Below are positions 1 through 64,000 of a DNA stretch of 64,000 bases, in pieces; within the stretch, counting starts at the first letter, position 1; every line of letters starts with the position of its first letter. A program made the position numbers and the translations under genes. The DNA is from Dictyostelium discoideum (lineage: Eukaryota): NCBI GenBank assembly GCA_000004695.1, contig CM000152.2, positions 5,248,001 through 5,312,000 of the forward strand, written 5' to 3'. The notes under the pieces were generated by a model. That model worked only from the letters and a program-made list of their open reading frames with translations. It made no database searches and had not been told where the DNA came from.

Positions 1-39
<39 letters not shown>

Positions 40-62
40 TTTGTTTGTTTGTTTGTTTGTTT
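1..62. repeat. Tandem tetranucleotide repeat: (TTTA)n followed by (TTTG)n.
   Basis: Directly visible: ttatttattt... x11, then tttgtttgttt x5. Confidence 0.9.
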
Positions 63-123
63 AAAAATATTTTTTTGATTTAATTATTTATTTATTTAAT
101 TTTTTTTTTTTTTTTTTTTTTTT

Positions 124-1332
<1,209 letters not shown>

Positions 1333-1512
1333 TTTATTTTGTAATAATTATTTATTAAAATTAAAAAAAAAAAAAAATTTGATATTTTAGATTATTAAAA
1401 TCTAAAAAAAAAAAAATTTATTTTAACATATTATTATTTTAAATTCCAAAAAAAAAAGAGTAGATCGACCAAATATCAAGATATTTTTTTTTTTTTTTTT
1501 TTTATATTAATA

Positions 1513-1559
<47 letters not shown>

Positions 1560-1749
1560 CAGATAAGAGTGTTGAATTTGAATTTATTTAAATAATTTAT
1601 TTAATTATTTATTTTTATATAATTTCAAAAATCTATTTACATTTATGTTCATATTAAAATTTATATATATATATTATTTTTTAAAAAAAAGGTATTTGAA
1701 TTGTTTTTTTTTTTTTTTTTTTAAGTTGTGTTATTTTTGTTGTTTTTTT

Positions 1750-2385
1750 TTAAAAAGCTCTTGCAGTTGGTGAACCAACAATACCTTCTTTTGATTTTAA
1801 TTTTGGAGAAGATGATAATTTCAAATTATCTTTTTCAATTTGTTGATGAAGGGAATGTTGAGTTGAGATTTGTTTTGGAGAGAAATTTACTTTAATTGGA
1901 TGAACATGATTGTTACAACTATAGTCAATATGAGTTGAATAGTCTCTTGATTTTGACAAGATTGATGGATCAGCTTGATATTCTAATAATGGTACGATTT
2001 GTTGAATATTTGTCCATTTGAATCTTAATTCATCGATTGATTTCAATGGTTTTCCTGGCAAATAAGAGTCAACATTGCTAAAGACGAATGTATCATAGGC
2101 ATCATAAACACTATCACTAATGTAACCCAATAAACCACCACCACTTGAAATGACACTAAAGTCATGATCGACTTTCAATGTGAATTTAATATATGATCCA
2201 CTTGGGAAATTGTGAATGAATCCTTTCAATTCTCTAGTTACTCTTTCCAAACCTCTCATTTTAAAGATTTCTCTAATTACCATGACCATCTCTTTAATAT
2301 CTTTGGTTGATAATTGTTCTTTCTTTATAATGAAATCACCAGTCTTTCTTTTGAGTGAAATTGATGTAGTGTAAATATTATTCAT
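1750..2385 (-). CDS. Conserved-looking hypothetical protein (211 aa), function not recognised
   Basis: Clean ORF with normal (not low-complexity) composition. ATG at 2385-2383 lies in an A/T-rich context and the gene is flanked by A/T deserts. No domain recognised by eye. Confidence 0.45.
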   Translation of the reverse strand: MNNIYTTSISLKRKTGDFIIKKEQLSTKDIKEMVMVIREIFKMRGLERVTRELKGFIHNFPSGSYIKFTLKVDHDFSVISSGGGLLGYISDSVYDAYDTFVFSNVDSYLPGKPLKSIDELRFKWTNIQQIVPLLEYQADPSILSKSRDYSTHIDYSCNNHVHPIKVNFSPKQISTQHSLHQQIEKDNLKLSSSPKLKSKEGIVGSPTARAF

Positions 2386-2645
2386 TTTTTTTTATTATTT
2401 TCTTTGGTTTTAGTTTTTTTAAAAAAAAAAAATTTTAATTCTTGGAATTTACTTTTGAGGGAAAAAAAAAGAGAAAAAAAAAAAAAAGAAAAATATGTTA
2501 ATAATTATTTTATTTTAGGTAATATTAGAAATTATATTTGGAATTTTTATTTTAAGAAGAAAATATAAAATAAAAAAAAATAAAAAAAAAACTAAAAGAA
2601 TTATTAATAGTAAATAAAATAATTACATTATATATGTAATGTTTT

Positions 2646-2694
<49 letters not shown>

Positions 2695-3108
2695 TTTATT
2701 ATTATTTAATTAAACTGCTATTGTTTCTACTGTTATTGTTAATAAAAGATTAAGATATAAAAAAATTGTGTCTGTATAAAATAAATAATAAAATGAAATG
2801 AAATGAAAAAAAAAAAAAAAAAAAAGTCACTTAAATAGAATTATTTGTTGCTGAGGTTTTTTTTTTTTATTTTTTTATTTTTTTATTTTTTTTTTTTTAC
2901 TATTTTTTATTATTTATTTTATTATTTTTTTAAATTTAATGAAATGGGTGGAAATTTAAAAATAATGAAATTGAATTATATTACACACCAACACAATTTG
3001 CTTTGTATTTAATAAAAAAAAGAAGGGTTACAAAAATTTTAACTAATCAAATTAGGGTAATTGTGCCTTTTGGGGGTATATTTTTTTTATTTTTTTTTTT
3101 TTATTTAT

Positions 3109-3143
<35 letters not shown>

Positions 3144-4277
3144 CAATACCACACAATAATAATAATTAAAAAGTTTTGTTTTTTGTTTTGTTTTGTTTTG
3201 TTTTTTTTTCCCATGTGAAATTGTTATTAGCAATGTTTAAATATGAAAAGATAAAAACAAAAATATTATTACTTTTTTTATATATGTTTTTCAATTTATT
3301 GAATTTATATTGTAAAATATATTAATTATGGTGTGTATAAAAATTATTATATATAAGTGAGTGTGAATATTGTGAAACTATTTACTATTTTCATTAAAAA
3401 AAACCCCATCCTTGTCATGTAAATTTAATCTTTAATTCCAATTAGTATACAAATTGTTGTTGTTGCTTTTTTTATATTAATTTTTATATACTATTTTTGT
3501 ATTTTTTGATATGATGACACATGTGATTTAATATGTAGTAGTATGGTAAAGTTTGAAATTTACTTTCACTACCTCCAATATGTTTGGGGTAAAAAAAAAA
3601 AAAAATAAAAAATTAAAAAAAAAAAAATAAAAAATAAAAAATAAAAAAAAAATAAAAATTTTACTACTATTTTAAGATATAATTTAATTATTCTGTGTTA
3701 TGTTGTTTGTTTTTTTTTTTTTTTTTTCATGAATTGGTATGATGGTATAAAAATGGGAATATATTGAAATTTTTTAAAACTAATCATGATTATATTATTA
3801 AGTTTTTTTTTTAATTGACATAGAATAAAAAAAAAATTTAAAAAAAAAGGGACATAACGGAATAGTTACAACTATTATTATATTGGTTATAACATTTTTT
3901 TTTTTTTTTTTTTATTTTATTTTTAAAATTTATTTAATTTTGATTACTTTTTTTTTTTACCTTTGTGCAAAATATTTTTATTTTTAAATTACAATATAAG
4001 AATGCCCGTATTTATCCTTTTTCTTTTCCTTGTTTTTTTTTTCTTTTTTTTTTATTTTTTTTTTTTTTTTTTTTTTTAATTTGAGGTTTTTTTTTTTTTT
4101 TTTTCAAGATTTCAGTTTTTAAAAAAAAAAATAAAAAAATATAAAAAAATTCCTTATCAGGAATTTTTACTAATATAGAACACCAATAAAAAAATAATAA
4201 TAATAATAATAATAAAACAGAAATCCTATGACAAAAAAAATCGGAAAGGATGGTTTGGTGATACTATTACACCGTTA

Positions 4278-4320
<43 letters not shown>

Positions 4321-5353
4321 TTTATAAAAAAAACATACAATGAAATAAAATATATAAGAATAAATTAATAGATGATCATTAAATAAAAAAAACATTATAT
4401 TTAAAAAAATAAAATAAAATAAAATAAAATAAAATAAAATAAAATAAAATAAAATAAAATAAAATAAAATAAACAAAATAAAAATAAAATAAAATAAAAA
4501 ATAAGTTAAAAAAAAAAAAAATAATAATAATTGAATAAATAAATAAAAGATGGAATGAGATAAAATTTCCTAACAAATAAATAATTACCTTTTTTCTGGT
4601 AAAAGATTTGGATGACAAATAAAAACTTTTTTTTTTTTTTTTTTTATGAGGAGAAAAAAGAAATTTTAAAAAAAAAAAAAAAAAAAATAAAAATAAAATA
4701 AATATTAAAATTTTGAAATTTCCCCATTCAATTTCGGAAATAAAAATCTAGAATAGTCTATTTGAAACGACAACCATTTTGATTTTAATAGGCATTTCGG
4801 CTTGAGTGGGGAATAAAATTTACTTTTTTTTTTTTTTTTTTTTTTAAAAAAATATTATTTTTTTTAAAAAAAAAAAAAAAAACTAATCACCAATCTTTTT
4901 GATTGTAAATTTAGAGAAAAATACCCTGACCTTCTTACAAACTTTTTTTGAGTTTTGAATTCATACCCATAAAAATTGTATTCATTGATTGAAAAGCCCA
5001 ATAATGATCATTATTTTTTTATTTTTAATAATTAAATTTAATTTTTTTTTTTTTTTTTTTTTTTTTGCAACACACCACCACAAAAATAGAAAAAAAAAAA
5101 AAAAAATTTGATAATAGAAAAAAAATTAAAAAATATAAAAAAAAAATAAAAAAAAAAAAAAAAAAAAATTTAAAAATAGAAATTTGTAAATTGAAATGAT
5201 AAATCATTTCCTTTACGATTTTTATCACCCAAAAATGAATAAATGATCACCCATTATTTTATTGTAAATTGTAGTTGGAGGAGTTGTTTTATCTTTTTTA
5301 AAAAATTTTTTTTTAATCGTAGTATGGAAAATAAAAAATATTACAAAACATTT

Positions 5354-5525
5354 TTAATTTTGAACTTCATTAGGAATAATATTATTAATATTATTATTAT
5401 CATCATTATTATTAATATTGTTATTACCATTATTATTATTAATATTATTATTAGGTTGCTCATTATTGTCATTGTTATTGTTATTGTTATTGTTATTGTT
5501 ATTGTTATTGTTATTGTCATTATTG

Positions 5526-5608
<83 letters not shown>

Positions 5609-5790
5609 TTGTTGATCATTTGGTCTATATGTAGGAAGGAGAGAGGTTAACATTGTCGAAAAAAATAGTACAATTTCTGATAAAAAGTCTTGTGGTCTTT
5701 GTTGAGGTTCTGCTCTTGGTTGTTGGTTTTGATTATTATTATTTTCATTGTTTATATTATTATTTATATTATCATTGTCATTATTATTTA

Positions 5791-5875
<85 letters not shown>

Positions 5876-5978
5876 TGGTTGTGGTTGTGGGTGTTGATTG
5901 TTATTATTATTATTATTATTATTATTGTTGTTGTTATTATTGTTTGGTCTTGGTAAAGGTGCAAAAAATATATTATAG
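5354..5978 (-). CDS. Possible exon 3 of UBL-domain gene (Asn/Gln-rich tail with a second hydrophobic stretch)
   Basis: Acceptor ccacaacAG|C at 5980-5979. AT+C continues in-frame into the 247-aa ORF as ...YNIFFAPLPRPNNNN...FLSEIVLFFSTMLTSLLPTY...IIPNEVQN*. The alternative is that the protein ends at ...ALYYM* (6066). Both splice junctions have the correct phase, which favours the three-exon model. Confidence 0.35.
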
Positions 5979-6069
5979 CTGTTGTGGTAAAATAATGGTT
6001 GATTAGTAAAAAGAATAATAAATATATATAAACGTAGGTTCAATAAAAAAAAAAAAAAAAAAACCTTAC

Positions 6070-6614
6070 ATATAATAAAGTGCAATGCAAACGCCAACAG
6101 TTATCATTCTTTCCATTGAACCACCTTGTAAAAACAATGCTAAAAAGATAAACTTTACAATATTTCTAAGATTAATTCTAAATACTCTGACTCTTGGTTG
6201 TGCTGCTGCTGGTGCTGCCACAGCTGGTGCTGCTTGAGGTTGAGCAGGTGCTGCTGCTGTTGGTTGTTGTCTTGGCTGTTGTTGTTGCTGCTGTTGATCT
6301 AATCTTTGTCTTATTTGTTGAAGAGCTTGAAATTCAGCTTGTAAATGTGCTCTGTGTTGTAAACTACCATGACGATGATGGTTCATTGGTTGTGGTCTTA
6401 AATTTATAAGTTCTTGACGATTTAATTGTTGTTGTAAATATAATTGTTGATTTATTCTAAGACATTGGTCAGTTTTACTTAATTTTTCTTTTGATGTATT
6501 TTTCGATGATGATGATGCTGAATCCCCATCTGATGATGGGAAATAATAAAATGATTCTGGTGAGTTTATAAAAGAGTTATTATTTCTTAATAAAATTATA
6601 TCCCTTTGTGTATT

Positions 6615-6615
<1 letters not shown>
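6070..6615 (-). CDS. Exon 2 of UBL-domain gene: Gln/Pro/Ala-rich region and a hydrophobic (transmembrane-like) segment
   Basis: Acceptor ...AAAAG|A at 6617-6616. Splicing AT+A restores the frame: ...LSL-I-NTQRDIILLRNNNSFINSPESFYYFPSSDGDS...QQQQQQPRQQPTAAAPAQPQAAPAVAAP...FLALFLQGGSMERMITVGVCIALYY. The 125-nt intron is >90% A/T. The exon again ends AT|GTAAGG (6069-6064), where the ORF track reads M-stop. Confidence 0.5.
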
Positions 6616-6659
<44 letters not shown>

Positions 6660-6740
6660 AATTTGTAAATTGTTAATAAAATATAAAGTTTTTTTTTTTT
6701 TTTTAAAAAATAAATAAATAAATAAATAAAAAAAACTTAC

Positions 6741-7100
6741 ATTAAACTTAATAATCTATTTAATGTATTTTGATCTAAACTTTCAATATCAATATTTAAA
6801 TCATTTAAAATTAATTTTGAATTTTCTTTTTTCTTTGATGAGTAACGTTGTAATTTGGTGAATTCTTGTTCTAAATATTTATGAGATTGTGAAAAGTGTT
6901 CTCTTAATTCGCTTAAATCTTTTTGATTCACATCATTTGAATCTTTATCGCTATCATTAATTGTATTGTTTTCATTTGCAAATGATTCTGCTATTGTTGT
7001 AGTTTGTAATGGTGATGATAATACTGGTGATGATGTAGATGATGATGAAGATGATGAAGGTGAAGCTGTTGTAGTAGTAGTAGTTGTAGTAGTTGTAGTT

Positions 7101-7132
<32 letters not shown>

Positions 7133-7651
7133 TGGTGATAATGATGGTGAAGTTGAAGAAGTAGCAGTAGTATTAGTATTAGTAGTTGTTGTTGGAAAAT
7201 TATCATTAAATGGATTTGGTATATTGAATGCATTTGAATATAAACCATTATTGCTATTGCTGTTACCATTATTATTACTATCACTATTATTTATTGTAGC
7301 ACTTGTTGAATTTGGTGATAATGATGGTGAAGTATTTGAATTTGAATTTACAGTTAAAGAATTTGGAGGTGATGGTGAAATTATTTTCTTTTTTAAAATT
7401 AAATGAATTGTATGAACAGATGAAGAGGTTGGTCTTTGTTTAAATACTTGATCCAACACTTGTTCATCTTCTAACATTTTACCTGCGAATATAAGCTTTT
7501 GGTCTGATATCAATGGTTTCTTATCATGTTGTTTGTTAATTATCTCTTTTAATTGATATACTGTACATGTATTATTTATATCCAATGATAAATGCTCTTC
7601 ATCTCCAAATAATACAATTTTAACTTGAACCAACTCCTCGTTGCTTGACAT
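6741..7651 (-). CDS. Exon 1 of ubiquitin-like (UBL) domain protein gene (Herp/HERPUD-like architecture)
   Basis: ATG at 7651-7649. N-terminus MSSNEELVQVKIVLFGDEE...QKLIFAGKMLEDEQVLDQVFKQ is a ubiquitin-fold (compare QRLIFAGKQLED), followed by Ser/Thr/Asn-rich linkers. The ORF track ends it at ...LSLM*, but that stop is ATG-TAA-GT, i.e. exon ...TTA AT|GTAAGT. The donor lies at 6740-6735 with phase 2. Confidence 0.6.
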
Positions 7652-7699
7652 TTTTTTTTTTTTTTGAATTTATTTTAAGTTTTTTTTTTTTTTTTTGTA

Positions 7700-7820
7700 T
7701 TTTTTTTTTGGTATTTTTTTTATTTATCTCTTTTTTATTTATCTCTTTTTTATTTATTATCTCTTTTTTATTTATCTCTTTTTTATATTATCTCTTTTTA
7801 AAATTTATCTCTTTTCAAAT
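7700..7820. repeat. Tandem repeat (~22-bp unit, tatttatctcttttt-like) in intergenic A/T desert.
   Basis: ttatctcttttttatttatctcttttttatttattatctc... is repeated about 5 times. Confidence 0.8.
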
Positions 7821-8429
7821 CAATTTTTTTTTTTTTTTAATTTAAATTTATGAAGAACCAAAAAAAAAAAAAAAATAATAAAAAAAAAATAAAAAAATAA
7901 AAAATTTTTAAAAAAAAAAAAATAAAAAAAAAAAAAATTTGTGTGACGATGGTGGTATCTTTTTTTTTTTATTATCCAGAAATTTTTATTATTTCCATTT
8001 ATGGATTTTTTAAGTAATCCAAATATGTGTTTGGTTTTATTTGAATGATAACACTTTAATAAATCCTTGATCAGAAAATCAATCTATTTAAAAATGATAT
8101 GTATTGCTTTGGTTTTTAATAATTTTTTTTTTTTTTAAGGATTTTTGATCAAGAAAAATATTAAAAATAAAGAAATAAAAAAGCGCCAAACAAACTGAGT
8201 TAGTTTTTTTTTTTATGATAAAATTTATTTTTTAAAATGGATTTGGTTAATTTCTTTAATTCTATTTATTTATTTATTTATTTTTTTTTTTATTTTTTTT
8301 TTTCTTTTTTTTTTTCTTAACATCACAATCACAAATATCATAAATTTTTTTTCTAATTTTTAATTTTTTTTTTCTTAATGATCATAAAAAAAAAATAAAT
8401 AAAGAATTTTAAAAAAATAATGATAGCAT

Positions 8430-8463
<34 letters not shown>

Positions 8464-8783
8464 ATAACAATTTTCATAATGCAAAATAATCCAAACAGAA
8501 ATAAAATAGATATTTTTTCATTTAACTTTTCAATTTTGTTTTTTTTTTTTTTTTTTTTTAAATTTTATCTCAAAAAATTGATTTTTTCACTTATTTATGG
8601 CAAAGGGGCAGTTAAACGTCTAACGAAAAAGATTTGGAAATTTATTTTTTTTTTAATTTTTTTTTTTTTAATTTGTTTTTTTTCAATTTTTTTTTTCGAG
8701 TTTTGTTAGATTCATTTTTTTAAAATTTTTTTTTTTTTTGTTAGAAAGTTAATCTCACAACTCTAATATATATATATAATAAA

Positions 8784-8850
8784 ATGAATAAGTTAACAAT
8801 TTTATTCTTAATTTTGGCTTTAATTTCAGTCATTTATGCTCAACACAAAT
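8784..8850 (+). CDS. Exon 1 (signal peptide) of secreted Gly/Ser-rich repeat protein gene
   Basis: ATG at 8784 gives MNKLTILFLILALISVIYAQHK, a classic cleavable signal peptide. The exon ends with 1 extra base (phase 1) before GTAAGT at 8851. Confidence 0.6.
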
Positions 8851-9064
8851 GTAAGTTATTTTCATTTTTTTTTTTTTGTTACTGTTTTGGAATTCCTTTT
8901 TTTTTTTTTTTTTACCAAGTGGTACGAAAAGACGGAAATTAAAATTTTTTTTTTTAAAAAAAAAAAAAAAATCAGAAAAAAGATTTCGGTGTTAACATTT
9001 ATTTAAATAATGGTTTTTTTTTATTTTCTTTTATTTTATTTTATCTTAATTTAAATCAATATAG

Positions 9065-9238
9065 TCCCATCATCATCTGAAGATTCATCATCAAATGATT
9101 CAAATAGCCAAGTAACTGGTTCACAATCATACTCTGGTTCACAATCCGATTCAAACTCAGGATCAGAATCCCACACAATTAACACCGGTTCATCATATTC
9201 TGGTTCTGGTTCTGGTTCAAGTGGTATTTCAGGCGGTT
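9065..9238 (+). CDS. Exon 2 of secreted Gly/Ser-rich protein
   Basis: Acceptor atAG at 9063-9064. The 174-nt length equals 2+171+1, preserving phase 1. It encodes PSSSEDSSSNDSNSQVTGSQSYSGSQSDSNSGSESHTINTGSSYSGSGSGSSGISGG. Donor GTAAGT at 9239. Confidence 0.55.
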
Positions 9239-9332
9239 GTAAGTATTCTTTAAATTCCTTAATAAGGAAAGAAAAAAAAAAAAAAAAAAAAAGAATTGTA
9301 GAAATTAACCAAATTCATTTTAAAAAAAATAG

Positions 9333-9470
9333 CTGGTTCAGGTTCAGGTTCAGGTTCAGGCTCAGGTAGCGGTTCAGGTTCAGGTTCAGGTGCTGTCAGT
9401 GGTTCACAATCAGGTTCAGGTGCTGTCAGTGGTTCACAATCAGGTTCAGGTGCTGTTAGTGGTTCACAAT
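9333..9470 (+). CDS. Exon 3 of secreted Gly/Ser-rich protein
   Basis: Acceptor AG at 9331-9332. The 138-nt length equals 2+135+1. It encodes (SG)n then 3x [10 protein letters not shown]. Donor GTAATT at 9471. Confidence 0.55.
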
Positions 9471-9543
9471 GTAATTATATTTTGAATTAAAATTAAAAAA
9501 TAAAGATATGTATTGACTCAAATTTTTTATTTTCTTATTTTAG

Positions 9544-9609
9544 CTGGTGTCCAAACTGGTTCACAATCAGGTGCTGGTAGTGCTTCAGGTGCTTTCACTG
9601 GTAACCCAT
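9544..9609 (+). CDS. Exon 4 of secreted Gly/Ser-rich protein
   Basis: Acceptor tAG at 9542-9543. The 66-nt length equals 2+63+1. It encodes SGVQTGSQSGAGSASGAFTGNP. Donor GTAAGT at 9610. The following intron contains a (TA)n microsatellite at 9640-9686. Confidence 0.55.
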
Positions 9610-9636
9610 GTAAGTATACTTTAAATATTTTTTAAT

Positions 9637-9689
<53 letters not shown>

Positions 9690-9759
9690 CAAGATAAATT
9701 AAAAAGCACATTGAAACTAACAATTAATTTATTATTACTTTTATTCTCTCTTTAAATAG

Positions 9760-9884
9760 CTGGTTCTCAATCTCAAGAAATTAATACTGGTTCATCATAC
9801 AGTGGTAGTGGTAGTGGTGCCCCAACTGGTGCCGCTACTGGTTCAGGTTCAGGTTCAGGTTCATCAGGAACAGTTTACTATTAA
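9760..9884 (+). CDS. Exon 5 (terminal) of secreted Gly/Ser-rich protein
   Basis: Acceptor atAG at 9758-9759. The 125-nt length equals 2 + 40 codons + TAA (9882-9884). It encodes [41 protein letters not shown]. All four introns are phase 1 and every exon has a matching length. Confidence 0.55.
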
Positions 9885-10025
9885 ATAAATTTTAAATTAT
9901 AACGAAATCATATTTTTCCAGTTTTCAAAACTTGGTCACGAAACAGTACTATTTCTTGACGATTTTTTATTTAATTATTGATGATACATTTATAGTTTTT
10001 ATAATTTTTTTAAAGAATTTATTAT

Positions 10026-13000
10026 TTAATTTTTAAAGATATAGTTTATATGATTTTGAATGATTTTTTCATTAACCATTCCTCCTTCATATGAGTTCAT
10101 TGATTGTAATAATTCTTTAGTTTTCTTTGAAACACCAAATCCATGACCCAAGTTATAAACACCATTGAGTCTATCTAATGAATGGAATGTTTTGAACTTT
10201 ATACATGATAGAATCTTTGATTGATTAATGATATTCTTCCATTGTTCATATTCAACCATTTCACATCCATATTGCTTTTCCAAGAATGAGAATGATGATT
10301 TAATTGATGAAACTTCACTATTTAAACTATAGATATTTAATTGATTTGAAGATGATTTATTCCAACATTTTTCATTTCCAATCATTTTAATTGTATTTAA
10401 ACCTATCCAACCAATTGGTGATGTTAATATGTTTTTATCAATATTTGGATACTTTTTAACTGCATAACATGATTGAATAATTAGTTGGAAGAAATCAGAA
10501 TCATGACCAATACCTGTTTCTTCATGTGAAAATATAATTGGTAGTCTAATTAACATTGATGGAATACCTCTTTTTGCTGCTTCTCTAAATAAATTTTCAA
10601 CAACTACTTTACTTTTCATATAACCACCTGGTAAATTATTAATATTTTCAATTGTTGGTATTACTGTTTCTTCATCAAATTCTTTACAATTTGGTGATTC
10701 AAAGAATACTGATATTGAACTAAATCCTACAATTGGTTTTTGATAATCACCAGTTGTTGAAAGTTTAATCAATTCAATTAAACCACCAATATTTACAACT
10801 TTACTCTCTTCATAATTTGATGCCAAATTAATATCGGCACCTGAATTAATTATTAAATTAATTTGGTTTGAAACAAAACCAAAATCTAATTTTGATAATC
10901 CTAATAATGGTGATGCTAAATTACCAACGATTACTTTAACTTTTGATAATTCAAATTCATTGTGAAAGTGATATAGTTTATGATGTTTCAAATTATTAAT
11001 TATTGCATTGATTGGATTTGGTTCTGATTTTTTATTTCTAATTAAACAATATACAACTGAACAGTTTGGTGATTTAATTAAGTTTGATAATAAATGAACA
11101 CCTAAAAATCCTGTTGCACCAGTTAAAAATACTTTTGAGTCATTTCTAAAATCAATTGGATTCATTTTAATTGCTTGAATTGATTCATCTAATTTCATTT
11201 CATTTCTCCAATATTCTAAACTTGGTGCTGAATCTTTTTTAATAATTTTTTTTGATTTTCCTTTAGTTTCATTTGAATCTAGTTTTTTGATTTGTTCTAA
11301 AATAATTTGAATATTTACTCCAATTGTATTATTTTGTAATTGTTGAAGTGTAATTACATTTGATTTATTTTCTTTATCAATGAAATTCTTTAATTGTACT
11401 GAAGTTAATGAATCTGCTCCATATTCACCTAAACGAATATCTGTGTTGATCTTTGATTGTTCAATTGATAAGAGTTCTGAAATTTTATTCAAAAATTTCA
11501 TTTGGATACTCTCTGAAATACTAATATTTTCACCACCATTATTATCATTATCTTTTTCCTTGATAGAATTTAAAATGAAATCTAATCTTTGGAAAGTTGA
11601 TGTTTCTGATGCGAATTTCTTAATTGAATCATAGTTAAATTTACTAACAATTAAATTTGAATATTTATTTGAATTTTGAAGTTGTAAATCTAATGAACCT
11701 AAAATTATATTTGTTGGAATTGGAATGAAACCTTGATCATCTAACATTTTTGAAACTGAATCATTTCTTGATACGAAACCTGATGATTTAATTGTTCCCC
11801 AATTTGTGCACGTTGATGGTAAACCAATTGATTTACGATATCTTGATAGTGAATCTAATACTAAATTTGCAGAAACATAAGTACATTGGTTGAATGAGCC
11901 AAATAATGATGCAATCGATGATGCCATAACAAATTGTTTTAATTTCCATGATTTCTCAATTGAGATTTCATGTAAATTAATTGCACCCATCGTTTTAGCA
12001 TTATGTGAAATATCTAATGATTCAATATCGATTTCTTCTACTTCTTTAGTTACTTGAGTGAACGCGTAATGGAATATTGAATCAATGTTATCAATATTTG
12101 GATTTTCTAATAAAATTTGATTAATTGATTTTCTCATTTCAATTGAATCACCAACATCTACGATCTTGAAATGGAACTTGGTGTTATTATCCTTTCTTGA
12201 TATTGTTTTATTGATTAATAGTTCTAACTCCCATTTTAATGATGATTTTGATAAAATGATAATGTTTTCAAATGATTCTGTTGGAGGTGAATATTTAATT
12301 AACCATTTTAAGATTTCTAAAATAATACCTGATTGACCTGTAATAATTATATTTTTACCAATTATATTTTTTGTATCAATTTTGAAATCATATTTTAATA
12401 TTGTATGATTCTTTTCATTGTTATCTGATTCAATGAGTTGATTTAATAATCCATCACTACCGATACTACCATTTGAACAACTATGATCTAATACAATTTT
12501 ACCAATATGTTTTCTTTGATTAATATATTCAATTGCTTCTTTGACATTTTCAATCTGGAATGTTGTTATCGGAATTAGTTTCACTTTGTTTTCATTTAAA
12601 GCATTTGAAATAGATTTTAATAATCTTGAAACTACTCTTTTATTAATATGCATAAATTCGATATTATGATAACTCTTGTTAAATTTGAAATTGTTGAAAT
12701 TTAAAAATTCATTGTTATTTAAATGGGTGATTGAGAGATCAATGATTTTACCTCTTTCTTTTAAACATAAAAAGTTTGAATGTGTAAATTCATTTGGTAA
12801 TGTATTTATAATTAAATCTACTCCGTTGAATTTACCAGTTGTACCATAAAGTTGATTTAATTTTGATTTGATTTCATTTACATAGTTTTTATTTCTTGAT
12901 GAATAAATTCCAGTTATGAATGATCCATAATTATCAATTAAATATTGTTCTTTATCTTTTGAACCTACTGTGACGAAAATTGGTGATTTATGACCTTTCC

Positions 13001-16000
13001 ATTTTAATATTTCTAATGTTGCTAAACCAATACCACCTGTTGCTGAGTGAATTAAAATGACTTCATCATCATCGATATTAAAATTACCAATGTTGAACAT
13101 ACCATGAAGACATGTTGAAAAAATGATTGGTAATGACGCTGCTTCAATATGACTAATATTATTTGGTTTATGTGAAACATAAAGTACATCAGTTATAACA
13201 TGAGATGCAGTTGCATCGTGTGATACACCAAAAACATTATCGCCTACTTTAAATTCACAATTTTTATTTTCATCAGATATTCTTGTGATAATACCTGAAA
13301 ATTCGAGACCAAGTGGATTTTTAGATATTGATACATTTTCATCAATAACAACTAAACCACGATAAATTAAATAATCTTTATAATTAATACCTGTTGCTAA
13401 AACTTTGACTTCAATTTCATTCTTTTTTAATTTCTTTGGTTTTGATGCTAATTTATATTCTAAATTTGTTGAATCTAAGAGTGTCATAAAATCATTATCT
13501 TCGAATGAATTTGAATTGAAGTTTGATTTTATATTCTTTTCATTCTTTAATATTTCATAATAAATTGAATTATTTCTAATTATATATTCTCTTTGAATAT
13601 GGTTATTTGAATTTTCAATCAATTGATTAATGATTTTATTTAATAATGATGATATCGATAATTGATTATCAAAATCGATTGAATATAGATTTAAACTTGG
13701 AAATTCATTAAAGTATCTTGATGCACCTATTATTGATGATGATAAATAGTTTTTGATTTGTGAATCAATAGTAATTAATACATGTTTACATGTTAAACTA
13801 TGTTTTAAAAGTTGTTGATTAATTTCAATATATTCCATTGTAATTTGTTTGAAATTATTCATTTCTAATTGTTCCATTGATTTAATAAAGTAAATTATTG
13901 AATCATTTGTTATTGAAGGTAATAGTTGATTAAATTCATTAATATTTGATATTGTTGTTTGTTTGCGATTGGTATGATTATTTGAAATTAATTTCTTAAA
14001 TTCATTTGTATATTTTGAATGTTTTTCACAATAAATGATAATATTATCATTTTTATTGTTTGGAACAACTGTTAATTCATTTGATAATATTGTAGATTTT
14101 TGTGATTGTATTACTTTGTTCGATTTCTGAATTTTGTTCTCATTAAAACCTACACCGATTAAATTATTGATATTAAATCGGATACCAATATCATCTTCAA
14201 TTATTAATAATAATAATCCATTTGAAGAAAGAATATTAAATATTGGTTTGATGATTGTTTCATCATTATTATTATTAATGATAATATCATAGTATGATGG
14301 TTTTAACTGGGTTATATCATTTTTAAAGATTAAACTTGAATCGTGTAAAGTTGGAAGTTTATCATTTGAATTATCAATAATTGTAAATTCTATATCGATT
14401 TCTTGTAAACTATTATCGAAAATTTGATTTAATGCTTCAATGATTTGTTTTGATAGTTCTGAATCTGAAAATGATTGTAAAATTCTAAAAACAATCTTTT
14501 CATTTATTATTGGTTTGATTGTTTGTTTAATAATTTCTGTAACTGTGTTGCTGCTGCCACTGCTGCTAGAAGTTTCATTATTATCAATGGATAAAATATT
14601 AACTAATGAATCTTTACATTGTAAATTATTTGTAAATAGTTCATTTGTAGGATTATTAAGTAATAATTCATCAATCAATGGAAGAGTTGAACGGAATGAT
14701 ATATGTTCTATTTCTAATAACTTTGTACCATCTTCTAATAAAACTAAAACTGATGATTTATAGCTATCTGCTTCCAAGGAGATGAATTTTGCTTGACAAT
14801 AGATATTCTTATATTTTAATTTGTCAGTTGGTATATTTTCAGAATAAACTTTTAAACCTTCAAGTCTTTCAAATACAAACTGGCTTGAATTTGTAATGAA
14901 TCCAGTGATGGCTTGTATACAGTTATCTAATAGCGCTATATTGAAAAATGATTTGTCAAATGTTTGATAAACAGGTTTACCATTGATATCAAAGTTTTCG
15001 TAGTTTATTTGTATTCTTGCAATTGTAAGATCATTGCCAAAGTGAAATTCTTCAATTCCTTGGAAAGTTCCTAAATGAGTGATACCTGATCTTAATTTAG
15101 AGTACTTATAAACTTCTTGTTTGGAAAGGGTAGTAAAATTACATTCTGATAGCAATTGATTTATATTATATTTAGATGAGTGATTATTATTATTATTATT
15201 ATTATTATCTTTTAATGATATAAGTTGAAAGTTACCAGTACATGTTTGAACCCATTGATTTGCTTTATTGTCTTTTATGTTGAATGTAACTCTATAATCA
15301 GTGTTACCTAATTGATAAACGTTGGTTTGTAAAATATGTTTGACATTTTCTTTTAAAACAAATGGTGCTAAAAATTCCAAGTTATTAATTACAATATCTT
15401 TATTTGGGTAAAGTTTCATAATATTATCAGCATATCCAATACCTGGGAAGTAATATTTTCCTTTTACAATATGGTCTTTTAAATATTTGAATGGATTTCT
15501 ATTTATATCGATTATTGATTCATATGATTTGTTATTTGATGAATAGTTAATCATTGATTTACCTAAGTTGTTGAAAACGTTTGGTCCATTTAATCTATAT
15601 TGTTCAAAGTTAATATCAACTTTCCAATAGTATTGTTCATCGAATTGATAGTTTGGTAAAATTATAGTGCTATTGTTTCTAATGGAATTGACATCATCAT
15701 CATTGTGATTGAATTGGCATTTAAAGTTTATATCATAACCTAAACAATAAATTTGTGAAATTGTTGAATGAATTTCATCTAAATCATTGGAGTTCTTTTT
15801 GTTTGTTGATGTTAATACTGAAACTGAATTAAAGTAACTTGATGATTTTGGTATCATTTGTTTTAAATAAAATGATAAACTTGGATGTGGTGAAACTTCA
15901 ATAAATATTAATTCATTACCAAGTTTATTATTTTCAATGTGTTGATATAAATTTGAAATAGTTTGAGAGAATCTGACAGGTTGTATTATATTTTCATAAA

Positions 16001-17275
16001 CATAACTTGAATTGAATGGAGTAGTTTCATGATTAAATAAATTAGTTGTAACTGTTGAAAATGTTGGAATTGTTGATTGTCTTGATGGTATTTCTAATGG
16101 TAAAATTTCATTTTTGGTTGAGTTTTGGCTACTTGTGTGGAATGATGATAATGAACCTAAAAATGCGCAAAAGATATTATTTTCTTTTAAGTCTAATGAT
16201 ATCTCTTTTAAAATATTTTCATTACCTGCAATTACAATTGATGTTGGTGAATTATAGCATGCAACTTCAATTGTTGGATATTTATTTGAATAAAGTTCAA
16301 TAAATTCTGAATGACTGATATTGACTGATAACATTTTACCACATCCATTTGTATTATTTTGAGAAATTGATCTGTGGTAAATTAATTTACAAACTGTTTG
16401 GAAATCTACCATACCTGAACAATATGATGTTGCTATTTCACCTAAACTATGACCAACAATGAATGATACATTGATACCCCAATGTTTGTATAGTTCAAAT
16501 AATGATATTTGTAACATTAATATCGATGGTTGAGCGATTATTGGTTGATGGATTGATATAATGTCATCATCTTTAATTGATCTTAATTTATCTAAAACTG
16601 AGTATCCATAGTATTTACTTAACTCTTTATTGAATTTGTCCATCGATGATCTGAATATTGGTTCACATTCATAAAGTTGTTGAGCCATTTTATTCCATTG
16701 TGAACCTTGACCTCCGAAAACAATAACAATCAATGGTTGATTTCTTTTAATTGTAATATTTGAGGATTTGTCATTGCTTGTTTTAAAGTACTTGTTTTTA
16801 GTTTTTAATTGATCCCAATTACTTGAAATTAAAACTGATCTTTGATATAGTTTCTTTGATTTTGAATAAATTTGATTCTTAACAAACTCTTTGAATGAAT
16901 TTGTAGAAAGATTATTATCATTTATTATTAAGTCTTCATAATTTTTTAATGATTTTACTGAATTGGCTGAAAATGGTATTAAAAATATTTGTTGTTGCGA
17001 TTCAATTGGATAACTAGGGTTATTACCATTTAGACTGATTGAGTGTTCAATAAATTGTGATAAAATTAAACAACAATTTGAGCCAGTTACACCAAAGTTA
17101 TTAATAACCATTGATACTGGTTTTTCATTAATATTTGTAAATGGTATTGCTTCTGTTACAACTTTAATATTCCAATCTTTAAAGTTAATCTTTGGATTTG
17201 GTTGATCAAAATTAACATTTGGTGCATAATGTTTATTTTTAAACATTAAACAACATTTGATTAATGATGCAACAC
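10026..17275 (-). CDS. pksA exon 2: type I iterative/reducing polyketide synthase, C-terminal 2415 codons (AT-DH-ER-KR-ACP-terminal reductase)
   Basis: Acceptor attAG|gt at 17277-17276 joins ...HCEAASG to [16 protein letters not shown], the conserved end of the KS domain. Motifs seen are AT GHSLGE ([17 protein letters not shown]), DH HxxxGxxxxP ([17 protein letters not shown]), ER NADPH site ([21 protein letters not shown]), KR Rossmann ([17 protein letters not shown]), ACP ([17 protein letters not shown]) and a C-terminal TGxxGxxG reductase/epimerase fold ([15 protein letters not shown]). Stop at 10026. Confidence 0.85.
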
Positions 17276-17366
17276 CTAATATTAATATTAATATTTATAA
17301 AAAAAAGAGTTAAAAATTAATATATATATTTTTTTTTTATATGGTTTATAAATGGTTATAGCTTAC

Positions 17367-18453
17367 CACTTGCAGCTTCACAATGACCAATATTAGATTT
17401 GAGTGATCCAATGAGTAATGGTTTAGATGGTGTTGATGTTGTTGATGAATTTAGAGCCATTGATACACCTTCTACTTCAATTGGATCACCTGTTGGTGTT
17501 CCTGTACCATGACATTCTACGAAACTAATATCTGATGCTTTCATATTTGCACTTTTCAATGCTAATTTGATATTATCAGATTGTGATTGTTTGGATGGTG
17601 AATAAAAGTTTGATTTATCATTTAAACCACCTCCATCGACATTTGAACTAAATGAATTAATTACACAATAAATATTATTACCATCTCTAATTGCGTCTGA
17701 TAATGGTTTTAAAATTACAATACCACAACTCTCTGCACGAATGTAACCATCTGCTTCTGAATCAAATGGTTTACATTTACCTTTTTTACTTAACATATTT
17801 AAAAATGAAAATGATTTTGAAACGTATGGATCAAGTAATAAACTGGCACCACCCACAATTGATAGATTTGAAGTACCATTTTGAATTGATTGAAAACCCA
17901 TTGTAATTGAATTCAATGATGAAGAACATGCTGTATCAATTGTCATTGATGGACCTCTGATATCATATGAAAATGATAATCTATTTGAAATGGTATGAAG
18001 AACATTTGATGCGAAATAATTTTCAGATGTTTCATTAAAGTCTCTATTTGTTGTTGAATAATCTAATGTTGAGCAACCAATGAAACAAGATGTATTTGAA
18101 CCTCTAATATCGATTGGATCGATGAATGCATCTTCTAATGCTTCCCATGTACACTTTAATAGTAATCTTGTTTGTGGATCCATTAGGGGTACTTCTGATG
18201 GATTGATTGCGAAATGAACTGGATCGAAATCACTCCATTCTTTTAATGGTAATAATCCACCAAATTTATTATTAACTTCACCGAGTAAATTGATATTGTC
18301 ACTCCATCTTTCTGATGTTTCAACAATACCACTGAATCCATTCTTTAAATTATTCCATAAATGTGAAACACTACCATTATTAATTGATTCTTTACCTTGT
18401 GGAATTCTAAATCCAATACCTACAATGGCAATTTCTTTATTTCCAAATTCCAT
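17367..18453 (-). CDS. pksA exon 1: ketosynthase (KS) domain N-terminal part
   Basis: ATG at 18453-18451 ([18 protein letters not shown]). KS motifs are DTACSSS (active Cys), [13 protein letters not shown] and [10 protein letters not shown]. The exon ends ...AGT G|GTAAGC (donor 17366-17361, phase 1) with a 91-nt intron. In this copy [12 protein letters not shown] is contiguous, so it lacks the KS intron found in pksB and pksC. Confidence 0.85.
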
Positions 18454-18989
18454 TTTCTTTTAATACACTAAAAACATTGATTCCAATAGTTGCTGATTAC
18501 ATAACGAAGGGAATGAGAGTGGACAATTAATTTTTAATCTTTTTATTTAAAAATATGGTGCTTTTTTGTTTTGTAAGGAATGTTAGAAATTATTACTATT
18601 TATTTATTTATTTTTATTTATATTTTAATATTATTACCATAAACACTTGTGTAAATAAATACATACATATAAATTATTTTTGTTAATTTTTTAAAAAGAA
18701 AAAAAAAAATTTTAAAAAAAAAAATTTAAAAAAAAAATGAAAAAAGAAAAAAAGAAAAAAATTATTAATAAAAAAAAAAAAAAAAAATAGAAAAAATATT
18801 ATTTAATAATAATTTAGTGGTGGTTTAAAACAATATATTTAATTTTATACTATATGATTGTTTAAAACAATTTGGAAATTATATTCTTTAATTTTTGGTT
18901 AATTTTTTTTTTTTTTTTTTTATCTTATTTTTTTTTTTTTTATAATTATTCTAATTAATTTAATATTATGATTTAAAAATAAAAAATTA

Positions 18990-19100
18990 ATATTTGAAAA
19001 GTGATTGGTGGTAAAAAAAAAAAAAAGTGATTGGTGGTAAAAAAAACTTACTTAACTTTTTTTTTTTTTCTTTTTTACCACCAATCTCTTTTCATATATT
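18990..19100. repeat. Direct repeat gtgattggtggtaaaaaaa x2 followed by inverted copy ttaccaccaatc (short hairpin-capable element).
   Basis: Read directly at 19000-19090. Confidence 0.6.
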
Positions 19101-19199
19101 AATTTTATATTTTTAAATCATAATATTAAATTAAAAAAAAATAAATTTATTTGCACAGAAAACTTAACAAAATATTAAAATATAATAAATAAAATTTAA

Positions 19200-19640
19200 T
19201 TTTAATAAAAGCTGTTAGTTCTTTTTTTAAATTAATAAATTTTATTAAAAAATAAGATAAAAATTAAAAAAAAAAAAAAAAATATATATTCAAAAATTAA
19301 ACTTATTTTATAATTAAAAAAAAAAAACATATTTTATTAAAATATAATTAATACTAAAAAATAAGATAATATAGGAATGTTAAAAATTAATTAAATAATA
19401 AATATTTAAAATTTATTATTTAATAAAAATTATTAAAAAATAAGATTTATTATAAAAATGTAACTTTAAAAAAAAAAATAATAAAATATATTGAAAAATA
19501 AGATGTATAATAAAAAAAAAAAATTTAAACATTTTATAATTTTAGATTTTATTATTAAACATCTTTAAAAATAAGATAAAAAATTCGTATGATAAATTTT
19601 AATAATTATAATCTTCTTTTGTTGGCTATAAAAGTAAGTT
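19200..19640. repeat. Degenerate tandem array (~60-110-bp spacing) of a unit containing catattttattaaaat...aaaaataagat; same family as 36600-37150 but inverted
   Basis: The core aaaaataagat recurs at roughly 19250, 19363, 19440, 19497 and 19570. The reverse-complement core atcttatttttt recurs at 36670-37105. Confidence 0.55.
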
Positions 19641-19974
19641 TTTAATTTTATTTTTATATTTAATAATATCTATTATTGTTTCGTTTTAATTTATTTTTAT
19701 TTTTTTTAATTTTTGTTTTTATAATTATACAATATCTATTATTATTATTTTTAATTTTTATTTTTATATCTATTATTAATTCATTTTAATTTTTTTTTTT
19801 TTTTTTAATTTTTATTTTTATTATAATGTAAAAAATTATGGTCACCCAAGTAGAAAATTAAAAGAAATAAATTTGTAAAAAAAAAGAAGCATTATTTTAT
19901 AATTCTTTATCTCTTTCTTTTAAAATAGTACCTTTTGTTCTTTTAATTTTTATTTTTTTCACGTAACAATGATA

Positions 19975-20115
19975 GTTCTAATTACGTTTGTGTTGGCATT
20001 CTTAATTTCCAAGTTACGTTCAATTTGAGAAATGTTTCAGTCTTGAAACAGAAAATCATTTAAACCATTGCCTTGTAACCCTTACCAAAGGCAGAGAAGA
20101 AAACATTAATTACTC
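19975..20115. other. GC-richer (~40% GC) island in A/T desert; candidate small ncRNA or transposon relic.
   Basis: acgtaacaatgatagttctaattacg...tgtttcagtcttgaaacag (local stem gtttcag/ctgaaac)...ccttaccaaaggcagagaag has a composition unlike the surrounding >85% A/T sequence. There is no ORF. Confidence 0.2.
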
Positions 20116-20477
20116 TTCAAGAATGGGTCAAAAATAGATATAATGTAAATTATTTATGTATTATTCAATATACTAATTTTTAAAAAAAAAATATCATTTT
20201 TTATACTAATTAAAAACTAATATCATTTTTTTTCTCCATATTATATATTTTTTATTATTTTATATATTAAATATATTATAATATAAAAATATTATATTAA
20301 TTTTTAACAATTTTCTTTGGGCTCTATAAAGCTCCCCACAAAACCATTTCCAAGTCAATCTCCTGCTGATTCTGCTGGTAAATGAATCAGATTCCGATTT
20401 AAATTAACCAAGCAATAAATTTTTTTTTTTTTATTATCAACTGTCTCATCAACTTCCAACAACAATTTCCTCCATTA

Positions 20478-20610
20478 TTTGTATCATTATTGTATCATCA
20501 CTGTTTCATTATAATAAATAATAATAATAAAATTTTCCAATATTTTTTTTTATTATTTATTATAATGAAACGGTAATGATACAATAATGATGAAACAGTA
20601 ATGATACAAT
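20478..20610. repeat. Imperfect long palindrome (arms ~55 bp, spacer ~12 bp) with the potential to form a hairpin.
   Basis: The left arm is tttgtatcattattgtatcatcactgtttcattataataaataataat. The right arm attatttattataatgaaacggtaatgatacaataatgatgaaacagtaatgatacaa is its reverse complement plus one extra gaaaca(g)taatgatac subunit. Confidence 0.6.
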
Positions 20611-20802
20611 TATCAATCAATAATCATATCTTAGTTAAACTAATTAATTTTTATAATAATTCATAATATTTGTAAATATTAAATTAAAAAAAAAAAAAAA
20701 AAAAAAAATAATTTAAAAATAAATATGGATAATAAAAATTTAGGTGGTGTAAAAAAGGTGCTTTGGATTTTAAGAAAAATGAAAAAACTAAGATTTGTTT
20801 AT

Positions 20803-23800
20803 TTAATTTTTAAAAATATAGTTTATATGATTTTGAATCATTTTTTCATTGACCATTCCTCCTTCATATGAGTTCATTGATTGTAATAATTCTTTAGTTT
20901 TCTTTGAAACTCCAAATCCATGACCCAAGTTATAAATGTTATATAAATCATCTAATGAATGGAATGTTTTTAATTTTATACATGATAGAATCTTTGATTG
21001 ATTAATGATATTCTTCCATTGTTCATATTCAACCATTTCACATCCATATTGCTTTTCCAAGAATGAGAATGAAGGGTTCATTGCTGAAACTTCACTATTT
21101 AAACTATAGATATTTAATTGATTTGAAGATGATTTATTCCAACATTTTTCATTTCCAATCATTTTAATTGTATTTAAACCTATCCAACCAATTGGTGATG
21201 TTAATATGTTTTTATCAATTTTTGGATACTTTTTAACTGCATAACATGATTGAATGATTAACTGCAAGAAATCAGAATCATGACCAATACCTGTTTCTTC
21301 ATGTGAGAATATAATTGGTGGTCTAATTAACATTGATGGAATACCTCTTTTTGCTGCTTCTCTAAATAAATTTTCAACAACTACTTTACTTTTCATATAA
21401 CCACCTGGTAAATTATTAATATTTTCAATTGTTGGTATTACTGTTTCTTCATCAAATTCTTTACAATTTGGTGCATTAAAGAATACTGATATTGAACTAA
21501 ATCCTACGATTGGTTTTTGATAATCACCAGTTGTTGAAAGTTTAATTAATTCAATGAAACCACCAATATTTACAACTTTACTCTCTTCATAATTTGATGC
21601 CAAATTAATATCGGCACCTGAATTAATTATTAAATTGATTTGATTTGAAATATAATCAAAATCTAATTTTGATAATCCTAATAATGGTGATGCTAAATTA
21701 CCAACTATAACTTTAACTTTTGATAATTCAAATTCATTGTGAAGTTGATATAGTTTATGATGTTTCAAATTATTAATTATTGCATTGATTGGATTTGATT
21801 CTGATTTTTTATTTCTAATTAAACAATATACAACTGAACAATTTGGTGATTTAATTAAGTTTGATAATAAATGAACACCTAAAAATCCTGTTGCGCCTGT
21901 TAAAAATACTTTTGAATCATTTCTAAAATCAATTGGATTCATTTTAATTGCTTGAATTGATTCATCTAATTTCATTTCATTTCTCCAATATTCTAAAGTT
22001 GGTGCTGAATCTTTTTTAATAATATATTTTGATTTTCCTTTAGTTTCATTTGAATCTAGTTTTTTGATTTGTTCTAAAATAATTTGAATATTTACTCCAA
22101 TTGTATTATTTTGTAATTGTTGAAGTGTAATTACATTTGATTTATTTTCTTTATCAATGAAATTCTTTAGTTGTACTGAAGTTAATGAATCTGCTCCATA
22201 ATCACTTAAACGAATATCTGTGTTGATCTTTGATTGTTCAATTGATAAGAGTTCTGAAATTTTATATAAAAATTTCATTTGGATACTTTCTGATATACTA
22301 ATATTTTCACCACCATTACTGTCATTATCTTTTTCTTTGATTGAATTTAAAATGAAATCTAATTTTTGGAAAGTTGATGTTTCTGATGCGAATTTCTTAA
22401 TTGAATCATAGTTAAATTTACTAACAATTAAATTTGAGTATTTATTTGAATTTTGAAGTTGTAAATCTAATGAACCTAAAATTATATTTGTTGGAATTGG
22501 AATGAAACCTTGATCATCTAACATTTTTGAAACTGAATCATTTCTTGATACGAAACCTGATGATTTAATTGTTCCCCAATTTGTGCATGTTGATGGTAAA
22601 CCAATTGATTTACGATATCTTGATAATGAATCTAATACTAAATTTGCAGAAACATAACTACATTGGTTGAATGAGCCAAATAATGATGCAATCGATGATG
22701 CCATAACAAATTGTTTTAATTTCCATGATTTCTCAATTGAAATTTCATGTAAATTAATTGCACCCATCGTTTTAGCATTATGTGAAATATTTAATGATTC
22801 AATATCGATTTCTTCTACTTCTTTAGTTACTTGAGTGAATGCATAATGGAATATTGAATCAATGTTATCAATGGTTGGATTTTCTAATAAAATTTGATTA
22901 ATTGATTTTCTCATTTCAATTGGATCACCAACATCCACACTATTGAAATGGAATTTAGTGTTATTATCCTTTCTTGATATTGTTTTATTGATTAATAGTT
23001 CTAACTCCCATTTTAATGATGATTTTGATAAAATGATAATGTTTTCAAGTGATCCTGTTGGAGGTTTTGAAGGTGAATATTTAATTAGCCATTTTAAGAT
23101 TTCTAAAATAATACCTGATTGACCTGTAATAATTATATTTTTACCAATTGTATTTATTGTATCGATATTAAAATCATATTTTAATATTGTGTGATTCTTT
23201 TCATTGTTATCTGATTCAATGAGTTGATTTAATAATCCATCACTACCGATACTACCATTTGAACAACTATGATCTAATACAATTTTACCAATATGTTTTC
23301 TTTGATTAATATATTCAATTGCTTCTTTGACATCTTCAATCTGGAATGTTGTTATTGGAATTAGTTTTAATTTATTTTCATTTAAAGCATTTGAAATGGA
23401 TTTTAATAATCTTGAAACTACTTTTTTATTAATATGCATAAATTCAATATTATGATAACTCTTGTTGAATTTGAAATTGTTGAAATTTAAAAATTCATTA
23501 TTATTTAAATGGGTGATTGAGAGATCAATGATTTTACCTCTTTCTTTTAAACATAAAAAGTTTGAATGTGTAAATTCATTTGGTAATGTATTTATAATTA
23601 AATCTACTCCGTTGAATTTACCAGTTGTACCATAAAGTTGATTTAATTTTGATTTGATTTCATTGACATAGTTTTTATTTCTTGATGAGTAAATTCCAGT
23701 TATGAATGATCCATAATTATCAATTAAATATTGTTCTTTATCTTTTGAACCTACTGTGACGAAAACTGGTGATTTATGACCTTTCCATTTTAGTATTTCC

Positions 23801-26800
23801 AATGCTGCTAAACCAATACCACCTGTTGCTGAGTGAATTAAAATTACTTCATCATCATCGATATTAAAATTACCAATGTTGAACATACCATGAAGACATG
23901 TTGAAAAAATGATTGGTAATGATGCTGCTTCAATATGACTAATATTATTCGGTTTATGTGAAATCCAAAATGCATCAGTTATAACATGAGATGCAGTTGA
24001 ATCGTGTGATACACCAAATACATTATCGCCTACTTTAAATTCACAATTTTGATTTTCATCAGATATTCTTGTGATAATACCTGAAAATTCGAGACCAAGT
24101 GGATTTTTAGATATTGATATATTTTCATCAATAATGACTAAACCACGATAAATTAAATAATCTTTATAATTAATACCTGTTGCTAAAACTTTGACTTCAA
24201 TTTCATTCTTTTTTAATTTCTTTGGTTTTGATGCTAATTTATATTCTAAATTTGTTGAATCTAAGAGTGTCATAAAATCATTATCTTCGAATGAATTTGA
24301 ATTGAAGTTTGATTTTATATTCTTTTCATTCTTTAATATTTCATAATAAATTGAATTATTTCTAATTATATATTCTCTTTGAATATGGTTATTTGAATTT
24401 TCAATCAATTGATTAATGATTTTATTTAATAATGATGATACTGATAATTGATTATCAAAATCGATTGAATATAGATTTAAACTTGGAAATTCATTAAAGT
24501 ATCTTGCTGTACCTATTATTGATGATGATAAATAGTTTTTGATTTGTGAATCAATAGTAATTAATACATGTTTACATGTTAAACTATGTTTTAAAAGTTG
24601 TTGATTAATTTCAATATATTCCATTGTAATTTGTTTGAAATTATTCATTTCTAATTGTTCCATTGATTTAATAAAGTAAATTATTGAATCATTTGTTATT
24701 GAAGGTAATAGTTGATTAAATTCATTACTATTCGATATTATTTGCTTGGAATTGGTATGATTATTTGAAATTAATTTCATAAATTCATTTGTATATTTTG
24801 AATGTTTTTCACAATAAATGATAATATTATCATTTTTATTGTTTGGAACAACTGTTAATTCATTTGATAATATTGTTGATTTTTGTGATTGTATTACTTT
24901 ATTTGAATTTTGAATTTTGTTTTCATTAAAACCTACATTGATTAAATTATTGATATTAAATTGAATACCAATATCATCTCCAACTATTAATAATAGTCCA
25001 TTTGAAGAAAGAATATTAAATATTGATTTGATGATTGTTTCATCATCACCATCATTATTATTATTAATGATAATATCATAGTATGATGGTTTTAACTGGG
25101 TTATATCATTTTTAAAGATTAAACTTGAATCGTGTAAAGTTGGAAGTTTATCATTTGAATTATCAATGATTGTAAATTCAATATCGATTTCTTGTAAACT
25201 ATTATCATCGAAAATTTGATTTAATGCTCCAATGATTTGTTTTGATAATTCTAAATCTGAAAATGATTGTAAAATTCTAAAAATAATTTTTTCATTAATA
25301 ATTGGTTTGATTGTTTGTTTAATAATTTCTGTAACTGTATTGCTGCTGCTGCTGCTAAAAGTTTGATTATTATCAATGGATAAAATATTAACTAATGAAT
25401 CTTTACATTGTAAGTTATTTGTAAATAATTCAGTTGTAGGATTATTAATTAATAATTCATCAATCAATGGAAGAGTTGAATGGAATGATAAATGTTCTAT
25501 TTCCAATAACTTTGTACCATCTTCTAATAAAACTAAAACTGATGATATATAGCTATCTGATTCCAAGGAGATGAATTTTGATTGACAATAGATATTTTTA
25601 TATTTTAATTTGTCAGTTGGTATATTTTCAGAATAAACTTTTAAACCTTCAAGTCTTTCAAATACAAACTGGCTTGAATTTGTAATGAATCCAATAATGG
25701 CTTGTGCGCAATTATCTAATAGCGCTGTATTGAAAAATGATTTGTCAAATGTTTGATAAACAGGTTTACCATTGATATCAAAGTTTTCGTAGTTTATTTG
25801 TATTCTTGCAATTGTAAGATCATTGCCAAAGTGAAATTCTTCAATTCCTTGGAAAGTTCCTAAATGAGTGATACCTGATCTTAATTTAATGTACTTGTAT
25901 GCATCTTGTTTTGAAAGAGTTGTAAAATAACATTCTGATAGTAATTGATTTATATCATATTTTGATGAGTTATGATCTTTTAATGATATAAGTTGAAAGT
26001 TACCAGTACATGTTTGAACCCATTGATTTGTTTTATTATCTTTTATGTTGAATGTGACTCTATAATCAGTGTTACCTAATTGATAAACGTTGGTTTGTAA
26101 AGTATGTTTGACATTTTCTTTTAAAACAAATGGTGCTAAAAATTCCAAGTTATTAATTACAATATCTTGATTTGGGTAAAGTTTCATAATATTATCAGCA
26201 TATCCAATACCTGGGAAGTAATATTTTCCTTTTACAATATGGTCTTTTAAATATTTGAATGGATTTCTATTTATATCGATTATTGATTCATATGATTTGT
26301 TATTTGATGAATAGTTAATCATTGATTTACCTAAGTTGTTGAAAACGTTTGGTCCATTTAATCTATATTGTTCAAAGTTAATATCAACTTTCCAATAGTG
26401 TTGTTCGTCGAATTGATAGTTTGGTAAACTGATATTGACCTTGCTGTTTCTAATGGAACTGACATCATCATTGTGATTGAATTGACACTTGAAGTTTACA
26501 TCATAACCTAAACAATAAATTTGTGAAATTGTTGAATGAACTTCATCTAAATCATTGGAGTTTTTTTTGTTTGTTGATGTTAATACTGAAACTGAATTAA
26601 AGTAACTTGATGATTTTGGTATCATTTGTTTTAAATAAAATGATAAACTTGGATGTGGTGAAACTTCAATAAATATTAATTCATTACCAAGTTTATTATT
26701 TTCAATGTGTTGATATAAATTTGAAATAGTTTGAGAGAATCTGACAGGTTGTATTATATTTTCATAAACATAACTTGAATTGAATGGAGTAGTTTCATGA

Positions 26801-28042
26801 TTAAATAAATTGGTTGTAACTGTTGAAAATGTTGGAATTGTTGATTGTCTTGATGGTATATCTAATGGTAAAATTTCATTTTTAGTTGAATGTTGACTAC
26901 TTGTGTGGAATGATGATAATGAACCTAAAAATGCACAAAAGATATTATTTTCTTTTAAATCTAATGATATCTCTTTTAAAATATTTTCATTACCTGCAAT
27001 TACAATTGATGTTGGTGAATTATAACATGCAACTTCAATTGTTGGATATTTATTTGAATAAAGTTCAATAAATTCTGAATGACTGATATTGACTGATAAC
27101 ATTTTACCACAACCGTTTGTATTATTTTGAGAAATTGATCTGTGGTAAATTAATTTGCAAACTGTTTGGAAATCTACCATACCTGAACAATATGATGTTG
27201 CGATTTCACCTAAACTATGACCAACAATGAATGATACATTGATACCCCAATGTTTGTATAGTTCAAATAATGATATTTGTAACATTAATATTGATGGTTG
27301 AGCGATTATTGGTTGATGTATTGATATAATATCATCATCTTTAATTGATCTTAATTTATCTAAAACTGAGTATCCATAGTATTTACTTAACTCTTTATTG
27401 AATTTATCCATCGATGATCGGAATATTGGTTCACATTCATAAAGTTGTTGAGCCATTTTATTCCATTGTGAACCTTGACCTCCGAAAACAATAACAACTA
27501 ATGGTTGATTTCTTTTAATAGTAATATTTGAGGATTTGTCATTATTTGTTTTAAAGTACTTGTTTTTAGTTTTTAATTGATCCCAATTAATTGAAATTAA
27601 AACTGATCTTTGATATAATTTCTTTGATTTTGAGTAAATTTGATTCTTAACAAACTCTTTGAATGAATTTGTAGAAAGATTATTATCATTTATTATTAAG
27701 TCTTCATAATTTTTTAATGATTTTACTGAATTGGCTGAAAATGGTATTAAAAATCTTTGTTGTTGTTGTGATTCAATTGGATAACTAGGGTTATTACCAT
27801 TTTGATTGATTGTTCAATAAACTGTGATAAAACTAAACAACAATTTGAACCAGTTACACCAAAGTTATTAATAACCATTGATACTGGTTTTTCATTAATA
27901 TTTGTAAATGGTATTGCTTCTGTTACAACTTTAATATTCCAATCTTTAAAGTTAATCTTTGGATTTGGTTGATCAAAATTAACATTTGGTGCATAATGTT
28001 TATTTTTAAACATTAAACAACATTTGATTAATGATCCAACAC
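20803..28042 (-). pseudogene. pksB exon 3 (AT-DH-ER-KR-ACP-reductase), carrying a frameshift about 45 codons in that leads to a premature stop; probable PKS pseudogene, or a sequencing error in a 4-bp repeat.
   Basis: Acceptor tttcAG|gt at 28044-28043, joining AASG to [16 protein letters not shown]. The frame stops at 27747 (…[26 protein letters not shown]). pksC has gaacaatcaATCAatcaaaatggtaat (3x GATT units at 44541-44553), whereas pksB has gaacaatcaatcaaaatggtaat (2 units at 27803-27814). This 4-bp contraction shifts translation into the frame that then stays open for 2217 codons ([10 protein letters not shown]... is in-frame far upstream of its first Met). No GT...AG intron with a compensating phase is available. 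Confidence 0.5.
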
Positions 28043-28130
28043 CTGAAATTAATATTTATAAAATAAAAAAAAAGTTAGAATTAATATTTTTGGTTTTTTT
28101 TATTTTATTTTATAAATGGTTATAACTTAC

Positions 28131-28595
28131 CACTTGCAGCTTCACTATGACCAATATTAGATTTGAGTGATCCAATGAGTAATGGTTTAGATGGTGTTGA
28201 TGTTTTTGATGAATTTAGAGCCATTGATATGCCTTCTACTTCAATTGGGTCACCTGTTGGTGTTCCTGTACCATGACATTCTACGAAACTAATATCTGAT
28301 GCTTTCATATTTGCACTTTTCAATGCTAATTTGATATTATCAGATTGTGATTGTTTGGATGGTGAATAAAAGTTTGATTTATCATTTAAACCACCTCCAT
28401 CGACATTTGAACTAAATGAATTAATTACACAATAAATATTATTACCATCTCTAATTGCGTCTGATAATGGTTTTAAAATTACAATACCACAACTCTCTGC
28501 ACGAATGTAACCATCTGCTTCTGAATCAAATGGTTTACATTTACCTTTTTTACTTAGCATATTTAAAAATGAAAATGATTTTGAAATGTATGGAT
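28131..28595 (-). CDS. pksB exon 2 (KS domain, central part)
   Basis: Acceptor tataG|at at 28597-28596 (G+AT makes Asp in ...[24 protein letters not shown]). It ends AGT G|GTAAGT (donor 28130-28125). Motifs [10 protein letters not shown] and [10 protein letters not shown] are present. Confidence 0.8.
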
Positions 28596-28693
28596 CTATA
28601 TAAATAAATGTATATAATAATTAAAAAAAAAAGAAAAAGAAAATTGAAGAATAAAAATAAAATAATAAATGTTTAAATTCTGAATTAACATAC

Positions 28694-29315
28694 CAAGTAA
28701 TAAACTGACACCACCCACAATTGATAGATTTGAAGTACCATTTTGAATTGATTGAAAACCCATTGCAATTGAATTCAATGATGAAGAACATGCTGTATCA
28801 ATTGTCATTGATGGACCTCTGATATCATATGAAAATGATAATCTATTTGAAATGGTATGAAGAACATTTGATGCGAAATAATTTTCAGATGTTTCATTAA
28901 AGTCTCTATTTGTTGTTGAATAATCTAATGTTGAGCAACCAATGAAACAAGATGTATTTGAACCTCTAATATCGATTGGATCGATGAATGCATCTTCTAA
29001 TGCTTCCCATGTACACTTTAATAGTAATCTTGTTTGTGGATCCATTAGGGGTACTTCTGATGGATTGATTGCGAAATGAACTGGATCGAAATCACTCCAT
29101 TCTTTTAATGGTAATAATCCACCAAATTTATTATTAACTTCACCGAGTAAATTGATATTGTCACTCCATCTTTCTGATGTTTCAACAATACCACTGAATC
29201 CATTCTTTAAATTATTCCATAAATGTGAAACACTACCATTATTAATTGATTCTTTACCTTGTGGAATTCTAAATCCAATACCTACAATCGCAATTTCTTT
29301 ATTTTTAAATTCCAT
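28694..29315 (-). CDS. pksB exon 1 (KS N-terminus with TACSSS active site)
   Basis: ATG at 29315-29313 ([15 protein letters not shown]). It ends CTT G|GTATGT (donor 28693-28688) with a 98-nt A/T-rich intron. pksA lacks this intron. Confidence 0.8.
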
Positions 29316-29910
29316 TTTTTTTTTTTTTTTTTTTTTTTAGTACACCAAAAATAAAAATAAAATAAAAAAAAATAAAACAATTTATACCATTTAAAAATAT
29401 TACTATTTTGAAGGACCAAAGTGAGAAATGAAAACTTTGCTCTTGATAGTTATGATTACATTCCAAAGGGGGCTGATTATTAATTAATTTTAAATCTTTT
29501 GGTTATAAAAAAAAAAAAATAAAATTGAGAATTTTTAAAAAAAAAAAATTAAAAAAGAAAATAAAAAAAAATTAAAAAAAAAAATTAAAAAATCTCCAAA
29601 AATATCTTATTACCTAATTATCATCGGGAAAAAAAAAAGTTGATTAGAAACAAAAATTATTTTAAATTTTTATTGGAGCCTGTGGTTTTTGCAAGATATT
29701 TTAAATAACACTTTGAAACCAAAAGTTGTAATTAGTAAAAATAAAAAAAAAAAAAATAGAAGATTATATTTGGGCAAATAAAAAAAAAAATTTTATGGTA
29801 TTAAATTAAATATTTAATTTAGCCATGAGATTTAAATAATTTAAGATTTATTTTTTACACTTTGGGATTTTTTTTTATTTTTTTATTTCCGGAACTCTTT
29901 TAATTAAGGA

Positions 29911-30030
29911 TGTTGTAGGGAATTTTCAATAAAATTTCACTACAGTAGCGTAGTGAATTTTATTATTTAATTTCACTACAGTAGCGTAGTGAAAAAAAAA
30001 AATCACTGACCCTAAATTTTTTTTTTTTTC
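29911..30030 (+). repeat. Left terminal inverted repeat of the transposon, containing an internal 2x direct subrepeat aatttcactacagtagcgtagtgaa.
   Basis: It pairs with 33237-33356 as a reverse complement. Confidence 0.8.
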
Positions 30031-30420
30031 AAAAAACAAATAAAGTTTATTAAATTATTATCTTTTATTTGATTATTAGTTCTATTTAAGTTTTTTTATT
30101 TTTTTTTTTTTATTTTATTTTTTTTTTTTTTTATTTTATTTTTTTTTTTTTTTTTTGCGCCAAAATTTTTTTTTTTTTTCCCCAACAAAACTTTTTTTTT
30201 TTTTTTTTTTTTTTTTATTTTCATTTTCCCAAAATGAAACAAGATAAATTATTTAAAATTTATTGAAGATAATAATTTTGAAAATACTAAACATAAAAAT
30301 TATAAATTTTTACATGATGAGTAAATATTTTTCCTTACCATAACACAATCATTTTTTAAATTCTGACCAATAAAAAACAGAAACAGAAAAGAAAAATTAT
30401 TTAGAATTGAAAAAAAAGTC

Positions 30421-32345
30421 ATGAATTGTGGCGGAGATAGAAATATATCAAAAGAAGTGTGTTTAGAAGTAATTAATGATTATAGAATGGTATCACTCTG
30501 GGAAGAAATGCATAAAGGTCATATAGGAAGAGATGCAACCTATGGGAACTACAAGACTAAATATTATAATATGGGATTGTATTCTTTTGTATCTGATGCA
30601 GTAGATACGTGTGACATTTGCCAACGAAATAGAATAAAAGGTTTGGTATCAATCATTTTTTATATGATGTTTTGTAACTTTTATATTAAAACTCTGTGAA
30701 AGTATGGCACTGCGATAATGGACGTGAATTTAAAAACAAAGTCCAAAAAGAATTCCTAAAACTTTTTCCAGGCTCCAAGTCAGCACATGGAGCTCCTCGT
30801 ACACCAACAACTCAAGGTATGGTAGAAAGATTGAATCGAACTATCAAGGAGAGGATCTCAAAATTAAAACAACAAGAGTATGATATTGTGAACAATATAA
30901 ATTATCGATATGTTTATTAATTAATCATTTATAAATAAATTTTAGTTTTCTTGATGGTACTTCTAGGTCTCTTTCTGAACTATTAAAACAAGCTTTGTAT
31001 GATTACAATAATACAAAAACAAGAACAATTAAAATGACACCATCTCAAGCTGTTGGTATTGTACCTTTGTTTATTAATGTGCAATCAGAACAAGACTCTC
31101 AATCAATTGGTGTTTCAGATGTTTCAAAAGAAGAAATAACAGCTATTATTCTTGAAAATCTCACAAGTTACCAAAATCAATGGAATTCAAAACCACCAAA
31201 GGGATTGAAAGTTGGTGATACTGTACTCTTTCTAGAAATTAAAAAAAATAATGTAAGTAATTAAAACATAAAGATTAATAATATATGAAACAGTAATAAT
31301 TAACAAATTTTATATTTAATTCTAATAGAAAATATTGATTTTGTGTAAAATTCATAAGGTAATACAGGAAGACACTAAACAACTTTATAAACTTGAATTT
31401 TTGGAAGATGGAATCAATAGCCTTCAAAAAAAAGGTTTATACTCTGGTTTTGTAGGAGGTAACAAGTTGGTTCTTTATAAACAATCAACAGTTGATATTT
31501 TTAGAACATCGCCAAACATACAAAAAGATATTGATTCTTTTACTTCTGGTCTTTATTTAAATAATGATGGGAAAGTTATTGAATTTCTGGTTCAGTTTAT
31601 TAAAAATCTTGGTAAGGATTTATCCAATTTCAACTTGCATCAATTGGTAACACAAAATGATCCATTTAGGGTTTTGGAAGATGCTCTTAACAATCCATCA
31701 AATATTCCACCTATCATTAACGATAATCCATTTCAACACAAACTCAATAATGAAATGGAACAAGAAGAAATACTCCCATTTTTAAATAATAATCCAACAG
31801 CGCCAAATTTAATGAATTGTTTGAGAAAGGATATGAATTTAAAAGAAATAGTACCACCAATACCTCAAGTGCAAATAATACCATCATATACTATACCACA
31901 ATCTGGTAGTGGTATAGTAACAACTGTTAAACGTCTCAGAGGCCGTCCTCATAAGATACCAATTGTTAATAAACCTCCTTTAAAATCACATTCTAAACCA
32001 TCCAAATCACCTCTCAAATCAACATCCAAATCACCTCTCAAATCAACATCCATTTCACCTTCCAATTCACCATTTAAATCACCATTTAAATCACCTTCCA
32101 AATCACCATTTAAATTACCTTCCAAATCACCATCCATTTCACCTTCCAATTCACCATTTAAATCACCTTCCAATTCACCATTTAAATCACCATTTAAATC
32201 ACCTTCCAAATCACCATCAATAGGAAAAATCGTTAATGTGATACCTTCAAAAAAAGTTGCAAAAACAAAGTCAACAAGGACACAAAAATTAGAACTTGAT
32301 TTGGTTGCAATTAATAGAAGGGGGTATGGGGAAATTAGAAAATAA
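30421..32345 (+). CDS. Transposon-encoded integrase-like protein (multi-exon): HHCC zinc finger, partial DDE core, C-terminal domain, then AT-hook and SPKK-type repeats
   Basis: Exon a carries the HHCC pattern H..H...C..C (HKGHIGRDATYGNYKTKYYNMGLYSFVSDAVDTCDICQRN). Next come WHCDNGREFKNK (the second Asp of DD35E) and HGAPRTPTTQGMVERLNRTIKE (the Glu motif). The splice ga|GTATGA (~30874)...ttttAG|t (~30945) gives D-FLDGTSRSLSELLKQALYDYNNTKTRTIKMTPSQAV, the integrase C-terminus, followed by KVGDTVLF. AAT|GTAAGT (31256)...taatAG (31326) continues into KILILCKIHKV..., then KRLRGRPHK (AT-hook) and (SPxKS)n repeats. Only ~2 residues separate HHCC from the second-Asp motif, so the first catalytic Asp region seems to be missing. 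Confidence 0.6.
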
Positions 32346-32670
32346 AAACAAGTGGCCAAATCAAAAAAACAAAAAAAACACAAATCAACACAAAAAATTA
32401 AAAAAAAAAAAAAAAATTAAAAATTAAAAAAAAAAAAAATTGAAAAAAATAAAAAAAAATTACATTTGTTAAAAAAAATAAAAAAAAATAAAAAAAAATA
32501 AAACTTAAAAAAAATTGAAAAAACAAAATAAAAAAAAAAAATTGAAAAAACAAAATAAAAAAAAATTTCAAAAAAAAAGAATGATCGAAGAATTAATAGA
32601 TTCGATAAAACTCTTAAGAAATTTAGCCATTGAATATGGCAATGAAGAATAGTTAGATTCAGAGGAAAAT

Positions 32671-32979
32671 TTGACTAAATTCCTCGAAAAAGCAGCCAAA
32701 GTACTATATGTAAATAGTGGTGATGCTTTAATCGTTAAAAATTCAAATATGATGTTAGAAGCATTAGAATTAAAATCAAAACAATTTCACCAACATTGTG
32801 TAAAAACTGTAATAGAAAACGAATTATATTTGGACTTTTTTGTATACAAAGGAAAATGCAAAAACATCAAATGCACCAGAGGTAACAAAGCTAGAAAAAA
32901 TTCAATTGTGTGCAGTGTTTACAGTGATATGGTAAATCAAGCAATTGAACAACTCAGGGAGTTAATAAAAATAAATTAA
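32671..32979 (+). CDS. Small transposon-internal ORF (102 aa, Cys-containing), function unknown
   Basis: ATG-initiated ORF with normal composition between the integrase gene and the right inverted repeat. Confidence 0.3.
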   Translation: MTKFLEKAAKVLYVNSGDALIVKNSNMMLEALELKSKQFHQHCVKTVIENELYLDFFVYKGKCKNIKCTRGNKARKNSIVCSVYSDMVNQAIEQLRELIKIN

Positions 32980-33120
32980 TAAAAATAAATTAAAAAAAAA
33001 AAAATTGAAAAAAAAAAAAAATTAACAATAATAATAAATAAAATAATAATTAAAACAAAAAATAAAATTACAATTTAATAAACAAATAAAAATTGAAAAA
33101 AATTTAAAAAAAAAAAATTG

Positions 33121-33153
<33 letters not shown>

Positions 33154-33236
33154 AACAATAATTATAATAAAAATAAATAAAATAATAATTAAAACAAAAA
33201 ATAAAATTTCAATTTAATAAACTTTATTTGTTTTTT

Positions 33237-33356
33237 GAAAAAAAAAAAAATTTAAGGTCAGTGATTTTTTTTTTTCACTACGCTACTGTAGTGAAATTAA
33301 ATAATAAAATTCACTACGCTACTGTAGTGAAATTTTATGGAAAATTCCCTACAACA
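33237..33356 (-). repeat. Right terminal inverted repeat of the transposon.
   Basis: It is the reverse complement of 29911-30030. Confidence 0.8.
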
Positions 33357-33389
33357 AAGGATATTATCGATTATATCAATAATCATACA

Positions 33390-33830
33390 CCGGAGAAAAA
33401 AACCTAAGAAATTTTACTATTTTGTGAGAAATTAAACTACCGCAAAAACACATATTTTAAGAAACGATATTATAATTTAATAAAATTTTTAACAAACTAA
33501 TATCAATTTCTAATTAATAATTAATCACACTTTATTATTAAATTATCATAAAATAATAAAAAAGAATCTTGCCATAATAAAAATATATTTTAATAAATTA
33601 AAAATTGATAAAATCTAATATTATTTAATTAAAATTGAATATTAATTTGTAATTAAATTATAAAAAATTTATTGATTTACCATATTGTGAGAAATTTTAC
33701 TATTGTAATTTCTCATTTATAAACATTAAACTATAATTTAATAAAATACAACAATAAATAGGAAATAATACTATTGTAATTTCTCATTTTTTAAAACATA
33801 AAACTATAGTTTAATATGATATTATATATT
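33390..33830. repeat. Repeat cluster: direct repeat actattgtaatttctcatt...aaactata (x2) with inverted partner ttgtgagaaattttactatt; probably terminus debris of another DNA transposon.
   Basis: Read directly at ~33405, 33690-33740 and 33771-33815. Confidence 0.45.
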
Positions 33831-34379
33831 ATTAAAAACTATAATAAAATGATAAAAAATAATGGGTGTACAATAAATATTTAAATAAAAAATATTAAAA
33901 TATAAGAATTTTTATTTTTTTTAAATAATTTATTCCTTATTTATTATTTGATATCATACCTTTACATAATGGCAATATTAATCTGTCTGAATTTTTACTA
34001 ACTAAATTTATTGGACATTGTGCCAAAAAAGCCAAATTATTTTTCTAAATTTTTATTATTTTTTTTTTTTAAGTTGTTTCATCAATTTTATTTATTCTAA
34101 TTTAATAATAAGTTTACTGATTTTATTAAAACAAATAATGAAAATTTACTTACTTTGGGAAAAAAAAAAGGTGAAAAAAAAAAGAAAAAAAAAATGATTT
34201 ACTCTTTGGGAAAAAAAAAAATTATGAAAAAAAAAAAAAATAAAATTAAAATATTGTGCGGATTGGCCAAATCAAACACTTTTTAATATTTTTTTTTTAA
34301 ATTTTTCAAACCAAACACTTTTTTTTTTATTTTTTTTTTTTTTTATTTGTTTTTTTTTTTTTTTAATTAAAATCCAATG

Positions 34380-34900
34380 AACAGTTCTTTGTTTTTAATT
34401 AGAGAATTATCGATGGTGTCAATAATCTCATCAAGGAAGGACCCATGGGAATTACGTTCTCGGTAGAAATGTTCTTGATATAGCCAAAGAAACGCTCAAT
34501 GGGATTCAACTCTGGGAATAGGAAGGAAGAAATATCAATTGAACCGAATATTGATTAAACAATTCAAATAGTGCATTTAAAGCTTCGATACCACCGTGAA
34601 TTGGAGCATTGTCCATTACCAATAATAAACCAGGCTTGCAAAATCCACTTTCCAAAAGTTCTCTAACATATTGAAAGAAGTCTTCGGTATTATTGGTTTT
34701 ATCACGGATTTTATACAAACAATCATCCAAACAGATGGTGAAAAACCCATGTAGGTCTCAGAAATGCTGGTGCTATTAGTAACATAAACCGGCTCTCCAA
34801 TTGGTCCAACATCTTTAGATCTCCTTAATTCTAATAAAAAACTTTATTAGTTTTAATTATTTATTTTGTAATAAATAAAAAAAAATTAATAAATAGTTAT
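34380..34900 (-). pseudogene. Tc1/mariner-superfamily (DDE_3) transposase remnant with frameshifts.
   Basis: The minus-strand translation reads ...DFFQYVRELLESGFCKPGLLLVMDNAPIHGGIEALNALFELFNQYSVQLIFLPSYSQS*. Frame +1 continues as YSPELNPIERFFGYIKNISTEN. The FLPxYSPELNPIE box after a DNAP(x)H Asp is the C-terminal signature of Tc1/mariner/pogo transposases. The sequence is broken by at least one frameshift and has no clean ATG. Confidence 0.6.
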
Positions 34901-34982
34901 ATAATTACCTTATAATGCTAATAGTGGAATACAGAAAGGATGGAAAGACAAATATTTAAAAAAAAAAATTTATTAAAAAAAG

Positions 34983-35015
<33 letters not shown>

Positions 35016-35084
35016 AGTACAAATATTTATATTCAATCTAAAATAATAAAATATACCTCTAGAAGAAAATGAGCATTCATTCTT

Positions 35085-35335
35085 TTAGGTTTCATTATAT
35101 TATTACTATTATTACTACTATATTGCTATTGCTATCACTATTGTTACTATTATTACTACTATATTGCTATTGCTGTTACTATTATTACTATTATTACTAC
35201 TATATTGCTCTTGCTATTACTGTTATTACTATTATTACTATTATTACTACTATAATGCTATTGCTATTACTATTATTACTATTATTACTATTACCATTAC
35301 TACTATATAGCTATTGCTATAACTATTGATATTAA
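35085..35335. repeat. Minisatellite built from attactattattactactatattgctattgct(a/g)t(c/t)ac units.
   Basis: Visible tandem array. The overlapping poly-L/Y ORFs are artefacts. Confidence 0.8.
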
Positions 35336-36123
35336 TATTTCTATTTCTATTACTATTATATGTATAATTAATTATATTATTATTTTGGTTTTATTAATTA
35401 TGTTTTTTAAATTGTTTTTATTATTATAAACTAAAAGTGGTTTTTTTTATTTAAAATAAAAAATGATCATTTGATTTTAACCAAAAATATAGATGTGATG
35501 GTTTAATATTATAATGGCCATAGTTTTTATAAATGAACAATTGTATTTCATTTTATTTATAGTTGGTTAAAATAATTAGTGAATTTTTTTAACTGTAAAA
35601 CATTTCCCCCTTTTTTTCAAATAAAAAGAAAATTAAAAAAAAAAAAATCAAATTATATTAAATTAAAAACAGTTGGAGATATTTTCCCACTTTTTTTTAA
35701 ATTAAAAAAAGAAAAATAAAAATAAAATAAAAATAAAATAAAAACAAAATCTTTGATCAAAAATATATTAACTCGGTTGCAATGAAATATTTTAAGTATT
35801 TAAATAGATTTTTTTTTTTTTAACTTTAATTATTTTATTCACTCATATTTTATTTATCTATTATTTTTTTTTTCTTTTCATATTTATTTTATTTATTATT
35901 TATTATTTATTAATATCATTTTCGTTTATATATTTAAACATACCTCAATTTTATAATGGACTCAACCAAACTATATTGTAATCACAAACTCAATAGCAAT
36001 TGCACCAGCCAAAAAGAAGTGGTGCTACACCATGCCAACCATGCCCAGGATATCCTAAAAAATTAAAAATTTGTTTGAGTTGTTCCTTTCATCCAAAGGT
36101 AATTTGTTTATAAAATAAACAAT

Positions 36124-36243
<120 letters not shown>

Positions 36244-36599
36244 TAAAATAAATAAAATTTTTTTTATTTTCAAAGAAATTTTAGTATAAAACATTTTTAT
36301 TGTGTAGTTTTAAATTTTTAAAATTAAAAACAAATAAATATTCATAATAATTAACTTAGAAAGTTTTTTAATATTTTTTAGTGAGTTTAAACCCTTTTTT
36401 TATTTTTTTAATTTTTTTTTTTATGATTAATTTTCTAAAAACGCACAATAAAAAAAAAAAAAAAAAGTAAAAAAAAAAAAAAGTTTGAAAATATAGTAAA
36501 AATGGATAAAAAAATAAAAAAAAAACCAAGTTCAAAATTAATAAAATTTTGCTTTTTTTCGCATATTTATTCTTATAATATATCTTATTTTTATTAATT

Positions 36600-37150
36600 C
36601 AATTCCTATATTTTTAAAAATAATAAAAAGTTTCATTTAATATATAAATTTTTTTTTTTTATAAAATTTATTATTTTTTATCTTATTTTTTAGGGATTAC
36701 TTATATTTTAATAAAATATGTTGAATATTATAAAATTTTCCAATTTAGAATTTATTTTATTATTTTTTAAACATCTTATTATTAAAACCATAATTAATAA
36801 AATTTATAACCTTCTTATATATTATCTCATTTTTTTAGTATTTATTATATTTTAATAAAATATGTTAAAAACTATATAATATTTCAATTTTTAATATATT
36901 TTATTATTTTTTTTTTATTATTTTTTATCTTATTTTTTCATATATTTTATTAAAAATAATAAAGGTTACATTATTTATAAATAATCTTATTTTTTAGTAT
37001 TAATTAAATTTTAATAAAAAATGCTATTTTTTTTTTTATAATAAGTTTCATTTTTTTATAAATTTTATAAATTTTATTTTTTTTATTTTTTTGTTATAAT
37101 TAATCTTATTTTTTAATAATTTTTATTAATTTATAAAATAGCTTTACAAA
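36600..37150. repeat. Degenerate tandem array with atcttatttttt...attttaataaaatatg units; inverted copy of the 19200-19640 family
   Basis: Cores recur at about 36670, 36828, 36925, 36985 and 37105. Confidence 0.55.
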
Positions 37151-37532
37151 CTTTTATTAAAATTTAATTTAATTAATTATATTTTAACATTTTATAAGGT
37201 TTTTTTTTCCCGTGATATCTTAATTAAACAATTCATAATATTGGCAAATATAAAATTAAAAATAAAAAATAAAAAATAAAAAATAAAAAAATAATATATA
37301 AATAAAAAAATAAAATAAAATAAATATGAATAATAAAAATTTAGAAATCTACACAAAAAAAGGTGTTTTGCATTTATGTAGGGCTATATTATTTTTTTTT
37401 TTTTATTCTCAACCCAAAACACCTTTTTATACTTTTCACAAATATAATAAAAAAAAAATTAAAAAAAAATTACTGTTGAATTTTAAGAAAATAAAAAAAC
37501 TAATAAAAAATGAGTTTAAAAGATTTGTTTAT

Positions 37533-40500
37533 TTAATTTTTAAAAATATAGTTTATATGATTTTGAATCATTTTTTCATTAACCATTCCTCCTTCATATG
37601 AGTTCATTGATTGTAATAATTCTTTAGTTTTCTTTGAAACACCAAATCCATTACCCAAGTTATAAATATTATATAAATCATCTAATGAATGGAATGTTTT
37701 TAATTTTACACATGATAGAATCTTTGATTGATTAATGATATTCTTCCATTGTTCATATTCAACCATTTCACATCCATATTGCTTTTCCAAGAATGAGAAT
37801 GAAGGGTTCATTGCTGAAACTTCACTATTTAAACTATAGATATTTAATTGATTTGAAGATGATTTATTCCAACATTTTTCATTTCCAATCATTTTAATTG
37901 TATTTAAACTTATCCAACCAATTGGTGATGTTAATATGTTTTTATCAATTTTTGGATACTTTTTAACTGCATAACATGATTGAATAATTAATTGGAAGAA
38001 ATCAGAATCATGACCAATACCTGTTTCTTCATGTGAGAATATAATTGGTGGTCTAATTAACATTGATGGAATACCTCTTTTTGCTACTTCTCTTAATAAA
38101 TTTTCAACAACTACTTTACTTTTCATATAACCACCTGGTAAATTATTAATATTTTCAATTGTTGGTATTACTGTTTCTTCATCAAATTCTTTACAATTTG
38201 ATGCATTAAAGAATACTGATACTGAGCTAAATCCTACAATTGGTTTTTGATAATCACCAGTTGTTGAAAGTTTAATTAATTCAATGAAACCACCAATATT
38301 TACAACTTTACTCTCTTCATAATTTGATGCTAAATTAATATCGGCACCTGAATTAATTATTAAATTAATTTGATTTGAAATATAATCAAAATCTAATTTT
38401 GATAATCCTAATAATGGTGATGCTAAATTACCAACTATTACTTTAATTTTTGATAATTCAAATTCATTGTGAAAGTGATATAGTTTATGATGTTTCAAAT
38501 TATTAATTATAGCATTGATTGGATTTGGTTCTGATTTTTTATTTCTAATTAAACAATATACAACTGAACAATTTGGTGATTTAATTAAGTTTGATAATAA
38601 ATGAACACCTAAAAATCCGGTTGCACCTGTTAAAAATACTTTTGAATCATTTCTAAAATCAATTGGATTCATTTTAATTGCTTGAATTGATTCATCTAAT
38701 TTCATTTCATTTCTCCAATAGTCTAAAGTTGGTGCTGAATCTTTTTTAATAATATTTTTTGATTTTCCTTTAGTTTCATTTGAATCTAGTTTTTTGATTT
38801 GTTCTAAAATAGTTTGAATATTCATATCAATTGTATTATTTTGTAACTGTTGAAGTGTAATTACATTTGATTTAATATCTTTATCAATGAAATTCTTTAA
38901 TTGTACTGAAGTTAATGAATCTGCTCCATAATCACTTAAACGAATATCTGTGTTGATCTTTGATTGTTCAATTGATAAGAGTTCTGAAATTTTATTTAAA
39001 ATCTTTGTTTGTATACTTTCTGATACACTATTTTCACCACCATTACTATCATTATCTTTTTCTTTGATTGAATTTAAAATGAAATCTAATCTTTGGAAAG
39101 TTGATGTTTCTGATGATAATTTCTTAATTGAATCATAGTTAAATTTACTAACAATTAAGTTTGAATTTTTATTTGAATTTTGAAGTTGTAAATCTAATGA
39201 ACCTAAAATTATATTTGTTGGAATTGGAATGAAACCTTGATCATCTAACATTTTTGAAACTAATTCATTTCTTGATACAAAACCTGCTGATTTAATTGCA
39301 CCCCAATTTGTACATGTTGATGGTAAACCAATTGATTTACGATATCTTGATAATGAATCTAATACTAAATTTGCAGAAACATAACTACATTGGTTGAATG
39401 AGCCAAATAATGATGCAATCGATGATGCCATAACAAATTGTTTTAATTTCCATGATTTCTCAATTGAAATTTCATGTAAATTAATTGCACCCATCGTTTT
39501 AGCATTATGTGAAATATCTAATGATTCAATATCGATTTCTTCTACTTCTTTAGTTATTTGAGCGAATGCATAATGGAATATTGAATCAATGTTATCAATA
39601 TTTGGATTTTCTAATAAAATTTGATTAATTGATTTTCTCATTTCAATTGGATCACCAACATCTACACTCTTGAAATGGAATTTAGTGTTATTATCCTTTC
39701 TTGATATTGTTTTATTGATTAATAGTTCTAACTCCCATTTTAATGATGATTTTGATAAAATGATAATGTTTTCAAATGATTCTGTTGGTGAATATTTAAT
39801 TAACCATTTTAAGATTTCTAAAATAATACCTGATTGACCTGTAATAATTATATTTTTACCAATTATATTTTTTGTATCAATTTTGAAATCATATTTTAGT
39901 ATTGTGTGATTCTTTTCATTGTTATCTGATTCAATGAGTTGATTTAATAATCCATCACTACCGATACTACCATTTGAACAACTATGATCTAATACAATTT
40001 TACCAATATGTTTTCTTTGATTAATATATTCAATTGCTTCTTTGACATCTTCAATCTGGAATGTTGTTATTGGAATTGGTTTTAATTTGTTTTCATTTAA
40101 AGCATTTGAAATGGATTTTAATAATCTTGAAACTACTTTTTTATTAATATGCATAAGTTCAATATTATGATAACTCTTGTTAAATTTGAAATTGTTGAAA
40201 TTTAAAAATTCATTGTTATTTAAATGGGTAATTGAAAGATCAATGATTTTACCTCTTTCTTTTAAACATAAAAAGTTTGAATGTGTAAATTCATTTGGTA
40301 ATGTATTTATAATTAAATCTACTCCGTTGAATTTACCAGTTGTACCATAAAGTTGATTTAATTTTGATTTGATTTCATTTACATAGTTTTTATTTCTTGA
40401 TGAATAAATACCAGTTATGAATGATCCATAATTATCAATTAAATATTGTTCTTTATCTTTTGAACCTACTGTGACGAAAATTGGTGATTTATGACCTTTC

Positions 40501-43500
40501 CATTTTAATATTTCTAATGTTGCTAAACCAATACCACCTGTTGCTGAGTGAATTAAAATTACTTCATCATCATCGATATTAAAATTACCAATGTTGAACA
40601 TACCATGAAGACATGTTGAAAAAATGACTGGTAATGATGCTGCTTCAACATGACTAATATTCTCAGGTTTATGTGAAACATAAAGTACATCAGCTATAAC
40701 ATGTGAAGCGGTTGTGTCACAAGCTATACCAAATACATTATCGCCTACTTTAAATTCACAATTTTGATTCTCATTAGATATTCTTGTGATAATACCTGAA
40801 AATTCGAGACCAAGTGGATTTTTAGATATTGATACATTTTCATCAATAACAACTAAACCACGATAAATTAAATAATCTTTATAATTAATACCTGTTGCTA
40901 AAACTTTGACTTCAATTTGATTCTTTTTTAATTTCTTTGGTTTTGATGCTAATTTGTATTCTAAATTTGTTGAATCTAAGAGTGTCATAAAGTCATTATC
41001 TTCGAACGAATTTGAATTGAAGTTTGATTTTATATTCTTTTCATTCTTTAATATTTCATAATAAATTGAATTATTTCTAATTATATATTCTCTTTGAATA
41101 TGGTTATTTGAATTTTCAATCAATTGATTAATGATTTTATTTAATAATGATGATATTGATAATTGATTATCAAAATCGATTGAATATAGATTTAAACTTG
41201 GAAATTCATTAAAGTATCTTGCTGTACCTATTATTGATGATGATAAATAGTTTTTGATTTGTGAATCAATAGTAATTAATACATGTTTACATGTTAAACT
41301 ATGTTTTAAAAGTTGTTGATTAATTTCAATATATTCCATTGTAATTTGTTTGAAATTATTCATTTCTAATTGTTCCATTGATTTAATAAAGTAAATTATT
41401 GAATCATTTGTTATTGAAGGTAATAATTGATTAAATTCATTAATATTCGATATTATTGTTTGTTTGCAGCTGATATGATTATTTGAAATTAATTTCATAA
41501 ATTCATTTGTATATTTTGATTCTTTTTCACAATAAATTATAATATTATCATTTTTATTGTTTGGAACAACTGTTAATTCATTTGATAATATTGTTGATTT
41601 TTGTGATTGTATTACTTTATTTGACTTTTGAATTTTGTTTTCATTAAAACCTAAATTTATTAAACTATCGATATTGTATTTATCACCAATATCATCTCCA
41701 ATTATTAATAATAATCCATTTGAAGAAAGAATATTAAATATTGATTTGATGATTGTTTCATCATCACCATCATTATTATTATTAATGATAATATCATAGT
41801 ATGATGGTTTTAACTGGGTTATATCATTTTTAAAGATTAAACTTGAATCGTGTAAAGTTGGAAGTTTATCATTTGAATTATCAATAATTGTAAATTCTAT
41901 ATCGATTTCTTGTAAACTATTATCATCGAAAATTTGATTTAATGTTTCAATGATTTGTTTTGATAATTCTAAATCTGAAAATGATTGTAAAATTCTAAAA
42001 ACAATTTTTTCATTTATAATTGGTTTGATTGTTTGTTTAATAATTTCTGTAACTGTATTGCTGCTGCTGATGCTGCTAAAAGTTTGATTATTATCAATGG
42101 ATAAAATATTAACTAATGAATCTTTACATTGTAAATTATTTGTAAATAATTCAGTTGTAGGATTATTAATTAATAAACTATTAAGTAATGGAAGAGTTGA
42201 ATGTAAAGATATACAATCCATTTCTAACAACTTTGTACCATCTTCTAATAAAACTAAAACTGATGATTTATAGCTATCTGATTCCAAGGAGATGAATTTT
42301 GCTTGACAATAGATATTCTTATATTTTAATTTGTCAGTTGGTATATTTTCAGAATAAACTTTTAAACCTTCAAGTCTTTCAAATACAAACTGGCTTGAAT
42401 TTGTAATGAATCCAACTATAGTTTGTGAACAACTATCTAATAAAGCTGTATTGAAAAATGATTTATCGTATGTTTGATAAACTGGCTTACCATCGATATC
42501 AAAGTTTTCAGTGTTTACTTGAATTTTAGATATAATACAATCATTACCAAAATACAACTCTTCAATTCCTTGGAAAGCTCCTAAATGAGTGATTCCAGTT
42601 ATTGATCTGGAATGTTTGTAAACTTCTTGTTTTGAAAGGGTTGTAAAATTACATTCTGATAGCAATTGATTTATATCATATTTAGATGAGTGATCATTAT
42701 TATTATCTTTTAGTGATATAAGTTGAAAGTTACCAGTACATGTTTGAACCCATTGATTTGTTTTATTATCTTTTATGTTGAATGTAACTCTATAATCAGT
42801 GTTACCTAATTGATAAACATTGGTTTGTAAAGTATGTTTGACATTTTCTTTTAAAACAAATGGTGCTAAAAATTCCAAGTTATTAATTATAATATCTTGA
42901 TTTGGGTAAAGTTTCATAATATTATCAGCATATCCAATACCTGGGAAGTAATATTTTCCTTTTACAATATGGTCTTTTAAGTATTTGAATGGATTTCTAT
43001 TTATATCGATTATTGATTCATATGATTTGTTATTTGATGAATAGTTAATCATTGATTTACCTAAACTGTTGAAAACATTTGGTCCATTTAATCTATATTG
43101 TTCAAAGTTAATATCAACTTTCCAATAGTGTTGTTCGTCGAATTGATAGTTTGGTAAACTGATATTGACCTTGCTGTTTCTAATGGAACTGACATCATCA
43201 TCATTGTGATTGAATTGACACTTGAAGTTTACATCATAACCTAAACAATAAATTTGTGAAATTGTTGAATGAATTTCATCTAAATCATTGGAGTTCTTTT
43301 TGTTTGTTGATGTTAATACTGAAACTGAATTAAAGTAACTTGATGATTTTGGTATCATTTGTTTTAAATAAAATGATAAACTTGGATGTGGTGAAACTTC
43401 AATAAATATTAATTCATTACCAAGTTTATTATTTTCAATGTGTTGATATAAATTTGAAATAGTTTGAGAGAATCTGACAGGTTGTATTATATTTTCATAA

Positions 43501-44785
43501 ACATAACTTGAATTGAATGGAGTAGTTTCATGATTAAATAAATTAGTTGTAACTGTTGAAAATGTTGGAATTCTTGATTGTTTTGATGGTATATCTAATG
43601 GTAAAATTTCATTTTTAGTTGAATGTTGACTACTTGTGTGGAATGATGATAATGAACCTAAAAATGCGCAAAAGATATTATTTTCTTTTAAATTTAATGA
43701 TATCTCTTTTAAAATATTTTCATTACCTGCAATTACAATTGATGTTGGTGAATTATAGCATGCAACTTCAATTGTTGGGTATTTATTTGAATAAAGCTCA
43801 ATAAATTCTGAATGACTGATATTAACTGATAACATTTTACCACATCCATTTGTATTATTTTGAGAAATTGATCTGTGATAAATTAATTTACAAACTGTTT
43901 GGAAATCTACCATACCTGAACAATATGATGTTGCGATTTCACCTAAACTATGACCAACGATGAATGATACATTGATACCCCAATGTTTGTATAGTTCAAA
44001 TAATGATATTTGTAACATTAATATCGATGGTTGAGCGATTATTGGTTGATGTATTGATATAATATCATCATCTTTAATTGATCTTAATTTATCTAAAACT
44101 GAGTATCCATAGTATTTACTTAACTCTTTATTGAATTTGTCCATCGATGATCTGAATATTGGTTCACATTCATAAAGTTGTTGAGCCATTTTATTCCATT
44201 GTGAACCTTGACCTCCGAAAACAATAACAACCAATGGTTGATTTCTTTTAATTGTAATATTTGAGGATTTGTCATTATTTGTTTTAAAGTACTTGTTTTT
44301 AGTTTTTAATTGATCCCAATTACTTGAAATTAAAACTGATCTTTGATATAGTTTCTTTGATTTTGAGTAAATTTGATTCTTAACAAACTCTTTGAATGAA
44401 TTTGTTGAAATTTTAATATCATTTATTATTAAGTCTTCATAATTTTTTAATGATTTTACTGAATTGGCTGAAAATGGTATTAAAAATCTTTGTTGTTGTT
44501 GTTGTTGTGATTCGGCAGGATAACTATGACCATTACCATTTTGATTGATTGATTGTTCAATAAACTGTGATAAAATTAAACAACAATTTGAACCAGTTAC
44601 ACCAAAGTTGTTAATAACCATTGATACTGGTTTTTCATTATTATTTGTAAATGGTATTGCTTCTGTTACAACTTTAATATTCCAATCTTTAAAGTTAATC
44701 TTTGGATTTGGTTGATCAAAATTAACATTTGGTGCATAATGTTTATTTTTAAACATTAAACAACATTTGATTAATGATGCAACAC
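37533..44785 (-). CDS. pksC exon 3: reducing type I PKS (AT-DH-ER-KR-ACP-terminal reductase), intact
   Basis: Acceptor aatAG|gt at 44787-44786 ([20 protein letters not shown]). It has the same motif set as pksA, is more than 95% identical to pksA and pksB at the protein level, and stops at 37533. Confidence 0.85.
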
Positions 44786-44864
44786 CTATTAATATTTATA
44801 AAATGAAAAAAAGAGTTAAAATTAATGTTTTTTATTTTTTTTTTTATAAATGGTTACAACTTAC

Positions 44865-45329
44865 CACTTGCAGCTTCAGAATGACCAATATTAGATTTGA
44901 GTGATCCAATGAGTAATGGTTTAGATGGTGTTGATGTTTTCGATGAATTTAGAGCCATTGATACACCTTCTACTTCAATTGGATCACCTGTTGGTGTTCC
45001 TGTACCATGACATTCTACGAAACTAATATCTGATGCTTTCATATTTGCACTTTTCAATGCTAATTTGATATTATCAGATTGTGATTGTTTGGATGGTGAA
45101 TAAAAGTTTGATTTATCATTTAAACCACCTCCATCGACATTTGAACTAAATGAATTAATTACACAATAAATATTATTACCATCTCTAATTGCGTCTGATA
45201 ATGGTTTTAAAATTACAATACCACAACTCTCTGCACGAATGTAACCATCTGCTTCTGAATCAAATGGTTTACATTTACCTTTTTTACTTAGCATATTTAA
45301 AAATGAAAATGATTTTGAAATGTATGGAT
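44865..45329 (-). CDS. pksC exon 2 (KS central part)
   Basis: Acceptor tataG|at at 45331-45330 and donor G|GTAAGT at 44864-44859, identical to the pksB structure. Confidence 0.8.
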
Positions 45330-45427
45330 CTATATAAATAAATGTATATAATAATTAAAAAAAAAAGAAAAAGAAAATTGAAGAATAAAAATAAAATAAT
45401 AAATGTTTAAATTCTGAATTAACATAC

Positions 45428-46049
45428 CAAGTAATAAACTGACACCACCCACAATTGATAGATTTGAAGTACCATTTTGAATTGATTGAAAACCCATTGC
45501 AATTGAATTCAATGATGAAGAACATGCTGTATCAATTGTCATTGATGGACCTCTGATATCATATGAAAATGATAATCTATTTGAAATGGTATGAAGAACA
45601 TTTGATGCGAAATAATTTTCAGATGTTTCATTAAAGTCTCTATTTGTTGTTGAATAATCTAATGTTGAGCAACCAATGAAACAAGATGTATTTGAACCTC
45701 TAATATCGATTGGATCGATGAATGCATCTTCTAATGCTTCCCATGTACACTTTAATAGTAATCTTGTTTGTGGATCCATTAGGGGTACTTCTGATGGATT
45801 GATTGCGAAATGAACTGGATCGAAATCACTCCATTCTTTTAATGGTAATAATCCACCAAATTTATTATTAACTTCACCGAGTAAATTGATATTGTCACTC
45901 CATCTTTCTGATGTTTCAACAATACCACTGAATCCATTCTTTAAATTATTCCATAAATGTGAAACACTACCATTATTAATTGATTCTTTACCTTGTGGAA
46001 TTCTAAATCCAATACCTACAATTGCAATTTCTTTGTTTTCTAATTTCAT
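45428..46049 (-). CDS. pksC exon 1 (KS N-terminus)
   Basis: The true ATG is at 46049-46047 ([15 protein letters not shown]). The ORF track's start at 46064 is a TTG. Donor G|GTATGT at 45427-45422 with a 98-nt intron. Confidence 0.8.
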
Positions 46050-47247
46050 TTTTAATATTTCCAAAATAAAGTAAATTATATAAAATTATTATCAGAAAAA
46101 TAAAGTTATTAAAAAGGTATTTGTTATTAATATTCCAAATAAAAATAAAAAAAGATTCCATTTAAATAAATTATAAAAAAAAAAAATATGTAAATTAAAA
46201 AATTGATTTTACACACATACTCACATATAAACATATAATATATTTAATTAAACCAAAATATATTAGCTGTTTTGAAATAATCTCAAACTTTTCATCGTCA
46301 AGAGCAAACCATTGGTTGTTAATTTTATTTTAATGAAATTGTGATTTGTAGATGATGAGTAGATTTTATTTTTTAAAAAAAAAAAAAAAAATAAAAAAAA
46401 AACGTCTGGGTAGTTTTAAAAAAAAAAAAACACCTGGATGGTTTGAAAAAAAAAAAGTGTAATAGGGAGGTAAAGGGAAAAAAAAAAAATAATAATAATA
46501 AACTAAAATAAAAGGAGAAAAAAAAAACAAGAGTGGGTGAAAAAAAAAAAAAAATAAAAAAAAAACAAAATTTAAAAAATATCTATGTTTTTCTTTAATA
46601 GATCTTTTAAAATGGGAAAATAAAAAAAAAAAAAAACTAATTAAGATCTTGGTATTAAAAAAAAATCTCCACAGCAAAAGGGTTAAAAATGAATATGTTA
46701 ACACAGATTTGGGTGTAATTTTTTAAAACTAATAAGAGGTATTTCAAGAAAAAGCCTCTTTAAAACTATATATGGGTTTTTTTTTTTAAATCCTTTAATA
46801 AATTTATTTCCTTATCGATATTGTAAAATTATTTTTATTTTCGGGATTATTAATCTGACATTATAATTATTATTATTTATTAATTTTTTTTTCTTTTAAT
46901 ATTCTAAAAAATACCTAATAATTTCATAAAATAATTTATCATTTAAAAAAAAAAAAATTACAAATAAAAAAATTTAATCAATAAATTAAAATTTTAAAAC
47001 ATTTAATTTTTTTTTTTTTATCAAATTATGCGTGGTGTTTTTTTAAAATATCTTTTTTTAATTTTTTTAATTCTGAGAAAATAATTAAAATAATGAAAAA
47101 AAAAAAAATTTTATTTTTTATTTTATTTTTTTTTTTTCTATTGTTAAATTTTTATTCTTTGGTTATCTTTTTTTTTTTCAATTCTATTAAATTTTACCTT
47201 TTTTTTATTTTTTTTTTTTTTATATATTATTATTATTATTATTAAAG

Positions 47248-47388
47248 ATGTCAATGGTTTTAACCAAAGTTCCACCATTTCATTATATCCATGTTTTGGA
47301 TACAAATATACAAATTGTAAAGATGATTGAAGGTCCAATATCATATCTTGTAAAAGAACATGAAAAAATTGTAGTTCAACCAACAAGA
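47248..47388 (+). CDS. Major vault protein (MVP) paralog, exon 1
   Basis: MSMVLTKVPPFHYIHVLDTNIQIVKMIEGPISYLVKEHEKIVVQPTR aligns with the MVP N-terminus ([40 protein letters not shown]). Donor AGA|GTAAGA at 47389. Confidence 0.75.
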
Positions 47389-47465
47389 GTAAGAAAAAAA
47401 TAAGAAATAAAGTTTTTTTAAAAATATTACACATCATTTTTAATACTTTTTTTTTTTTTCCAAAG

Positions 47466-48587
47466 ATGCATGTTATTCAAAATAATGAATATTGTATAAT
47501 TGAATCACCAGTTATTAGAGATCAAGATAAAAAGACAGTATTGGTTGATAAATACGGACAAGCAAAATTAAAACATGGATCAAGAGAGATTAGATTTGAA
47601 AGTGGGGAACCATTTCCATTGTATCCAGGTGAGAGTATGATCGGAAAGATATCACCATTGACAGTGATTTTAAATAATGAAGCCATCGTAATTAAAGCGT
47701 TAGTTGACTTTTTGGACACTGAAACTTCTAAACTTATTTCAGCAGGTGATGAATGGTTAATGTATGGTCCAGCAACTTATAAACCACGTGTAGAAGAGCA
47801 TGTCAAAGAAATTAGAAAAGCATTCATAGTGAAACCACACAACGCTTTGAAAATCATGGCAACCAATGATTTCAAAGATAAAGTCTACAAACAACAACGT
47901 AAATCAGGTGATGAATGGTTGATGACTGTCGAAGGACCATACATTCTAGATGCTTATGAAAAGTTGGTGGAAATCGTTGAGCCATATGTATTGGATGATA
48001 ATAACTCAATCCATGTTGCTGCCAATAGGAAGTTTGTAGATTCGAATGGTGTCGAGAGAAAAAAAGGTGATAAATGGTTACTCACAAAACAAGACACCAC
48101 TTTATTCATCCCTCAGCCATCTGTCACCGTTGAGAAGGTTGTGCCTGTGACTGTGCTAACCCAGTTGAATTATGTTATTATTAGTGATCCGTATGATGAG
48201 GAGACCGGTGCACCTTTGTTGGGTGAGAAAAAGATTGTTAAAGGTCCAAAGAATTTCTTTCAAAAACCTGGTGAGACTTTAAGCATTATTCAAAGTACTT
48301 ACATTTTGGAACCAGAGGATGCAGTTTATGTAAAGGTTTTAGAAGAATTTGAAGAATCTGTTCGTTCTGGAAATACTCTAAAAAATGTAACTAGAAAATC
48401 AGGTACTAAATATTTAGTCTATGGTCCATGTGAATACGTACCACCATTAACTGTACAAGTATTAAAGAAAACTAAAGCTATCATTTCAAATGAACAATTT
48501 GGAATTTACATTTTTGATTTGATGCCTGCTTTAAATGTTTTTGTAATTTTATTAATCTTTTATTTAATTTTAAAATTCTTTTTTTAG
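47466..48587 (+). CDS. MVP paralog exon 2, seven or more MVP repeat domains; the reading frame then runs into A/T junk, so the gene appears truncated.
   Basis: Acceptor ccaaAG at 47464-47465. MHVIQNNEYCIIESPVIRD matches MVTVPPRHYCTVANPVSRD. Repeated GDEWLMYGP/GDEWLMTVEGP/GDKWLLT modules are MVP repeat signatures. After ...TKAIISNEQ the ORF ends in FGIYIFDLMPALNVFVILLIFYLILKFFF*, which is not protein-like, and is followed by a poly-A desert. Full-length MVP is ~850 aa (from memory) and only ~420 aa is encoded here. Confidence 0.65.
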   Translation: MHVIQNNEYCIIESPVIRDQDKKTVLVDKYGQAKLKHGSREIRFESGEPFPLYPGESMIGKISPLTVILNNEAIVIKALVDFLDTETSKLISAGDEWLMYGPATYKPRVEEHVKEIRKAFIVKPHNALKIMATNDFKDKVYKQQRKSGDEWLMTVEGPYILDAYEKLVEIVEPYVLDDNNSIHVAANRKFVDSNGVERKKGDKWLLTKQDTTLFIPQPSVTVEKVVPVTVLTQLNYVIISDPYDEETGAPLLGEKKIVKGPKNFFQKPGETLSIIQSTYILEPEDAVYVKVLEEFEESVRSGNTLKNVTRKSGTKYLVYGPCEYVPPLTVQVLKKTKAIISNEQFGIYIFDLMPALNVFVILLIFYLILKFFF

Positions 48588-48920
48588 AAAAAAAAAAAAA
48601 AAAAAAAAAAAAAAGAAAAACTATCATTTTTCAAATAATAAACTCTTTTGTGGATTTAATAGGAAAAAAAAAAAAAAAAAAAAAAAAACCAGAATGGTTA
48701 CATTCATTTTTTTTTTTTTTTATATTTTATATCATTTTGTGTATTTATATACAAAATTAATATTAAAAATAAATAAAATCAAATCATTGTATAAAAAAAA
48801 AAAAAAAAATAATATGGAAAATAAAATGAAAATATTTTTTTTTTTTTTTTTTTTTAAGTGTAAATAAAAATAAAAATAAAAATAAAAATAAAAAAATAAA
48901 AAAATTTTATGGAATATTCA

Positions 48921-48951
<31 letters not shown>

Positions 48952-49090
48952 TATTTTTTGAATTTAATAATTTTTTGTAAAATAAATAATTAAAATCATT
49001 ATTACACTGAATATACAATTACACCATACTATTTTTTAAAATTTTATTATTTTTTTATTTTTGGATCAAAAAGGGAACAATAATAATAAT

Positions 49091-49182
<92 letters not shown>

Positions 49183-49219
49183 TAATAATAATAACAGTAT
49201 ATATATTAGGTTTACAAAG

Positions 49220-50359
49220 ATGAGTTATAAAAACCATTCGAATTTAGTTTACAAATTACAAGCTATAGAGAGAGAGAAATCAAGAGTTGAAGATAGACTT
49301 GAAAAATTACACGATGATAAAAATAATTCATACCAACAACAACAACACTCTGGCTCAAAAAGAGGGAGAAATAATAATAATGATAATAGAATTCAAAATA
49401 ATAATAACAATAACAATAATAATAATAATGATAGAGCTAGAAAAAGACAACAAATTGAAAGTGGAGAAATTATATCAGGTGGTGAAACAACAACTACTAC
49501 AACAACCTCAACTTCAACTTCAACAAATGATAAACCCAAACCAATTTTAAATCAAGAACAACAAAAAAGAGGTAGAATGTTTGTTGGTTTATTAAATAGA
49601 ACATTACAAGATTTTCAAAAAGATATTACAAAAAAAACACAATCTGATAAAAAGAGAGAACAAATTGAACAAAAAGTTGAAAATACAATTAATCAAGAGG
49701 AACAAGAAAGAATTGAAAAAGAGAAATTAAAAAAACAACAACAACTTGAAAAAGAAAAGAAAATTCATGATGAATTAATTAGAAAACAAGAAGAACTAGA
49801 GGATAAAATATTACAAGAGACTTGGTCACTTCATAACAAAGTTTTATCCAATTTCAAATATAAAACTTTAAAATCCAATCCTCAAATTTATTTTTCACTT
49901 TCACCATTAGCCGATAAACATGGTTTCACTCTAAAGAATTACTTTAAAAATGATACTGACATCTCAATGAATCATTATGATAATGATACCAATAATAACA
50001 ATACTTTTAGCAGAAAAAATAAACCTGTCTCTGAGAAACCTGAAAAAAGAAGACGAAAACAACATGAAGATGATGATGATGATGATGATGATGATAATGA
50101 TAATGATGATTTTGATGAAAATGAAGATAATAATAATAATAATAACAACAATAATAGAAATGATATTAATAATAATAAAAATAATCAGGGTGAAAAAAAA
50201 GAACAAATTTTTGAAGAGATGAATAATAATAATGATGATAAAAACAAAAGTGATGGTAGTGGTGATAGCAGTGGCATTACAACTCCACCCCCCGATGAAA
50301 TAAAACCAACTGTAATTGAAAAAGATGAAAAATTAGACATTAATGAAAAAACTGTGTAA
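49220..50359 (+). CDS. Pinin/SDK/MemA-like coiled-coil nuclear protein with poly-Asn and an acidic tail
   Basis: The real ATG is at 49220 (MSYKNHSNLVYKLQAIEREKSRVEDRLEKL). The ORF-track start at 49061 is TTG inside an (AAT)n microsatellite (49075-49190). KRGRMFVGLLNRTLQDFQKD matches the pinin/SDK hallmark RRMFG.LlGTLqkFk. A charged coiled coil and a poly-Asp tail follow. Confidence 0.5.
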   Translation: MSYKNHSNLVYKLQAIEREKSRVEDRLEKLHDDKNNSYQQQQHSGSKRGRNNNNDNRIQNNNNNNNNNNNDRARKRQQIESGEIISGGETTTTTTTSTSTSTNDKPKPILNQEQQKRGRMFVGLLNRTLQDFQKDITKKTQSDKKREQIEQKVENTINQEEQERIEKEKLKKQQQLEKEKKIHDELIRKQEELEDKILQETWSLHNKVLSNFKYKTLKSNPQIYFSLSPLADKHGFTLKNYFKNDTDISMNHYDNDTNNNNTFSRKNKPVSEKPEKRRRKQHEDDDDDDDDDNDNDDFDENEDNNNNNNNNNRNDINNNKNNQGEKKEQIFEEMNNNNDDKNKSDGSGDSSGITTPPPDEIKPTVIEKDEKLDINEKTV

Positions 50360-50747
50360 TAAATAAATTTGTTGATTAGTTTTAGCGATAAACCAAAAAA
50401 AAAAAAAAAACAAATATTCCTTTTTCCAGTTTTCTTTTTTTTTATTCTGTTTTATTTTTTTTTTTTTTTTTTTTTTATTAAATCTTATGTTTTAAATAAA
50501 ATTAAATTAATTTTTAAAATATAAATAAATTGTATGTTTCAATCCTTTTTTTATATATATATATTTTTTTTTTTTTAAACTTTTTTTATTTTTTATTTTT
50601 TTTTTATTTTTTTTTTCTTTGTTATATTTATGATTGTTCTCTGTTTATTTAATAAAAGGAAAAAAGGAAAAAATTAAAAGTGTTAGTTATATATTATTAA
50701 AAACCTTACTTTTTTTTTTTTATTTTTTTTTTTATTATTATTATTAC

Positions 50748-51048
50748 TTACTTTGGAGCTTTTTTACCGGCACCTTCCAAACCTTTCTTAATGACAGCGA
50801 CGGATCTTTTAGAGTTACAAGCATTACAACATAAAAAGTATAAACGGTTGTTTCTTTCCAAGACAGTGTTTGGACTCTTACAATTACGGCAAGCTACGTA
50901 TTCTGAAATATAATGACGAATAACAATTTCAATTTGTGAAGTCTTAAATCTACCTCTAATAACAAGACGTTGATTACCATCAATTGAACCATTAGTACCT
51001 AACTCTGCAAAAACGTAATTATATACATGTTCAACTTTACGATTAAGA
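50748..51048 (-). CDS. eIF2 beta subunit exon 2 (C2-C2 zinc ribbon)
   Basis: Acceptor tttAG|t at 51050-51049. It encodes T-LNRKVEHVYNYVFAELGTNGSIDGNQRLVIRGRFKTSQIEIVIRHYISEYVACRNCKSPNTVLERNNRLYFLCCNACNSKRSVAVIKKGLEGAGKKAPK*, nearly colinear with the human eIF2-beta C-terminus. Stop at 50750-50748. Confidence 0.85.
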
Positions 51049-51135
51049 CTAAATTTATAATTAAAAAAATAAAAATAATAATATGTTAATATGTATAATT
51101 TCTTTTTTTTTTTTTTTTTAATAATTAATTCTTAC

Positions 51136-51779
51136 GTTCCACAAATTTCAGCAAAATTAGCCCAAATTGTTTTTTTAGTACCTTCACGCATAACTTGTGG
51201 TGGTTTCATTGTACGTTTTTGGTCAGAGATTAAATCTGGATTATTAGCTTGGAGGAGATGATAGATTCTATAGGTGAGTTCAGAATATTTGTAATCACGA
51301 TCAGTACCAGCCCATGGGATAGTACCTTGAACAAAGGTATCACCATCACTTGTTGTAATGGTTTTTTCTTTTGATTCACCATCTTCGGTTGGTTCGGTTT
51401 CAGTTGGTTCAGTGGTGGTGGTGGTGGTGGAGGTGGTGGTGGTAGTTGAGGATTTGCTTGATTTCTTCTTCTTTTTCTTTTCACCCATAAACTCTGCTTC
51501 TATATCTTCGTCATGTGCACCTTCATTTTCAAGTTTTTCAATTGCTTCACTGTTTTCACCTTCAGTTGATGCTAATAATGCTGCTTTCTTTTTCTTTCTC
51601 TTTTCTTTTTTTTCATCTTCTTGTTCTTGTTCATCCTCTTGTTGACTCATCATTGCTAAAGTTTTAGATTTTAATTTCTTTTTCTCTTCTTCAGTTTGTG
51701 CTGCTGAATCCTTTGATTTCTTCTTCTTTTTCATTGTAGTATCAAATACTAAAACATTTTCTTCTTCTGTTGCTGACAT
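51136..51779 (-). CDS. eIF2 beta subunit exon 1 (poly-Lys K-boxes, acidic linker, start of the core)
   Basis: ATG at 51779. K-boxes are KKKKKSK, KRKKKKA and KKKKKKSSK. ...YKYSELTYRIYHLLQANNPDL...PPQVMREGTKKTIWANFAEICG is the conserved eIF2-beta core. The exon ends AC|GTAAGA (51135-51130); the ORF track's stop is that donor. Confidence 0.85.
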
Positions 51780-51887
51780 TTTTAAACTAAAAAAAATTTA
51801 TTTCTTTATTTTAATATAATAATTTTAAACTTTTTTTAAAAAAAAAATATAAAAAAAAAAAAAAAAATATTTTGATAAAAAATTTTG

Positions 51888-51918
<31 letters not shown>

Positions 51919-52179
51919 AAAAAAAAAAAATAAAAATAAAAATAAAAAAAAAATGAATTTCGAAGGATGAGAAAAAATAAATAAAAATAAAAAACAATTA
52001 AAATTTTTTTAAAAAAAAAAACGATCGTTAGTTTTTTAAAAAAGAGAAAAAAAATATTTTTTTTATTTTTAAATTTTCATTTTTTCCACTTACCACCACA
52101 ACAATAAAATTTTATTTTTCATTATTTATTTTTGATAAATTTTAAAGAATAAATATATATATATATATAAAATTATAAT

Positions 52180-54549
52180 ATGGCAAAAAAAAGAGTAAAG
52201 AAACCAAATACTTGGGATCCAAATTATAATAAAAGTAATAAAAAATCCAAATTAGAATCAAATGAAAATAAAGTTGAAACTAATAATAATAATGAAATAA
52301 TAATAGGTAATAATAGTGGTAGTGGTAATGATGCATATATAACAACAGCAGGTGATAAAAAGATTGATAGTAAGAACTTTTGGAATAATATTGAACCAAA
52401 GAGTGAAATATTTGAACAATACTACAAGGCAATGGGTATCATTGATAATGAAGAAGAGTTTAAAAAGATGTTTGAATTAATGGGTAAACCATTACCAACC
52501 ACATTTCGTATTAATACTACGATTGGAAAGAGTTTACAATCATTGGTAATCGATCAATTGAAAGAGTTGGTCAGTGAGAGTAGTGGTTATAAAGACATTG
52601 AAATCGATGGTGAATTGGTTGAATTGCCATCACCATTTTCATGGTATCCAAATGAAATGGCATGGAAATCGTCAATTCCAAAGAAATCATTTAAAAAGAA
52701 TCCAGAGTTATCAAAATTCCATCATTTCTTAGTCCACCACAATCAACAAGGTAATATCACTCGTCAAGAAGCAGTCTCAATGATTCCACCACTCTTTTTA
52801 GATGTTCAATCACATTATAACATTTTGGATATGTGTGCTGCACCAGGTAGTAAAACCACCCAAATCCTTGAAGACCTTCATATGAAACATAATTTAGAGA
52901 ATGAGGAAATCATTAAAAGATCATTAAAAGTCGATGGTGGTGATTCTGGTTCATCAAATGAAAAACCATCAATTTATATTCCAAAGGGTTGTATCATTGC
53001 AAATGATGTCGATACAAATCGTTGTTATATGTTGGTTACTCAAACCACTCGTCTTGGTAGTCCAGCAATTATCGTAACCAATCATGAAGCTCAAAATTTC
53101 CCATTACTCTACTCAAAGAATAGTGATGGTAGTGAATCCCCAATTTACATGGACAGAATTCTTTGTGATGTGCCATGTAGTGGCGATGGTACCACTAGAA
53201 AGAATCCAGAGGTTTGGAAAAAATGGACTCATGCAGGTTCAATTGGTTTACATCAACTTCAAATTAAAATTGCAACTCGTGGTTGTCAATTATTAAAGGT
53301 TGGTGGTCGTATGGTTTATTCAACATGTTCAATGAATCCAGTTGAAAATGAAGCAGTCATCGCTCAAATCATTCAAAAATCTGGTGGTTCTATTAAATTG
53401 GTTGATGTTTCATCACAATATCCATCATTAATTCGTAGACCTGGTCTTCATAGTTGGACTGTCATTGATAAGGCTGGTAATTTCCCAACCTTTGAAAGTC
53501 AACCGGAAGATAAAAAATATAAATTAAGTAAAACCCTTTGGCCACCAACACCACAAGAAGCAATCGATATGCATCTTGAATATTGTATGCGTGTTTATCC
53601 ACATCTCCAAGATACTGGTGGTTTCTTTATTGCTGTTTTAGAAAAAGTTTCAGATTGTCCAAATCAAATTGGTAAAAAAACTGGCCCATTAAATCAAATT
53701 GATAATGATCAAACTATAATAACAACAACAGCAACAACAACAACCACCGATAATACTACTACTACAGATGAAAAAACTACAGAAACAACAATAGAAAATC
53801 AACCAAAAAAACAAATTAAAAATGATAGACAACCAAAATTAAAAGAAAGAGATAAGAGACAAAAATTCTTTGAAGAACCATTTACAGTACCAAGTGAAGA
53901 ATTAAAGAAAGAATTGGATGTAGTTTCTAAATTTTATGGATTAATTGAATTTCCAATGGGTAATTTATTAACAAGAGGTAAAAATAGTCAAAAGATTTAT
54001 TGGGCATCAGATAGTGTTCTCTCAATCATTAGTAATGAATCCAATAACTCATTAAAGGTTATTAATTGTGCATTGAAATTATTCCAACGTCATGATGGTT
54101 TAGGTGCAATGGAATGTGCTTATAGAATATCACAAGATTCTGTACTTTGGATTGAACCATTCTTGAGCAAACGTATCATCACTATGACTCATGACGATTT
54201 GGTTATGATTTTCAAAAAGAATGAACCTTTCTTCACCGATTTCAATGAATCAATTTGTGATCAATTAAAAGCTATGGAACCAGGTTGTTTCGTTATTAAA
54301 ATTAGTGGTGCTTTACGTGAAACTCTATCATCAGGTATGGTTTTCTCTGCCTGGAGAGGTAAAGTTTCAATGCATCTTTTAGTTTCAAAACAAGAAATTG
54401 AATCTTATAAAGGTATTTTCCATGTCATCGATGATCCAGTATCTCCAACTAATAATACTGCTATCGAATCAGTTAAAAAAGATGAATCAAAAGAAATTTC
54501 TTCTGAAATTGTCCAAGATCAACCAAAAGAACAAAAAGATCAAAATTGA
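52180..54549 (+). CDS. RNA (cytosine-C5)-methyltransferase, NOL1/NOP2/Sun family, NSUN2/Trm4(Ncl1)-type
   Basis: SAM-binding motif LDMCAAPGSKTTQILEDL. Catalytic motifs IANDVDTNRCYMLV, RILCDVPCSGDGTTRKNPEVW (the motif IV Pro-Cys) and VYSTCSMNPVENEAVI (the motif VI Thr-Cys). The N-terminal FRINT and overall 789-aa length fit Trm4/NSUN2 rather than NOP2. Single exon. Confidence 0.8.
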   Translation: MAKKRVKKPNTWDPNYNKSNKKSKLESNENKVETNNNNEIIIGNNSGSGNDAYITTAGDKKIDSKNFWNNIEPKSEIFEQYYKAMGIIDNEEEFKKMFELMGKPLPTTFRINTTIGKSLQSLVIDQLKELVSESSGYKDIEIDGELVELPSPFSWYPNEMAWKSSIPKKSFKKNPELSKFHHFLVHHNQQGNITRQEAVSMIPPLFLDVQSHYNILDMCAAPGSKTTQILEDLHMKHNLENEEIIKRSLKVDGGDSGSSNEKPSIYIPKGCIIANDVDTNRCYMLVTQTTRLGSPAIIVTNHEAQNFPLLYSKNSDGSESPIYMDRILCDVPCSGDGTTRKNPEVWKKWTHAGSIGLHQLQIKIATRGCQLLKVGGRMVYSTCSMNPVENEAVIAQIIQKSGGSIKLVDVSSQYPSLIRRPGLHSWTVIDKAGNFPTFESQPEDKKYKLSKTLWPPTPQEAIDMHLEYCMRVYPHLQDTGGFFIAVLEKVSDCPNQIGKKTGPLNQIDNDQTIITTTATTTTTDNTTTTDEKTTETTIENQPKKQIKNDRQPKLKERDKRQKFFEEPFTVPSEELKKELDVVSKFYGLIEFPMGNLLTRGKNSQKIYWASDSVLSIISNESNNSLKVINCALKLFQRHDGLGAMECAYRISQDSVLWIEPFLSKRIITMTHDDLVMIFKKNEPFFTDFNESICDQLKAMEPGCFVIKISGALRETLSSGMVFSAWRGKVSMHLLVSKQEIESYKGIFHVIDDPVSPTNNTAIESVKKDESKEISSEIVQDQPKEQKDQN

Positions 54550-54984
54550 TAATTAAAAAAAAAAAATAAAAAAAAATAAAAAAAAATTAAAAAATAAAAA
54601 TAAAAAAACAATACATGGGGATGTAAAAATTTAAGTAATTTGTTCTAATCGGGTCAAATATTTTATCGGTTATATTCTCAGCTTTTTTTTTTGCTCCCCT
54701 TATAAAAATCTAATTAATTAACCCTTTTTTTCAAATTTTTTTTTTATTTCAAAAAAAAAAAAAAAAAAAAATATTTATATGACAACACCCACAATTTCTT
54801 TGATTTCTTTTGAAATTATTATTTGAATAAAAAATAAAAAAAATTAAAATAAAAATAAAAATATAAAAAATAAATAAAAAAAAAAAAAAAACCAAATTGA
54901 AGGGTTTGTGTTAAATTCTTTTTTAGAAAAACGGCAAACGTTAATTTTGTAAAAATGAGTTATAAATTTAAATATTGTGTGTTT

Positions 54985-55065
54985 CTTGGAGTATATCCAT
55001 ACACACACACACACAAACATACATAAACATACATACACATACATACAAACATAAAAAAAAAAAAA
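54985..55065. repeat. CA-rich compound microsatellite, (CA)n/(CATA)n.
   Basis: ccatacacacacacacacaaacatacataaacatacatacacatacatacaaacat. Confidence 0.85.
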
Positions 55066-55300
55066 ATTTAATAATTACAAATAAAATGAACTCAAAATTT
55101 TAGGTGAACTTGGTTTATTATAAGATGGTAAATATTTTCAATTCTTTCTTTTTTCTTTTTTCTTTTTTTCTTTTTCTTTTTTTTTTTATATTTAAATAAC
55201 AAATAATCTTAAAAAAAGAAATAATAAATAATTTTAAAAAAAAAAAAATTACTAATAAAATATATTTTTATATTTTTATTAGTACCTAATAGTTTCAGAA

Positions 55301-55382
55301 ATGACACTATTAAATTATGTCGAAATTTCAAGAGATTCAGTTTATCAGCAAATATTAATTTTATTAGATTCTCTTCTTAACG

Positions 55383-55458
<76 letters not shown>

Positions 55459-56512
55459 TAATAATAATAATAATAGTAATAATAATAATAATAATAATAT
55501 TTTTACTCAATGTAAAAACTTAATAAAAGAACCACAATATTATGTCTCAAGAAATGAAGGTTTGAGACTTAATTTTGTATCAAATAAAAGTGTAGACCAC
55601 AAAATATTTGATCCAATTAGAAAAAATAATGAAAATATTGAAAAAATAAAAAATTTAATTACAGATCAAGATGAATCCTTAATTCATTTGAAGAAACTTT
55701 TAAGTCGATATCAAGAATTAAATTTATCATATATAGAAAGAGCAGTTAAATCCTTTGATGAATTTGTATTTAAAAAATGTCCCTTGATAACCGGAGAAGA
55801 TTTGGTAATTAGAGAGATGTTATCATTAGATTTAGCACTCACAATAATACCTTTTGATAAACTTAATGAAAGAATTCAGAAAAAAAATAAAATAGGTACA
55901 AGTCCCGGTACCAATTTCCAAAATAAAATTTATTTCAAACTTCATTTACGTGACTCAAAATTATTGTGGCCTGTAAAAGAGTTTGCAGTTTATCAATTAT
56001 CAAATGATTTATTCTTTCAATTTTCATCACCATCGACAATTATATCAGACCTACCAATAACTTGTTTTGCACCAACGGAAATAGTTGTTATATCTAAAAT
56101 CCGATTATTGTCAGAAGATTCTGGTGAATCAAAACCAAGAAAAAAGTTAAATAAATTTAAGAATGAAAAAAACTTAATATCAATAAATGATGTGTATATA
56201 GAAGATCCTGGTATGGAAGAAAAAATAGAAAGGTCAAAAAAAGATTGGAATTTATTTTTTCAAGCTTCTAGAATTGTAGATGGTATTAGTTTAGATGATT
56301 TATTAAATAATAATAATAATTATAATAATAATATACAGGATACTATTAACTCTTTAGATGATGAAAGTTATGGAATGCATATATTAATATATTTATTAAT
56401 TTTACCAAGTGATGTTAATGGAAATAACATTTTTATCAAGAATAATAAATTATATGGTATAGATAGTGGTGAATGTCTAAATGATGAAATAGAGTTAACA
56501 GAAAAAGCATGA
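55301..56512 (+). CDS. Hypothetical protein: N-terminal poly-Asn, C-terminal degenerate PI3K/PI4K-like catalytic-loop motif
   Basis: ATG at 55301. The C-terminus HILIYLLILPSDVNGNNIFIKNNKLYGIDSGECLN resembles lipid-kinase motifs GDRHNDNIMV...LFHIDFGHFL, but with DRH and DFG replaced. The same motif recurs in the next gene. Confidence 0.45.
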
Positions 56513-56534
56513 ATATAATGTCCTATTTAAAAGT

Positions 56535-57020
56535 ATGTTATTCACATTTGAATCTAGAATGGAAAGAGTTGTTAATCCAAATGTTACTAAAAATTTTTTA
56601 GCTTGTCAACCTAATACTACTATTATTAATTGGTTATTAAAAATTCATCAAAAAAATGAACATTTAAAAAAATTAGTTGATATGTTTTCAGTCAACCAAG
56701 AATCTAGAGCCAAATCATACTCTGATTTAAATTTACCACATCAATTTAAAAAAGGTTGGGTTACTTTAATGTTAAATAGATTTCATTTAATTAATCAACA
56801 ACTGCAATTTAATATCACTAATAATAATAATAGTATTGAAATGAAAACCTACCAAGATTTATTTAAAGTGACACTCCCAATTTCATATCATTTCTATAAA
56901 GCAATATCAATAAAAATACCCAATGATCCTATCAAACAATCATTGTCAATTTTTGATAGAGAGTTTTCAATTGATCAATTATTTAAAGAATATTATCCAA
57001 ATTTAAAATTTGAAGAATTA

Positions 57021-57080
<60 letters not shown>

Positions 57081-60000
57081 TTAACAATTTTTGAAGAAAT
57101 TGAAGAAATAATTTTTATTAGTAAATTGGAAGATTTTAAAACATCAAATGAATTGGTAAAATGGTTTGAATTAATTTTTGAAATTAATGAAAAAGAAAAT
57201 ATAAAGATTAGATTGGACGACTCATTTTTCAAATCAAAGAAATTAACATTGGTAAAACTTTTCAAAGGTAATGCATCATTTGAGTTGGTGAATAAATTTA
57301 TTAGAATTACAAATTTAAATATTGAAAATTTAAATTCCTATCAAATTGGTGATAGTGAACCAATTCTTCATAGAGTTATAGAGAATATTGATTCAAATAA
57401 TTTAAATATCATATTGGATCAAATTAAATTCATAGTTAATATATTAAATGTTTCAGTTGATTTAAAATATAATGATGATACAGTTTTGGATTTATCAGTC
57501 CGTAGAAATCAATTTGAAGTTTTTAAATTATTACTTAGTTTGGGTGCTGGTAAAAATTGTAAATCTGAATTAATTATAAATTACTACCAATCATTTTCAC
57601 CTAATCAAAAAAGGGAATTCAAGCCATTTTTACAATATCTTTATAATACAAATCAAAGGGTAGCATTTAACATTTCTTTAAATACATTATTAAAACCATT
57701 GGATTCAACTACAACTATTAATAATAGTGATAATGGTAATAGTAGAGCAAATAATATTATATCAATTGTTCAAGGTGGTAAAAGAATATTAACCGATCAA
57801 CATTATAATTCATTATTTAGTAAAGATGGTAAACCAATTAAACCAGAAAATCAGAATGGTAAAAGACCAGTTCCATATATTCAAGATGAATATGGTAATT
57901 GTATATTTTTTAAGTTTGAACCACAATTTCCAAGTAACGAGATTGCTATTCATTCATTTTCCGAGTTTCTTGGATATGAACAATGTTCACCATGCTGTGT
58001 ATTGGCATCAATTAATGGTGAGCCAGTGTTGTTAATTCAAAAGGTATTGGGGATAGAATTAGTTGAGGTATTATATAAAAAACCTGAATTACTTAATCAA
58101 ATCGATCAGTTCAATCTTCATATGCAATTTATTATTTCAATGTTAATTAATGACGGTGATGGAAATTTAGCAAATTCATTTTTAGTTGAAACCAATTCAA
58201 GTGATCCAAAGAAAAAGTATAAATTACAAACTATCGATAGGGAACAAGCATTAATGCCACCTATAACCAAATCAATAAAATCATTAAAATCACAATTCAA
58301 TAAAACATTACAAGCTGAAGATGTATTATTATTATTTGATCAAATGAAAGATCCAATTGATAAAAAAGTTATTGAACATTTTAAAGGTTTAGATATTGAT
58401 GAAGTTTGTAAAAATTGGTTAGATTATTTAAAAAATTTTCATGAAGCTTCCATATCGCATTTTGAATCAAATAGAAAACAATTAAGAAAAACAAAGAAAA
58501 CAATGGTTGGAATTGCATTTGGAGGTGATATGATGAATAGACTATATTCCAAGTTGGCTCGTCTTCAATATTATTTACAATTAACAAGTGAAAATGAAAA
58601 TGGTCATATTCAAATTAAAAATCATATAGATTTGCTTGAAAAATTAGAACCAACCATTGCAAATAAAGTAAAATCAATAATTTTTAATGAATCATTAAAA
58701 CCAATCAATAAAAGATTTGAAAGATTAAGGTTAATAAATGAGACTGAACATAATAAAAACTCATTATCATCATCATCATCAAAAGATGATATTAAGGTAA
58801 AATTGGCGAGATCTATGAATCCTTCATCTCATTTATTAGAGTCTTTAGATATTCCAAATGCACACTTAATATATAAAGAAATATGGAAAGGTAAATATGG
58901 ACCAAAGAAAGCATTAGAACAATTTGAAAGGATGAAAATTAAATATTCAAATATTCAAAAAAAATTTGAAGCATTTGAAAGTGGTAATTTATCTGAAGTT
59001 TCAGATTTTCATTTAGAAAATTATTTAAGGTTAATAGATTTTAAAGAACTTTCAGAAGAACAACAGAATTTGATTTTCAATTCATTTTATCAAAGAGAGA
59101 TGAGGTTTTTCTCTATTAGGAATAGTTCTTTATTTTCTTTAAAATCAATCAGACAACCATTTAATTTTAATGGTCTCATAGAGATTGAATTTTTAAATTG
59201 CAGTAATTTGGATTACATTGGTGATAGTGGTTTCTCAATTGGCAAAAAGGCATTATCACTTCCATCTTTAAAGATTTTAACTTTAGTCAATTGTTCAAAT
59301 TTAACTATGGTTAGGATAGATTCACCACAACTTAATTCATTCACAGAGTATTCATGTTCCAAACTTGTTCAACTCAAAATAAAAGCACCAAATATTGAAA
59401 CTATAAAATTAAAGAAATCAATTACAAATTATAATATCTTATCAAGTTTTTCAAATCAGTTTAAATTTAATGTTCACTTATCTGTAGATAAAAAGGATGA
59501 TGAAGCTTATTTCACTTTTAGATTTACTAATCAACTTCAAATTGAAACAAACATTTTATCATTTAGATCTAATAGAGATAAACATTTTGAAAATAATAAA
59601 AATAAACCACTAGAAATTAGTATAATCTCTTCAATTGTTCAGAAATTAATAATTAATAATCAATCAATACCTCTTGGTACGATGGTTTCAAATGAATTAG
59701 AATCACTTGAATTAAATAATATTAAATCACCATTAGATATAGGCTCAATCCCATCATCAATAAAGGATTTATCCATTTATAATCCTTCAAATAGTATAGA
59801 ATCATTTAAACCAGGAATGATTCCAAATGGAGTTGAAACACTTCGTATTGATTGTAGTCAACCATTAGAAATTTATTCAATTCCTTCTAGTGTAAAGAGT
59901 TTACATCTCTTTAATTTAAATGTTTCATTGATTCCAAATTTAATTCCTTATGGCGTAGAGTTCTTGTACCTTTATAATTTTAAGAAAACTATAGAGATTG

Positions 60001-61508
60001 GATCCATTCCAAACTCTGTAAAGTATTTTACAATTCATAATGGTTTAAGTCAAGAATTAATACCTGGAATAATTCCAAATAGTGTTACCAATTTAGAGTT
60101 GTATGATATTGAAAATCCATTAATGGTAGGGTCCATCCCAAATTCTGTAACAACTTTAACAATACACAAAGGGTTTAGTCATAAATTAACGGCTGGAATT
60201 ATTCCTGATAGTGTTTTAAAACTTTGTTTAGATTCAATTATAGAGCCATTGGAATTAAATTCTATACCACATTCAGTGAAAGAATTAATTCTACATTCAG
60301 GATTTAATCAACCTTTAAATAATATTACCATTCCTTATGGTGTAGAAAATCTTCAATTACATAATACAGAAAAGCCATTAGAAATTGAATCGATCCCCAT
60401 AACTGTAAAGCATTTAACGATAAATGGATTTTATCATCCTCTAACTTTTCGTATAATTCCAAACTCTGTCGAATATCTTAGTTTATATGATTTTCAAAAA
60501 GATTTATATATACCAAATTCCATCAAGTCTTTAACATTAGCAGGTAGATTCAAAGAAAACTTTGTGGTTGGAACTATACCATCATCAGTTGAAATTTTAA
60601 AGATTCTTGATGATTTCAATCAAAGGTTATATTCAGGAATCATTCCAGATCATGTTAAATATCTTCATGTCCATAACATTATGTATCCATTAACAGTTGA
60701 TTCTTTCCCAAGATCTTTAAAAATTCTATCTATTCACCGCGGTTATAGTTTCCCATTGGAGCCAGGTACATTTCCCATTAATCTTGATTCCTTACATATA
60801 TATGACATTTCTTTTCCTTTGGTTAAAGGATCAATTCCAAACTCCACACTTCAATTAAAAGTATTCGATTTCAGACACCCTCTAACTGCAGGTATTATTC
60901 CAGAGGGCGTCGATAATATTGAACTTCATAATGTGAAAGGTCCTGTTAAGGTTGGATCAATTCCAAAATCAACTATTACCCTAAATTTAAACAATGGTTT
61001 CAATCATCCTTTAGTACCAGGTCTCATTCCTGATGGTGTTCGATACCTTTACATTAATGGTATAAAAAAAAAACTTCAAGTTGGATCAATACCAAAATCA
61101 GTTTTTCATTTAGCATTTTTAGATGACTTTAATCAAATATTGAAAGAAGGAATTATAGGTTCAGGAGTTGAATTTTTATTTTTTGGGAATTTAAAACAAA
61201 GATTAGAAATTAGATCTATCCCAAATTCAGTTAAAGGTTTGACATTAAAAAATGGGTTTAATCAAGTTTTATTACCAAAAATAATTCCAACAGAACTTGA
61301 AGTTCTATATTTGTATGAAGTTGGGAATCAAGTATTTCAATATGGATCAATACCTCACACACTCAAAGAAATTAAGATTTATAATGAATTTAATATACCA
61401 CTTAATCCTTGGATAGTACCTGATGGCATCAAAACTCTTACAATTCAAAATCCTTCTTTAAAAACTGAAAATATATCATGTAAAACCAAATTAATGGAAG
61501 AAGATTAA
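56535..61508 (+). CDS. FNIP-repeat-containing protein (1657 aa) with an N-terminal atypical (PI3K/PI4K-like, probably degenerate) kinase-like domain
   Basis: The C-terminal ~650 aa hold about 25 tandem ~22-aa FNIP repeats (…GFNQPLNNITIPYGVENLQL…, …DFNQRLYSGIIPDHVKYLHV…, ...SIPNSVK.L.L...F...L..G.IP..V..L), a Dictyostelium-typical repeat class. The N-terminal region has FIISMLINDGDGNLANSFLV...YKLQTIDREQAL, a paralog of the motif in 55301-56512. Confidence 0.7.
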
Positions 61509-61985
61509 AAACAAAATCAAAAATTTATGGATAAACCAGATTATTTAAGTAGGAAAGGTATACAAGAATTAGAAATGCACCATATTCACCAAATCAAGAG
61601 TTTTTAAAAGATGGTAGATATCATTAAAGAAGATACTCATATACGCTGGCATTCCAACCAACATTTGAAAAATGATTACCAATCATTTTTCAAAAAGAAA
61701 AATTTGTATTGGTATTGGATTCTGGTCATTGCAATTTAGACTCTCCTCAACTAAAATTTCAACGACTTCAAGTTGCAAATAAATGTATAATAATAATAAA
61801 AAAAAAAAATGTATTTTCAATATTTAATTATTAAATATAAATAAATCTGTATCTTTATTAGTGTGTTTTTATTCTAAAATTAACTTTTTAAAAAAAAAAA
61901 AAAATAAATCCCACAGCTAAATTTTTACCTCTTTTTTCAAATAATCTAATTCTTTATTTCCAAAAAAAAAATTCTTATTATGATA

Positions 61986-62837
61986 TTAATCAATTAAAAA
62001 AATTTCCTTTTCTTCTTTTTTATTAAAATCTTGTTGTTGTTGTTGTTGTTGAAATTCTTTTTCAATTTTTTGAATCTCTTCTTCATCATTATTATTTTCA
62101 AATGATTCATTTTGTTGTGAAAATAAACTTTTCATTTCTTGAACAGTTAATTTTGGATTTTCTTCCAATTCTATTTCATCATCAGTGAGGAAAGCATTTG
62201 AATTATTTTTTTTAGCGTCATGAAGTTTTAACATACCAACTTCTATAGTTTTTTTAATGATAAATCTTTTAACAAAGATATCACGAGTTTGACCAATACG
62301 ATCAACTCTACCAATGGCTTGTTCTTCAATTGAAGGTGTCCAACTTGGTTCCATTAAATAAACGATATTAGCTCTTTCTAAATTTAAACCAATACCACCA
62401 CATGTAATTGACATTAACATTAATCTTGGACCACCATTACCATTGTTTGATTTCGCTTGAAATGAATCAATGATTGCTTCACGTTTTGAAATTGGTAATT
62501 TACCATCGATTCTACAGAAATCAACATCTTTAATCCAATCATTTGCAATTAATGATTCTTCAATTAAATCTAAAAACATTGTCCAATGTGAAAAAACAAT
62601 ACCTTTTAATTGATTCTTTCCTTTTGCATTCTTTAAATTTGCTATTATATTCTTTTGAGAGTTTTTTAAAGAATTTATTTCATTTTCGTCTATAATTGAT
62701 CCTCTTTTCTTTTTACTATAATTATTATTATTTGATTTTATATCTCTCTTTCTTGTACCTTTCTTTGGTGTAATTTTAAATGTTTGTTCAAATTCTAATT
62801 CATCATCTTTGCTAACTAAATCATCACTATAATCACT

Positions 62838-62932
<95 letters not shown>

Positions 62933-64000
62933 CGTTATTTTTTATTGAAGAAGAGGAAGAAGAGGAAGATAAAAATGATAAATCATCTTTAAAAAGTAAT
63001 TTTTCTTTATCATCATCATCATCATCATCTTCATCATCATCATCACTATATTCTTCATCATTACCAATCATTGTTTCTTGAATATCTTTTAATAATGCTT
63101 TAATTTTAGTTGAAAATAATTGACATCTTACTGCTTTCATATTATCTAATTGATGTTGAAGTAAATTTGCACCGACATTTGAAAGTGTTAAATCAATTTT
63201 TGATTTAGTAGGTGTTGAAGCACCACCCATTTGAGACGATGATGATGATGATAATGTTGTTGAATCTTCTTTAAATTTATCAAATAAATCTTTTTGTTTC
63301 TTTTTTAATTGTTTATATTTTTCTTGTTGTAAATTCATAGTGAATTGTAAAGGATTTGTATCACATCTTTCACAAGAAACAATTGCATGAGAATTTAATT
63401 GATCATTAATTGGTCTTACCACCACCACCAATAAATAGATATAACATGCTTTACAATAAAGATGATCACAATCTGAAATTAATAAATTTTCATTATGAGG
63501 AGAAGGTATTTCTTCAAAACAACTTGAACAAAAGAATTGACCTAAATTTAAAGTTGATTGAATTGGTTTTGTTAATGAAGAATGATCACAACATCTTCTT
63601 AATCTTAAAATTAAATGTAACACTAAATTATAATGATGATTTAAATCACCACGATCTTGAATCCTTTCAAAAGTTTCATTTGAATCTTTAAATACCAAAC
63701 TATAAGCATCGGATTCATTTTGATCGAATTCCAATTCAATGATTTCTTCATAAACTTGATTTTGTTGAATTCTAACATCTTTTTTAGACCTTGATAAAAT
63801 GATTGGATTTAAGTATTTCTTTAATATTTTTTTCTTTTCAGATTGATCTTGAATCGATTCAACTAATTTCCTCCAAGTTGCAATATTTTTAGCTATTGGA
63901 AAAACATTTAAAAAGTATAACATTGGAAATAAATCTGTACAATTATTTTGATATGGAGTACCAGTTAAACACCAACGATTAACTGAATCTAAATTTTGTA
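61986..64000 (-). CDS. SNF2-family ATPase with an embedded RING finger (Rad5/Rad16/HLTF/SHPRH type); the 3' part of the gene, which continues beyond the window edge
   Basis: Reading upstream of the listed Met gives RWCLTGTPYQNNCTDLFPMLYFLNVFPIA (SNF2 motif III-IV), open to position 64000. The RING-like Cys/His cluster is CCDHSSL...CSSCFEEIPS...CDHLYCKACYIYL...CERC. The helicase-C domain reads ...VFSHWTMFLDLIEESL...RIDGKLPISKREAIIDSF...LMSITCGGIGLNLERANIVYLMEPSWTPSIEEQAIGRVDRIGQTRDIFVKRFII (motifs V-VI). A large Asn/Asp/Ser low-complexity insert includes (AAC)n at 62843-62935. Confidence 0.8.

Follow-up and report, generated by a model that had tools for sequence, protein, structure and literature searches.

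Three open reading frames on the minus strand of Dictyostelium discoideum DNA, located in a stretch of 64,000 nucleotides (the window), are almost certainly parts of one ordinary three-exon gene. Between positions 7651 and 5354 the three exons join in frame and give a protein of 693 residues; the gene is presumably placed on chromosome 3. A gene with three exons and two introns for a Herp-like protein that combines a ubiquitin-like (UBL) domain, a hydrophobic hairpin and an SLLP helix is probably the best explanation of the locus. The positions of all features are given in Table 1.

Table 1. Exons, introns and protein features of the three-exon gene, in window coordinates.
Feature	Position	Strand	Length, residues and boundaries	Content
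Exon 1	6741..7651	-	911 nt, residues 1-304, codon 304 cut after its second base	UBL domain, then long S/T/N-rich low-complexity linker, then short charged helix-like stretch
Intron 1	6616..6740	-	125 nt, phase 2, GTAAGT...AAAAG	4.8% GC
Intron 1 in-frame TAA	6739-6737	-	inside donor	
Exon 2	6070..6615	-	546 nt	Q-rich coiled-looking region; P/A/Q-rich stretch; hydrophobic helix 1; first half of helix 2
Intron 2	5979..6069	-	91 nt, phase 2, GTAAGG...ACAG	19.8% GC
Intron 2 in-frame TAA	6068-6066	-	inside donor	
Exon 3	5354..5978	-	625 nt, stop 5356-5354 included	rest of hydrophobic helix 2; poly-Asn tracts; conserved C-terminal helix; more poly-Asn; conserved end IIPNEVQN
UBL domain	7388..7633	-	about residues 7-88	
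Hydrophobic hairpin region	5960..6185	-	residues about 448-492, split at codon 486 by intron 2	VFRINLRNIVKFIFLALFLQGGSMERMITVGVCIALYY before and IYNIFFA after the junction
C-terminal hydrophobic/amphipathic helix	5624..5698	-	residues 580-604	RPQDFLSEIVLFFSTMLTSLLPTYR

The first reading frame (7651..6737, 304 aa) begins at an ATG with a run of A upstream of it and ends in TTA ATG TAA GTT. If the sequence is cut between AT and GTAAGT (6741/6740) and joined behind the first downstream AG (6617-6616), an in-frame open frame of 182 codons follows. From the intron onwards this second frame stays open as far as 6066, where it ends in TAT ATG TAA GGT; with a cut between AT and GTAAGG (6070/6069) and a join behind the AG at 5980-5979, the reading runs on in frame to the final stop codon. 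The spliced coding sequence of 911 + 546 + 625 nt amounts to 2082 nt and contains no internal stop. GC contents of exons 1, 2 and 3 are 26%, 33% and 16%, respectively, in a window that is very AT-rich (14-30% GC). The intron boundaries, coordinates and frames proposed in a preliminary description of this DNA turned out to be exact, and computed splicing confirmed that the phase-2 joins restore one open frame. The same description had the reading frame end twice in ATG TAA GT; this is correct for the first donor, GTAAGT, and has to be amended for the second, which is GTAAGG.

All GT-AG models with one or two introns of at least 30 nt that keep the ATG and the final stop and remove 216 nt were enumerated. 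Exactly one open model with 693 residues was obtained, identical to the one described above. Another in-frame acceptor for intron 2, the AG at 5950-5949, would remove the residues IYNIFFAPLPR. It does not match the annotated length of 693 aa and was rejected, since the residues lost have counterparts in Tieghemostelium lacteum and HERPUD1.

The apparent stop codons arise because the TAA of the GTAAG donors is read in phase 2. GTAAGT is a functional donor in Dictyostelium (PMC3159450). The stop had been presented as one disguised as a splice donor, but there is nothing special about it: any phase-2 GTAA donor reads xxG-TAA, and in a crude scan of the window further candidates for phase-2 GTAAG introns, likewise with a stop inside the donor, came up at 51135 and 50751. 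The octamer ATGTAAGK occurs eight times in the window, compared to 4.75 +/- 1.95 expected matches, and is not enriched. The signal beyond chance is not the bare motif but its context: open frames that are both long and compatible, together with conservation and annotation.

Two other reading frames of the window can be assigned directly. A 211-aa ORF at 1750-2385 is identical to D. discoideum DDB_G0282021, with one called gene between it and the three-exon gene, and another ORF is identical to the NOL1/NOP2/Sun protein of D. discoideum AX4. For the locus itself, the assembly GCA_054883475.1 (CM142509.1, 6.43 Mb) holds a single called gene with the same ATG, the same stop and a product of 693 residues. 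Within the gene, the only difference from the window is the poly-A run of intron 1, which is eight A shorter in that assembly. Since only one model removes 216 nt and stays open, this 693-residue call must correspond to the three-exon protein. The orthologous place of D. cf. discoideum (GCA_054859235.1) has a called gene of 698 residues; when the conserved splice sites are used there, a protein of precisely 698 aa results, and introns of 88 and 97 nt fill the annotated range. The gene is thus not hidden, as had been assumed, because in both assemblies one gene is called with this ATG and this stop. Likewise, these single-gene calls of 693 and 698 residues do not bear out the expectation that automatic annotation would split the locus into three unrelated ORFs. 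As the gene model is already public, its importance for genome annotation is small. Neither the complete 693-aa product nor the same protein without its low-complexity tracts retrieved a match in a homologue search, and the collection searched apparently does not contain this protein.

The genome of D. cf. discoideum (GCA_054859235.1) diverges from the window by about 5% at the DNA level and was used for an evolutionary test of the introns. Both donors and both acceptors are conserved, with the splice sites of intron 1 being identical. Insertions and deletions in the exons (12, 6, 6, 9, 1+5, 6, 6, 3, 120, 3, 3, 45, 39 and 3 nt) all leave the frame intact; the sole exception to multiples of three is the adjacent pair of 1 and 5 nt in exon 1, which sums to 6. 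Those in the introns do not keep the frame (11, 5 and 21 nt in intron 1, 7 and 1 nt in intron 2). In the spliced frame, pN/pS is low, with 0.22 for exon 1, 0.18 for exon 2 and 0.29 for exon 3. No residue differs between the two genomes in the hairpin, the C-terminal helix, the last eight residues or the parts of exon 3 outside the repeats. As judged from this alignment, purifying selection acts on exons 2 and 3 when they are read in the spliced frame.

A more distant relative came from HMMER, run exhaustively against 1.84 billion representative proteins with the exon 2 sequence as the only query. The search returned two matches. One of them (P0122, E 1e-6) is DLAC_11346 of T. lacteum (KYQ88605.1); the other (P0121) is a repetitive artefact and was discarded. 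The DLAC_11346 gene is an uninterrupted, intronless ORF of 1677 nt with 558 codons, and its protein carries an N-terminal UBL domain, the hairpin and the C-terminal helix in the same order as in D. discoideum. Since the query consisted of exon 2 only, the presence of equivalents of exons 1 and 3 on the same polypeptide is independent support for one gene. Identity to D. discoideum amounts to 38% over 81 aa in the hairpin region and to 56% over 25 aa in the C-terminal helix (RPQDIISETIFFFGVFFKSLLPTWR in T. lacteum). The hairpin pattern PRVR..RIN..FL..FL.GGS..R.IT and the helix pattern RPQD..SE..FF....SLLPT.R are collinear in both proteins. In contrast to the three-exon gene and N-rich protein of D. 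discoideum, DLAC_11346 is intronless, 558 aa long and Q-rich. A RING-finger gene neighbours the T. lacteum orthologue; a check for this synteny in D. discoideum did not find it.

The combination of an N-terminal UBL domain and C-terminal hydrophobic segments, as first described, was verified by a Pfam profile match and by Kyte-Doolittle hydropathy. The ubiquitin family (PF00240) matches residues 18-69 with E 9.3e-8 and is the only Pfam hit on the 693-aa product; Dsc3_N and Rad60-SLD_2 match the same UBL domain below threshold. In a comparison with PDB entries the UBL domain is about equally near to ubiquilin-3, Dsk2, HERPUD1 (1wgd, 25.8 bits), HERPUD2 and Rad23, and ubiquitin was matched as well. 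It is no nearer to Herp than to ubiquilin or Dsk2, and therefore the UBL domain alone cannot identify the family. Hydropathy, calculated in windows of 19 residues named by their start residue, gave hydrophobic segments at 448 (1.59), 474 (1.86) and 584 (1.49). The first two are predicted from hydropathy to form a hairpin of two short hydrophobic helices linked by GGSMER.

Intron 2 cuts the second of these helices at codon 486, between MITVGVCIALYY and IYNIFFA, and a protein ending at 6066 would keep just a stump of 13 residues. Exon 3 further encodes the best-conserved motif of the protein, RPQD..SE..FF....SLLPT.R, which is common to T. lacteum and HERPUD1. Exon 3 had been regarded as optional; with one hydrophobic helix split by intron 2 and the best-conserved motif located behind it, this view has to be given up.

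The similarity to Herp, a group made up of HERPUD1 and HERPUD2, the homocysteine-responsive ER-resident UBL-domain proteins of metazoa, was investigated with a reference set of HERPUD1 sequences, retrieved with an approximate human HERPUD1 query that is 98% identical to a database entry. BLASTP against HERPUD1 aligned the UBL domain with 31% identity over 78 aa (E 1e-8). A second, collinear segment pairs residues 460-601 with 279-386 of HERPUD1, from the hairpin to the C-terminal helix, with E 0.002 for this single comparison. In hhalign the UBL domain reached a probability of 96.7%, and the full-length alignment returned the UBL domain only.

Outside the UBL domain, the similarity to HERPUD1 is weak, involves hydrophobic segments and comes from targeted one-to-one comparisons. 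For this region an HMM was trained on 91 HERPUD1 sequences, all from amniotes, of which the C-terminal third was used. The C-terminal region of the D. discoideum protein, condensed by omitting the poly-Asn tracts, scored 16.8 bits in two collinear pieces. None of 1000 full and none of 1000 local shuffles reached this score, the best one giving 11.8 bits. The hairpin piece, which spans the junction of exons 2 and 3, contributed 6.1 bits, and the FF..SLLP helix 12.7 bits in the condensed query or 15.2 bits as a separate piece of 42 residues (569-610). The corresponding region of T. lacteum scored 7.7 bits, a value that no full shuffle and two local shuffles attained (1000 of each); its C-terminal helix gave 8.2-10.7 bits. 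When C-terminal profiles were compared separately, hhalign returned E 3.9e-5 with a probability of 70% over 83 columns. The helix aligns with the C-terminal motif FF.SLLPE of HERPUD1, whose matched residues F380, F381, S383, L384, L385, P386 and E387 are invariant in 12 of 12 aligned sequences, and A382 is nearly so.

The central motif WFQQIYARQYYMQYL, which is invariant in amniote HERPUD1, has no counterpart detectable by HMM in D. discoideum or T. lacteum, with scores of -1.6 and -11.5, respectively, that are no better than those of shuffles. As the profile of this motif is derived from amniotes only, the motif may be specific to metazoa. On HERPUD1 itself Pfam finds the ubiquitin match only; none of its models covers the membrane part of Herp, and it therefore provides no curated family test. 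PDB entries likewise do not cover that part, and none of them matches the Dictyostelium C-terminus. The earlier classification as Herp-like is moderately supported: the UBL domain, the hairpin and the C-terminal FF..SLLP helix are collinear with weak similarity, and the central motif is missing. On these alignments, homology or functional equivalence with Herp has the balance of probability on its side.

The gene could also be a real three-exon gene without relation to Herp. It would then encode a lineage-specific membrane-anchored UBL protein in which the resemblance of the hydrophobic parts to Herp is convergent; it might, e.g., belong to a Golgi E3 complex as a subunit of the Dsc3/TMUB type or be another kind of UBL tether. 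The missing central motif and the position of the UBL domain, equally near to ubiquilin and Dsk2, are in accordance with such a protein, as are the similarity of just 17 bits outside the UBL domain and the weak match of Dsc3_N to the UBL domain (E 3.9e-4, 21.3 bits compared to a Pfam cut-off of 25.4). However, the Dsc3 C-terminal domain finds no Pfam match in the product even at E up to 10, and three features are collinear with HERPUD1, including the nearly invariant terminal FF..SLLP, at a score that no shuffle attains. We consider this origin unlikely, albeit a serious competitor of the Herp-like one.

The two phase-2 GTAAG donors of the proposed gene could serve as built-in switches for regulated splicing, e.g., under ER stress. 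Retention of intron 1 could give a soluble UBL protein of 304 aa and retention of intron 2 a form of 486 aa with a crippled anchor, so that a Herp-like adaptor could be toggled between membrane-bound and soluble or decoy forms. We regard such a function as very improbable. The immediate in-frame stop is equally expected of any phase-2 GTAA intron.

Two readings with a shorter protein are still harder to maintain. A two-exon gene could end at 6066 after 486 aa, with exon 3 as an unrelated low-complexity ORF. AAT-repeat DNA is open in most frames, and the length of the exon 3 ORF alone therefore proves little. Nevertheless, such a protein would end in the 13-residue stump of the second hydrophobic helix. 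Outside its repeats, moreover, exon 3 is unchanged in D. cf. discoideum, shares 56% identity with T. lacteum and matches the HERPUD1 C-terminus; there is scarcely any probability left for this reading. Equally hard to credit is a translation stop at 6737, with a soluble 304-aa UBL protein and separate genes or non-coding DNA downstream: the ORF is complete from ATG to TAA and an ATTAAA hexamer lies in the A/T-rich stretch that follows (intron 1), yet the T. lacteum orthologue has all parts in one ORF, two annotations call a single gene, purifying selection acts on exons 2 and 3 as spliced, and the exon 2 frame has no ATG before codon 78 and no promoter-sized spacer upstream.

Herp is a UBL protein that lies almost entirely in the cytosol; a hydrophobic hairpin attaches it to the ER membrane, and it assembles HRD1, SEL1L, OS-9 and Derlin (PMC3967970). 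By analogy, the three-exon Dictyostelium protein would be anchored in the ER membrane through its hairpin, and its N- and C-termini would both face the cytosol. The conserved segments near the membrane may dock the protein to the Hrd1 ubiquitin-ligase complex, which it would organise, and the UBL domain may recruit or regulate proteasome or ubiquitylation factors during ER-associated degradation. A literature search found no paper on a Dictyostelium counterpart of Herp or Usa1; a review on ER stress in Dictyostelium lists Derlin-2 and does not list Herp.

If the protein is a Herp-type adaptor of Amoebozoa, the design of UBL domain, hairpin and SLLP helix would be older than the split between Amoebozoa and animals/fungi. 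The protein would then also be a candidate organiser of the Hrd1 complex in the Dictyostelium model of ER stress. The assignment to the Herp family is a small addition, with a gene structure that is ordinary and already public. The functional gain is modest as well: in public records the T. lacteum orthologue bears only the names 'hypothetical protein' and 'ubiquitin-like domain-containing protein'.

Among the known systems, the Dsc E3 complex offers a likeness in Dsc3 and TMUB1-2, which share a UBL domain with transmembrane segments, and in the weak Dsc3_N match. The likeness to yeast Usa1 is one of architecture alone and comprises the UBL domain, the two-helix membrane anchor and the proposed role as a scaffold of the Hrd1 complex. 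Usa1 is much larger and its UBL domain is internal. Functionally, Usa1, which serves the Hrd1 ligase as a scaffold, is considered the counterpart of Herp (PMC8922271). Poly-N, poly-T, poly-S and poly-Q tracts bring the Dictyostelium protein to nearly twice the length of HERPUD1, and it has an extra Asn-rich tail beyond the SLLP helix. Where the chain leaves the hairpin, both proteins are rich in proline, with FFAPLPRP in Dictyostelium and WFPFRxRP in HERPUD1. The order of the parts is kept throughout: an N-terminal UBL domain, a long disordered middle, the hairpin, a polar N-rich spacer and the C-terminal FF.SLLP helix.

Comparison with D. cf. discoideum indicates that the repeat tracts of the Herp-like protein turn over fast, yet its C-terminal hairpin and the SLLP helix are identical. 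In the orthologous D. cf. discoideum region (GCA_054859235.1), exon 2 carries an in-frame expansion of 120 nt, inserted after window position ~6522 and giving a poly-Ser run of ~40 residues, whereas exon 3 has lost 45 and 39 nt from its poly-Asn tracts relative to the window. Length differences were also observed between the window and the second D. discoideum assembly, GCA_054883475.1. The poly-A run of intron 1 (window 6646-6653) shows an 8 nt difference in homopolymer length, which reflects divergence between the strains or assemblies or else a homopolymer sequencing error; small indels elsewhere add to the coordinate drift between the two.

The 693- and 698-residue products of D. discoideum and D. 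cf. discoideum are both present in the gene index and were found neither in the clustered protein collection nor by the word-based homologue search. One possible cause of their absence from the collection is the filtering of proteins so rich in low-complexity sequence, and negative searches for such proteins carry limited weight.

Upstream of the gene lies a minisatellite, presumably within the promoter or 5' UTR (coordinates of this and the other features are compiled in the table). It is missing at the corresponding place in D. cf. discoideum, where a long poly-A run is found instead. On the genomic neighbourhood, the Herp-like gene of Tieghemostelium lacteum is arranged head-to-head with a RING-finger gene. 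This pairing is not conserved, since the neighbour in D. discoideum is a different, small multi-exon gene. No Pfam hit is recorded for its product, which, judged by eye, starts with a hydrophobic N-terminus resembling a signal peptide.

Features in the window and in the T. lacteum region (L004)
Feature	Region	Position	Strand	Remarks
RING-finger (zf-C3HC4) gene	L004	3004-3822	minus	228 aa; adjoins T. lacteum orthologue at 4001-5677
Minisatellite	window	7715-7815	minus (gene strand)	~15-nt unit AAAAAGAGATAAAT(A), six to seven copies; ~65-165 nt upstream of ATG
Very large ORF 1	window	10026-18453	minus	one of three, 2200-2400 aa
Very large ORF 2	window	20803-27456	minus	one of three, 2200-2400 aa
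Very large ORF 3	window	37533-44756	minus	one of three, 2200-2400 aa
Candidate phase-2 intron	window	51135-51049	minus	GTAAG donor; upstream ORF stops at donor's own TAA
Candidate phase-2 intron	window	50751-50447	minus	GTAAG donor; upstream ORF stops at donor's own TAA

The three very large ORFs constitute a polyketide synthase gene cluster. Ketoacyl-synthase, acyltransferase, KR and ACP domains occur in the orthologous product in L002, apparently the region of the second D. discoideum assembly, and ORF 1 is linked to an upstream exon of 365 aa via a 91-nt phase-1 GTAAG intron.

Further introns with an in-frame stop concealed in the donor are proposed elsewhere in the window. ORF 51132..51779 (minus) is an example terminating in the TAA of a GTAAG donor, and in this disguised-stop appearance both candidate introns match those of the Herp-like gene.

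Follow-up and report, generated by a model that had tools for sequence, protein, structure and literature searches.

Tandem, near-identical reducing polyketide synthases with a predicted reductive release domain in the pks21-pks19 array of Dictyostelium discoideum

Zucko 2007 is reportedly an earlier publication of the 40-gene polyketide synthase (PKS) family of Dictyostelium discoideum, the DdPKS family. A thioester reductase (TR) domain is probable on 19 of these 40 enzymes, and the species has neighbouring pks genes with high homology to one another (PMC12828403). Pks16 and Pks17, presumed to be a fatty acid synthase (FAS), are an adjacent pair with 96% identity; Pks16 is highly expressed in vegetative cells, has been reported to be essential, and its structure was solved by cryo-EM (PMC12828403). 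Pks19 and Pks21, the subject of this work, belong to the same family, and their single-module iterative architecture, C-terminal TR domain and occurrence as adjacent paralogues are as already described (PMC12828403). Like Pks16/Pks17 they are a near-identical pair of FAS-like iterative type I enzymes with an inactive methyltransferase (MT). Unlike for Pks16, a search of the literature and databases found no report on product, expression or enzyme for pks19 or pks21.

Outside this family the described systems of interest are the terminal reductase domains of MxaA, CpkC and the carboxylic acid reductase (CAR) enzymes. MxaA is said to catalyse a four-electron reduction to a primary alcohol, whereas CpkC and CAR are reportedly aldehyde-releasing and act in modular PKS or stand-alone CAR contexts.

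The window, a 64,000-nucleotide stretch of D. discoideum DNA, contains three direct copies of a giant gene on the minus strand (10008-18461, 20790-29323 and 37515-46053), as found by repeat search and self-BLAST of the window. Gene models agreed with the head-to-tail arrangement proposed in the first-pass annotation, and the outer ends it had assigned to the array coincide exactly with the stop codon of copy 1 and the ATG of copy 3. Copy 1 (10026-18453) is pks19 (DDB_G0282027, UniProt Q54T36). Its exons, 18453-17367 and 17275-10026 with the stop codon included, are separated by a lone intron (17276-17366), and the open spliced product of 2778 aa is an exact sequence match to XP_640415.1/Q54T36, 'Probable polyketide synthase 19'. 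Copy 3 (37533-46049, introns 45330-45427 and 44786-44864) is pks21 (DDB_G0282029, UniProt B0G138), and its product of 2779 aa matches XP_001733001.1/B0G138, 'Probable polyketide synthase 21', just as exactly. Copy 2 (20803-29315, introns 28596-28693 and 28043-28130), also on the minus strand, is a frameshifted pseudogene. The locus is the annotated D. discoideum AX4 chromosome-3 array pks21 - frameshifted copy (by numbering pks20) - pks19. DNA identity between the copies was 94.4-96.7%, varying with region and gap handling, and protein identity was 94.1-95.8%; the earlier figure of more than 95% was slightly generous for the pair of copies 1 and 3.

The copies were also said to have diverged in intron content, intactness and poly-Asn length, and all three differences were confirmed. 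The first intron, 98 nt long, is present in copies 2 and 3 and missing from copy 1 alone. A tract of eight asparagines in the DH domain of copy 1 (15183-15206, minus strand) corresponds to three in copy 3 and to none in copy 2. In copy 2, four nucleotides of an ATCA repeat near 27803 have been deleted, with a net shift of -1. The affected site is at about codon 445, within the KS-AT linker, and stop codons follow from codon 461. The reading frames indicate that the middle copy would end after the KS domain and that a full-length enzyme would be possible only from pks19 and pks21.

Sanger-era data are poorly suited to assembling 8.5-kb repeats that are nearly identical, and the copy 2 deletion sits in a short repeat, so the triplication or the frameshift might be an artefact that arose when the reference genome was sequenced or assembled. 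We regard the probability of this as negligible. GCA_054883475.1, assembled independently and de novo from Nanopore and Illumina reads (PMC12745789), contains all three copies in the same order and the identical 4-nt deletion, which its annotation bridges with a 38-nt pseudo-intron (KAM9950444.1). Its pks19 and pks21 proteins are identical to those of the window, and the two assemblies differ mainly in intergenic homopolymer lengths and one transposon insertion. Moreover, the three copies are distinguishable at about 440 differing sites. The artefact reading was rejected because the independent assembly agrees, and the triplication is taken to be real.

The copies are spaced, start to start, by about 10.8 kb and then about 16.7 kb. 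Part of this inequality is due to a 3.45-kb DNA transposon of the Tdd-4/Tdd-5 (Ginger2) type, inserted at 29911-33356 in the spacer between copies 2 and 3; the site is empty in GCA_054883475.1. The element ends in TG...CA with inverted terminal repeats some 269 nt long, is flanked by a 5-bp target-site duplication (AAGGA at 29906-29910 and 33357-33361) and has matches to Integrase_H2C2 and rve_3. It resembles Tdd-4/Tdd-5, whose terminal repeats measure 260-297 bp (PMC2836005), in its terminal repeats, 5-bp duplication, TG...CA ends and Gypsy-like integrase with an H2C2 zinc finger and rve core, but it is shorter than these elements (3.78-3.84 kb), and the frame of its integrase is broken up into several ORFs.

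All three copies have the same set of Pfam domains (KS, AT, DH, ER, KR, ACP and NAD_binding_4), as the first-pass annotation had stated, and follow the single-module order KS-AT-DH-MT0-psiKR-ER-KR-ACP, then TR. The catalytic motifs of a reducing type I PKS are intact in every copy: KS C-H-H, AT GHSLGE, DH HxxxGxxxxP, Dxxx[28 protein letters not shown] and YxxxK. The Pfam matches of the DH domain were weak (E values of 1e-5 to 1e-3, at or under the curated cut-offs), so that full reduction is read from the motifs alone. dN/dS between the copies was 0.24-0.30. The copies are tandem paralogues of one iterative, FAS-like, highly reducing type I polyketide synthase.

The region of about 420 aa between DH and ER, for which no Pfam match was found in the linker, consists of a degenerate methyltransferase remnant and a structural KR half; the remnant had been omitted from the earlier description. 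In a comparison with the paralogue DDB_G0271530, alignment of the linker to the MT core starts only at the GGGT SAM motif. In pks19 this motif is replaced by SSGSS, and about 175 N-terminal MT residues are missing relative to DDB_G0271530. The methyltransferase is a lid-less remnant that lacks the SAM-binding glycine motif and is predicted to be inactive.

The assignment of the last ~400 aa to a reductase was borne out by several comparisons. The TR region of copy 1 (10029-11288, minus strand, aa 2359-2778) matched PF07993 with an E value of 1e-44 and contains TGATGFLG from aa 2414, the catalytic Ser in GFSSISV at 2546 and YxxxK in GGYMKSK at 2579. In copy 3 (37536-38795, minus strand, the last 420 aa) PF07993 matched aa 2414-2645 with 2.8e-46, and in copy 2 (20806-21945, minus strand, approximately the last 380 codons) the match was 6.8e-47 in a frameshift-bridged model. 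The motifs are conserved in both, and TGATGFLG is present in all three copies; since the copy 2 domain lies downstream of the frameshift, its translation is not expected. The AlphaFold model of the copy 1 domain (pLDDT 86, pTM 0.89) superimposed on the TR domains of MxaA and CpkC with TM scores of 0.78-0.85, and the top ~25 fold matches in the PDB were all terminal R/TR domains.

Among solved structures the best sequence match of this domain was MxaA of the myxalamid PKS-NRPS (4U7W, 3.8e-32), which was also the closest in fold (4U7W/4W4T, TM 0.79/0.85, about 406 columns). The two have in common TGxTGFLG, an aligned Ser/Thr, YxxxK and a position directly after the carrier domain, but MxaA is bacterial, terminates a modular assembly line and has an identity of only about 24%. 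The CpkC domain of the Streptomyces coelicolor coelimycin PKS (8V1X, TM 0.78/0.84) and CAR R domains (5MSV and others, TM 0.73) share the two-subdomain TR fold and the NADPH-dependent thioester reduction predicted for the Dictyostelium domain, although identity is only 17-19%. The HMM, these matches, the predicted fold and the Ser-Tyr-Lys triad support a thioester-reductase-type SDR.

As far as is known, R* cyclases lack the catalytic Tyr and are placed after an NRPS module. A C-terminal domain of this Dieckmann-cyclase type, or a structural SDR, would be non-reductive or inactive, and release would then occur by hydrolysis or by a trans-acting enzyme. The score of the copy 1 domain against TIGR01746 (6e-47, 160.6) is below the curated cut-off of 213.35, and dictyostelid TRs are termed only 'most likely' thioester reductases (PMC12828403). 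Against this, every copy has retained an intact [13 protein letters not shown] motif and triad, with Ser190, Tyr223 and Lys227 each at least 90% conserved among 25 dictyostelid homologues. No NRPS module is present here, the domains nearest in sequence and fold (MxaA, CpkC and CAR) are genuine reductive TRs, and the dN/dS of the TR region (0.26-0.51) indicates that it is still under constraint. A non-reductive domain is thus very unlikely.

With a reductive TR, an acyl starter would be extended iteratively with malonyl units, every beta-carbon would be fully reduced without C-methylation, and the TR would cleave the acyl-S-ACP thioester using NADPH. The sequence points to reductive release of an unmethylated reduced chain by the pks19 and pks21 synthases. 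The outcome would be a fatty-aldehyde-like product or, if a second hydride is transferred, a primary alcohol, and not an acid; aldehyde or alcohol release, also proposed earlier, is a prediction and not a result. Two- versus four-electron reduction, chain length and starter unit are not readable from sequence.

Concerted evolution of the copies, as claimed in the first-pass annotation, was supported only in part. Phylogenetically discordant sites were clustered in runs of 32, 13 and 8 (permutation p at most 0.0024), a mosaic that does not arise by simple duplication. Between copies, identity is 99-100% in the 5' 1.1 kb and 88-95% in other segments. High identity ends within about 20 bp of the coding region, and the spacers have no colinear similarity despite a synonymous divergence of only about 0.08-0.09. 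D. firmibasis has an array at the same syntenic position; identity is 98.5% among its paralogues and 86% between these and the D. discoideum copies. These mosaic sites and the syntenic array suggest partial concerted evolution. The within-genome identity might instead stem from recent lineage-specific duplications (birth-and-death), which as the sole explanation we consider rather unlikely given the mosaic runs, the 5' segment, the dissimilar spacers and the occupied D. firmibasis slot. Copy number does vary: one D. cf. discoideum isolate has at least five copies, D. firmibasis has two intact ones and a TR fragment, and fragments of PKSs occur within arrays. In isolate Z the five copies group with one another, while lineages of the pks21 and pks19 types can be followed through other isolates, and dictyostelid PKS expansions have been reported to be lineage-specific (PMC3188802). 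Some of the within-species similarity could come from independent recent duplications and not from gene conversion. In the reading that combines both processes, the array would evolve by duplication and loss, with partial gene conversion confined to the coding region; the precise intron loss of pks19, the frameshift of the middle copy and the transposon insertion would be recent events in the NC4 laboratory lineage.

Taken together, it is quite probable that this is a known array of reducing PKSs with TR release, shaped by duplication, loss and partial conversion. The three-copy array is correct but ordinary, as pks19 and pks21 are annotated and the TR domain and near-identical neighbours are published (PMC12828403). 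The present analysis adds a mosaic pattern of conversion, the direction of the intron change (a loss), the persistence of the frameshift in another assembly, copy-number variation among isolates and a polymorphic spacer transposon.

The window was AT-rich (GC 16-30%), and repeat finding and self-BLAST within it revealed an ~8.5-kb unit in three direct copies (10008-18461, 20790-29323 and 37515-46053). Gene models built from alignment and splice junctions placed all three genes on the minus strand: copy 1 (10026-18453) contains a single intron of 91 nt and encodes 2778 aa, copy 2 (20803-29315) contains two introns and is out of frame, and copy 3 (37533-46049) contains two introns and encodes 2779 aa. 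Identity among the three copies was 94.4-96.7% at the DNA level, a range that varies with region and gap handling, and 94.1-95.8% at the protein level. By these analyses the coordinates, strand, size and approximate identity given in the first-pass annotation were right. Exact-sequence look-up matched the copy-1 product to 'Probable polyketide synthase 19' (XP_640415.1 / Q54T36, DDB_G0282027) and the copy-3 product to 'Probable polyketide synthase 21' (XP_001733001.1 / B0G138, DDB_G0282029), both of D. discoideum AX4. If the numbering is followed, pks20 would be the name of the middle copy. UniProt is not known to contain an entry for Pks20, consistent with copy 2 being a pseudogene. No further PKS fragments were detected within the window by tblastn, and a tRNA scan of the window found none.

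The possibility that the triplication is an assembly artefact was excluded by a second, independent assembly (GCA_054883475.1), which is colinear with the window over the entire array, encodes identical Pks19 and Pks21 proteins and shares the frameshift of copy 2. It differed from the window mainly by a few SNPs and by the length of homopolymers between genes; the sole structural difference was that the segment 29911-33356 is missing from the second assembly. This assembly comes from a Nanopore plus Illumina de novo set in which laboratory strain AX2-214 is represented (PMC12745789). Judging from its near-identity to the window, the record probably represents AX2.

Near 27803, in the KS-AT linker, copy 2 has lost 4 nt from an ATCA repeat; relative to copy 1 its reading frame is shifted by a net -1, and stop codons occur from codon 461 onward. 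To judge from its sequence, copy 2 is a pseudogene. A sequencing error can be ruled out as the source of the frameshift, because the independent de novo assembly shows exactly the same 4-nt deletion. None of the four copies compared from D. firmibasis and from two other Dictyostelium isolates, W and Z (the latter D. cf. discoideum), carried the deletion. In the automated annotation of the second assembly (KAM9950444.1, our P0009, at 1-7651 of the locus L001) the frameshift is spanned by a 38-nt GT..AG 'intron' (window ~27780-27820), and the model yields an 'intact' protein of 2762 aa. Removal of the frameshift by splicing was rejected, since copies 1 and 3, the compared copies of the other isolates and D. 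firmibasis all have these 38 nt as conserved coding sequence. For the same reason the bridged model is likely to be an annotation artefact that masks the pseudogene. A length of 38 nt is also below that known for real Dictyostelium introns.

All three copies had the same set of Pfam matches: ketoacyl-synt N and C, KAsynt_C_assoc, Acyl_transf_1, weak PKS_DH_N/PS-DH (DH), ADH_N and ADH_zinc_N_2 (ER), KR, ACP_SdgA_C and NAD_binding_4. Each protein contains one KS (PF00109, E 1e-62; PF02801, E 5e-31), whose Cys-His-His triad lies, in each of the copies, in DTACSS at 173, HGTGT at 315 and SNIGH at 353. The second catalytic His of the KS is followed, at codon 353 (~17395 in copy 1), by Cys in pks19 (NIGHCE) and by Ser in copies 2 and 3 (NIGHSE). 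The AT (PF00698, E 3e-39) has its GHSxG active site as GHSLGE at 637/640, the ER (PF13602 and PF08240) carries the motif HSATGGIG, and the ACP (PF23297, E 8e-30) has its DSL phosphopantetheine site as GADSL at 2315. The DH gave weak Pfam matches (E 1e-5 to 1e-3), with the motifs [10 protein letters not shown] and LLDxCxQ present. The KR matched PF08659 at E 2.5e-26, and its motifs ASSIAS and YVSAN are present together with [10 protein letters not shown], so that DH, ER and KR motifs of a full reductive loop were all found. The catalytic motifs of KS, AT, DH, ER, KR and ACP were kept in every copy. The domain order KS-AT-DH-ER-KR-ACP, as originally read from the sequence, thus holds for the active domains, to which a methyltransferase (MT) remnant must be added.

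This remnant lies in the ~420-residue DH-ER linker (aa 1226-1650), which had no Pfam match even at E <= 10. Aligned pairwise with the MT-bearing paralogue DDB_G0271530, the linker showed similarity only from the SAM-binding motif on, where SSGSS of Pks19 takes the place of GGGT in the paralogue, and ~175 N-terminal MT residues are gone. Because the similarity starts only at the SAM motif, GGGT itself is lost and the missing residues precede it, the DH-ER region appears to be what remains of a methyltransferase, degenerate and without its lid, together with the structural half of the KR. The array PKSs are accordingly predicted to lack an active C-methyltransferase. As this domain is optional in the family, its absence is compatible with membership of the Pks family. 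A class of PKSs without MT or without the MT lid has been described (PMC12828403), and the DH-ER region of the array matches it. Taken together, the domain content supports the array proteins as predicted iterative type I highly reducing PKSs, or FAS-like megasynthases, of the Dictyostelium Pks family.

The C-terminal domain, proposed in the first-pass annotation to be a reductase, follows directly after the ACP: in the 2778-aa protein the ACP spans aa 2281-2367 and NAD_binding_4 aa 2413-2644. The Rossmann NAD(P)H motif TGxTGFLG was present as TGATGFLG at 2414/2411/2415 in the three copies, and PF07993 (NAD_binding_4) matched with E 1e-44 to 7e-47 across the copies, far over the 20.1-bit cut-off. 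The best NCBIfam match of the C-terminal 420 aa was TIGR01746 (E 6e-47), whose 160.6 bits fall under the curated cut-off of 213.35 of that model; the array protein is a divergent eukaryotic one, and NCBIfam models were built to name bacterial and archaeal proteins. The closest solved relatives by sequence were MxaA, the myxalamid terminal reductase (3.8e-32), and a Streptomyces PKS thioreductase. GFSS(I/V)SV and GGYMKSK of the thioester reductase (TR) domain aligned with VSTVSV and GGYAQSK of MxaA, the Ser/Thr and YxxxK positions coinciding. Ser190, Tyr223 and Lys227 (numbered in the 420-aa region) and the glycines of the NADPH motif were invariant or at least 90% conserved among 25 dictyostelid homologues.

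An AlphaFold2 model of the TR computed from the 25-homologue alignment (mean pLDDT 86, pTM 0.89) was compared with the PDB. The top ~25 matches were all terminal R/TR domains, including carboxylic acid reductases and NRPS R domains, and generic SDRs ranked lower in the match list. The model superposed on MxaA with TM 0.79/0.85 over ~406 columns and on CpkC with TM 0.78/0.84, and its predicted fold comprises two subdomains, including the C-terminal substrate-binding subdomain of TRs. MxaA was thus the best match both by sequence and by fold, and shares with the Pks19 TR the aligned Ser/Thr and YxxxK as well as the fold. The HMM search and the fold match agreed on a thioester reductase and no other fold scored better, which bears out the reductase assignment and supports a domain that looks catalytically competent in sequence and model.

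These features suggest how the enzyme may work. The protein is a single-module FAS-like synthase whose reductive loop is intact, which has no C-methyltransferase predicted to function, and in which a TR stands directly behind the ACP. Iterative malonyl extension with full processing of the beta-carbon would give an unbranched saturated chain, whose thioester the TR would cleave with NADPH to the aldehyde; a second hydride transfer could then yield the primary alcohol. The two closest solved TRs differ on this point, MxaA releasing an alcohol and CpkC an aldehyde, and from its sequence the array TR may release either. No biosynthetic gene cluster context was found, and the flanking genes offer no tailoring enzymes.

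In the first-pass annotation the copies were held to evolve in concert. The 440 variable sites spoke for sequence exchange: the three odd-one-out patterns run in stretches of 32, 13 and 8 consecutive concordant sites, exceeding those obtained in 5000 permutations (p from 0 in 5000 up to 0.0024). Identity was also uneven along the gene, 99-100% in the first 1.1 kb versus 88-95% elsewhere, and high identity stopped no more than ~20 bp outside the coding region. The spacers had no usable colinear homology in a sensitive BLAST, in which the matches were mostly AT-rich low-complexity sequence. In D. firmibasis the array occupies the same syntenic slot, beside vault and NSUN2 genes; it comprises one fragment with the TR alone and two intact copies, which share 98.5% identity with one another but are only 86% identical to the D. 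discoideum copies. Taken together, the site runs, the uneven and coding-limited identity and the D. firmibasis comparison argue for gene conversion, although homogenisation has not gone to completion. When 12 proteins from several isolates were placed in a tree, lineages of pks21 type and of pks19 type could be followed from isolate to isolate, and the five copies of D. cf. discoideum isolate Z grouped together. Copy number thus varies, and both processes act, birth-and-death evolution and gene conversion each contributing. The claim of concerted evolution is therefore supported in part.

Intact copies numbered two in AX4 and two plus a fragment in D. firmibasis, and there are at least five copies in the D. 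cf. discoideum isolate; in this isolate Z at least five copies >90% identical are annotated (locus tags ACTFIZ_006578 to ACTFIZ_006586). PKS debris was seen at both loci: the D. firmibasis TR-only fragment (178 aa; 7823-8430 of its locus L003) adjoins the vault gene, and a KS/ACP chimeric fragment of 305 aa lies between copies in isolate Z (20616-21662 of its locus L002). Pairwise dN/dS among the AX4 copies was 0.24-0.30, and the copy-2 pseudogene showed no obvious relaxation, suggesting that its inactivation is recent or that homogenisation is ongoing.

The copies also differ in their introns. The 98-nt first intron was missing only from AX4 copy 1 (site 17832) among the copies examined; copy 2 (28596-28693), copy 3 (45330-45427), isolates W and Z and the two D. 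firmibasis copies all retain it. This distribution points to a precise and recent loss of the 5'-most intron of pks19, not to a gain in the other copies. The next downstream intron of pks19 was kept. Loss of the 5'-most intron with retention of a downstream one is unusual for cDNA-mediated intron loss.

The spacer between copies 2 and 3 is 8.2 kb long versus 2.3 kb for that between copies 1 and 2. It contains a DNA transposon of 3.45 kb at 29911-33356 (29906-33361 with the target-site duplications), which has ~269-nt inverted terminal repeats, TG...CA ends, a 5-bp AAGGA target-site duplication and fragments matching Integrase_H2C2 (E 6e-9) and rve_3 (E 2e-4). In repeat length, 5-bp duplication and integrase type it resembles the Tdd-4/Tdd-5 (Ginger2) elements of D. 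discoideum, which have repeats of ~260-300 bp, a 5-bp duplication and a Gypsy-like integrase (PMC2836005). GCA_054883475.1 has a clean empty site in its place, and the transposon is therefore polymorphic, by recent insertion or excision, between closely related laboratory-lineage genomes. The same spacer holds debris in the form of a DDE_3 transposase fragment (34506-34730, minus strand, 74-aa ORF, E 4.5e-6), near which lie long ORFs of poly-Ile/Leu/Tyr simple repeats (35069-35329 and 36055-36294). The neighbouring genes (47466-61508, plus strand, and 61986-63923, minus strand) are of housekeeping type and encode major vault protein repeats, pinin/SDK/memA, an NSUN2-like RNA methyltransferase with PUA, a 1657-aa FNIP-repeat protein and a SNF2/RING helicase; B-box and ubiquitin-like proteins are also encoded by flanking genes.

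In a full-length search the nearest paralogues outside the array were ~48% identical, and PF07993 was found on many dictyostelid PKSs. All 40 D. discoideum PKSs have been modelled, with an off-loading enzyme behind the ACP in 21 of the 40; two of these enzymes are chalcone synthases and the rest 'most likely monomeric thioester reductases' (PMC12828403, 2025). In Figure 4 of that study, pks genes that neighbour each other on the chromosome and are highly homologous are marked, with reference to Zucko et al. 2007. The PKS expansion is lineage-specific (PMC3188802). The array genes, the TR domain and the near-identical adjacency are thus already annotated and published, and the details added here (conversion mosaic, intron-loss polarity, recent frameshift, copy-number variation and polymorphic transposon) are unsurprising. 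Searches by gene name, locus tag and accession turned up no paper devoted to pks19, pks20 or pks21, and the literature searched gave neither product nor expression data for pks19 or pks21.

Overall, the original observation was confirmed and its interpretation supported. It is conceivable, if rather improbable, that the array is a copy-number-variable, gene-converting locus for a PKS-TR megasynthase that directly makes a long-chain aldehyde or alcohol, unmethylated and fully reduced, and so bypasses the usual route through a fatty acid synthase and a fatty-acyl reductase; the turnover of the locus would then reflect selection, for dosage or for diversity, on a lipid signal with an ecological or developmental role that is specific to group-4 Dictyostelium. 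Current understanding is left unchanged by the array. Functions have been characterised for only three of the 40 pks genes of D. discoideum (PMC12625978), and with few products known any rational guess at that of an orphan is mildly useful; for the array the predicted product would be a fully reduced chain without branches that leaves the enzyme by reductive release. The locus offers a small example of the evolution of tandem megasynthase genes, with partial conversion confined to coding sequence, 5' intron loss, a young pseudogene and a polymorphic transposon.

Follow-up and report, generated by a model that had tools for sequence, protein, structure and literature searches.

The intron-less state of the Dictyostelium discoideum polyketide synthase (PKS) gene pks19 most probably goes back to one old, precise intron loss that was later relocated among tandem paralogs, with the intron being restored to pks21 by gene conversion from a paralog. 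The window, the whole stretch of 64,000 nt analysed here (D. discoideum AX4, GenBank assembly GCA_000004695.1, contig CM000152.2, positions 5,248,001 to 5,312,000), holds three tandem PKS genes, all on the minus strand. The genes and the introns under study are as follows, in coordinates of the window:

10026..18453, minus strand: pks19 (DDB_G0282027; pksA of the original prediction), spliced translation identical to Q54T36
18453..17367 and 17275..10026, minus strand: coding exons of pks19
20803..29315, minus strand: pks20 (pksB)
37533..46049, minus strand: pks21 (DDB_G0282029; pksC), spliced translation identical to B0G138
46049..45428, 45329..44865 and 44785..37533, minus strand: coding exons of pks21
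28596..28693, minus strand: intron 1 of pks20, 98 nt, GTATGT...TATAG, phase 1
45330..45427, minus strand: intron 1 of pks21, 98 nt, phase 1, same sequence as in pks20
17831..17832, minus strand: precise intron-loss junction of pks19, TTACTTG|ATCC, after CDS nt 622, codon 208 (Asp), phase 1
17276..17366, minus strand: intron 2 of pks19, AASG|V site, phase 1, 91 nt, retained
28043..28130, minus strand: intron 2 of pks20, AASG|V site, phase 1, 88 nt
44786..44864, minus strand: intron 2 of pks21, AASG|V site, phase 1, 79 nt

Spliced pks19 translates to an open 2778-aa protein, every residue of which matches Q54T36 (Probable polyketide synthase 19), and spliced pks21 gives an open 2779-aa protein that matches B0G138 (Probable polyketide synthase 21) in the same way; the intron/exon structure was therefore already contained in the reference annotation. 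The Pfam domain order in pks19 is KS-AT-DH-ER-KR-ACP-terminal reductase. A 4-bp deletion between 27803 and 27802 shifts the frame of pks20, which has probably become a pseudogene in the lineage of AX4 and AX2. No tRNA turned up when the window was scanned, and a literature search for pks19 in Dictyostelium found no paper. With only the 420-aa N-terminus as query, a protein search yielded fragmentary, short gene models but no close relatives, and the full-length query was used instead.

The original prediction held that pksB and pksC have a common 98-nt phase-1 intron in the KS domain, and both inserts were located. In pks20, exon 1 runs to 28694 and exon 2 begins at 28595 (45428 and 45329 in pks21), and the two inserts are 100% identical with an A+T content of 88.8%. 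The intron lies in the N-terminal half of the ketosynthase domain and interrupts a GAT (Asp) codon after its first base, between ...GGVSLLL and DPYISKSF; its length is not a multiple of three, and its retention would shift the frame and lead to a stop at codon 240. All 19 homologous inserts that were scored start with GTATG and end with AG, and their lengths range from 76 to 117 nt across copies while the flanking exons are conserved. The 98-nt segment displays the properties of a U2-type intron (GT...AG ends, a Dictyostelium-like 5' splice site, high A+T, the need for removal to keep the frame, and a position that is kept while sequence and length drift); judged by these properties it appears to behave as a real spliceosomal intron, and its splicing is predicted.

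In pks19, TTACTTG|ATCC matches the exon ends in pks20 and pks21 at every base, no exonic indel is present, and the gene reads ...[15 protein letters not shown] uninterrupted across the intron 1 site. The exact absence that had been proposed for pksA is thus confirmed, and the two caveats attached to it, that pksA might be a chimeric assembly or a retro-copy, fall away. The independent AX2-214 assembly (Nanopore/Illumina) is collinear with positions 1-28453 of the window, and shows zero differences in pks19, including the junction and the flanks, or in the covered part of pks20; because this assembly reproduces the intron-less junction, the absence is not an assembly artefact. The downstream AASG|V intron, said to be common to all three genes, was found in each of them at phase 1. 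The pattern search for intron 2 missed several copies, which were judged by gene-length accounting and alignments. An origin of pks19 as a processed retrocopy was ruled out by its retained intron 2, its location within the array, and 5' and 3' flanks that are orthologous to those of other genomes.

It is scarcely credible, then, that pks19 is mis-assembled, chimeric or retro-copied, or that the 98 nt are not an intron. Near-identical tandem repeats are generally prone to assembly collapse, and no specific support for such an artefact was found; the agreement of AX2-214, the retained intron 2, the positionally orthologous flanks, and the frame, composition (89% A+T), GT-AG ends and length drift of the 98-nt segment and its homologs all stand against it. 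A gain of the intron in the ancestor of pks20 and pks21 likewise has next to no chance of being right. Within the window alone, an identical intron in two of three copies would suit a gain; however, the three full D. citrinum copies and the two of D. firmibasis all have intron 1 at the same codon and phase, with GTATG..AG ends, and, placed identically, it also occurs in a 48%-identical paralog from the D. discoideum clade and in two genes of D. purpureum. It was also found in the eight other discoideum-clade copies that could be scored (8/8), a scoring that left out one ACTFIZ copy cut before the site and at least one further copy, and a degenerate D. citrinum PKS remnant adjoining Vault still has the 3' end of the intron. 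Both sequence and length have drifted apart among these introns, which is what an old intron should show. Because outgroup species and distant paralogs all have the intron at the identical site and phase, the difference is a loss and not a gain: intron 1 is an ancient, ancestral phase-1 intron of Dictyostelium type I PKS genes, and its absence is a precise loss. As between loss and gain, the alternative posed for pksA and the pksB/pksC ancestor is thereby settled in favour of loss.

The intron-less copy does not occupy the same place in every genome. An intron-less copy at the pks19 position was seen only in AX4/AX2, whereas the intron-less genes of four wild discoideum-clade genomes (ACTFIR, ACTFIW, ACTFIY and ACTFIZ) are, by their 5' and 3' flanks, positional orthologs of pks21, a position that adjoins a Vault-like gene. 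The positional orthologs of pks19 in ACTFIR, ACTFIW and ACTFIY, again assigned by flanks, have intron 1. One intron-less copy is known in each discoideum-clade array examined, regardless of copy number (from 2 up to at least 6), and no intermediate arrays with 0 or 2 intron-less copies were seen among the examined genomes. With the polarity of the species tree (M4B/S6B outside AX4 plus CR116C/OT3A) taken from PMC12745789 and from identity levels, the intron-less pks21 position is common to M4B- and S6B-type genomes, which indicates that this state is ancestral for the clade. Judged by its diverged flanks, each pks copy can be paired with a positional ortholog in two or more of the four diverged wild genomes, so that the high coding identity of the copies reflects conversion as well as age; the description of the family as recently duplicated is accordingly doubtful.

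Segment-wise neighbor-joining (NJ) analysis revealed that the 5' 2.6 kb of pks19, pks20 and pks21 evolves in concert. In this region the copies of one genome group together, and in the flanks and some stretches inside the genes the grouping follows array position. The three AX4 copies grouped together with 100% bootstrap in CDS 12-2600 and with 95% in CDS 4600-5100; grouping by position was obtained in the 5' flank (92-100%), CDS 3100-3600 (98-100%), CDS 7100-8330 (99%) and the 3' flank (100%). In a Sawyer-type permutation test, all three AX4 pairs gave P<=0.003. The genes display both a mosaic phylogeny (NJ bootstraps, sliding identity) and identical tracts longer than expected, as gene conversion would leave them. 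One such stretch is a candidate gene-conversion tract between pks20 and pks21:

28250..29288, minus strand: tract of pks20, 1,039 bp, 100% identical to pks21 44984..46022 and spanning intron 1
44984..46022, minus strand: tract of pks21, 1,039 bp, identical to pks20 28250..29288

The intron 1 site lies inside the concerted 5' segment, and the intron pattern of the window would record conversion history and not duplication order. The proposal that the intron could be used to date the duplications is therefore not upheld, since its site falls within CDS 12-2600 and the intron-less copy is the pks21 ortholog in four other genomes. The suggestion that pksA diverged first is not supported either: in segments that still carry an orthology signal, pks19 and pks20 form a pair with pks21 outside it, as in CDS 3100-3600 (88% versus 95% identity) and in CDS 6600-7100 (pks19 + pks20 pair, 96% bootstrap). 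Duplication order was also sought in three-way site patterns over the window (156 sites unique to pksA, 101 to pksB and 175 to pksC), and this approach was rejected because the patterns are uninformative without an outgroup and the genes are mosaic.

Around the junction, pks19 differs from the other two copies in a short and sharply bounded island:

17793..17904, minus strand: island of pks19 differing from pks20 and pks21, 112 nt, with 4 substitutions (CDS 550, 608, 631 and 661) and the intron indel

On its upstream side the island is bordered by 522 bp of perfect identity with pks20 and pks21, on its downstream side by at least 307 bp, and the clustering of 4 differences inside 112 nt of an otherwise identical 941-nt stretch has a probability of about 2e-4. 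At three of the four substituted sites of the island, pks19 has the states (C608, G631 and T661) that ACTFIR and ACTFIW show in their intron-less copies at the pks21 position, and pks19 is without the variant run at CDS 611-654 that is found in its positional orthologs in these same two genomes; one variant of the run, C643, recurs in ACTFIY, cit_g3 and fir_g2. C608 (GCC, Ala) was present in 4/5 distinct intron-less copies and in 0/10 of the intron-containing discoideum-clade copies scored. Its use to diagnose the intron-less haplotype was given up, and it was kept as supporting evidence only, because the intron-less ACTFIZ copy has T608 and D. firmibasis has C608; this match with D. firmibasis means that C608 may be ancestral rather than a derived marker. 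In a 140-nt segment around the junction, the three intron-less copies were grouped with only 44% bootstrap. The argument for a single origin involves few sites, and the conversion donor of pks19 is gone from AX4.

From the array positions, the island and the identical tract, we infer a single origin of the intron-less state as well as the direction and number of the conversion events. Intron 1 would have been excised precisely and once, at the pks21 position, on the stem lineage of the D. discoideum clade after D. citrinum had branched off. Ectopic (interlocus) gene conversion would continually move sequence between the tandem paralogs and so keep their 5' 2.6 kb homogeneous in any one genome. 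Two such events would have altered the pattern in AX4/AX2 (the NC4 lineage): the intron-less patch would have been copied into pks19, where it remains as the 112-nt unconverted island, and pks21 would have regained the intron from an intron-containing paralog, leaving the 1,039-bp tract identical to pks20 as its trace. Two independent precise losses, one in the wild lineages, in their copy at the pks21 position, and one in NC4 pks19, with NC4 pks21 either never having lost the intron or having regained it, are an unlikely substitute for this history. D. discoideum often loses introns precisely (441 cases; PMC4683709), the local signal uniting the intron-less copies is weak at 44% bootstrap, and C608 is not universal among them; however, the same rare event would be needed twice at one site, together with the clustering of the island differences, and the match of three of these to the intron-less copies of other lineages, the lack of the CDS 611-654 variants from pks19, and the intron-less pks21 position common to M4B- and S6B-type genomes all speak against it. 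More improbable still is the idea that the 98-nt heterology acts as a local barrier to gene conversion, with the intron-less junction being an old island in an otherwise homogenised region, and that the one known intron-less copy per array could point to selection, and not chance, as what preserves the pair of intron-less and intron-containing copies, for instance because the intron makes the paralogs differ in expression.

As for the excision that began the relocated loss, recombination with cDNA made from spliced mRNA, the model favoured in Dictyostelium, may well have been responsible. Ma et al. 2015 reported 441 precise intron losses in D. discoideum with patterns that favour the reverse-transcription model, and elevated GC in the exons flanking lost introns (PMC4683709); at the pks19 site, the upstream 50 nt are 36% GC and the downstream 50 nt 18%, and the whole CDS is 25.6% GC. 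A genomic deletion by NHEJ or a microhomology-mediated route is a possible but less probable origin. It is favoured by the shortness of the intron, by its location close to the 5' end of a very long mRNA and by the survival of the adjacent intron, the last two being atypical for the cDNA model. Against a deletion, the excision is nucleotide-exact and the intron boundaries have just 1 nt of microhomology (G|GT...AG|A), where short boundary repeats, and often imprecise ends, would be the mark of such events; boundary repeats were also not enriched at lost Dictyostelium introns, and 2 imprecise losses were counted against 643 precise ones (PMC4683709). The pks19 loss does not show the 3' bias and adjacent co-loss expected of the cDNA model, as the site lies 7.5% into the 8.3-kb CDS and intron 2, 465 nt downstream, is kept. 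This 5' site and the retained intron 2 lower confidence in cDNA recombination, yet they are compatible with it, in that a short conversion tract would fit.

In D. discoideum, iterative type I PKS genes reportedly lie in tandem clusters, each of 2-5 very similar copies, some of them pseudogenes, with promoters far more diverged than the coding regions (the survey ascribed to Zucko et al. 2007). The present array resembles those clusters in its near-identical tandem genes, diverged promoters and pseudogene content; as far as we found, that survey has no analysis of intron presence/absence or of segment-wise concerted evolution against other genomes. In Chironomus globin genes, intron presence/absence is said to have spread among paralogs by gene conversion, in work ascribed to Hankeln et al. 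1997. Intron presence-absence polymorphisms also occur in Drosophila and Daphnia. The pks genes are like these cases in that an intron state was moved between copies by homologous recombination, so that an apparent gain is a copy from a paralog; they differ in organism and gene family, in the inference of both directions within one array (a transfer of the loss and a regain), and in the clear unconverted island around the heterology in pks19. Similar to the losses described by Ma, Che, Porceddu & Niu 2015 (BMC Evol Biol 15:286; PMC4683709), a short AT-rich ancestral intron was exactly removed with no exonic indel, and outgroup dictyostelids show its ancestral presence. Unlike that survey, which covered orthologs across four species, the present case concerns a tandem multigene family in which paralogs differ in having the loss and lineages differ in the paralog position that has it, and the 5' location of the pks19 loss and the retention of the adjacent intron depart from the reported trends (PMC4683709). 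Both DDB_G0282027 and DDB_G0282029 are absent from the supplements of that survey (PMC4683709).

The gene models studied here are public, and precise intron loss and the concerted evolution of tandem genes are established. What is new is modest, a natural case in which an intron-less state appears to have hopped between paralogs and one paralog to have regained its intron by conversion, and it became visible thanks to several long-read genomes of close relatives. For the PKS clusters of Dictyostelium, the case is a caution that intron presence/absence and raw paralog identity cannot order duplications. In a haploid organism with efficient homologous recombination, the array would also be a tractable system for studying the limits of conversion tracts around a defined heterology.

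The window (23% G+C) carries three tandem polyketide synthase (PKS) paralogs on the minus strand, each ~8.4 kb long and sharing 95-96% mutual identity.

PKS genes of the window
10026-18453, minus strand, pks19; spliced translation is Q54T36
20803-29315, minus strand, middle gene (pks20), a frameshifted paralog
37533-46049, minus strand, pks21; spliced translation is B0G138

With introns removed, the first gene yields an open 2778-aa protein that exactly matches the public D. discoideum AX4 entry 'Probable polyketide synthase 19' (DDB_G0282027, Q54T36), with the domains KS (aa 6-386), AT, DH, ER, KR, ACP and a terminal NAD_binding_4 reductase in that order, and the third an open 2779-aa protein that exactly matches 'Probable polyketide synthase 21' (DDB_G0282029, B0G138); both gene models were already present in the reference annotation. 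The gene between them is presumably pks20. Relative to pks19 and pks21, its frame is shifted past ~codon 455 by a 4-bp deletion between 27803 and 27802, which is found identically in the AX2-214 assembly; because the positional ortholog in the wild isolate ACTFIW is unbroken (2771 aa), pks20 looks like a lineage-specific pseudogene. The pks20-pks21 spacer (29320-37530) is ~8 kb in AX4 versus ~1 kb in ACTFIW. Inside it lie an Integrase_H2C2 fragment (30421-30699, E=6e-9), 83%-identical inverted repeats (29911-30219 and 33045-33356) and an S/P/K-repeat ORF (31335-32345), and the spacer is probably the remnant of an inserted retrotransposon. Low-complexity blocks distant from the PKS genes (183-830 and 5366-5948) are internally repetitive and 70-81% alike, with a weaker relative at 35092-35478.

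As the original prediction had described, a 98-nt insert in the KS domain (intron 1) was found in pks20 (28693..28596) and pks21 (45427..45330). The two inserts are 100% identical (GTATGT...TATAG, 88.8% A+T) and break the Asp-208 codon past base 1 (phase 1), with GGVSLLL before and DPYISKSF after; retention of the 98 nt would bring a stop at codon 240. In pks19 these 15 residues are continuous across the junction 17832|17831. A phase-1 intron at AASG|V (intron 2) is likewise common to all three genes, its copies (91, 88 and 79 nt in pks19, pks20 and pks21, respectively) differing by substitutions and indels.

Intron 2 in the three genes
17276-17366, minus strand, pks19, AASG|V
28043-28130, minus strand, pks20, AASG|V
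44786-44864, minus strand, pks21, AASG|V

The AX2-214 Nanopore/Illumina assembly (GCA_054883475.1, locus L006), which belongs to the genome set of PMC12745789, is collinear with window positions 1-28453 and matches them without a single difference throughout pks19 and as much of pks20 as it covers. Because it reproduces the intron-less junction, the missing intron in pks19 is real and not an assembly artefact, and because pks19 keeps intron 2 and its flanks, a retrocopy is ruled out as well.

Homologous arrays were obtained from six other genomes.

Comparison genomes and fetched loci
D. citrinum: L001, L011
D. firmibasis: L002
D. discoideum wild isolate ACTFIR: L004
D. discoideum wild isolate ACTFIW: L005
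'D. cf. discoideum' ACTFIZ: L003, L009
'D. cf. discoideum' ACTFIY: L010

ACTFIR/ACTFIW are the CR116C/OT3A pair of PMC12745789 and ACTFIZ/ACTFIY the M4B/S6B pair; the assignment of locus tags to strains is one that we infer. When these pks genes were compared, as had been proposed, intron 1 was found, always as GTATG...AG of 76-117 nt and with site and phase unchanged, in each of the three full-length D. citrinum copies, in the two from D. firmibasis and in 8/8 other scoreable discoideum-clade copies (leaving out L003 g0 of ACTFIZ, which stops just short of the site, and at least one further annotated ACTFIZ copy). A 48%-identical paralog (L007) and two PKS genes of D. purpureum (L008) carry it there too, in the same phase. 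Because D. citrinum, D. firmibasis, D. purpureum and L007 share site and phase, intron 1 is, on these comparisons, ancient, and its absence from pks19 a precise loss. Of the two options originally left standing, loss is thus upheld; gain in an ancestor of pks20/21 is in practice excluded, since outgroups and a distant paralog hold the intron. L007 lacks intron 2, as does the one L008 gene reaching the AASG|V site, which marks this intron as apparently specific to the pks19-21 clade, and it may be a clade-specific gain. Its length is 79-94 nt in the measured discoideum-clade copies versus 240-284 nt in D. citrinum (L001/L011).

Array copy number is two in ACTFIR and ACTFIY, three in AX4 and ACTFIW, at least six in ACTFIZ, three plus a remnant in D. 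citrinum and two plus a remnant in D. firmibasis. Degenerate PKS fragments occur within or next to arrays in D. firmibasis (L002 7879-8600), D. citrinum (L011 2975-3951) and ACTFIZ (L003 20616-21662). In every discoideum-clade array examined, one intron-less copy is known, with two ACTFIZ copies unscorable. As judged by flanks, this copy adjoins a Vault-like gene, as the positional ortholog of pks21, in 4/4 wild genomes (ACTFIR, ACTFIW, ACTFIY and ACTFIZ), and the positional orthologs of pks19 hold intron 1 in ACTFIR, ACTFIW and ACTFIY. The reverse arrangement, an intron-less pks19 with an intron-bearing pks21, was found only in AX4/AX2 among the genomes compared.

Grouping of copies along the genes
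5' flank: by array position, bootstrap 92-100%
CDS 12-1090 and 1190-2600: by genome, three AX4 copies together, bootstrap 100%
CDS 12-1090 and 1190-2600: by genome, five ACTFIR/ACTFIW copies together, bootstrap 97-98%
CDS 3100-3600: by array position, bootstrap 98-100%
CDS 4600-5100: by genome (AX4 copies), bootstrap 95%
CDS 7100-8330: by array position, bootstrap 99%
3' flank: by array position, bootstrap 100%

Permuting variable sites in a Sawyer-type test gave P<=0.003 for each of the three AX4 pairs. This mosaic reflects concerted evolution through interlocus gene conversion, with the intron 1 site (CDS 622|623) inside a homogenised segment. Paralog similarity ends sharply at the ATG (flanks 18454-18800, 29316-29620 and 46050-46920) and at the stop codon (3' ends 10025, 20802 and 37532), and each flank still aligns with its positional counterpart from other genomes; conversion seems not to extend beyond the transcribed or coding region. 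Zucko et al. reportedly described in 2007 PKS clusters that are nearly identical with diverged promoters.

Tracts around the junction
28250-29288 and 44984-46022, minus strand, pks20-pks21 identical tract (1,039 bp, 100%) spanning intron 1
17904-17793, minus strand, pks19 island of 112 nt with substitutions at CDS 550, 608, 631 and 661 plus the intron indel

On either side of its island, pks19 equals both paralogs, upstream over 522 bp (18426-17905) and downstream over at least 307 bp (17792-17486); the chance of all four differences landing in one specified 112-nt stretch out of 941 nt is ~2e-4 (calculated post hoc). Of the four island states, three (C608, G631, T661) match the intron-less copies of ACTFIR and ACTFIW, and the CDS 611-654 variants that mark the positional orthologs of pks19 in these isolates, of which C643 recurs in ACTFIY, cit_g3 and fir_g2, are missing from pks19. 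C608 occurs in 4/5 distinct intron-less copies and 0/10 intron-containing discoideum-clade copies scored; the intron-less ACTFIZ copy has T608, D. firmibasis has C there, and as a marker of the intron-less haplotype C608 is suggestive only. Set beside these shared and missing states, an independent second loss in pks19 appears improbable.

Gene conversion is known to move intron states between paralogs. The history that we consider most likely has four steps. The ancestral array held the ancient KS-domain intron, and its precise loss would have occurred once, in the Vault-proximal copy before the AX4, CR116C/OT3A and M4B/S6B lineages diverged; this loss would postdate the split from D. citrinum, because the degenerate Vault-proximal PKS remnant of that species retains the intron end (...ATACAG|ATCC). 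The tandem copies would have kept converting one another, and in the NC4 lineage an intron-less patch would have been copied into pks19 and an intron-containing paralog would have overwritten pks21, the 1,039-bp tract being the putative trace of this step and the intron 'regained' by paralog conversion. The comparisons demonstrate the ancestry of the intron, the precision of its loss and the mosaic; we infer the single origin of the intron-less state, the direction and number of conversions and, from PMC12745789, the polarity of the species tree.

Excision was exact, with only 1 nt of microhomology common to both boundaries, which fits removal by recombination with cDNA from spliced mRNA, the model favoured by Ma et al. 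2015 (PMC4683709) for D. discoideum, where 441 precise losses are recorded. However, the position of intron 1 near the 5' end (7.5% of CDS) and the retention of pks19 intron 2 merely 465 nt away are atypical for this model, and we therefore regard it as somewhat favoured rather than firm.

A literature search found no report of this pks19-21 intron case, which adds a fairly clean new example to known event types and is not a surprising discovery. The original prediction that pks19 diverged first runs against the signal, as wherever orthology signal survives pks19 and pks20 pair together and pks21 stands apart: identity in CDS 3100-3600 is 88% with pks21 as outlier versus 95% for pks19-pks20, and CDS 6600-7100 groups pks19 with pks20 (bootstrap 96%). 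Nor does the intron pattern date the duplications, given that the genes are mosaic, pks21 is the outlier and the intron-less copy lies elsewhere in wild genomes. The case thus carries a useful cautionary message.

Follow-up and report, generated by a model that had tools for sequence, protein, structure and literature searches.

A young pseudogene in a tandem polyketide synthase array of Dictyostelium discoideum: pks20 is very probably frameshifted by the loss of one CAAT unit

Short changes in coding length have been linked to lost or switched gene function in several systems. In Mycobacterium tuberculosis, Constant and coworkers reportedly described in 2002 a 7-bp deletion in pks15/1 that goes with the loss of phenolic glycolipid. 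In Haemophilus influenzae, the (CAAT)n contingency locus lic1 switches its reading frame when slipped-strand mispairing adds or removes one unit. Closer to the gene described here, Zucko and coworkers are said to have counted 45 polyketide synthase (PKS) genes in Dictyostelium discoideum in 2007, 5 of them probably pseudogenes. The PKS genes of this species include five pseudogenes with open reading frames (ORFs) that are interrupted by stop codons (PMC9618038). The pks20 locus shares its genome and gene family with these AX4 pseudogenes (five of about 45), and it has the same ORF-interrupting kind of defect.

We analyzed a 64,000-nt stretch of D. discoideum DNA (the window, to which coordinates refer unless another assembly is named), which has a G+C content of 23%. 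Its minus strand carries three closely related type I PKS genes in tandem, copies A, B, and C (pksA, pksB, and pksC in the original prediction), with short, AT-rich GT...AG introns. Their gene models were derived from three-way alignments. Copy A (10026 to 18453; exons 18453-17367 and 17275-10026) is intact, and its 2778-aa translation is identical to UniProt Q54T36, the AX4 "Probable polyketide synthase 19" (DDB_G0282027). Copy C (37533 to 46049; exons 46049-45428, 45329-44865, and 44785-37533) is also intact, and its 2779-aa translation is identical to UniProt B0G138, "Probable polyketide synthase 21" (DDB_G0282029). Flanked by exact pks19 and exact pks21, copy B corresponds to the pks20 locus in the NC4/AX4 lineage of D. 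discoideum and is the middle gene of a pks21-pks20-pks19 array. This assignment is based on position and numbering. No AX4 protein for a gene between pks19 and pks21 was found among the protein cluster members, and the gap in the UniProt numbering between these two genes is presumably a mark of the pseudogene status of pks20. The array belongs to the Dictyostelium highly reducing iterative type I PKSs, with the architecture KS-AT-DH-ER-KR-ACP-R (the pks19/pks21 group).

The pks20 exons are 29315-28694, 28595-28131, and 28042-20803 on the minus strand. Exon 1 begins with the ATG at 29315 and encodes the N-terminal part of the KS, including the DTACSSS active site, and exon 2 continues the KS domain. 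Intron 1 (28596 to 28693; 98 nt, GTATGT...TATAG) is present in pks21 and not in pks19, and intron 2 (28043 to 28130; 88 nt, GTAAGT...TTTCAG, 89% A+T) is common to all three genes, each at equivalent positions. Exon 3 begins in the original frame with the end of the KS and the first half of the KS-AT linker domain (27750 to 28042). The rest of this exon (20803 to 27813) is in the -1 frame and encodes the second half of the linker, AT, DH, ER, KR, ACP, and reductase (R). As read from the translation, the start codon and splice sites are undamaged. Copy B is 96.7% identical to pks21 in nucleotides and 95.2% in protein, which falls short of the figure of more than 97% in the original prediction. 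It is marginally closer to pks19 (96.9% nucleotide and 95.8% protein identity).

The lesion is a contracted tetranucleotide repeat at 27804 to 27812 (codons 440-443 of pks20), with (CAAT)2 as its coding-strand sequence and GATTGATTG as its plus-strand sequence. In the three-way alignment, the homologous tract of pks21 (44543-44555, minus strand; plus-strand sequence GATTGATTGATTG) is (CAAT)3. That of pks19 (17033-17045, minus strand; plus-strand sequence GACTGATTGAGTG) is degenerate and in frame, with the same length as the pks21 tract but without a perfect repeat. The minus-strand sequences are GAACAATCAATCAAAATGG in copy B, GAACAATCAATCAATCAAAATGG in copy C, and GAACACTCAATCAGTCTAAATGG in copy A. 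Copy B is shorter by exactly one CAAT (plus-strand GATT) unit, and the flanks are identical. The proposal that a 4-bp repeat contraction interrupts pksB is borne out by this alignment. It had been put as one GATT unit lost relative to both neighbors, which is correct for pksC and its (CAAT)3, whereas pksA has only the degenerate tract of the same length. The copies also differ by 6 and 9 nt in a neighboring (CAA)n tract. Compensation of the frameshift by a nearby (CAA)n indel was ruled out, because all of these differences are multiples of 3.

The spliced pks20 coding sequence (CDS) is 8327 nt, which leaves a remainder of 2 on division by 3, and no continuous frame spans all of the PKS domains. 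The upstream frame stays open between 28055 and 27750 before it meets a TAA stop (27747 to 27749, minus strand) at codon 461, with 442 native codons followed by 18 aberrant ones. In the downstream frame, 2336 codons are open (27813 to 20806) up to the normal TAA. A premature stop and an open downstream frame had both been predicted, and both are present. However, the predicted distance of 21 codons to the stop applies only if counting begins at the start of the repeat, and the predicted 2217 open codons are those that follow the first ATG of the downstream frame, at 27456.

When the 4 bases were put back, pks20 encoded a 2776-aa protein with the natural terminator as its sole stop. A Pfam scan with this conceptually repaired protein as the query found the full PKS domain set (PF00109, PF02801, PF16197, PF00698, PF21089, PF08240/PF13602, PF08659, PF23297, and PF07993): KS (residues 6-386), the KS C-terminal extension/linker domain (PF16197; residues 388-510), AT (549-861), DH (945-1027), ER (1642-1953), KR (2000-2190), ACP (2279-2365), and the terminal reductase R (2411-2642). 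The lesion, at residue 443, is inside the PF16197 domain and between KS and AT, so its predicted location in the KS-AT linker was correct. The catalytic motifs read from the translation are intact (DTACSSS, HGTGT, GHSLGE, HxxxGxxxxP of the DH, DSL of the ACP, and GATGFLG of the R domain).

We conclude that pks20 is very probably a young, nonprocessed pseudogene that arose by the loss of one CAAT unit from a (CAAT)3 tract, with the flanking paralogues being redundant. A perfect (CAAT)3 in the variable, Q-rich KS-AT linker would have lost one unit, most likely by strand slippage (slipped-strand mispairing) in replication or repair. We infer slippage because exactly one repeat unit is missing, the indel being the difference between (CAAT)3 and (CAAT)2. 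Slippage at the repeat appears to be the most economical mechanism. Even so, misaligned gene conversion between paralogues could yield the same product, and a three-unit tetranucleotide tract is a weak microsatellite. We also considered a recombination or gene conversion breakpoint exactly at the deletion. There is a switch from pks21-like to pks19-like sequence there, but a fine mosaic continues on both sides, and this candidate was rejected. In AX4 mutation accumulation lines, the indel rate is 2 times the substitution rate, deletions are 4.5 times as frequent as insertions, and 32% of indels are in simple repeats (PMC7466956).

Owing to the -1 shift, the predicted product is 460 residues long, with a complete KS followed by half of the linker domain. 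The AT, DH, ER, KR, ACP, and R domains would remain untranslated, and the sequence predicts that no functional megasynthase is made. The pks20 transcript would be nonproductive. Its loss would presumably be tolerated because of the flanking paralogues, which have 95-96% protein identity.

The array was sampled in four other D. discoideum or cf. discoideum assemblies (ACTFIR, ACTFIY, ACTFIW, and ACTFIZ). ACTFIR and ACTFIY have two array genes each, between a vault-protein gene and the downstream neighbor. There are at least three in ACTFIW, compared to three in the window, and ACTFIZ ("D. cf. discoideum") has six and a fragment with KS/ACP matches. We compared the linker segment between conserved anchors (minus strand; 27751-27833 in pks20, 16983-17066 in pks19, and 44484-44576 in pks21). 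In the 16 copies from the other strains it is 84, 87, 90, 93, 96, 99, or 102 nt. The only segment of 83 nt is that of pks20, both in the window and in a second assembly, GCA_054883475.1. The original prediction had raised the question of a longer tract in other strains. All 16 of those copies have a segment divisible by three and are in frame, and several have a perfect (CAAT)3.

The two-unit tract of pks20 is probably the derived state, with the paralogues pointing to an ancestral (CAAT)3. This polarity depends on paralogues because the other strains lack a one-to-one pks20 orthologue and differ in copy number. In a neighbor-joining tree of the 5.6 kb downstream of the linker, pks21 groups with the first copies of ACTFIR and ACTFIW, pks20 and pks19 are sisters that are 3.3% apart, and none of the genes in the four other strains is a one-to-one orthologue of pks20. 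Copy B is not a very recent duplicate of pks19 or pks21, since it carries 100 private substitutions and lies 3.3 to 4% from each of them. The (CAA)n/poly-Q tract of the KS-AT linker differs in length in almost every copy (segment of 84-102 nt). In-frame indels are evidently tolerated in the linker, and therefore it is a likely place for an occasional out-of-frame one.

Private variant sites number 100 in copy B, 149 in copy A, and 172 in copy C of the window, and they form a fine mosaic. In the codon alignment, 51 of the B-private single-nucleotide changes are synonymous and 36 are nonsynonymous. The resulting omega for the B branch is 0.18 (95% confidence interval [CI], 0.11-0.28), compared to 0.24 for pks19 and 0.26 for pks21. 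With the intact genes as the baseline, the neutral fraction of the B branch is at most approximately 3%. No second stop or frameshift was found in the 8.3 kb of pks20. Relaxed constraint or extra lesions would be expected of a pseudogene, and pks20 has neither. However, we read the unrelaxed omega and the absence of further lesions as a sign of recent inactivation and not as evidence against pseudogene status. Because the signature of purifying selection persists and the rest of pks20 is intact, the inactivation looks recent relative to the approximately 3% divergence from the paralogues, in agreement with the original prediction.

Over approximately the first 900 nt, the three CDSs share more than 99% identity, whereas the rest of the genes are 3-4% apart. 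This near-identical 5' part is in the KS exons (28131-29315, 44865-46049, and 17367-18453, minus strand). Such a pattern marks concerted evolution confined to the KS region, and it shows that gene conversion is active. Ongoing gene conversion could make an older pks20 pseudogene look young by erasing later damage. The description of pksB as a nascent pseudogene is supported, with the word nascent being valid only if gene conversion has not repaired this copy. Intron 1 is identical in pks20 (28596-28693) and pks21 (45330-45427) and precisely absent from pks19 (site 17824-17841). It is also missing from the first array copy in the four other strains (L003-L008), which is the copy that groups with pks21. 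The distribution of intron 1 conflicts with the phylogeny of the 3' 5.6 kb, which suggests 5' exchange or gene conversion among the paralogues.

We also weighed readings in which pks20 retains a function. One is that it yields a useful product without any further splicing, either as a 460-aa KS that acts in trans with pks19/pks21 or by -1 frameshifting or transcriptional slippage. The truncation comes just after a complete KS (Pfam residues 6-386) with its Cys and His motifs intact, both frames are open over 27813-27750, and the low omega of the B branch would fit continued selection. However, although a -1 shift would bring the frame back, the sequence from the beginning of exon 3 to the premature stop contains no canonical X XXY YYZ slippery heptamer for -1 ribosomal frameshifting. 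Reinitiation at the ATG at 27456 would begin after the GGQGSQW motif of the AT, giving a protein without the start of that domain. A free-standing KS would also be missing half of the linker domain, whereas the KS of an iterative type I PKS works within a KS-AT didomain (type I PKS/FAS architecture). We consider a useful product of this kind very unlikely.

A different route to function is suggested by a deposited protein. A protein search of GCA_054883475.1 found KAM9950444.1 (2762 aa; locus tag ACTFIT_011696; gene model at L001 10001-18513) between exact copies of pks19 and pks21. Removal of 38 nt (GTTTATTGAACAATCAATCAAAATGGTAATAACCCTAG; 27785 to 27822, minus strand; GTTTATTG...CCCTAG) from the copy B CDS gives KAM9950444.1 exactly. 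Therefore, the annotation pipeline of that assembly met the identical frameshift and bridged it with an "intron." If this 38-nt mini-intron were spliced out of the transcript, the frame would be restored at the cost of 14 linker residues, and pks20 would be functional. The exact match to the deposited 2762-aa protein is in its favor, as are the GT and AG ends of the segment and the location of the removed residues in a variable linker. However, the segment is unlike the true introns of these genes, even the shortest of which is more than twice as long (79-117 nt versus 38 nt). Its A+T content is 71% versus 87-89%, and its 5' site reads GTTTAT, where the true introns have GTAAGT or GTATGT. Furthermore, all 15 annotated homologues, with D. 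citrinum and D. firmibasis among their sources, translate the corresponding stretch in frame and retain the LSQ(F/Y)I... segment. To get past a frameshift, gene predictors routinely call artificial introns. From these sequence features, we judge the 38-nt "intron" to be a probable annotation artifact, and we give little credence to a spliced, functional pks20.

A bolder version is that the 4-bp deletion itself created a functional 38-nt micro-intron (27785-27822), so that a slice of the variable linker was "intronized" and the megasynthase was kept alive; this would also account for the low dN/dS on the pks20 branch, but we regard it as very improbable.

The other alternative, raised by the original prediction, is an error in sequencing or assembly, with a genome that is truly (CAAT)3 and an intact pks20. 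Errors in base calling and consensus classically occur in short repeats, and the remainder of pks20 is flawless. However, 19,109 bp of GCA_054883475.1 (locus L001) match window positions 10803-29911 at 99.995% identity, the two-unit repeat included, and the alignment has a single mismatch and no gaps. Elsewhere, the window differs from that assembly by a 3445-bp insertion, a transposon, and by several small indels. Because these differences set the two assemblies apart, GCA_054883475.1 is an independent determination of the two-unit allele. Its annotation also needed the invented intron to obtain an open frame, and a clean loss of 4 nt in a mixed-base repeat is atypical of Sanger or long-read consensus error. 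Therefore, with the disabling lesion reproduced in a second assembly and absent from the 16 other copies, an error is extremely improbable. The lesion is real, and the allele is confirmed in the same or a nearly identical lineage. An exact-protein lookup of the 2217-aa downstream ORF for more contigs with this allele returned no record, and scanning metagenomes for the B-type junction, in its two-unit or three-unit form, gave 0 matches.

The insertion that distinguishes the window from GCA_054883475.1 is a 3445-bp DNA transposon at 29912-33356. The second assembly has the empty site ATATCCTTAATT. The element is bounded by 269-nt terminal inverted repeats (TGTTGTAGGG...CCCTACAACA) and a 5-bp target duplication (TCCTT), its integrase-like ORFs (Integrase_H2C2 and rve_3) are broken, and we take it to resemble the Tdd-4/DDT family. 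It is 597 bp upstream of the pks20 ATG and may also affect the pks20 promoter. The 8-kb spacer between pks21 and pks20 also contains a short ORF (34506-34730, minus strand) that matches a DDE_3 transposase with an E value of 4.5e-6, just below Pfam's cutoff. It is probably a remnant of another transposon.

A search of the Dictyostelium literature for pks20, pks19, pks21, and the DDB_G identifiers found no paper that names the locus. Nevertheless, the pks20 lesion is a rediscovery of an annotated pseudogene that was already known, with its identity resting on position and numbering. It is an ordinary case, because five PKS pseudogenes are already recognized in the genome. What is added here is the exact lesion, its confirmation in a second assembly, its apparently derived and recent state, and the newer GenBank model that masks it. 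In KAM9950444.1, pks20 looks like an intact protein of 2762 aa. Genome-mining efforts to count functional PKSs could be misled by this model, and automated surveys are likely to include it as an intact PKS. The biological consequence of the lesion is small, since it very probably removes a single PKS gene out of about 45 and leaves two near-identical neighbors in place. pks20 is also of value as a clean and datable case in which the Dictyostelium genome, rich in repeats and biased toward deletions, has eroded a member of a fast-evolving tandem PKS array.

Set beside the systems outside Dictyostelium, pks20 has features of both. As in pks15/1, the deletion is short and lineage-specific and puts a type I PKS out of frame between the KS and the AT-to-ACP portion. 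A KS-only ORF and a second open frame are left, and the product is lost (for pks20, predicted to be lost). However, pks15/1 is bacterial, so its downstream ORF is separately translatable, and the bases deleted from it do not make up a whole repeat unit. The metabolic consequence in that case has also reportedly been demonstrated, whereas that of pks20 is predicted. As in lic1, the change is a single CAAT unit in a coding region that shifts the frame. However, lic1 has tens of units and is a reversible, high-rate, regulatory switch, whereas pks20 is a eukaryotic gene in which the tract would have gone from 3 units to 2.

Follow-up and report, generated by a model that had tools for sequence, protein, structure and literature searches.

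The stretch of Dictyostelium discoideum DNA analysed here (64 kb, termed the window) contains a transposon-like element whose predicted integrase joins its zinc finger directly to the second catalytic Asp, raising the questions of whether this protein represents a distinct integrase architecture or a truncated one, and of how the element came to lie where it does. The element, in the pks19-pks21 cluster with the middle PKS copy on one side and pks21 on the other, occupies positions 29911-33356 (3446 bp) and is flanked by an exact direct repeat of AAGGA (29906-29910 and 33357-33361), confirming the length and target-site duplication given in an earlier note on this DNA. Its inverted terminal repeats (TIRs), described there as near-identical, could be refined from ~120 bp at 97% identity to a high-identity section of 146 bp with 2 mismatches (98.6%): the left TIR (29911-30056, plus strand) begins with TGTTG and is complementary at 144 of 146 positions to the right TIR (33211-33356, minus strand). 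Beyond this section the complementarity is weaker (84%) and reaches ~269 nt across low-complexity T/A runs. The 17-nt terminus occurs nowhere in the window apart from the element's own two ends. Within each TIR a palindromic motif of 23 nt, TTTCACTACAGTAGCGTAGTGAA, appears twice in subterminal position (29935-29957 and 29971-29993 on the plus strand at the left end, 33274-33296 and 33310-33332 at the right); its 8-nt arms, read directly off the sequence, are TTCACTAC/GTAGTGAA. These four exact copies, against 0 expected by chance, are the only ones in the window, all lie within the TIRs and are candidate transposase-binding sites.

TDD-4 has been published as a 3,839-bp cut-and-paste element of the Ginger2/Tdd group with 5-bp target-site duplications, the TIR ends of this group following the pattern TGTNR...YNACA (Bao et al. 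2010, PMC2836005). The window element ends in TGTTG...CAACA, its 146-bp TIR lies within the range of roughly 50-300 bp that defines the group, and it has both an H2C2 zinc finger and a 5-bp duplication of the Tdd-4/Tdd-5 type. Such 5-bp duplications are specific to Tdd-4 and Tdd-5, other Ginger2 elements making 4 bp. With Tdd-4 (reference sequence AAFI02000006.1:352615-356458) the element further shares its host, the TGTTG terminus and a transposase combining the H2C2 finger with an integrase-type core, and it is ~99% identical to full-length D. discoideum copies over the shared sequence. It differs from them by lacking 394 bp and 17 bp and by carrying two extra SPxK units; restoring the 394 bp brings its length to 3840 bp (3446+394), compared to the published 3,839 bp. 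Assignment to the Tdd-4 family, as the earlier note had suggested, is supported by length, TIR, target-site duplication, host and protein architecture. Retroviral and LTR-retrotransposon integrases (PFV, RSV, HIV) have the same HHCC finger and D,D(35)E-type core, RSV and PFV integrase being matched by phmmer at E ~1e-5, whereas the terminal repeats of the window element are inverted rather than direct and its catalytic triad is incomplete. An LTR retrotransposon or a solo integrase remnant was ruled out by the inverted ends and by the lack of reverse transcriptase/RNase H coding: within the window element we found no direct LTRs and no reverse transcriptase/RNase H ORF, its coding capacity being limited to the integrase-like gene and one further, small ORF.

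The window corresponds to part of chromosome 3 of the AX4 lineage. The gene of the element is DDB_G0282083, whose spliced translation equals the 572-aa protein P0018. The first protein match, DDB_G0292352 on chromosome 6, was rejected as the window gene on the basis of the PKS context and of the exact 572-aa match. In the annotated AX4 model, a first exon (MNCGGD...RNRIK, 30421-30640), located within exon 2 of full-length copies (30381-30640), bears the HHCC finger (Pfam PF17921, Integrase_H2C2, E 9.3e-8, above cut-off) and is followed by a 62-nt intron (30641-30702) and by exons at 30703-30877, 30946-31252 and 31329-32345, all on the plus strand; this is the unique splice solution giving P0018, and the introns 30878-30945 and 31253-31328 are GT-AG. 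Both remaining catalytic residues, the second Asp (WHCDNG) and the Glu (GMVER), are encoded within 30703-32345, as is the C-terminal region. In the predicted protein, the finger adjoins WHCDNGREF and then QGMVER, exactly as the earlier note had read it, and the protein has an rve_3 match at the second-Asp/Glu region and aligns to RSV and PFV integrases.

When compared to full-length copies, the window copy lacks 394 bp internally, at a junction (30695/30696) displaying a 2-bp CT microhomology. The counterpart of the deletion is a segment of 394 extra bp in the full-length copy L001 (L001 3275-3668) and of 401 bp in L002. In full-length copies these 394 bp comprise one complete exon and one complete intron together with portions of the adjoining ones; the deletion starts within an intron and stops immediately ahead of the codons for VKVWHCDNG. 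The annotated 62-nt intron contains the deletion junction and combines the native intron donor GTTTGG with a cryptic AG acceptor 7 nt beyond it. Full-length proteins carry 100 additional residues between RNRIKG and VKVWHCDNG, and the segment lost, residues 123-222 of the 715-aa transposase, includes the first catalytic Asp, D174. The alignment bears out the deletion derivative proposed in the earlier note and the absence of the first-Asp region, although the missing part amounts to 100 aa and not ~70. We placed the first Asp region at IQYDSV by alignment with PFV integrase, which gives a full-length triad D174-D229-E266 with spacings of 54 and 36; LVYDLTS, another candidate, was dropped in view of the same alignment and spacing. 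Both candidates fall within the deleted segment. The Pfam rve domain is detected below cut-off in the full-length protein and absent from the deleted one, and a complete DDE core, missing from the window copy, is present in sibling full-length copies.

Exon 1 carries a further lesion, not mentioned in the earlier note: a 17-bp deletion that shifts the reading frame. The remnant of this exon (MKQDK..., 30234-30320, plus strand, followed by an intron at 30321-30380) is frameshifted at ~30243/30244, and putting the 17 bp back restores the N-terminal sequence of P0021, the full-length protein of 715 aa. Because the first Asp is lost and exon 1 is frameshifted, the window copy is unable to make an active enzyme and is a defective member of Tdd-4 by descent rather than an autonomous element. 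The C-terminus carries an AT-hook-like core, RGRPHK (31938-31955, plus strand), also found in the full-length proteins P0021 and P0003, and a tandem array of 12-nt (4-aa) repeats encoding SPxK/SPxN units (31997-32218, plus strand) that is 24 bp, or 2 units, longer than in L001. This AT-hook/SPxK tail, which the earlier note had correctly recognized and considered unusual, is not peculiar to the window copy; it is common to full-length Tdd-4 proteins, one of them from a copy ~12% diverged in DNA. The protein P0005, probably from a Tdd-5 element, follows the same H2C2 plus DDE transposase plan with 42% identity but has neither the RGRP AT-hook nor the SPxK array at its C-terminus; being only distantly related, it is not the parent of the window copy. 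A second small ORF of the element (32581-32979, plus strand, ~110-132 aa) has no Pfam match and contains an in-frame TAG (32650-32652) shared by all the copies examined.

The deletion is not restricted to this locus. An identical junction 30-mer, TTATATTAAAACTCTGTGAAAGTATGGCAC, occurs in the window copy and in two other sequenced copies, L003 and L004, which are 99.85-99.97% identical to it and which also carry the 17-bp lesion. These three copies are flanked by different target-site duplications (AAGGA in the window, GCTAA for L003 and CAAAT for L004; those of sibling copies are GCTAA, CAAAT and TCATC). The 17-bp deletion, the 24-bp repeat expansion and 16 substitutions relative to full-length L001, all shared by the deleted copies, point to one origin and subsequent spread. 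In AX4, copies outside the window are known from gene models, at the protein level: the junction peptide RNRIKVWHCDNG is found in models on chromosomes 2, 3 and 6 (twice on the latter), as well as in two gene models of a second assembly, and in a fifth AX4 model, from chromosome 4, this region is likewise missing but the splice differs slightly (RNRIKVQKEF). The deleted form is a separate multi-copy subfamily of Tdd-4. Intact 715-aa ORFs (P0021) were found at four loci of the near-isogenic assembly GCA_054883475.1, and the full catalytic core within the AX4 models P0025 and P0026. The defective copies are annotated in AX4 as ordinary protein-coding genes, some of them fused to neighbouring ORFs.

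In judging the insertion young, the earlier note had relied on TIR identity and on the perfect duplication. The left TIR of the window copy shows no fixed difference from that of full-length L001 and the right TIR a single substitution; since one of the two mismatches between the TIRs (33262) is common to all three deleted copies examined, it was inherited, and TIR identity gives no insertion date. The insertion nevertheless appears young, on the grounds of copy-to-copy identity and of an empty site. The empty-site comparison suggested in the earlier note, made at this locus between two genomes, revealed at locus L007 of the near-isogenic genome the exact reconstructed empty site over 600 bp, with a single AAGGA and no footprint. 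The L007 locus differs from the window otherwise by 1 mismatch and 1 gap over 28.5 kb. The occupied and the empty version of the site are set apart by precisely the element and 5 bp. Two divergent D. discoideum assemblies, L005 and L006, were uninformative in this respect as they contain two adjacent PKS copies only and the whole insertion-site spacer is absent. No paralogous empty site was found beside the other PKS copies in the window, the inter-PKS spacers being unrelated. Copy identity and the empty site together indicate that the insertion is young. Its presence in only one of two almost identical genomes further indicates that the family, including a subfamily that is catalytically dead, has moved in the very recent past.

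With high probability, the window copy is a non-autonomous internal-deletion derivative of Tdd-4, most likely mobilised in trans by full-length transposase. Interrupted repair at the CT microhomology may have generated the 394-bp deletion. The ends are intact (146-bp TIRs with two 23-nt palindromes each), so that the deleted copy can still act as a substrate. The most likely course is that transposase made by full-length Tdd-4 copies of this genome bound the two ends, excised or copied the element and integrated it through a 5-bp staggered cut, giving rise to the AAGGA duplication ~590 bp upstream of the PKS gene in the middle of the cluster. We infer the role of the full-length enzyme from sequence comparisons. 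Ds elements of Ac and KP-type P elements have intact ends and an internal deletion with microhomology, are amplified as a unit and need an autonomous partner. The window copy resembles them in its intact ends, internal deletion, short junction microhomology, spread to several loci and full-length partner; it differs in belonging to the integrase-like Ginger2 superfamily rather than to hAT (Ds/Ac) or P (KP).

Other explanations were weighed against this one. The short spacing between the finger and the second Asp could be original to a separate lineage of integrases, a reading for which nothing was found beyond the in-frame gene model and which has next to no probability left: the earlier note had named full-length members with the same spacing as the observation that would speak against a deletion, and the full-length copies, near-identical and with their 100 extra residues, contain instead the 394 bp with a whole exon and intron. 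The deletion junction moreover lies inside an intron, and both Tdd-5-like and diverged Tdd-4 proteins have the full core. Spread of the deleted copies by segmental duplication, or their origin as assembly artefacts, is conceivable because AX4 carries a large chromosome 2 duplication and repeats are error-prone in assemblies. It is nonetheless highly improbable given that the three sequenced deleted copies, each bounded exactly by the TIR ends, have different 5-bp duplications and unrelated neighbour genes, and that the empty and occupied sites differ by precisely the element and its duplication. The empty site in L007 might alternatively result from precise excision of an ancestral insertion, which would then not be new in the window lineage. 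Tdd-4 is classed as cut-and-paste (PMC2836005), so excision is expected, and only two genomes were compared at the locus. We nevertheless consider this unlikely, the empty site being perfect over the whole 600 bp with its one AAGGA. As a rule, excision by DDE enzymes leaves a footprint behind as well as the duplication, and in a haploid, sister-chromatid repair would bring back the element, not the empty site.

The deletion derivative might, finally, have acquired a function, the 572-aa product made by way of the 62-nt cryptic intron, which would have the finger, part of the core and the C-terminal DNA-binding tail, regulating Tdd-4, for instance as a dominant-negative repressor like KP of P elements. 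The cryptic splice brings the product back into frame and was adopted by annotators in several gene models, the product keeps the HHCC finger and the AT-hook/SPxK tail, and Tdd-4 ORFs are transcribed as a group, being 25-fold up in rblA mutants (PMC3386910). Against this, exon 1 is frameshifted, the splice is a predicted one that pairs a cryptic acceptor with a weak donor, GTTTGG, and the copies are too alike for a test of purifying selection; on balance a regulatory role seems doubtful. It is similarly hard to credit that the deleted subfamily would be transposing now in laboratory lines and that the cryptically spliced product would be made there and act as a dominant-negative regulator of Tdd-4. 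A regulatory product would, if real, give the integrase-like (Ginger2) DNA transposons their first described natural regulator.

As a deletion derivative most likely mobilised in trans, the window element is, apart from its recent mobility, an ordinary transposon copy; the Tdd-4 family is already known and the evidence for very recent mobility is the only, modest novelty. Tdd-4 is among the few cut-and-paste DNA transposons with an enzyme closely related to retroviral integrases, and its deleted and full-length copies constitute a natural substrate/enzyme pair for the study of integrase-type transposition in trans. According to a 2017 review, how the DNA transposons of Dictyostelium are expressed and controlled has not been investigated in detail (PMC5633606).

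The earlier note had also raised the possibility that the element, lying between PKS copies, contributed to or followed their duplication. The element is located ~590 bp outside the duplicated PKS unit, the PKS paralogues are ~96% identical (~4% diverged), and the genome with the empty site has all three PKS copies. On these three grounds the insertion is placed after the PKS triplication, to which the element made no contribution; of the two possibilities, only the second is retained. No tRNA genes were found in the 64-kb window. A strain-specific effect of the insertion on the PKS gene ~590 bp downstream is conceivable.

The transposon at 29911-33356 is 3446 bp long and is bordered by an exact direct repeat of AAGGA (29906-29910 and 33357-33361), so that element and target duplication together fill 29906-33361. 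An inverted-repeat element with an AAGGA duplication had been correctly recognised in the earlier note, which put the terminal inverted repeats (TIRs) at about 120 bp with 97% identity; the repeats are in fact longer and cleaner, 144 of the 146 terminal nucleotides being complementary between both ends; pairing then continues more weakly (84%), across low-complexity runs rich in T and A, as far as about 269 nt. In the 64-kb window, the 17-nt terminus TGTTGTAGGGAATTTTC does not occur away from the element ends. Each TIR carries two exact copies of a 23-nt palindromic motif, TTTCACTACAGTAGCGTAGTGAA, with arms TTCACTAC and GTAGTGAA; four copies occur in the window, where chance predicts none.

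Protein searches identified full-length D. discoideum relatives of 693-715 aa with both Integrase_H2C2 and rve domains, and the deletion was defined by DNA alignment to two full-length copies, L001 from the sister assembly GCA_054883475.1 and L002, a more diverged one. Compared to L001, 394 bp (L001 coordinates 3275-3668) are absent from the window copy, and compared to L002, 401 bp; the junction lies between 30695 and 30696 and displays a 2-bp CT microhomology. The left breakpoint of the deletion lies in an intron, 23 nt short of its 3' end, so that the acceptor is lost; one entire exon and the intron behind it are lost as well, together with 66 nt from the start of the exon after that, and the right breakpoint directly precedes GTGAAAGTATGGCAC (VKVWH). 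Residues 123-222 of the 715-aa transposase are lost, that is 100 aa and not the roughly 70 aa first estimated. Alignment of the full-length protein to the PFV and RSV integrases located the first catalytic Asp region at IQYDSV, and D174, D229 (WHCDNG) and E266 (GMVER) display integrase-typical spacings of 54 and 36. The window copy retains the second Asp and the Glu only, confirming that its first Asp region is absent through deletion. Pfam found the rve core in the full-length protein, under its cut-off, and did not detect it in the deleted protein. Adding 394 bp to 3446 bp restores a length of 3840 bp; TDD-4 is published (PMC2836005) as a 3,839-bp element that makes duplications of 5 bp and has TGTNR termini. 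Length, duplication size, termini and a ~99% identity to full-length D. discoideum copies agree in indicating membership of the Tdd-4 family, as had been proposed.

The spliced translation of the main gene of the element is identical to AX4 DDB_G0282083 (chromosome 3) across 572 of 572 residues. This model spans the deletion by treating 30641-30702 as a predicted intron that pairs the native donor with a cryptic AG, 7 nt beyond the junction, as acceptor and so keeps the frame. Full-length proteins start with MKQDKINEIINYLKF, whereas the window copy reads MKQDKLFKIY followed by a stop, 17 bp being missing at ~30243/30244; putting these back recreates the canonical N-terminus. The AX4 model accordingly begins at a downstream Met (30421). 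The AX4 models DDB_G0292352 and DDB_G0287117 (proteins P0001 and P0019) are annotation artefacts; among such models, one joins a defective transposase to the first 23 codons of the second ORF of the element, in another, ~480 aa from a host gene downstream are appended to a deleted Tdd-4 copy, and all carry the labels of ordinary hypothetical or integrase-domain proteins.

Four AX4 gene models (one each on chromosomes 2 and 3, two on chromosome 6) and two models of GCA_054883475.1 contain the junction-diagnostic peptide RNRIKVWHCDNG; the deleted region is also missing from a fifth AX4 model, on chromosome 4, whose splicing differs slightly. The two GCA_054883475.1 copies behind these models both exhibit the identical junction 30-mer and the same TIR ends, with their own duplications (GCTAA and CAAAT) and unrelated neighbouring genes. 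The three deleted copies lie 1-5 substitutions apart (99.85-99.97% identity), their other differences being mostly length changes in homopolymer or low-complexity A/T runs, and all three share, when compared to L001, the 17-bp deletion, a 24-bp SPxK expansion and 16 substitutions. Such a picture is consistent with a form that arose once and then spread as a unit. Intact 715-aa ORFs were found at four loci of the sister assembly and also within AX4 models. No active enzyme can be encoded by a deleted copy, so its movement is explained most economically by full-length Tdd-4 acting in trans, and the common junction at sites with independent target duplications, with intact partners in the lineage, speaks for the non-autonomous derivative suggested previously. 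The full-length transposase would recognise the TIRs, probably via the paired 23-nt palindromes as candidate sites, cut at the TGT...ACA ends and integrate with a 5-bp stagger. In other cut-and-paste families, internal deletions arise via interrupted double-strand-gap repair at short microhomology, and the 394-bp deletion may have been generated likewise.

The empty AAGGA site, for which a search had been recommended, was found exactly. A 600-bp reconstructed site, made of 300 bp from either flank with a single AAGGA closing the left half, was matched exactly in L007, the orthologous locus of GCA_054883475.1, where the window flanks directly abut. Apart from the insertion, the only differences between the two genomes over 28.5 kb are one mismatch and one gap of a single base, so that these nearly isogenic genomes are set apart substantially by the insertion alone. 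An ancestral insertion since excised from the sister genome would account for the same arrangement, but we consider it very improbable: the empty site is perfect and without footprint, which argues for a new insertion in the lineage of the window. The youth claimed from TIR identity holds by virtue of the empty site and of the near-identity of the deleted copies, TIR identity being no measure of age for a DNA transposon. Of the two TIR mismatches, the one at 33262 is older than the insertion, since it is common to all three deleted copies examined. Tdd-4, its integrase-like transposase and the AX4 loci, annotated as hypothetical integrase-domain proteins, were already known; a defined subfamily with the 394-bp deletion may be new, as may an insertion that is polymorphic between near-isogenic genomes and implies that the family was active very recently. 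The control and expression of Dictyostelium DNA transposons are little studied (PMC5633606), and transcription of Tdd-4 ORFs is reported, with de-repression in rblA mutants (PMC3386910).

Three large minus-strand genes surrounding the element form a tandem PKS triplet: a copy equal to pks19 (DDB_G0282027, 10029-18453), a middle copy with its start codon at 29315, equal to a 2762-aa model of a second assembly over 2326 aligned residues, and a copy equal to pks21 (DDB_G0282029, 37536-44786) over 2417 aligned residues. The element lies ~590 bp upstream of the middle start codon and ~4.2 kb downstream of the pks21 stop. The PKS paralogues are 95.8-96.1% identical and their similarity ends less than ~10 bp from the coding regions, at 20790-29323, leaving the element outside the duplicated unit. 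Because of this position, because divergence among the deleted Tdd-4 copies is lower than among the PKS paralogues by a factor of at least 25, and because the sister genome carries all three PKS genes without the element, the insertion postdates the PKS duplication and had no part in it; of the two roles envisaged earlier, contributing to the duplication or following it, only the latter stands. The middle copy has ~97 extra bp (28597-28693) relative to pks19, and its long ORF is broken between 27456 and 28596, in contrast to pks19 with its single short intron gap; given this part (27457-28693), the middle copy may be a pseudogene or contain an extra intron. Among more divergent D. discoideum assemblies, GCA_054859385.1 has only two adjacent copies of this PKS with ~0.9-kb spacers and unrelated flanking genes, and GCA_054859355.1 has two called copies plus PKS sequence at the contig start, which makes its count provisional; the number of PKS copies here thus varies within the species. 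The 4.7-kb spacer holding the insertion site in the AX4 lineage is missing from both. The PKS spacer that holds the Tdd-4 copy also has, 1.1 kb away from it on the minus strand, a 74-aa ORF (34506-34730) that weakly matches DDE_3 (Tc1/mariner-type transposase; E 4.5e-6, narrowly missing the Pfam cut-off) and is probably a fragment of another DNA transposon.

The C-terminal tail, with RGRPHK (31938-31955) and an SPxK/SPxN array of 12-nt period (31997-32218), had been rightly noted as an AT-hook plus SPKK repeats and regarded as unusual. It is no peculiarity of the window copy: both features are present in the full-length proteins and in P0003, a diverged Tdd-4 protein from a copy ~12% diverged in DNA, and the tail is thus a feature of Tdd-4 proteins at large, its repeats varying in number; the Tdd-5-like P0005 lacks both features. 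The tail may plausibly bind AT-rich DNA. Array unit number varies between copies (+24 bp in the deleted subfamily relative to L001, different again in P0003), making the array an unstable coding minisatellite. The second ORF (32581-32979), without a Pfam match, has an in-frame TAG (32650-32652) after codon 23 in every copy examined, the full-length one included; gene models disagree on it (products of 110 or 114, or fused ones), and it may use a downstream start, contain a tiny intron or be dead family-wide.

The full-length copy L001 itself holds three separate insertions (2107-2867, 4298-5056 and 6107-6867) of one 758-760-bp MITE-like element with termini CACAGCAAAGAA...TTCTTCGCTGTG, the first with a TA duplication and the second accompanied by the loss of 30 bp of Tdd-4. 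The inserted element, which includes the codons MGIKYSIIFKF that begin the Tdd-5-like model P0005, may correspond to thug-S, as suggested by the report of one AX4 gene with homology to both Tdd-4 and thug-S (PMC3386910).
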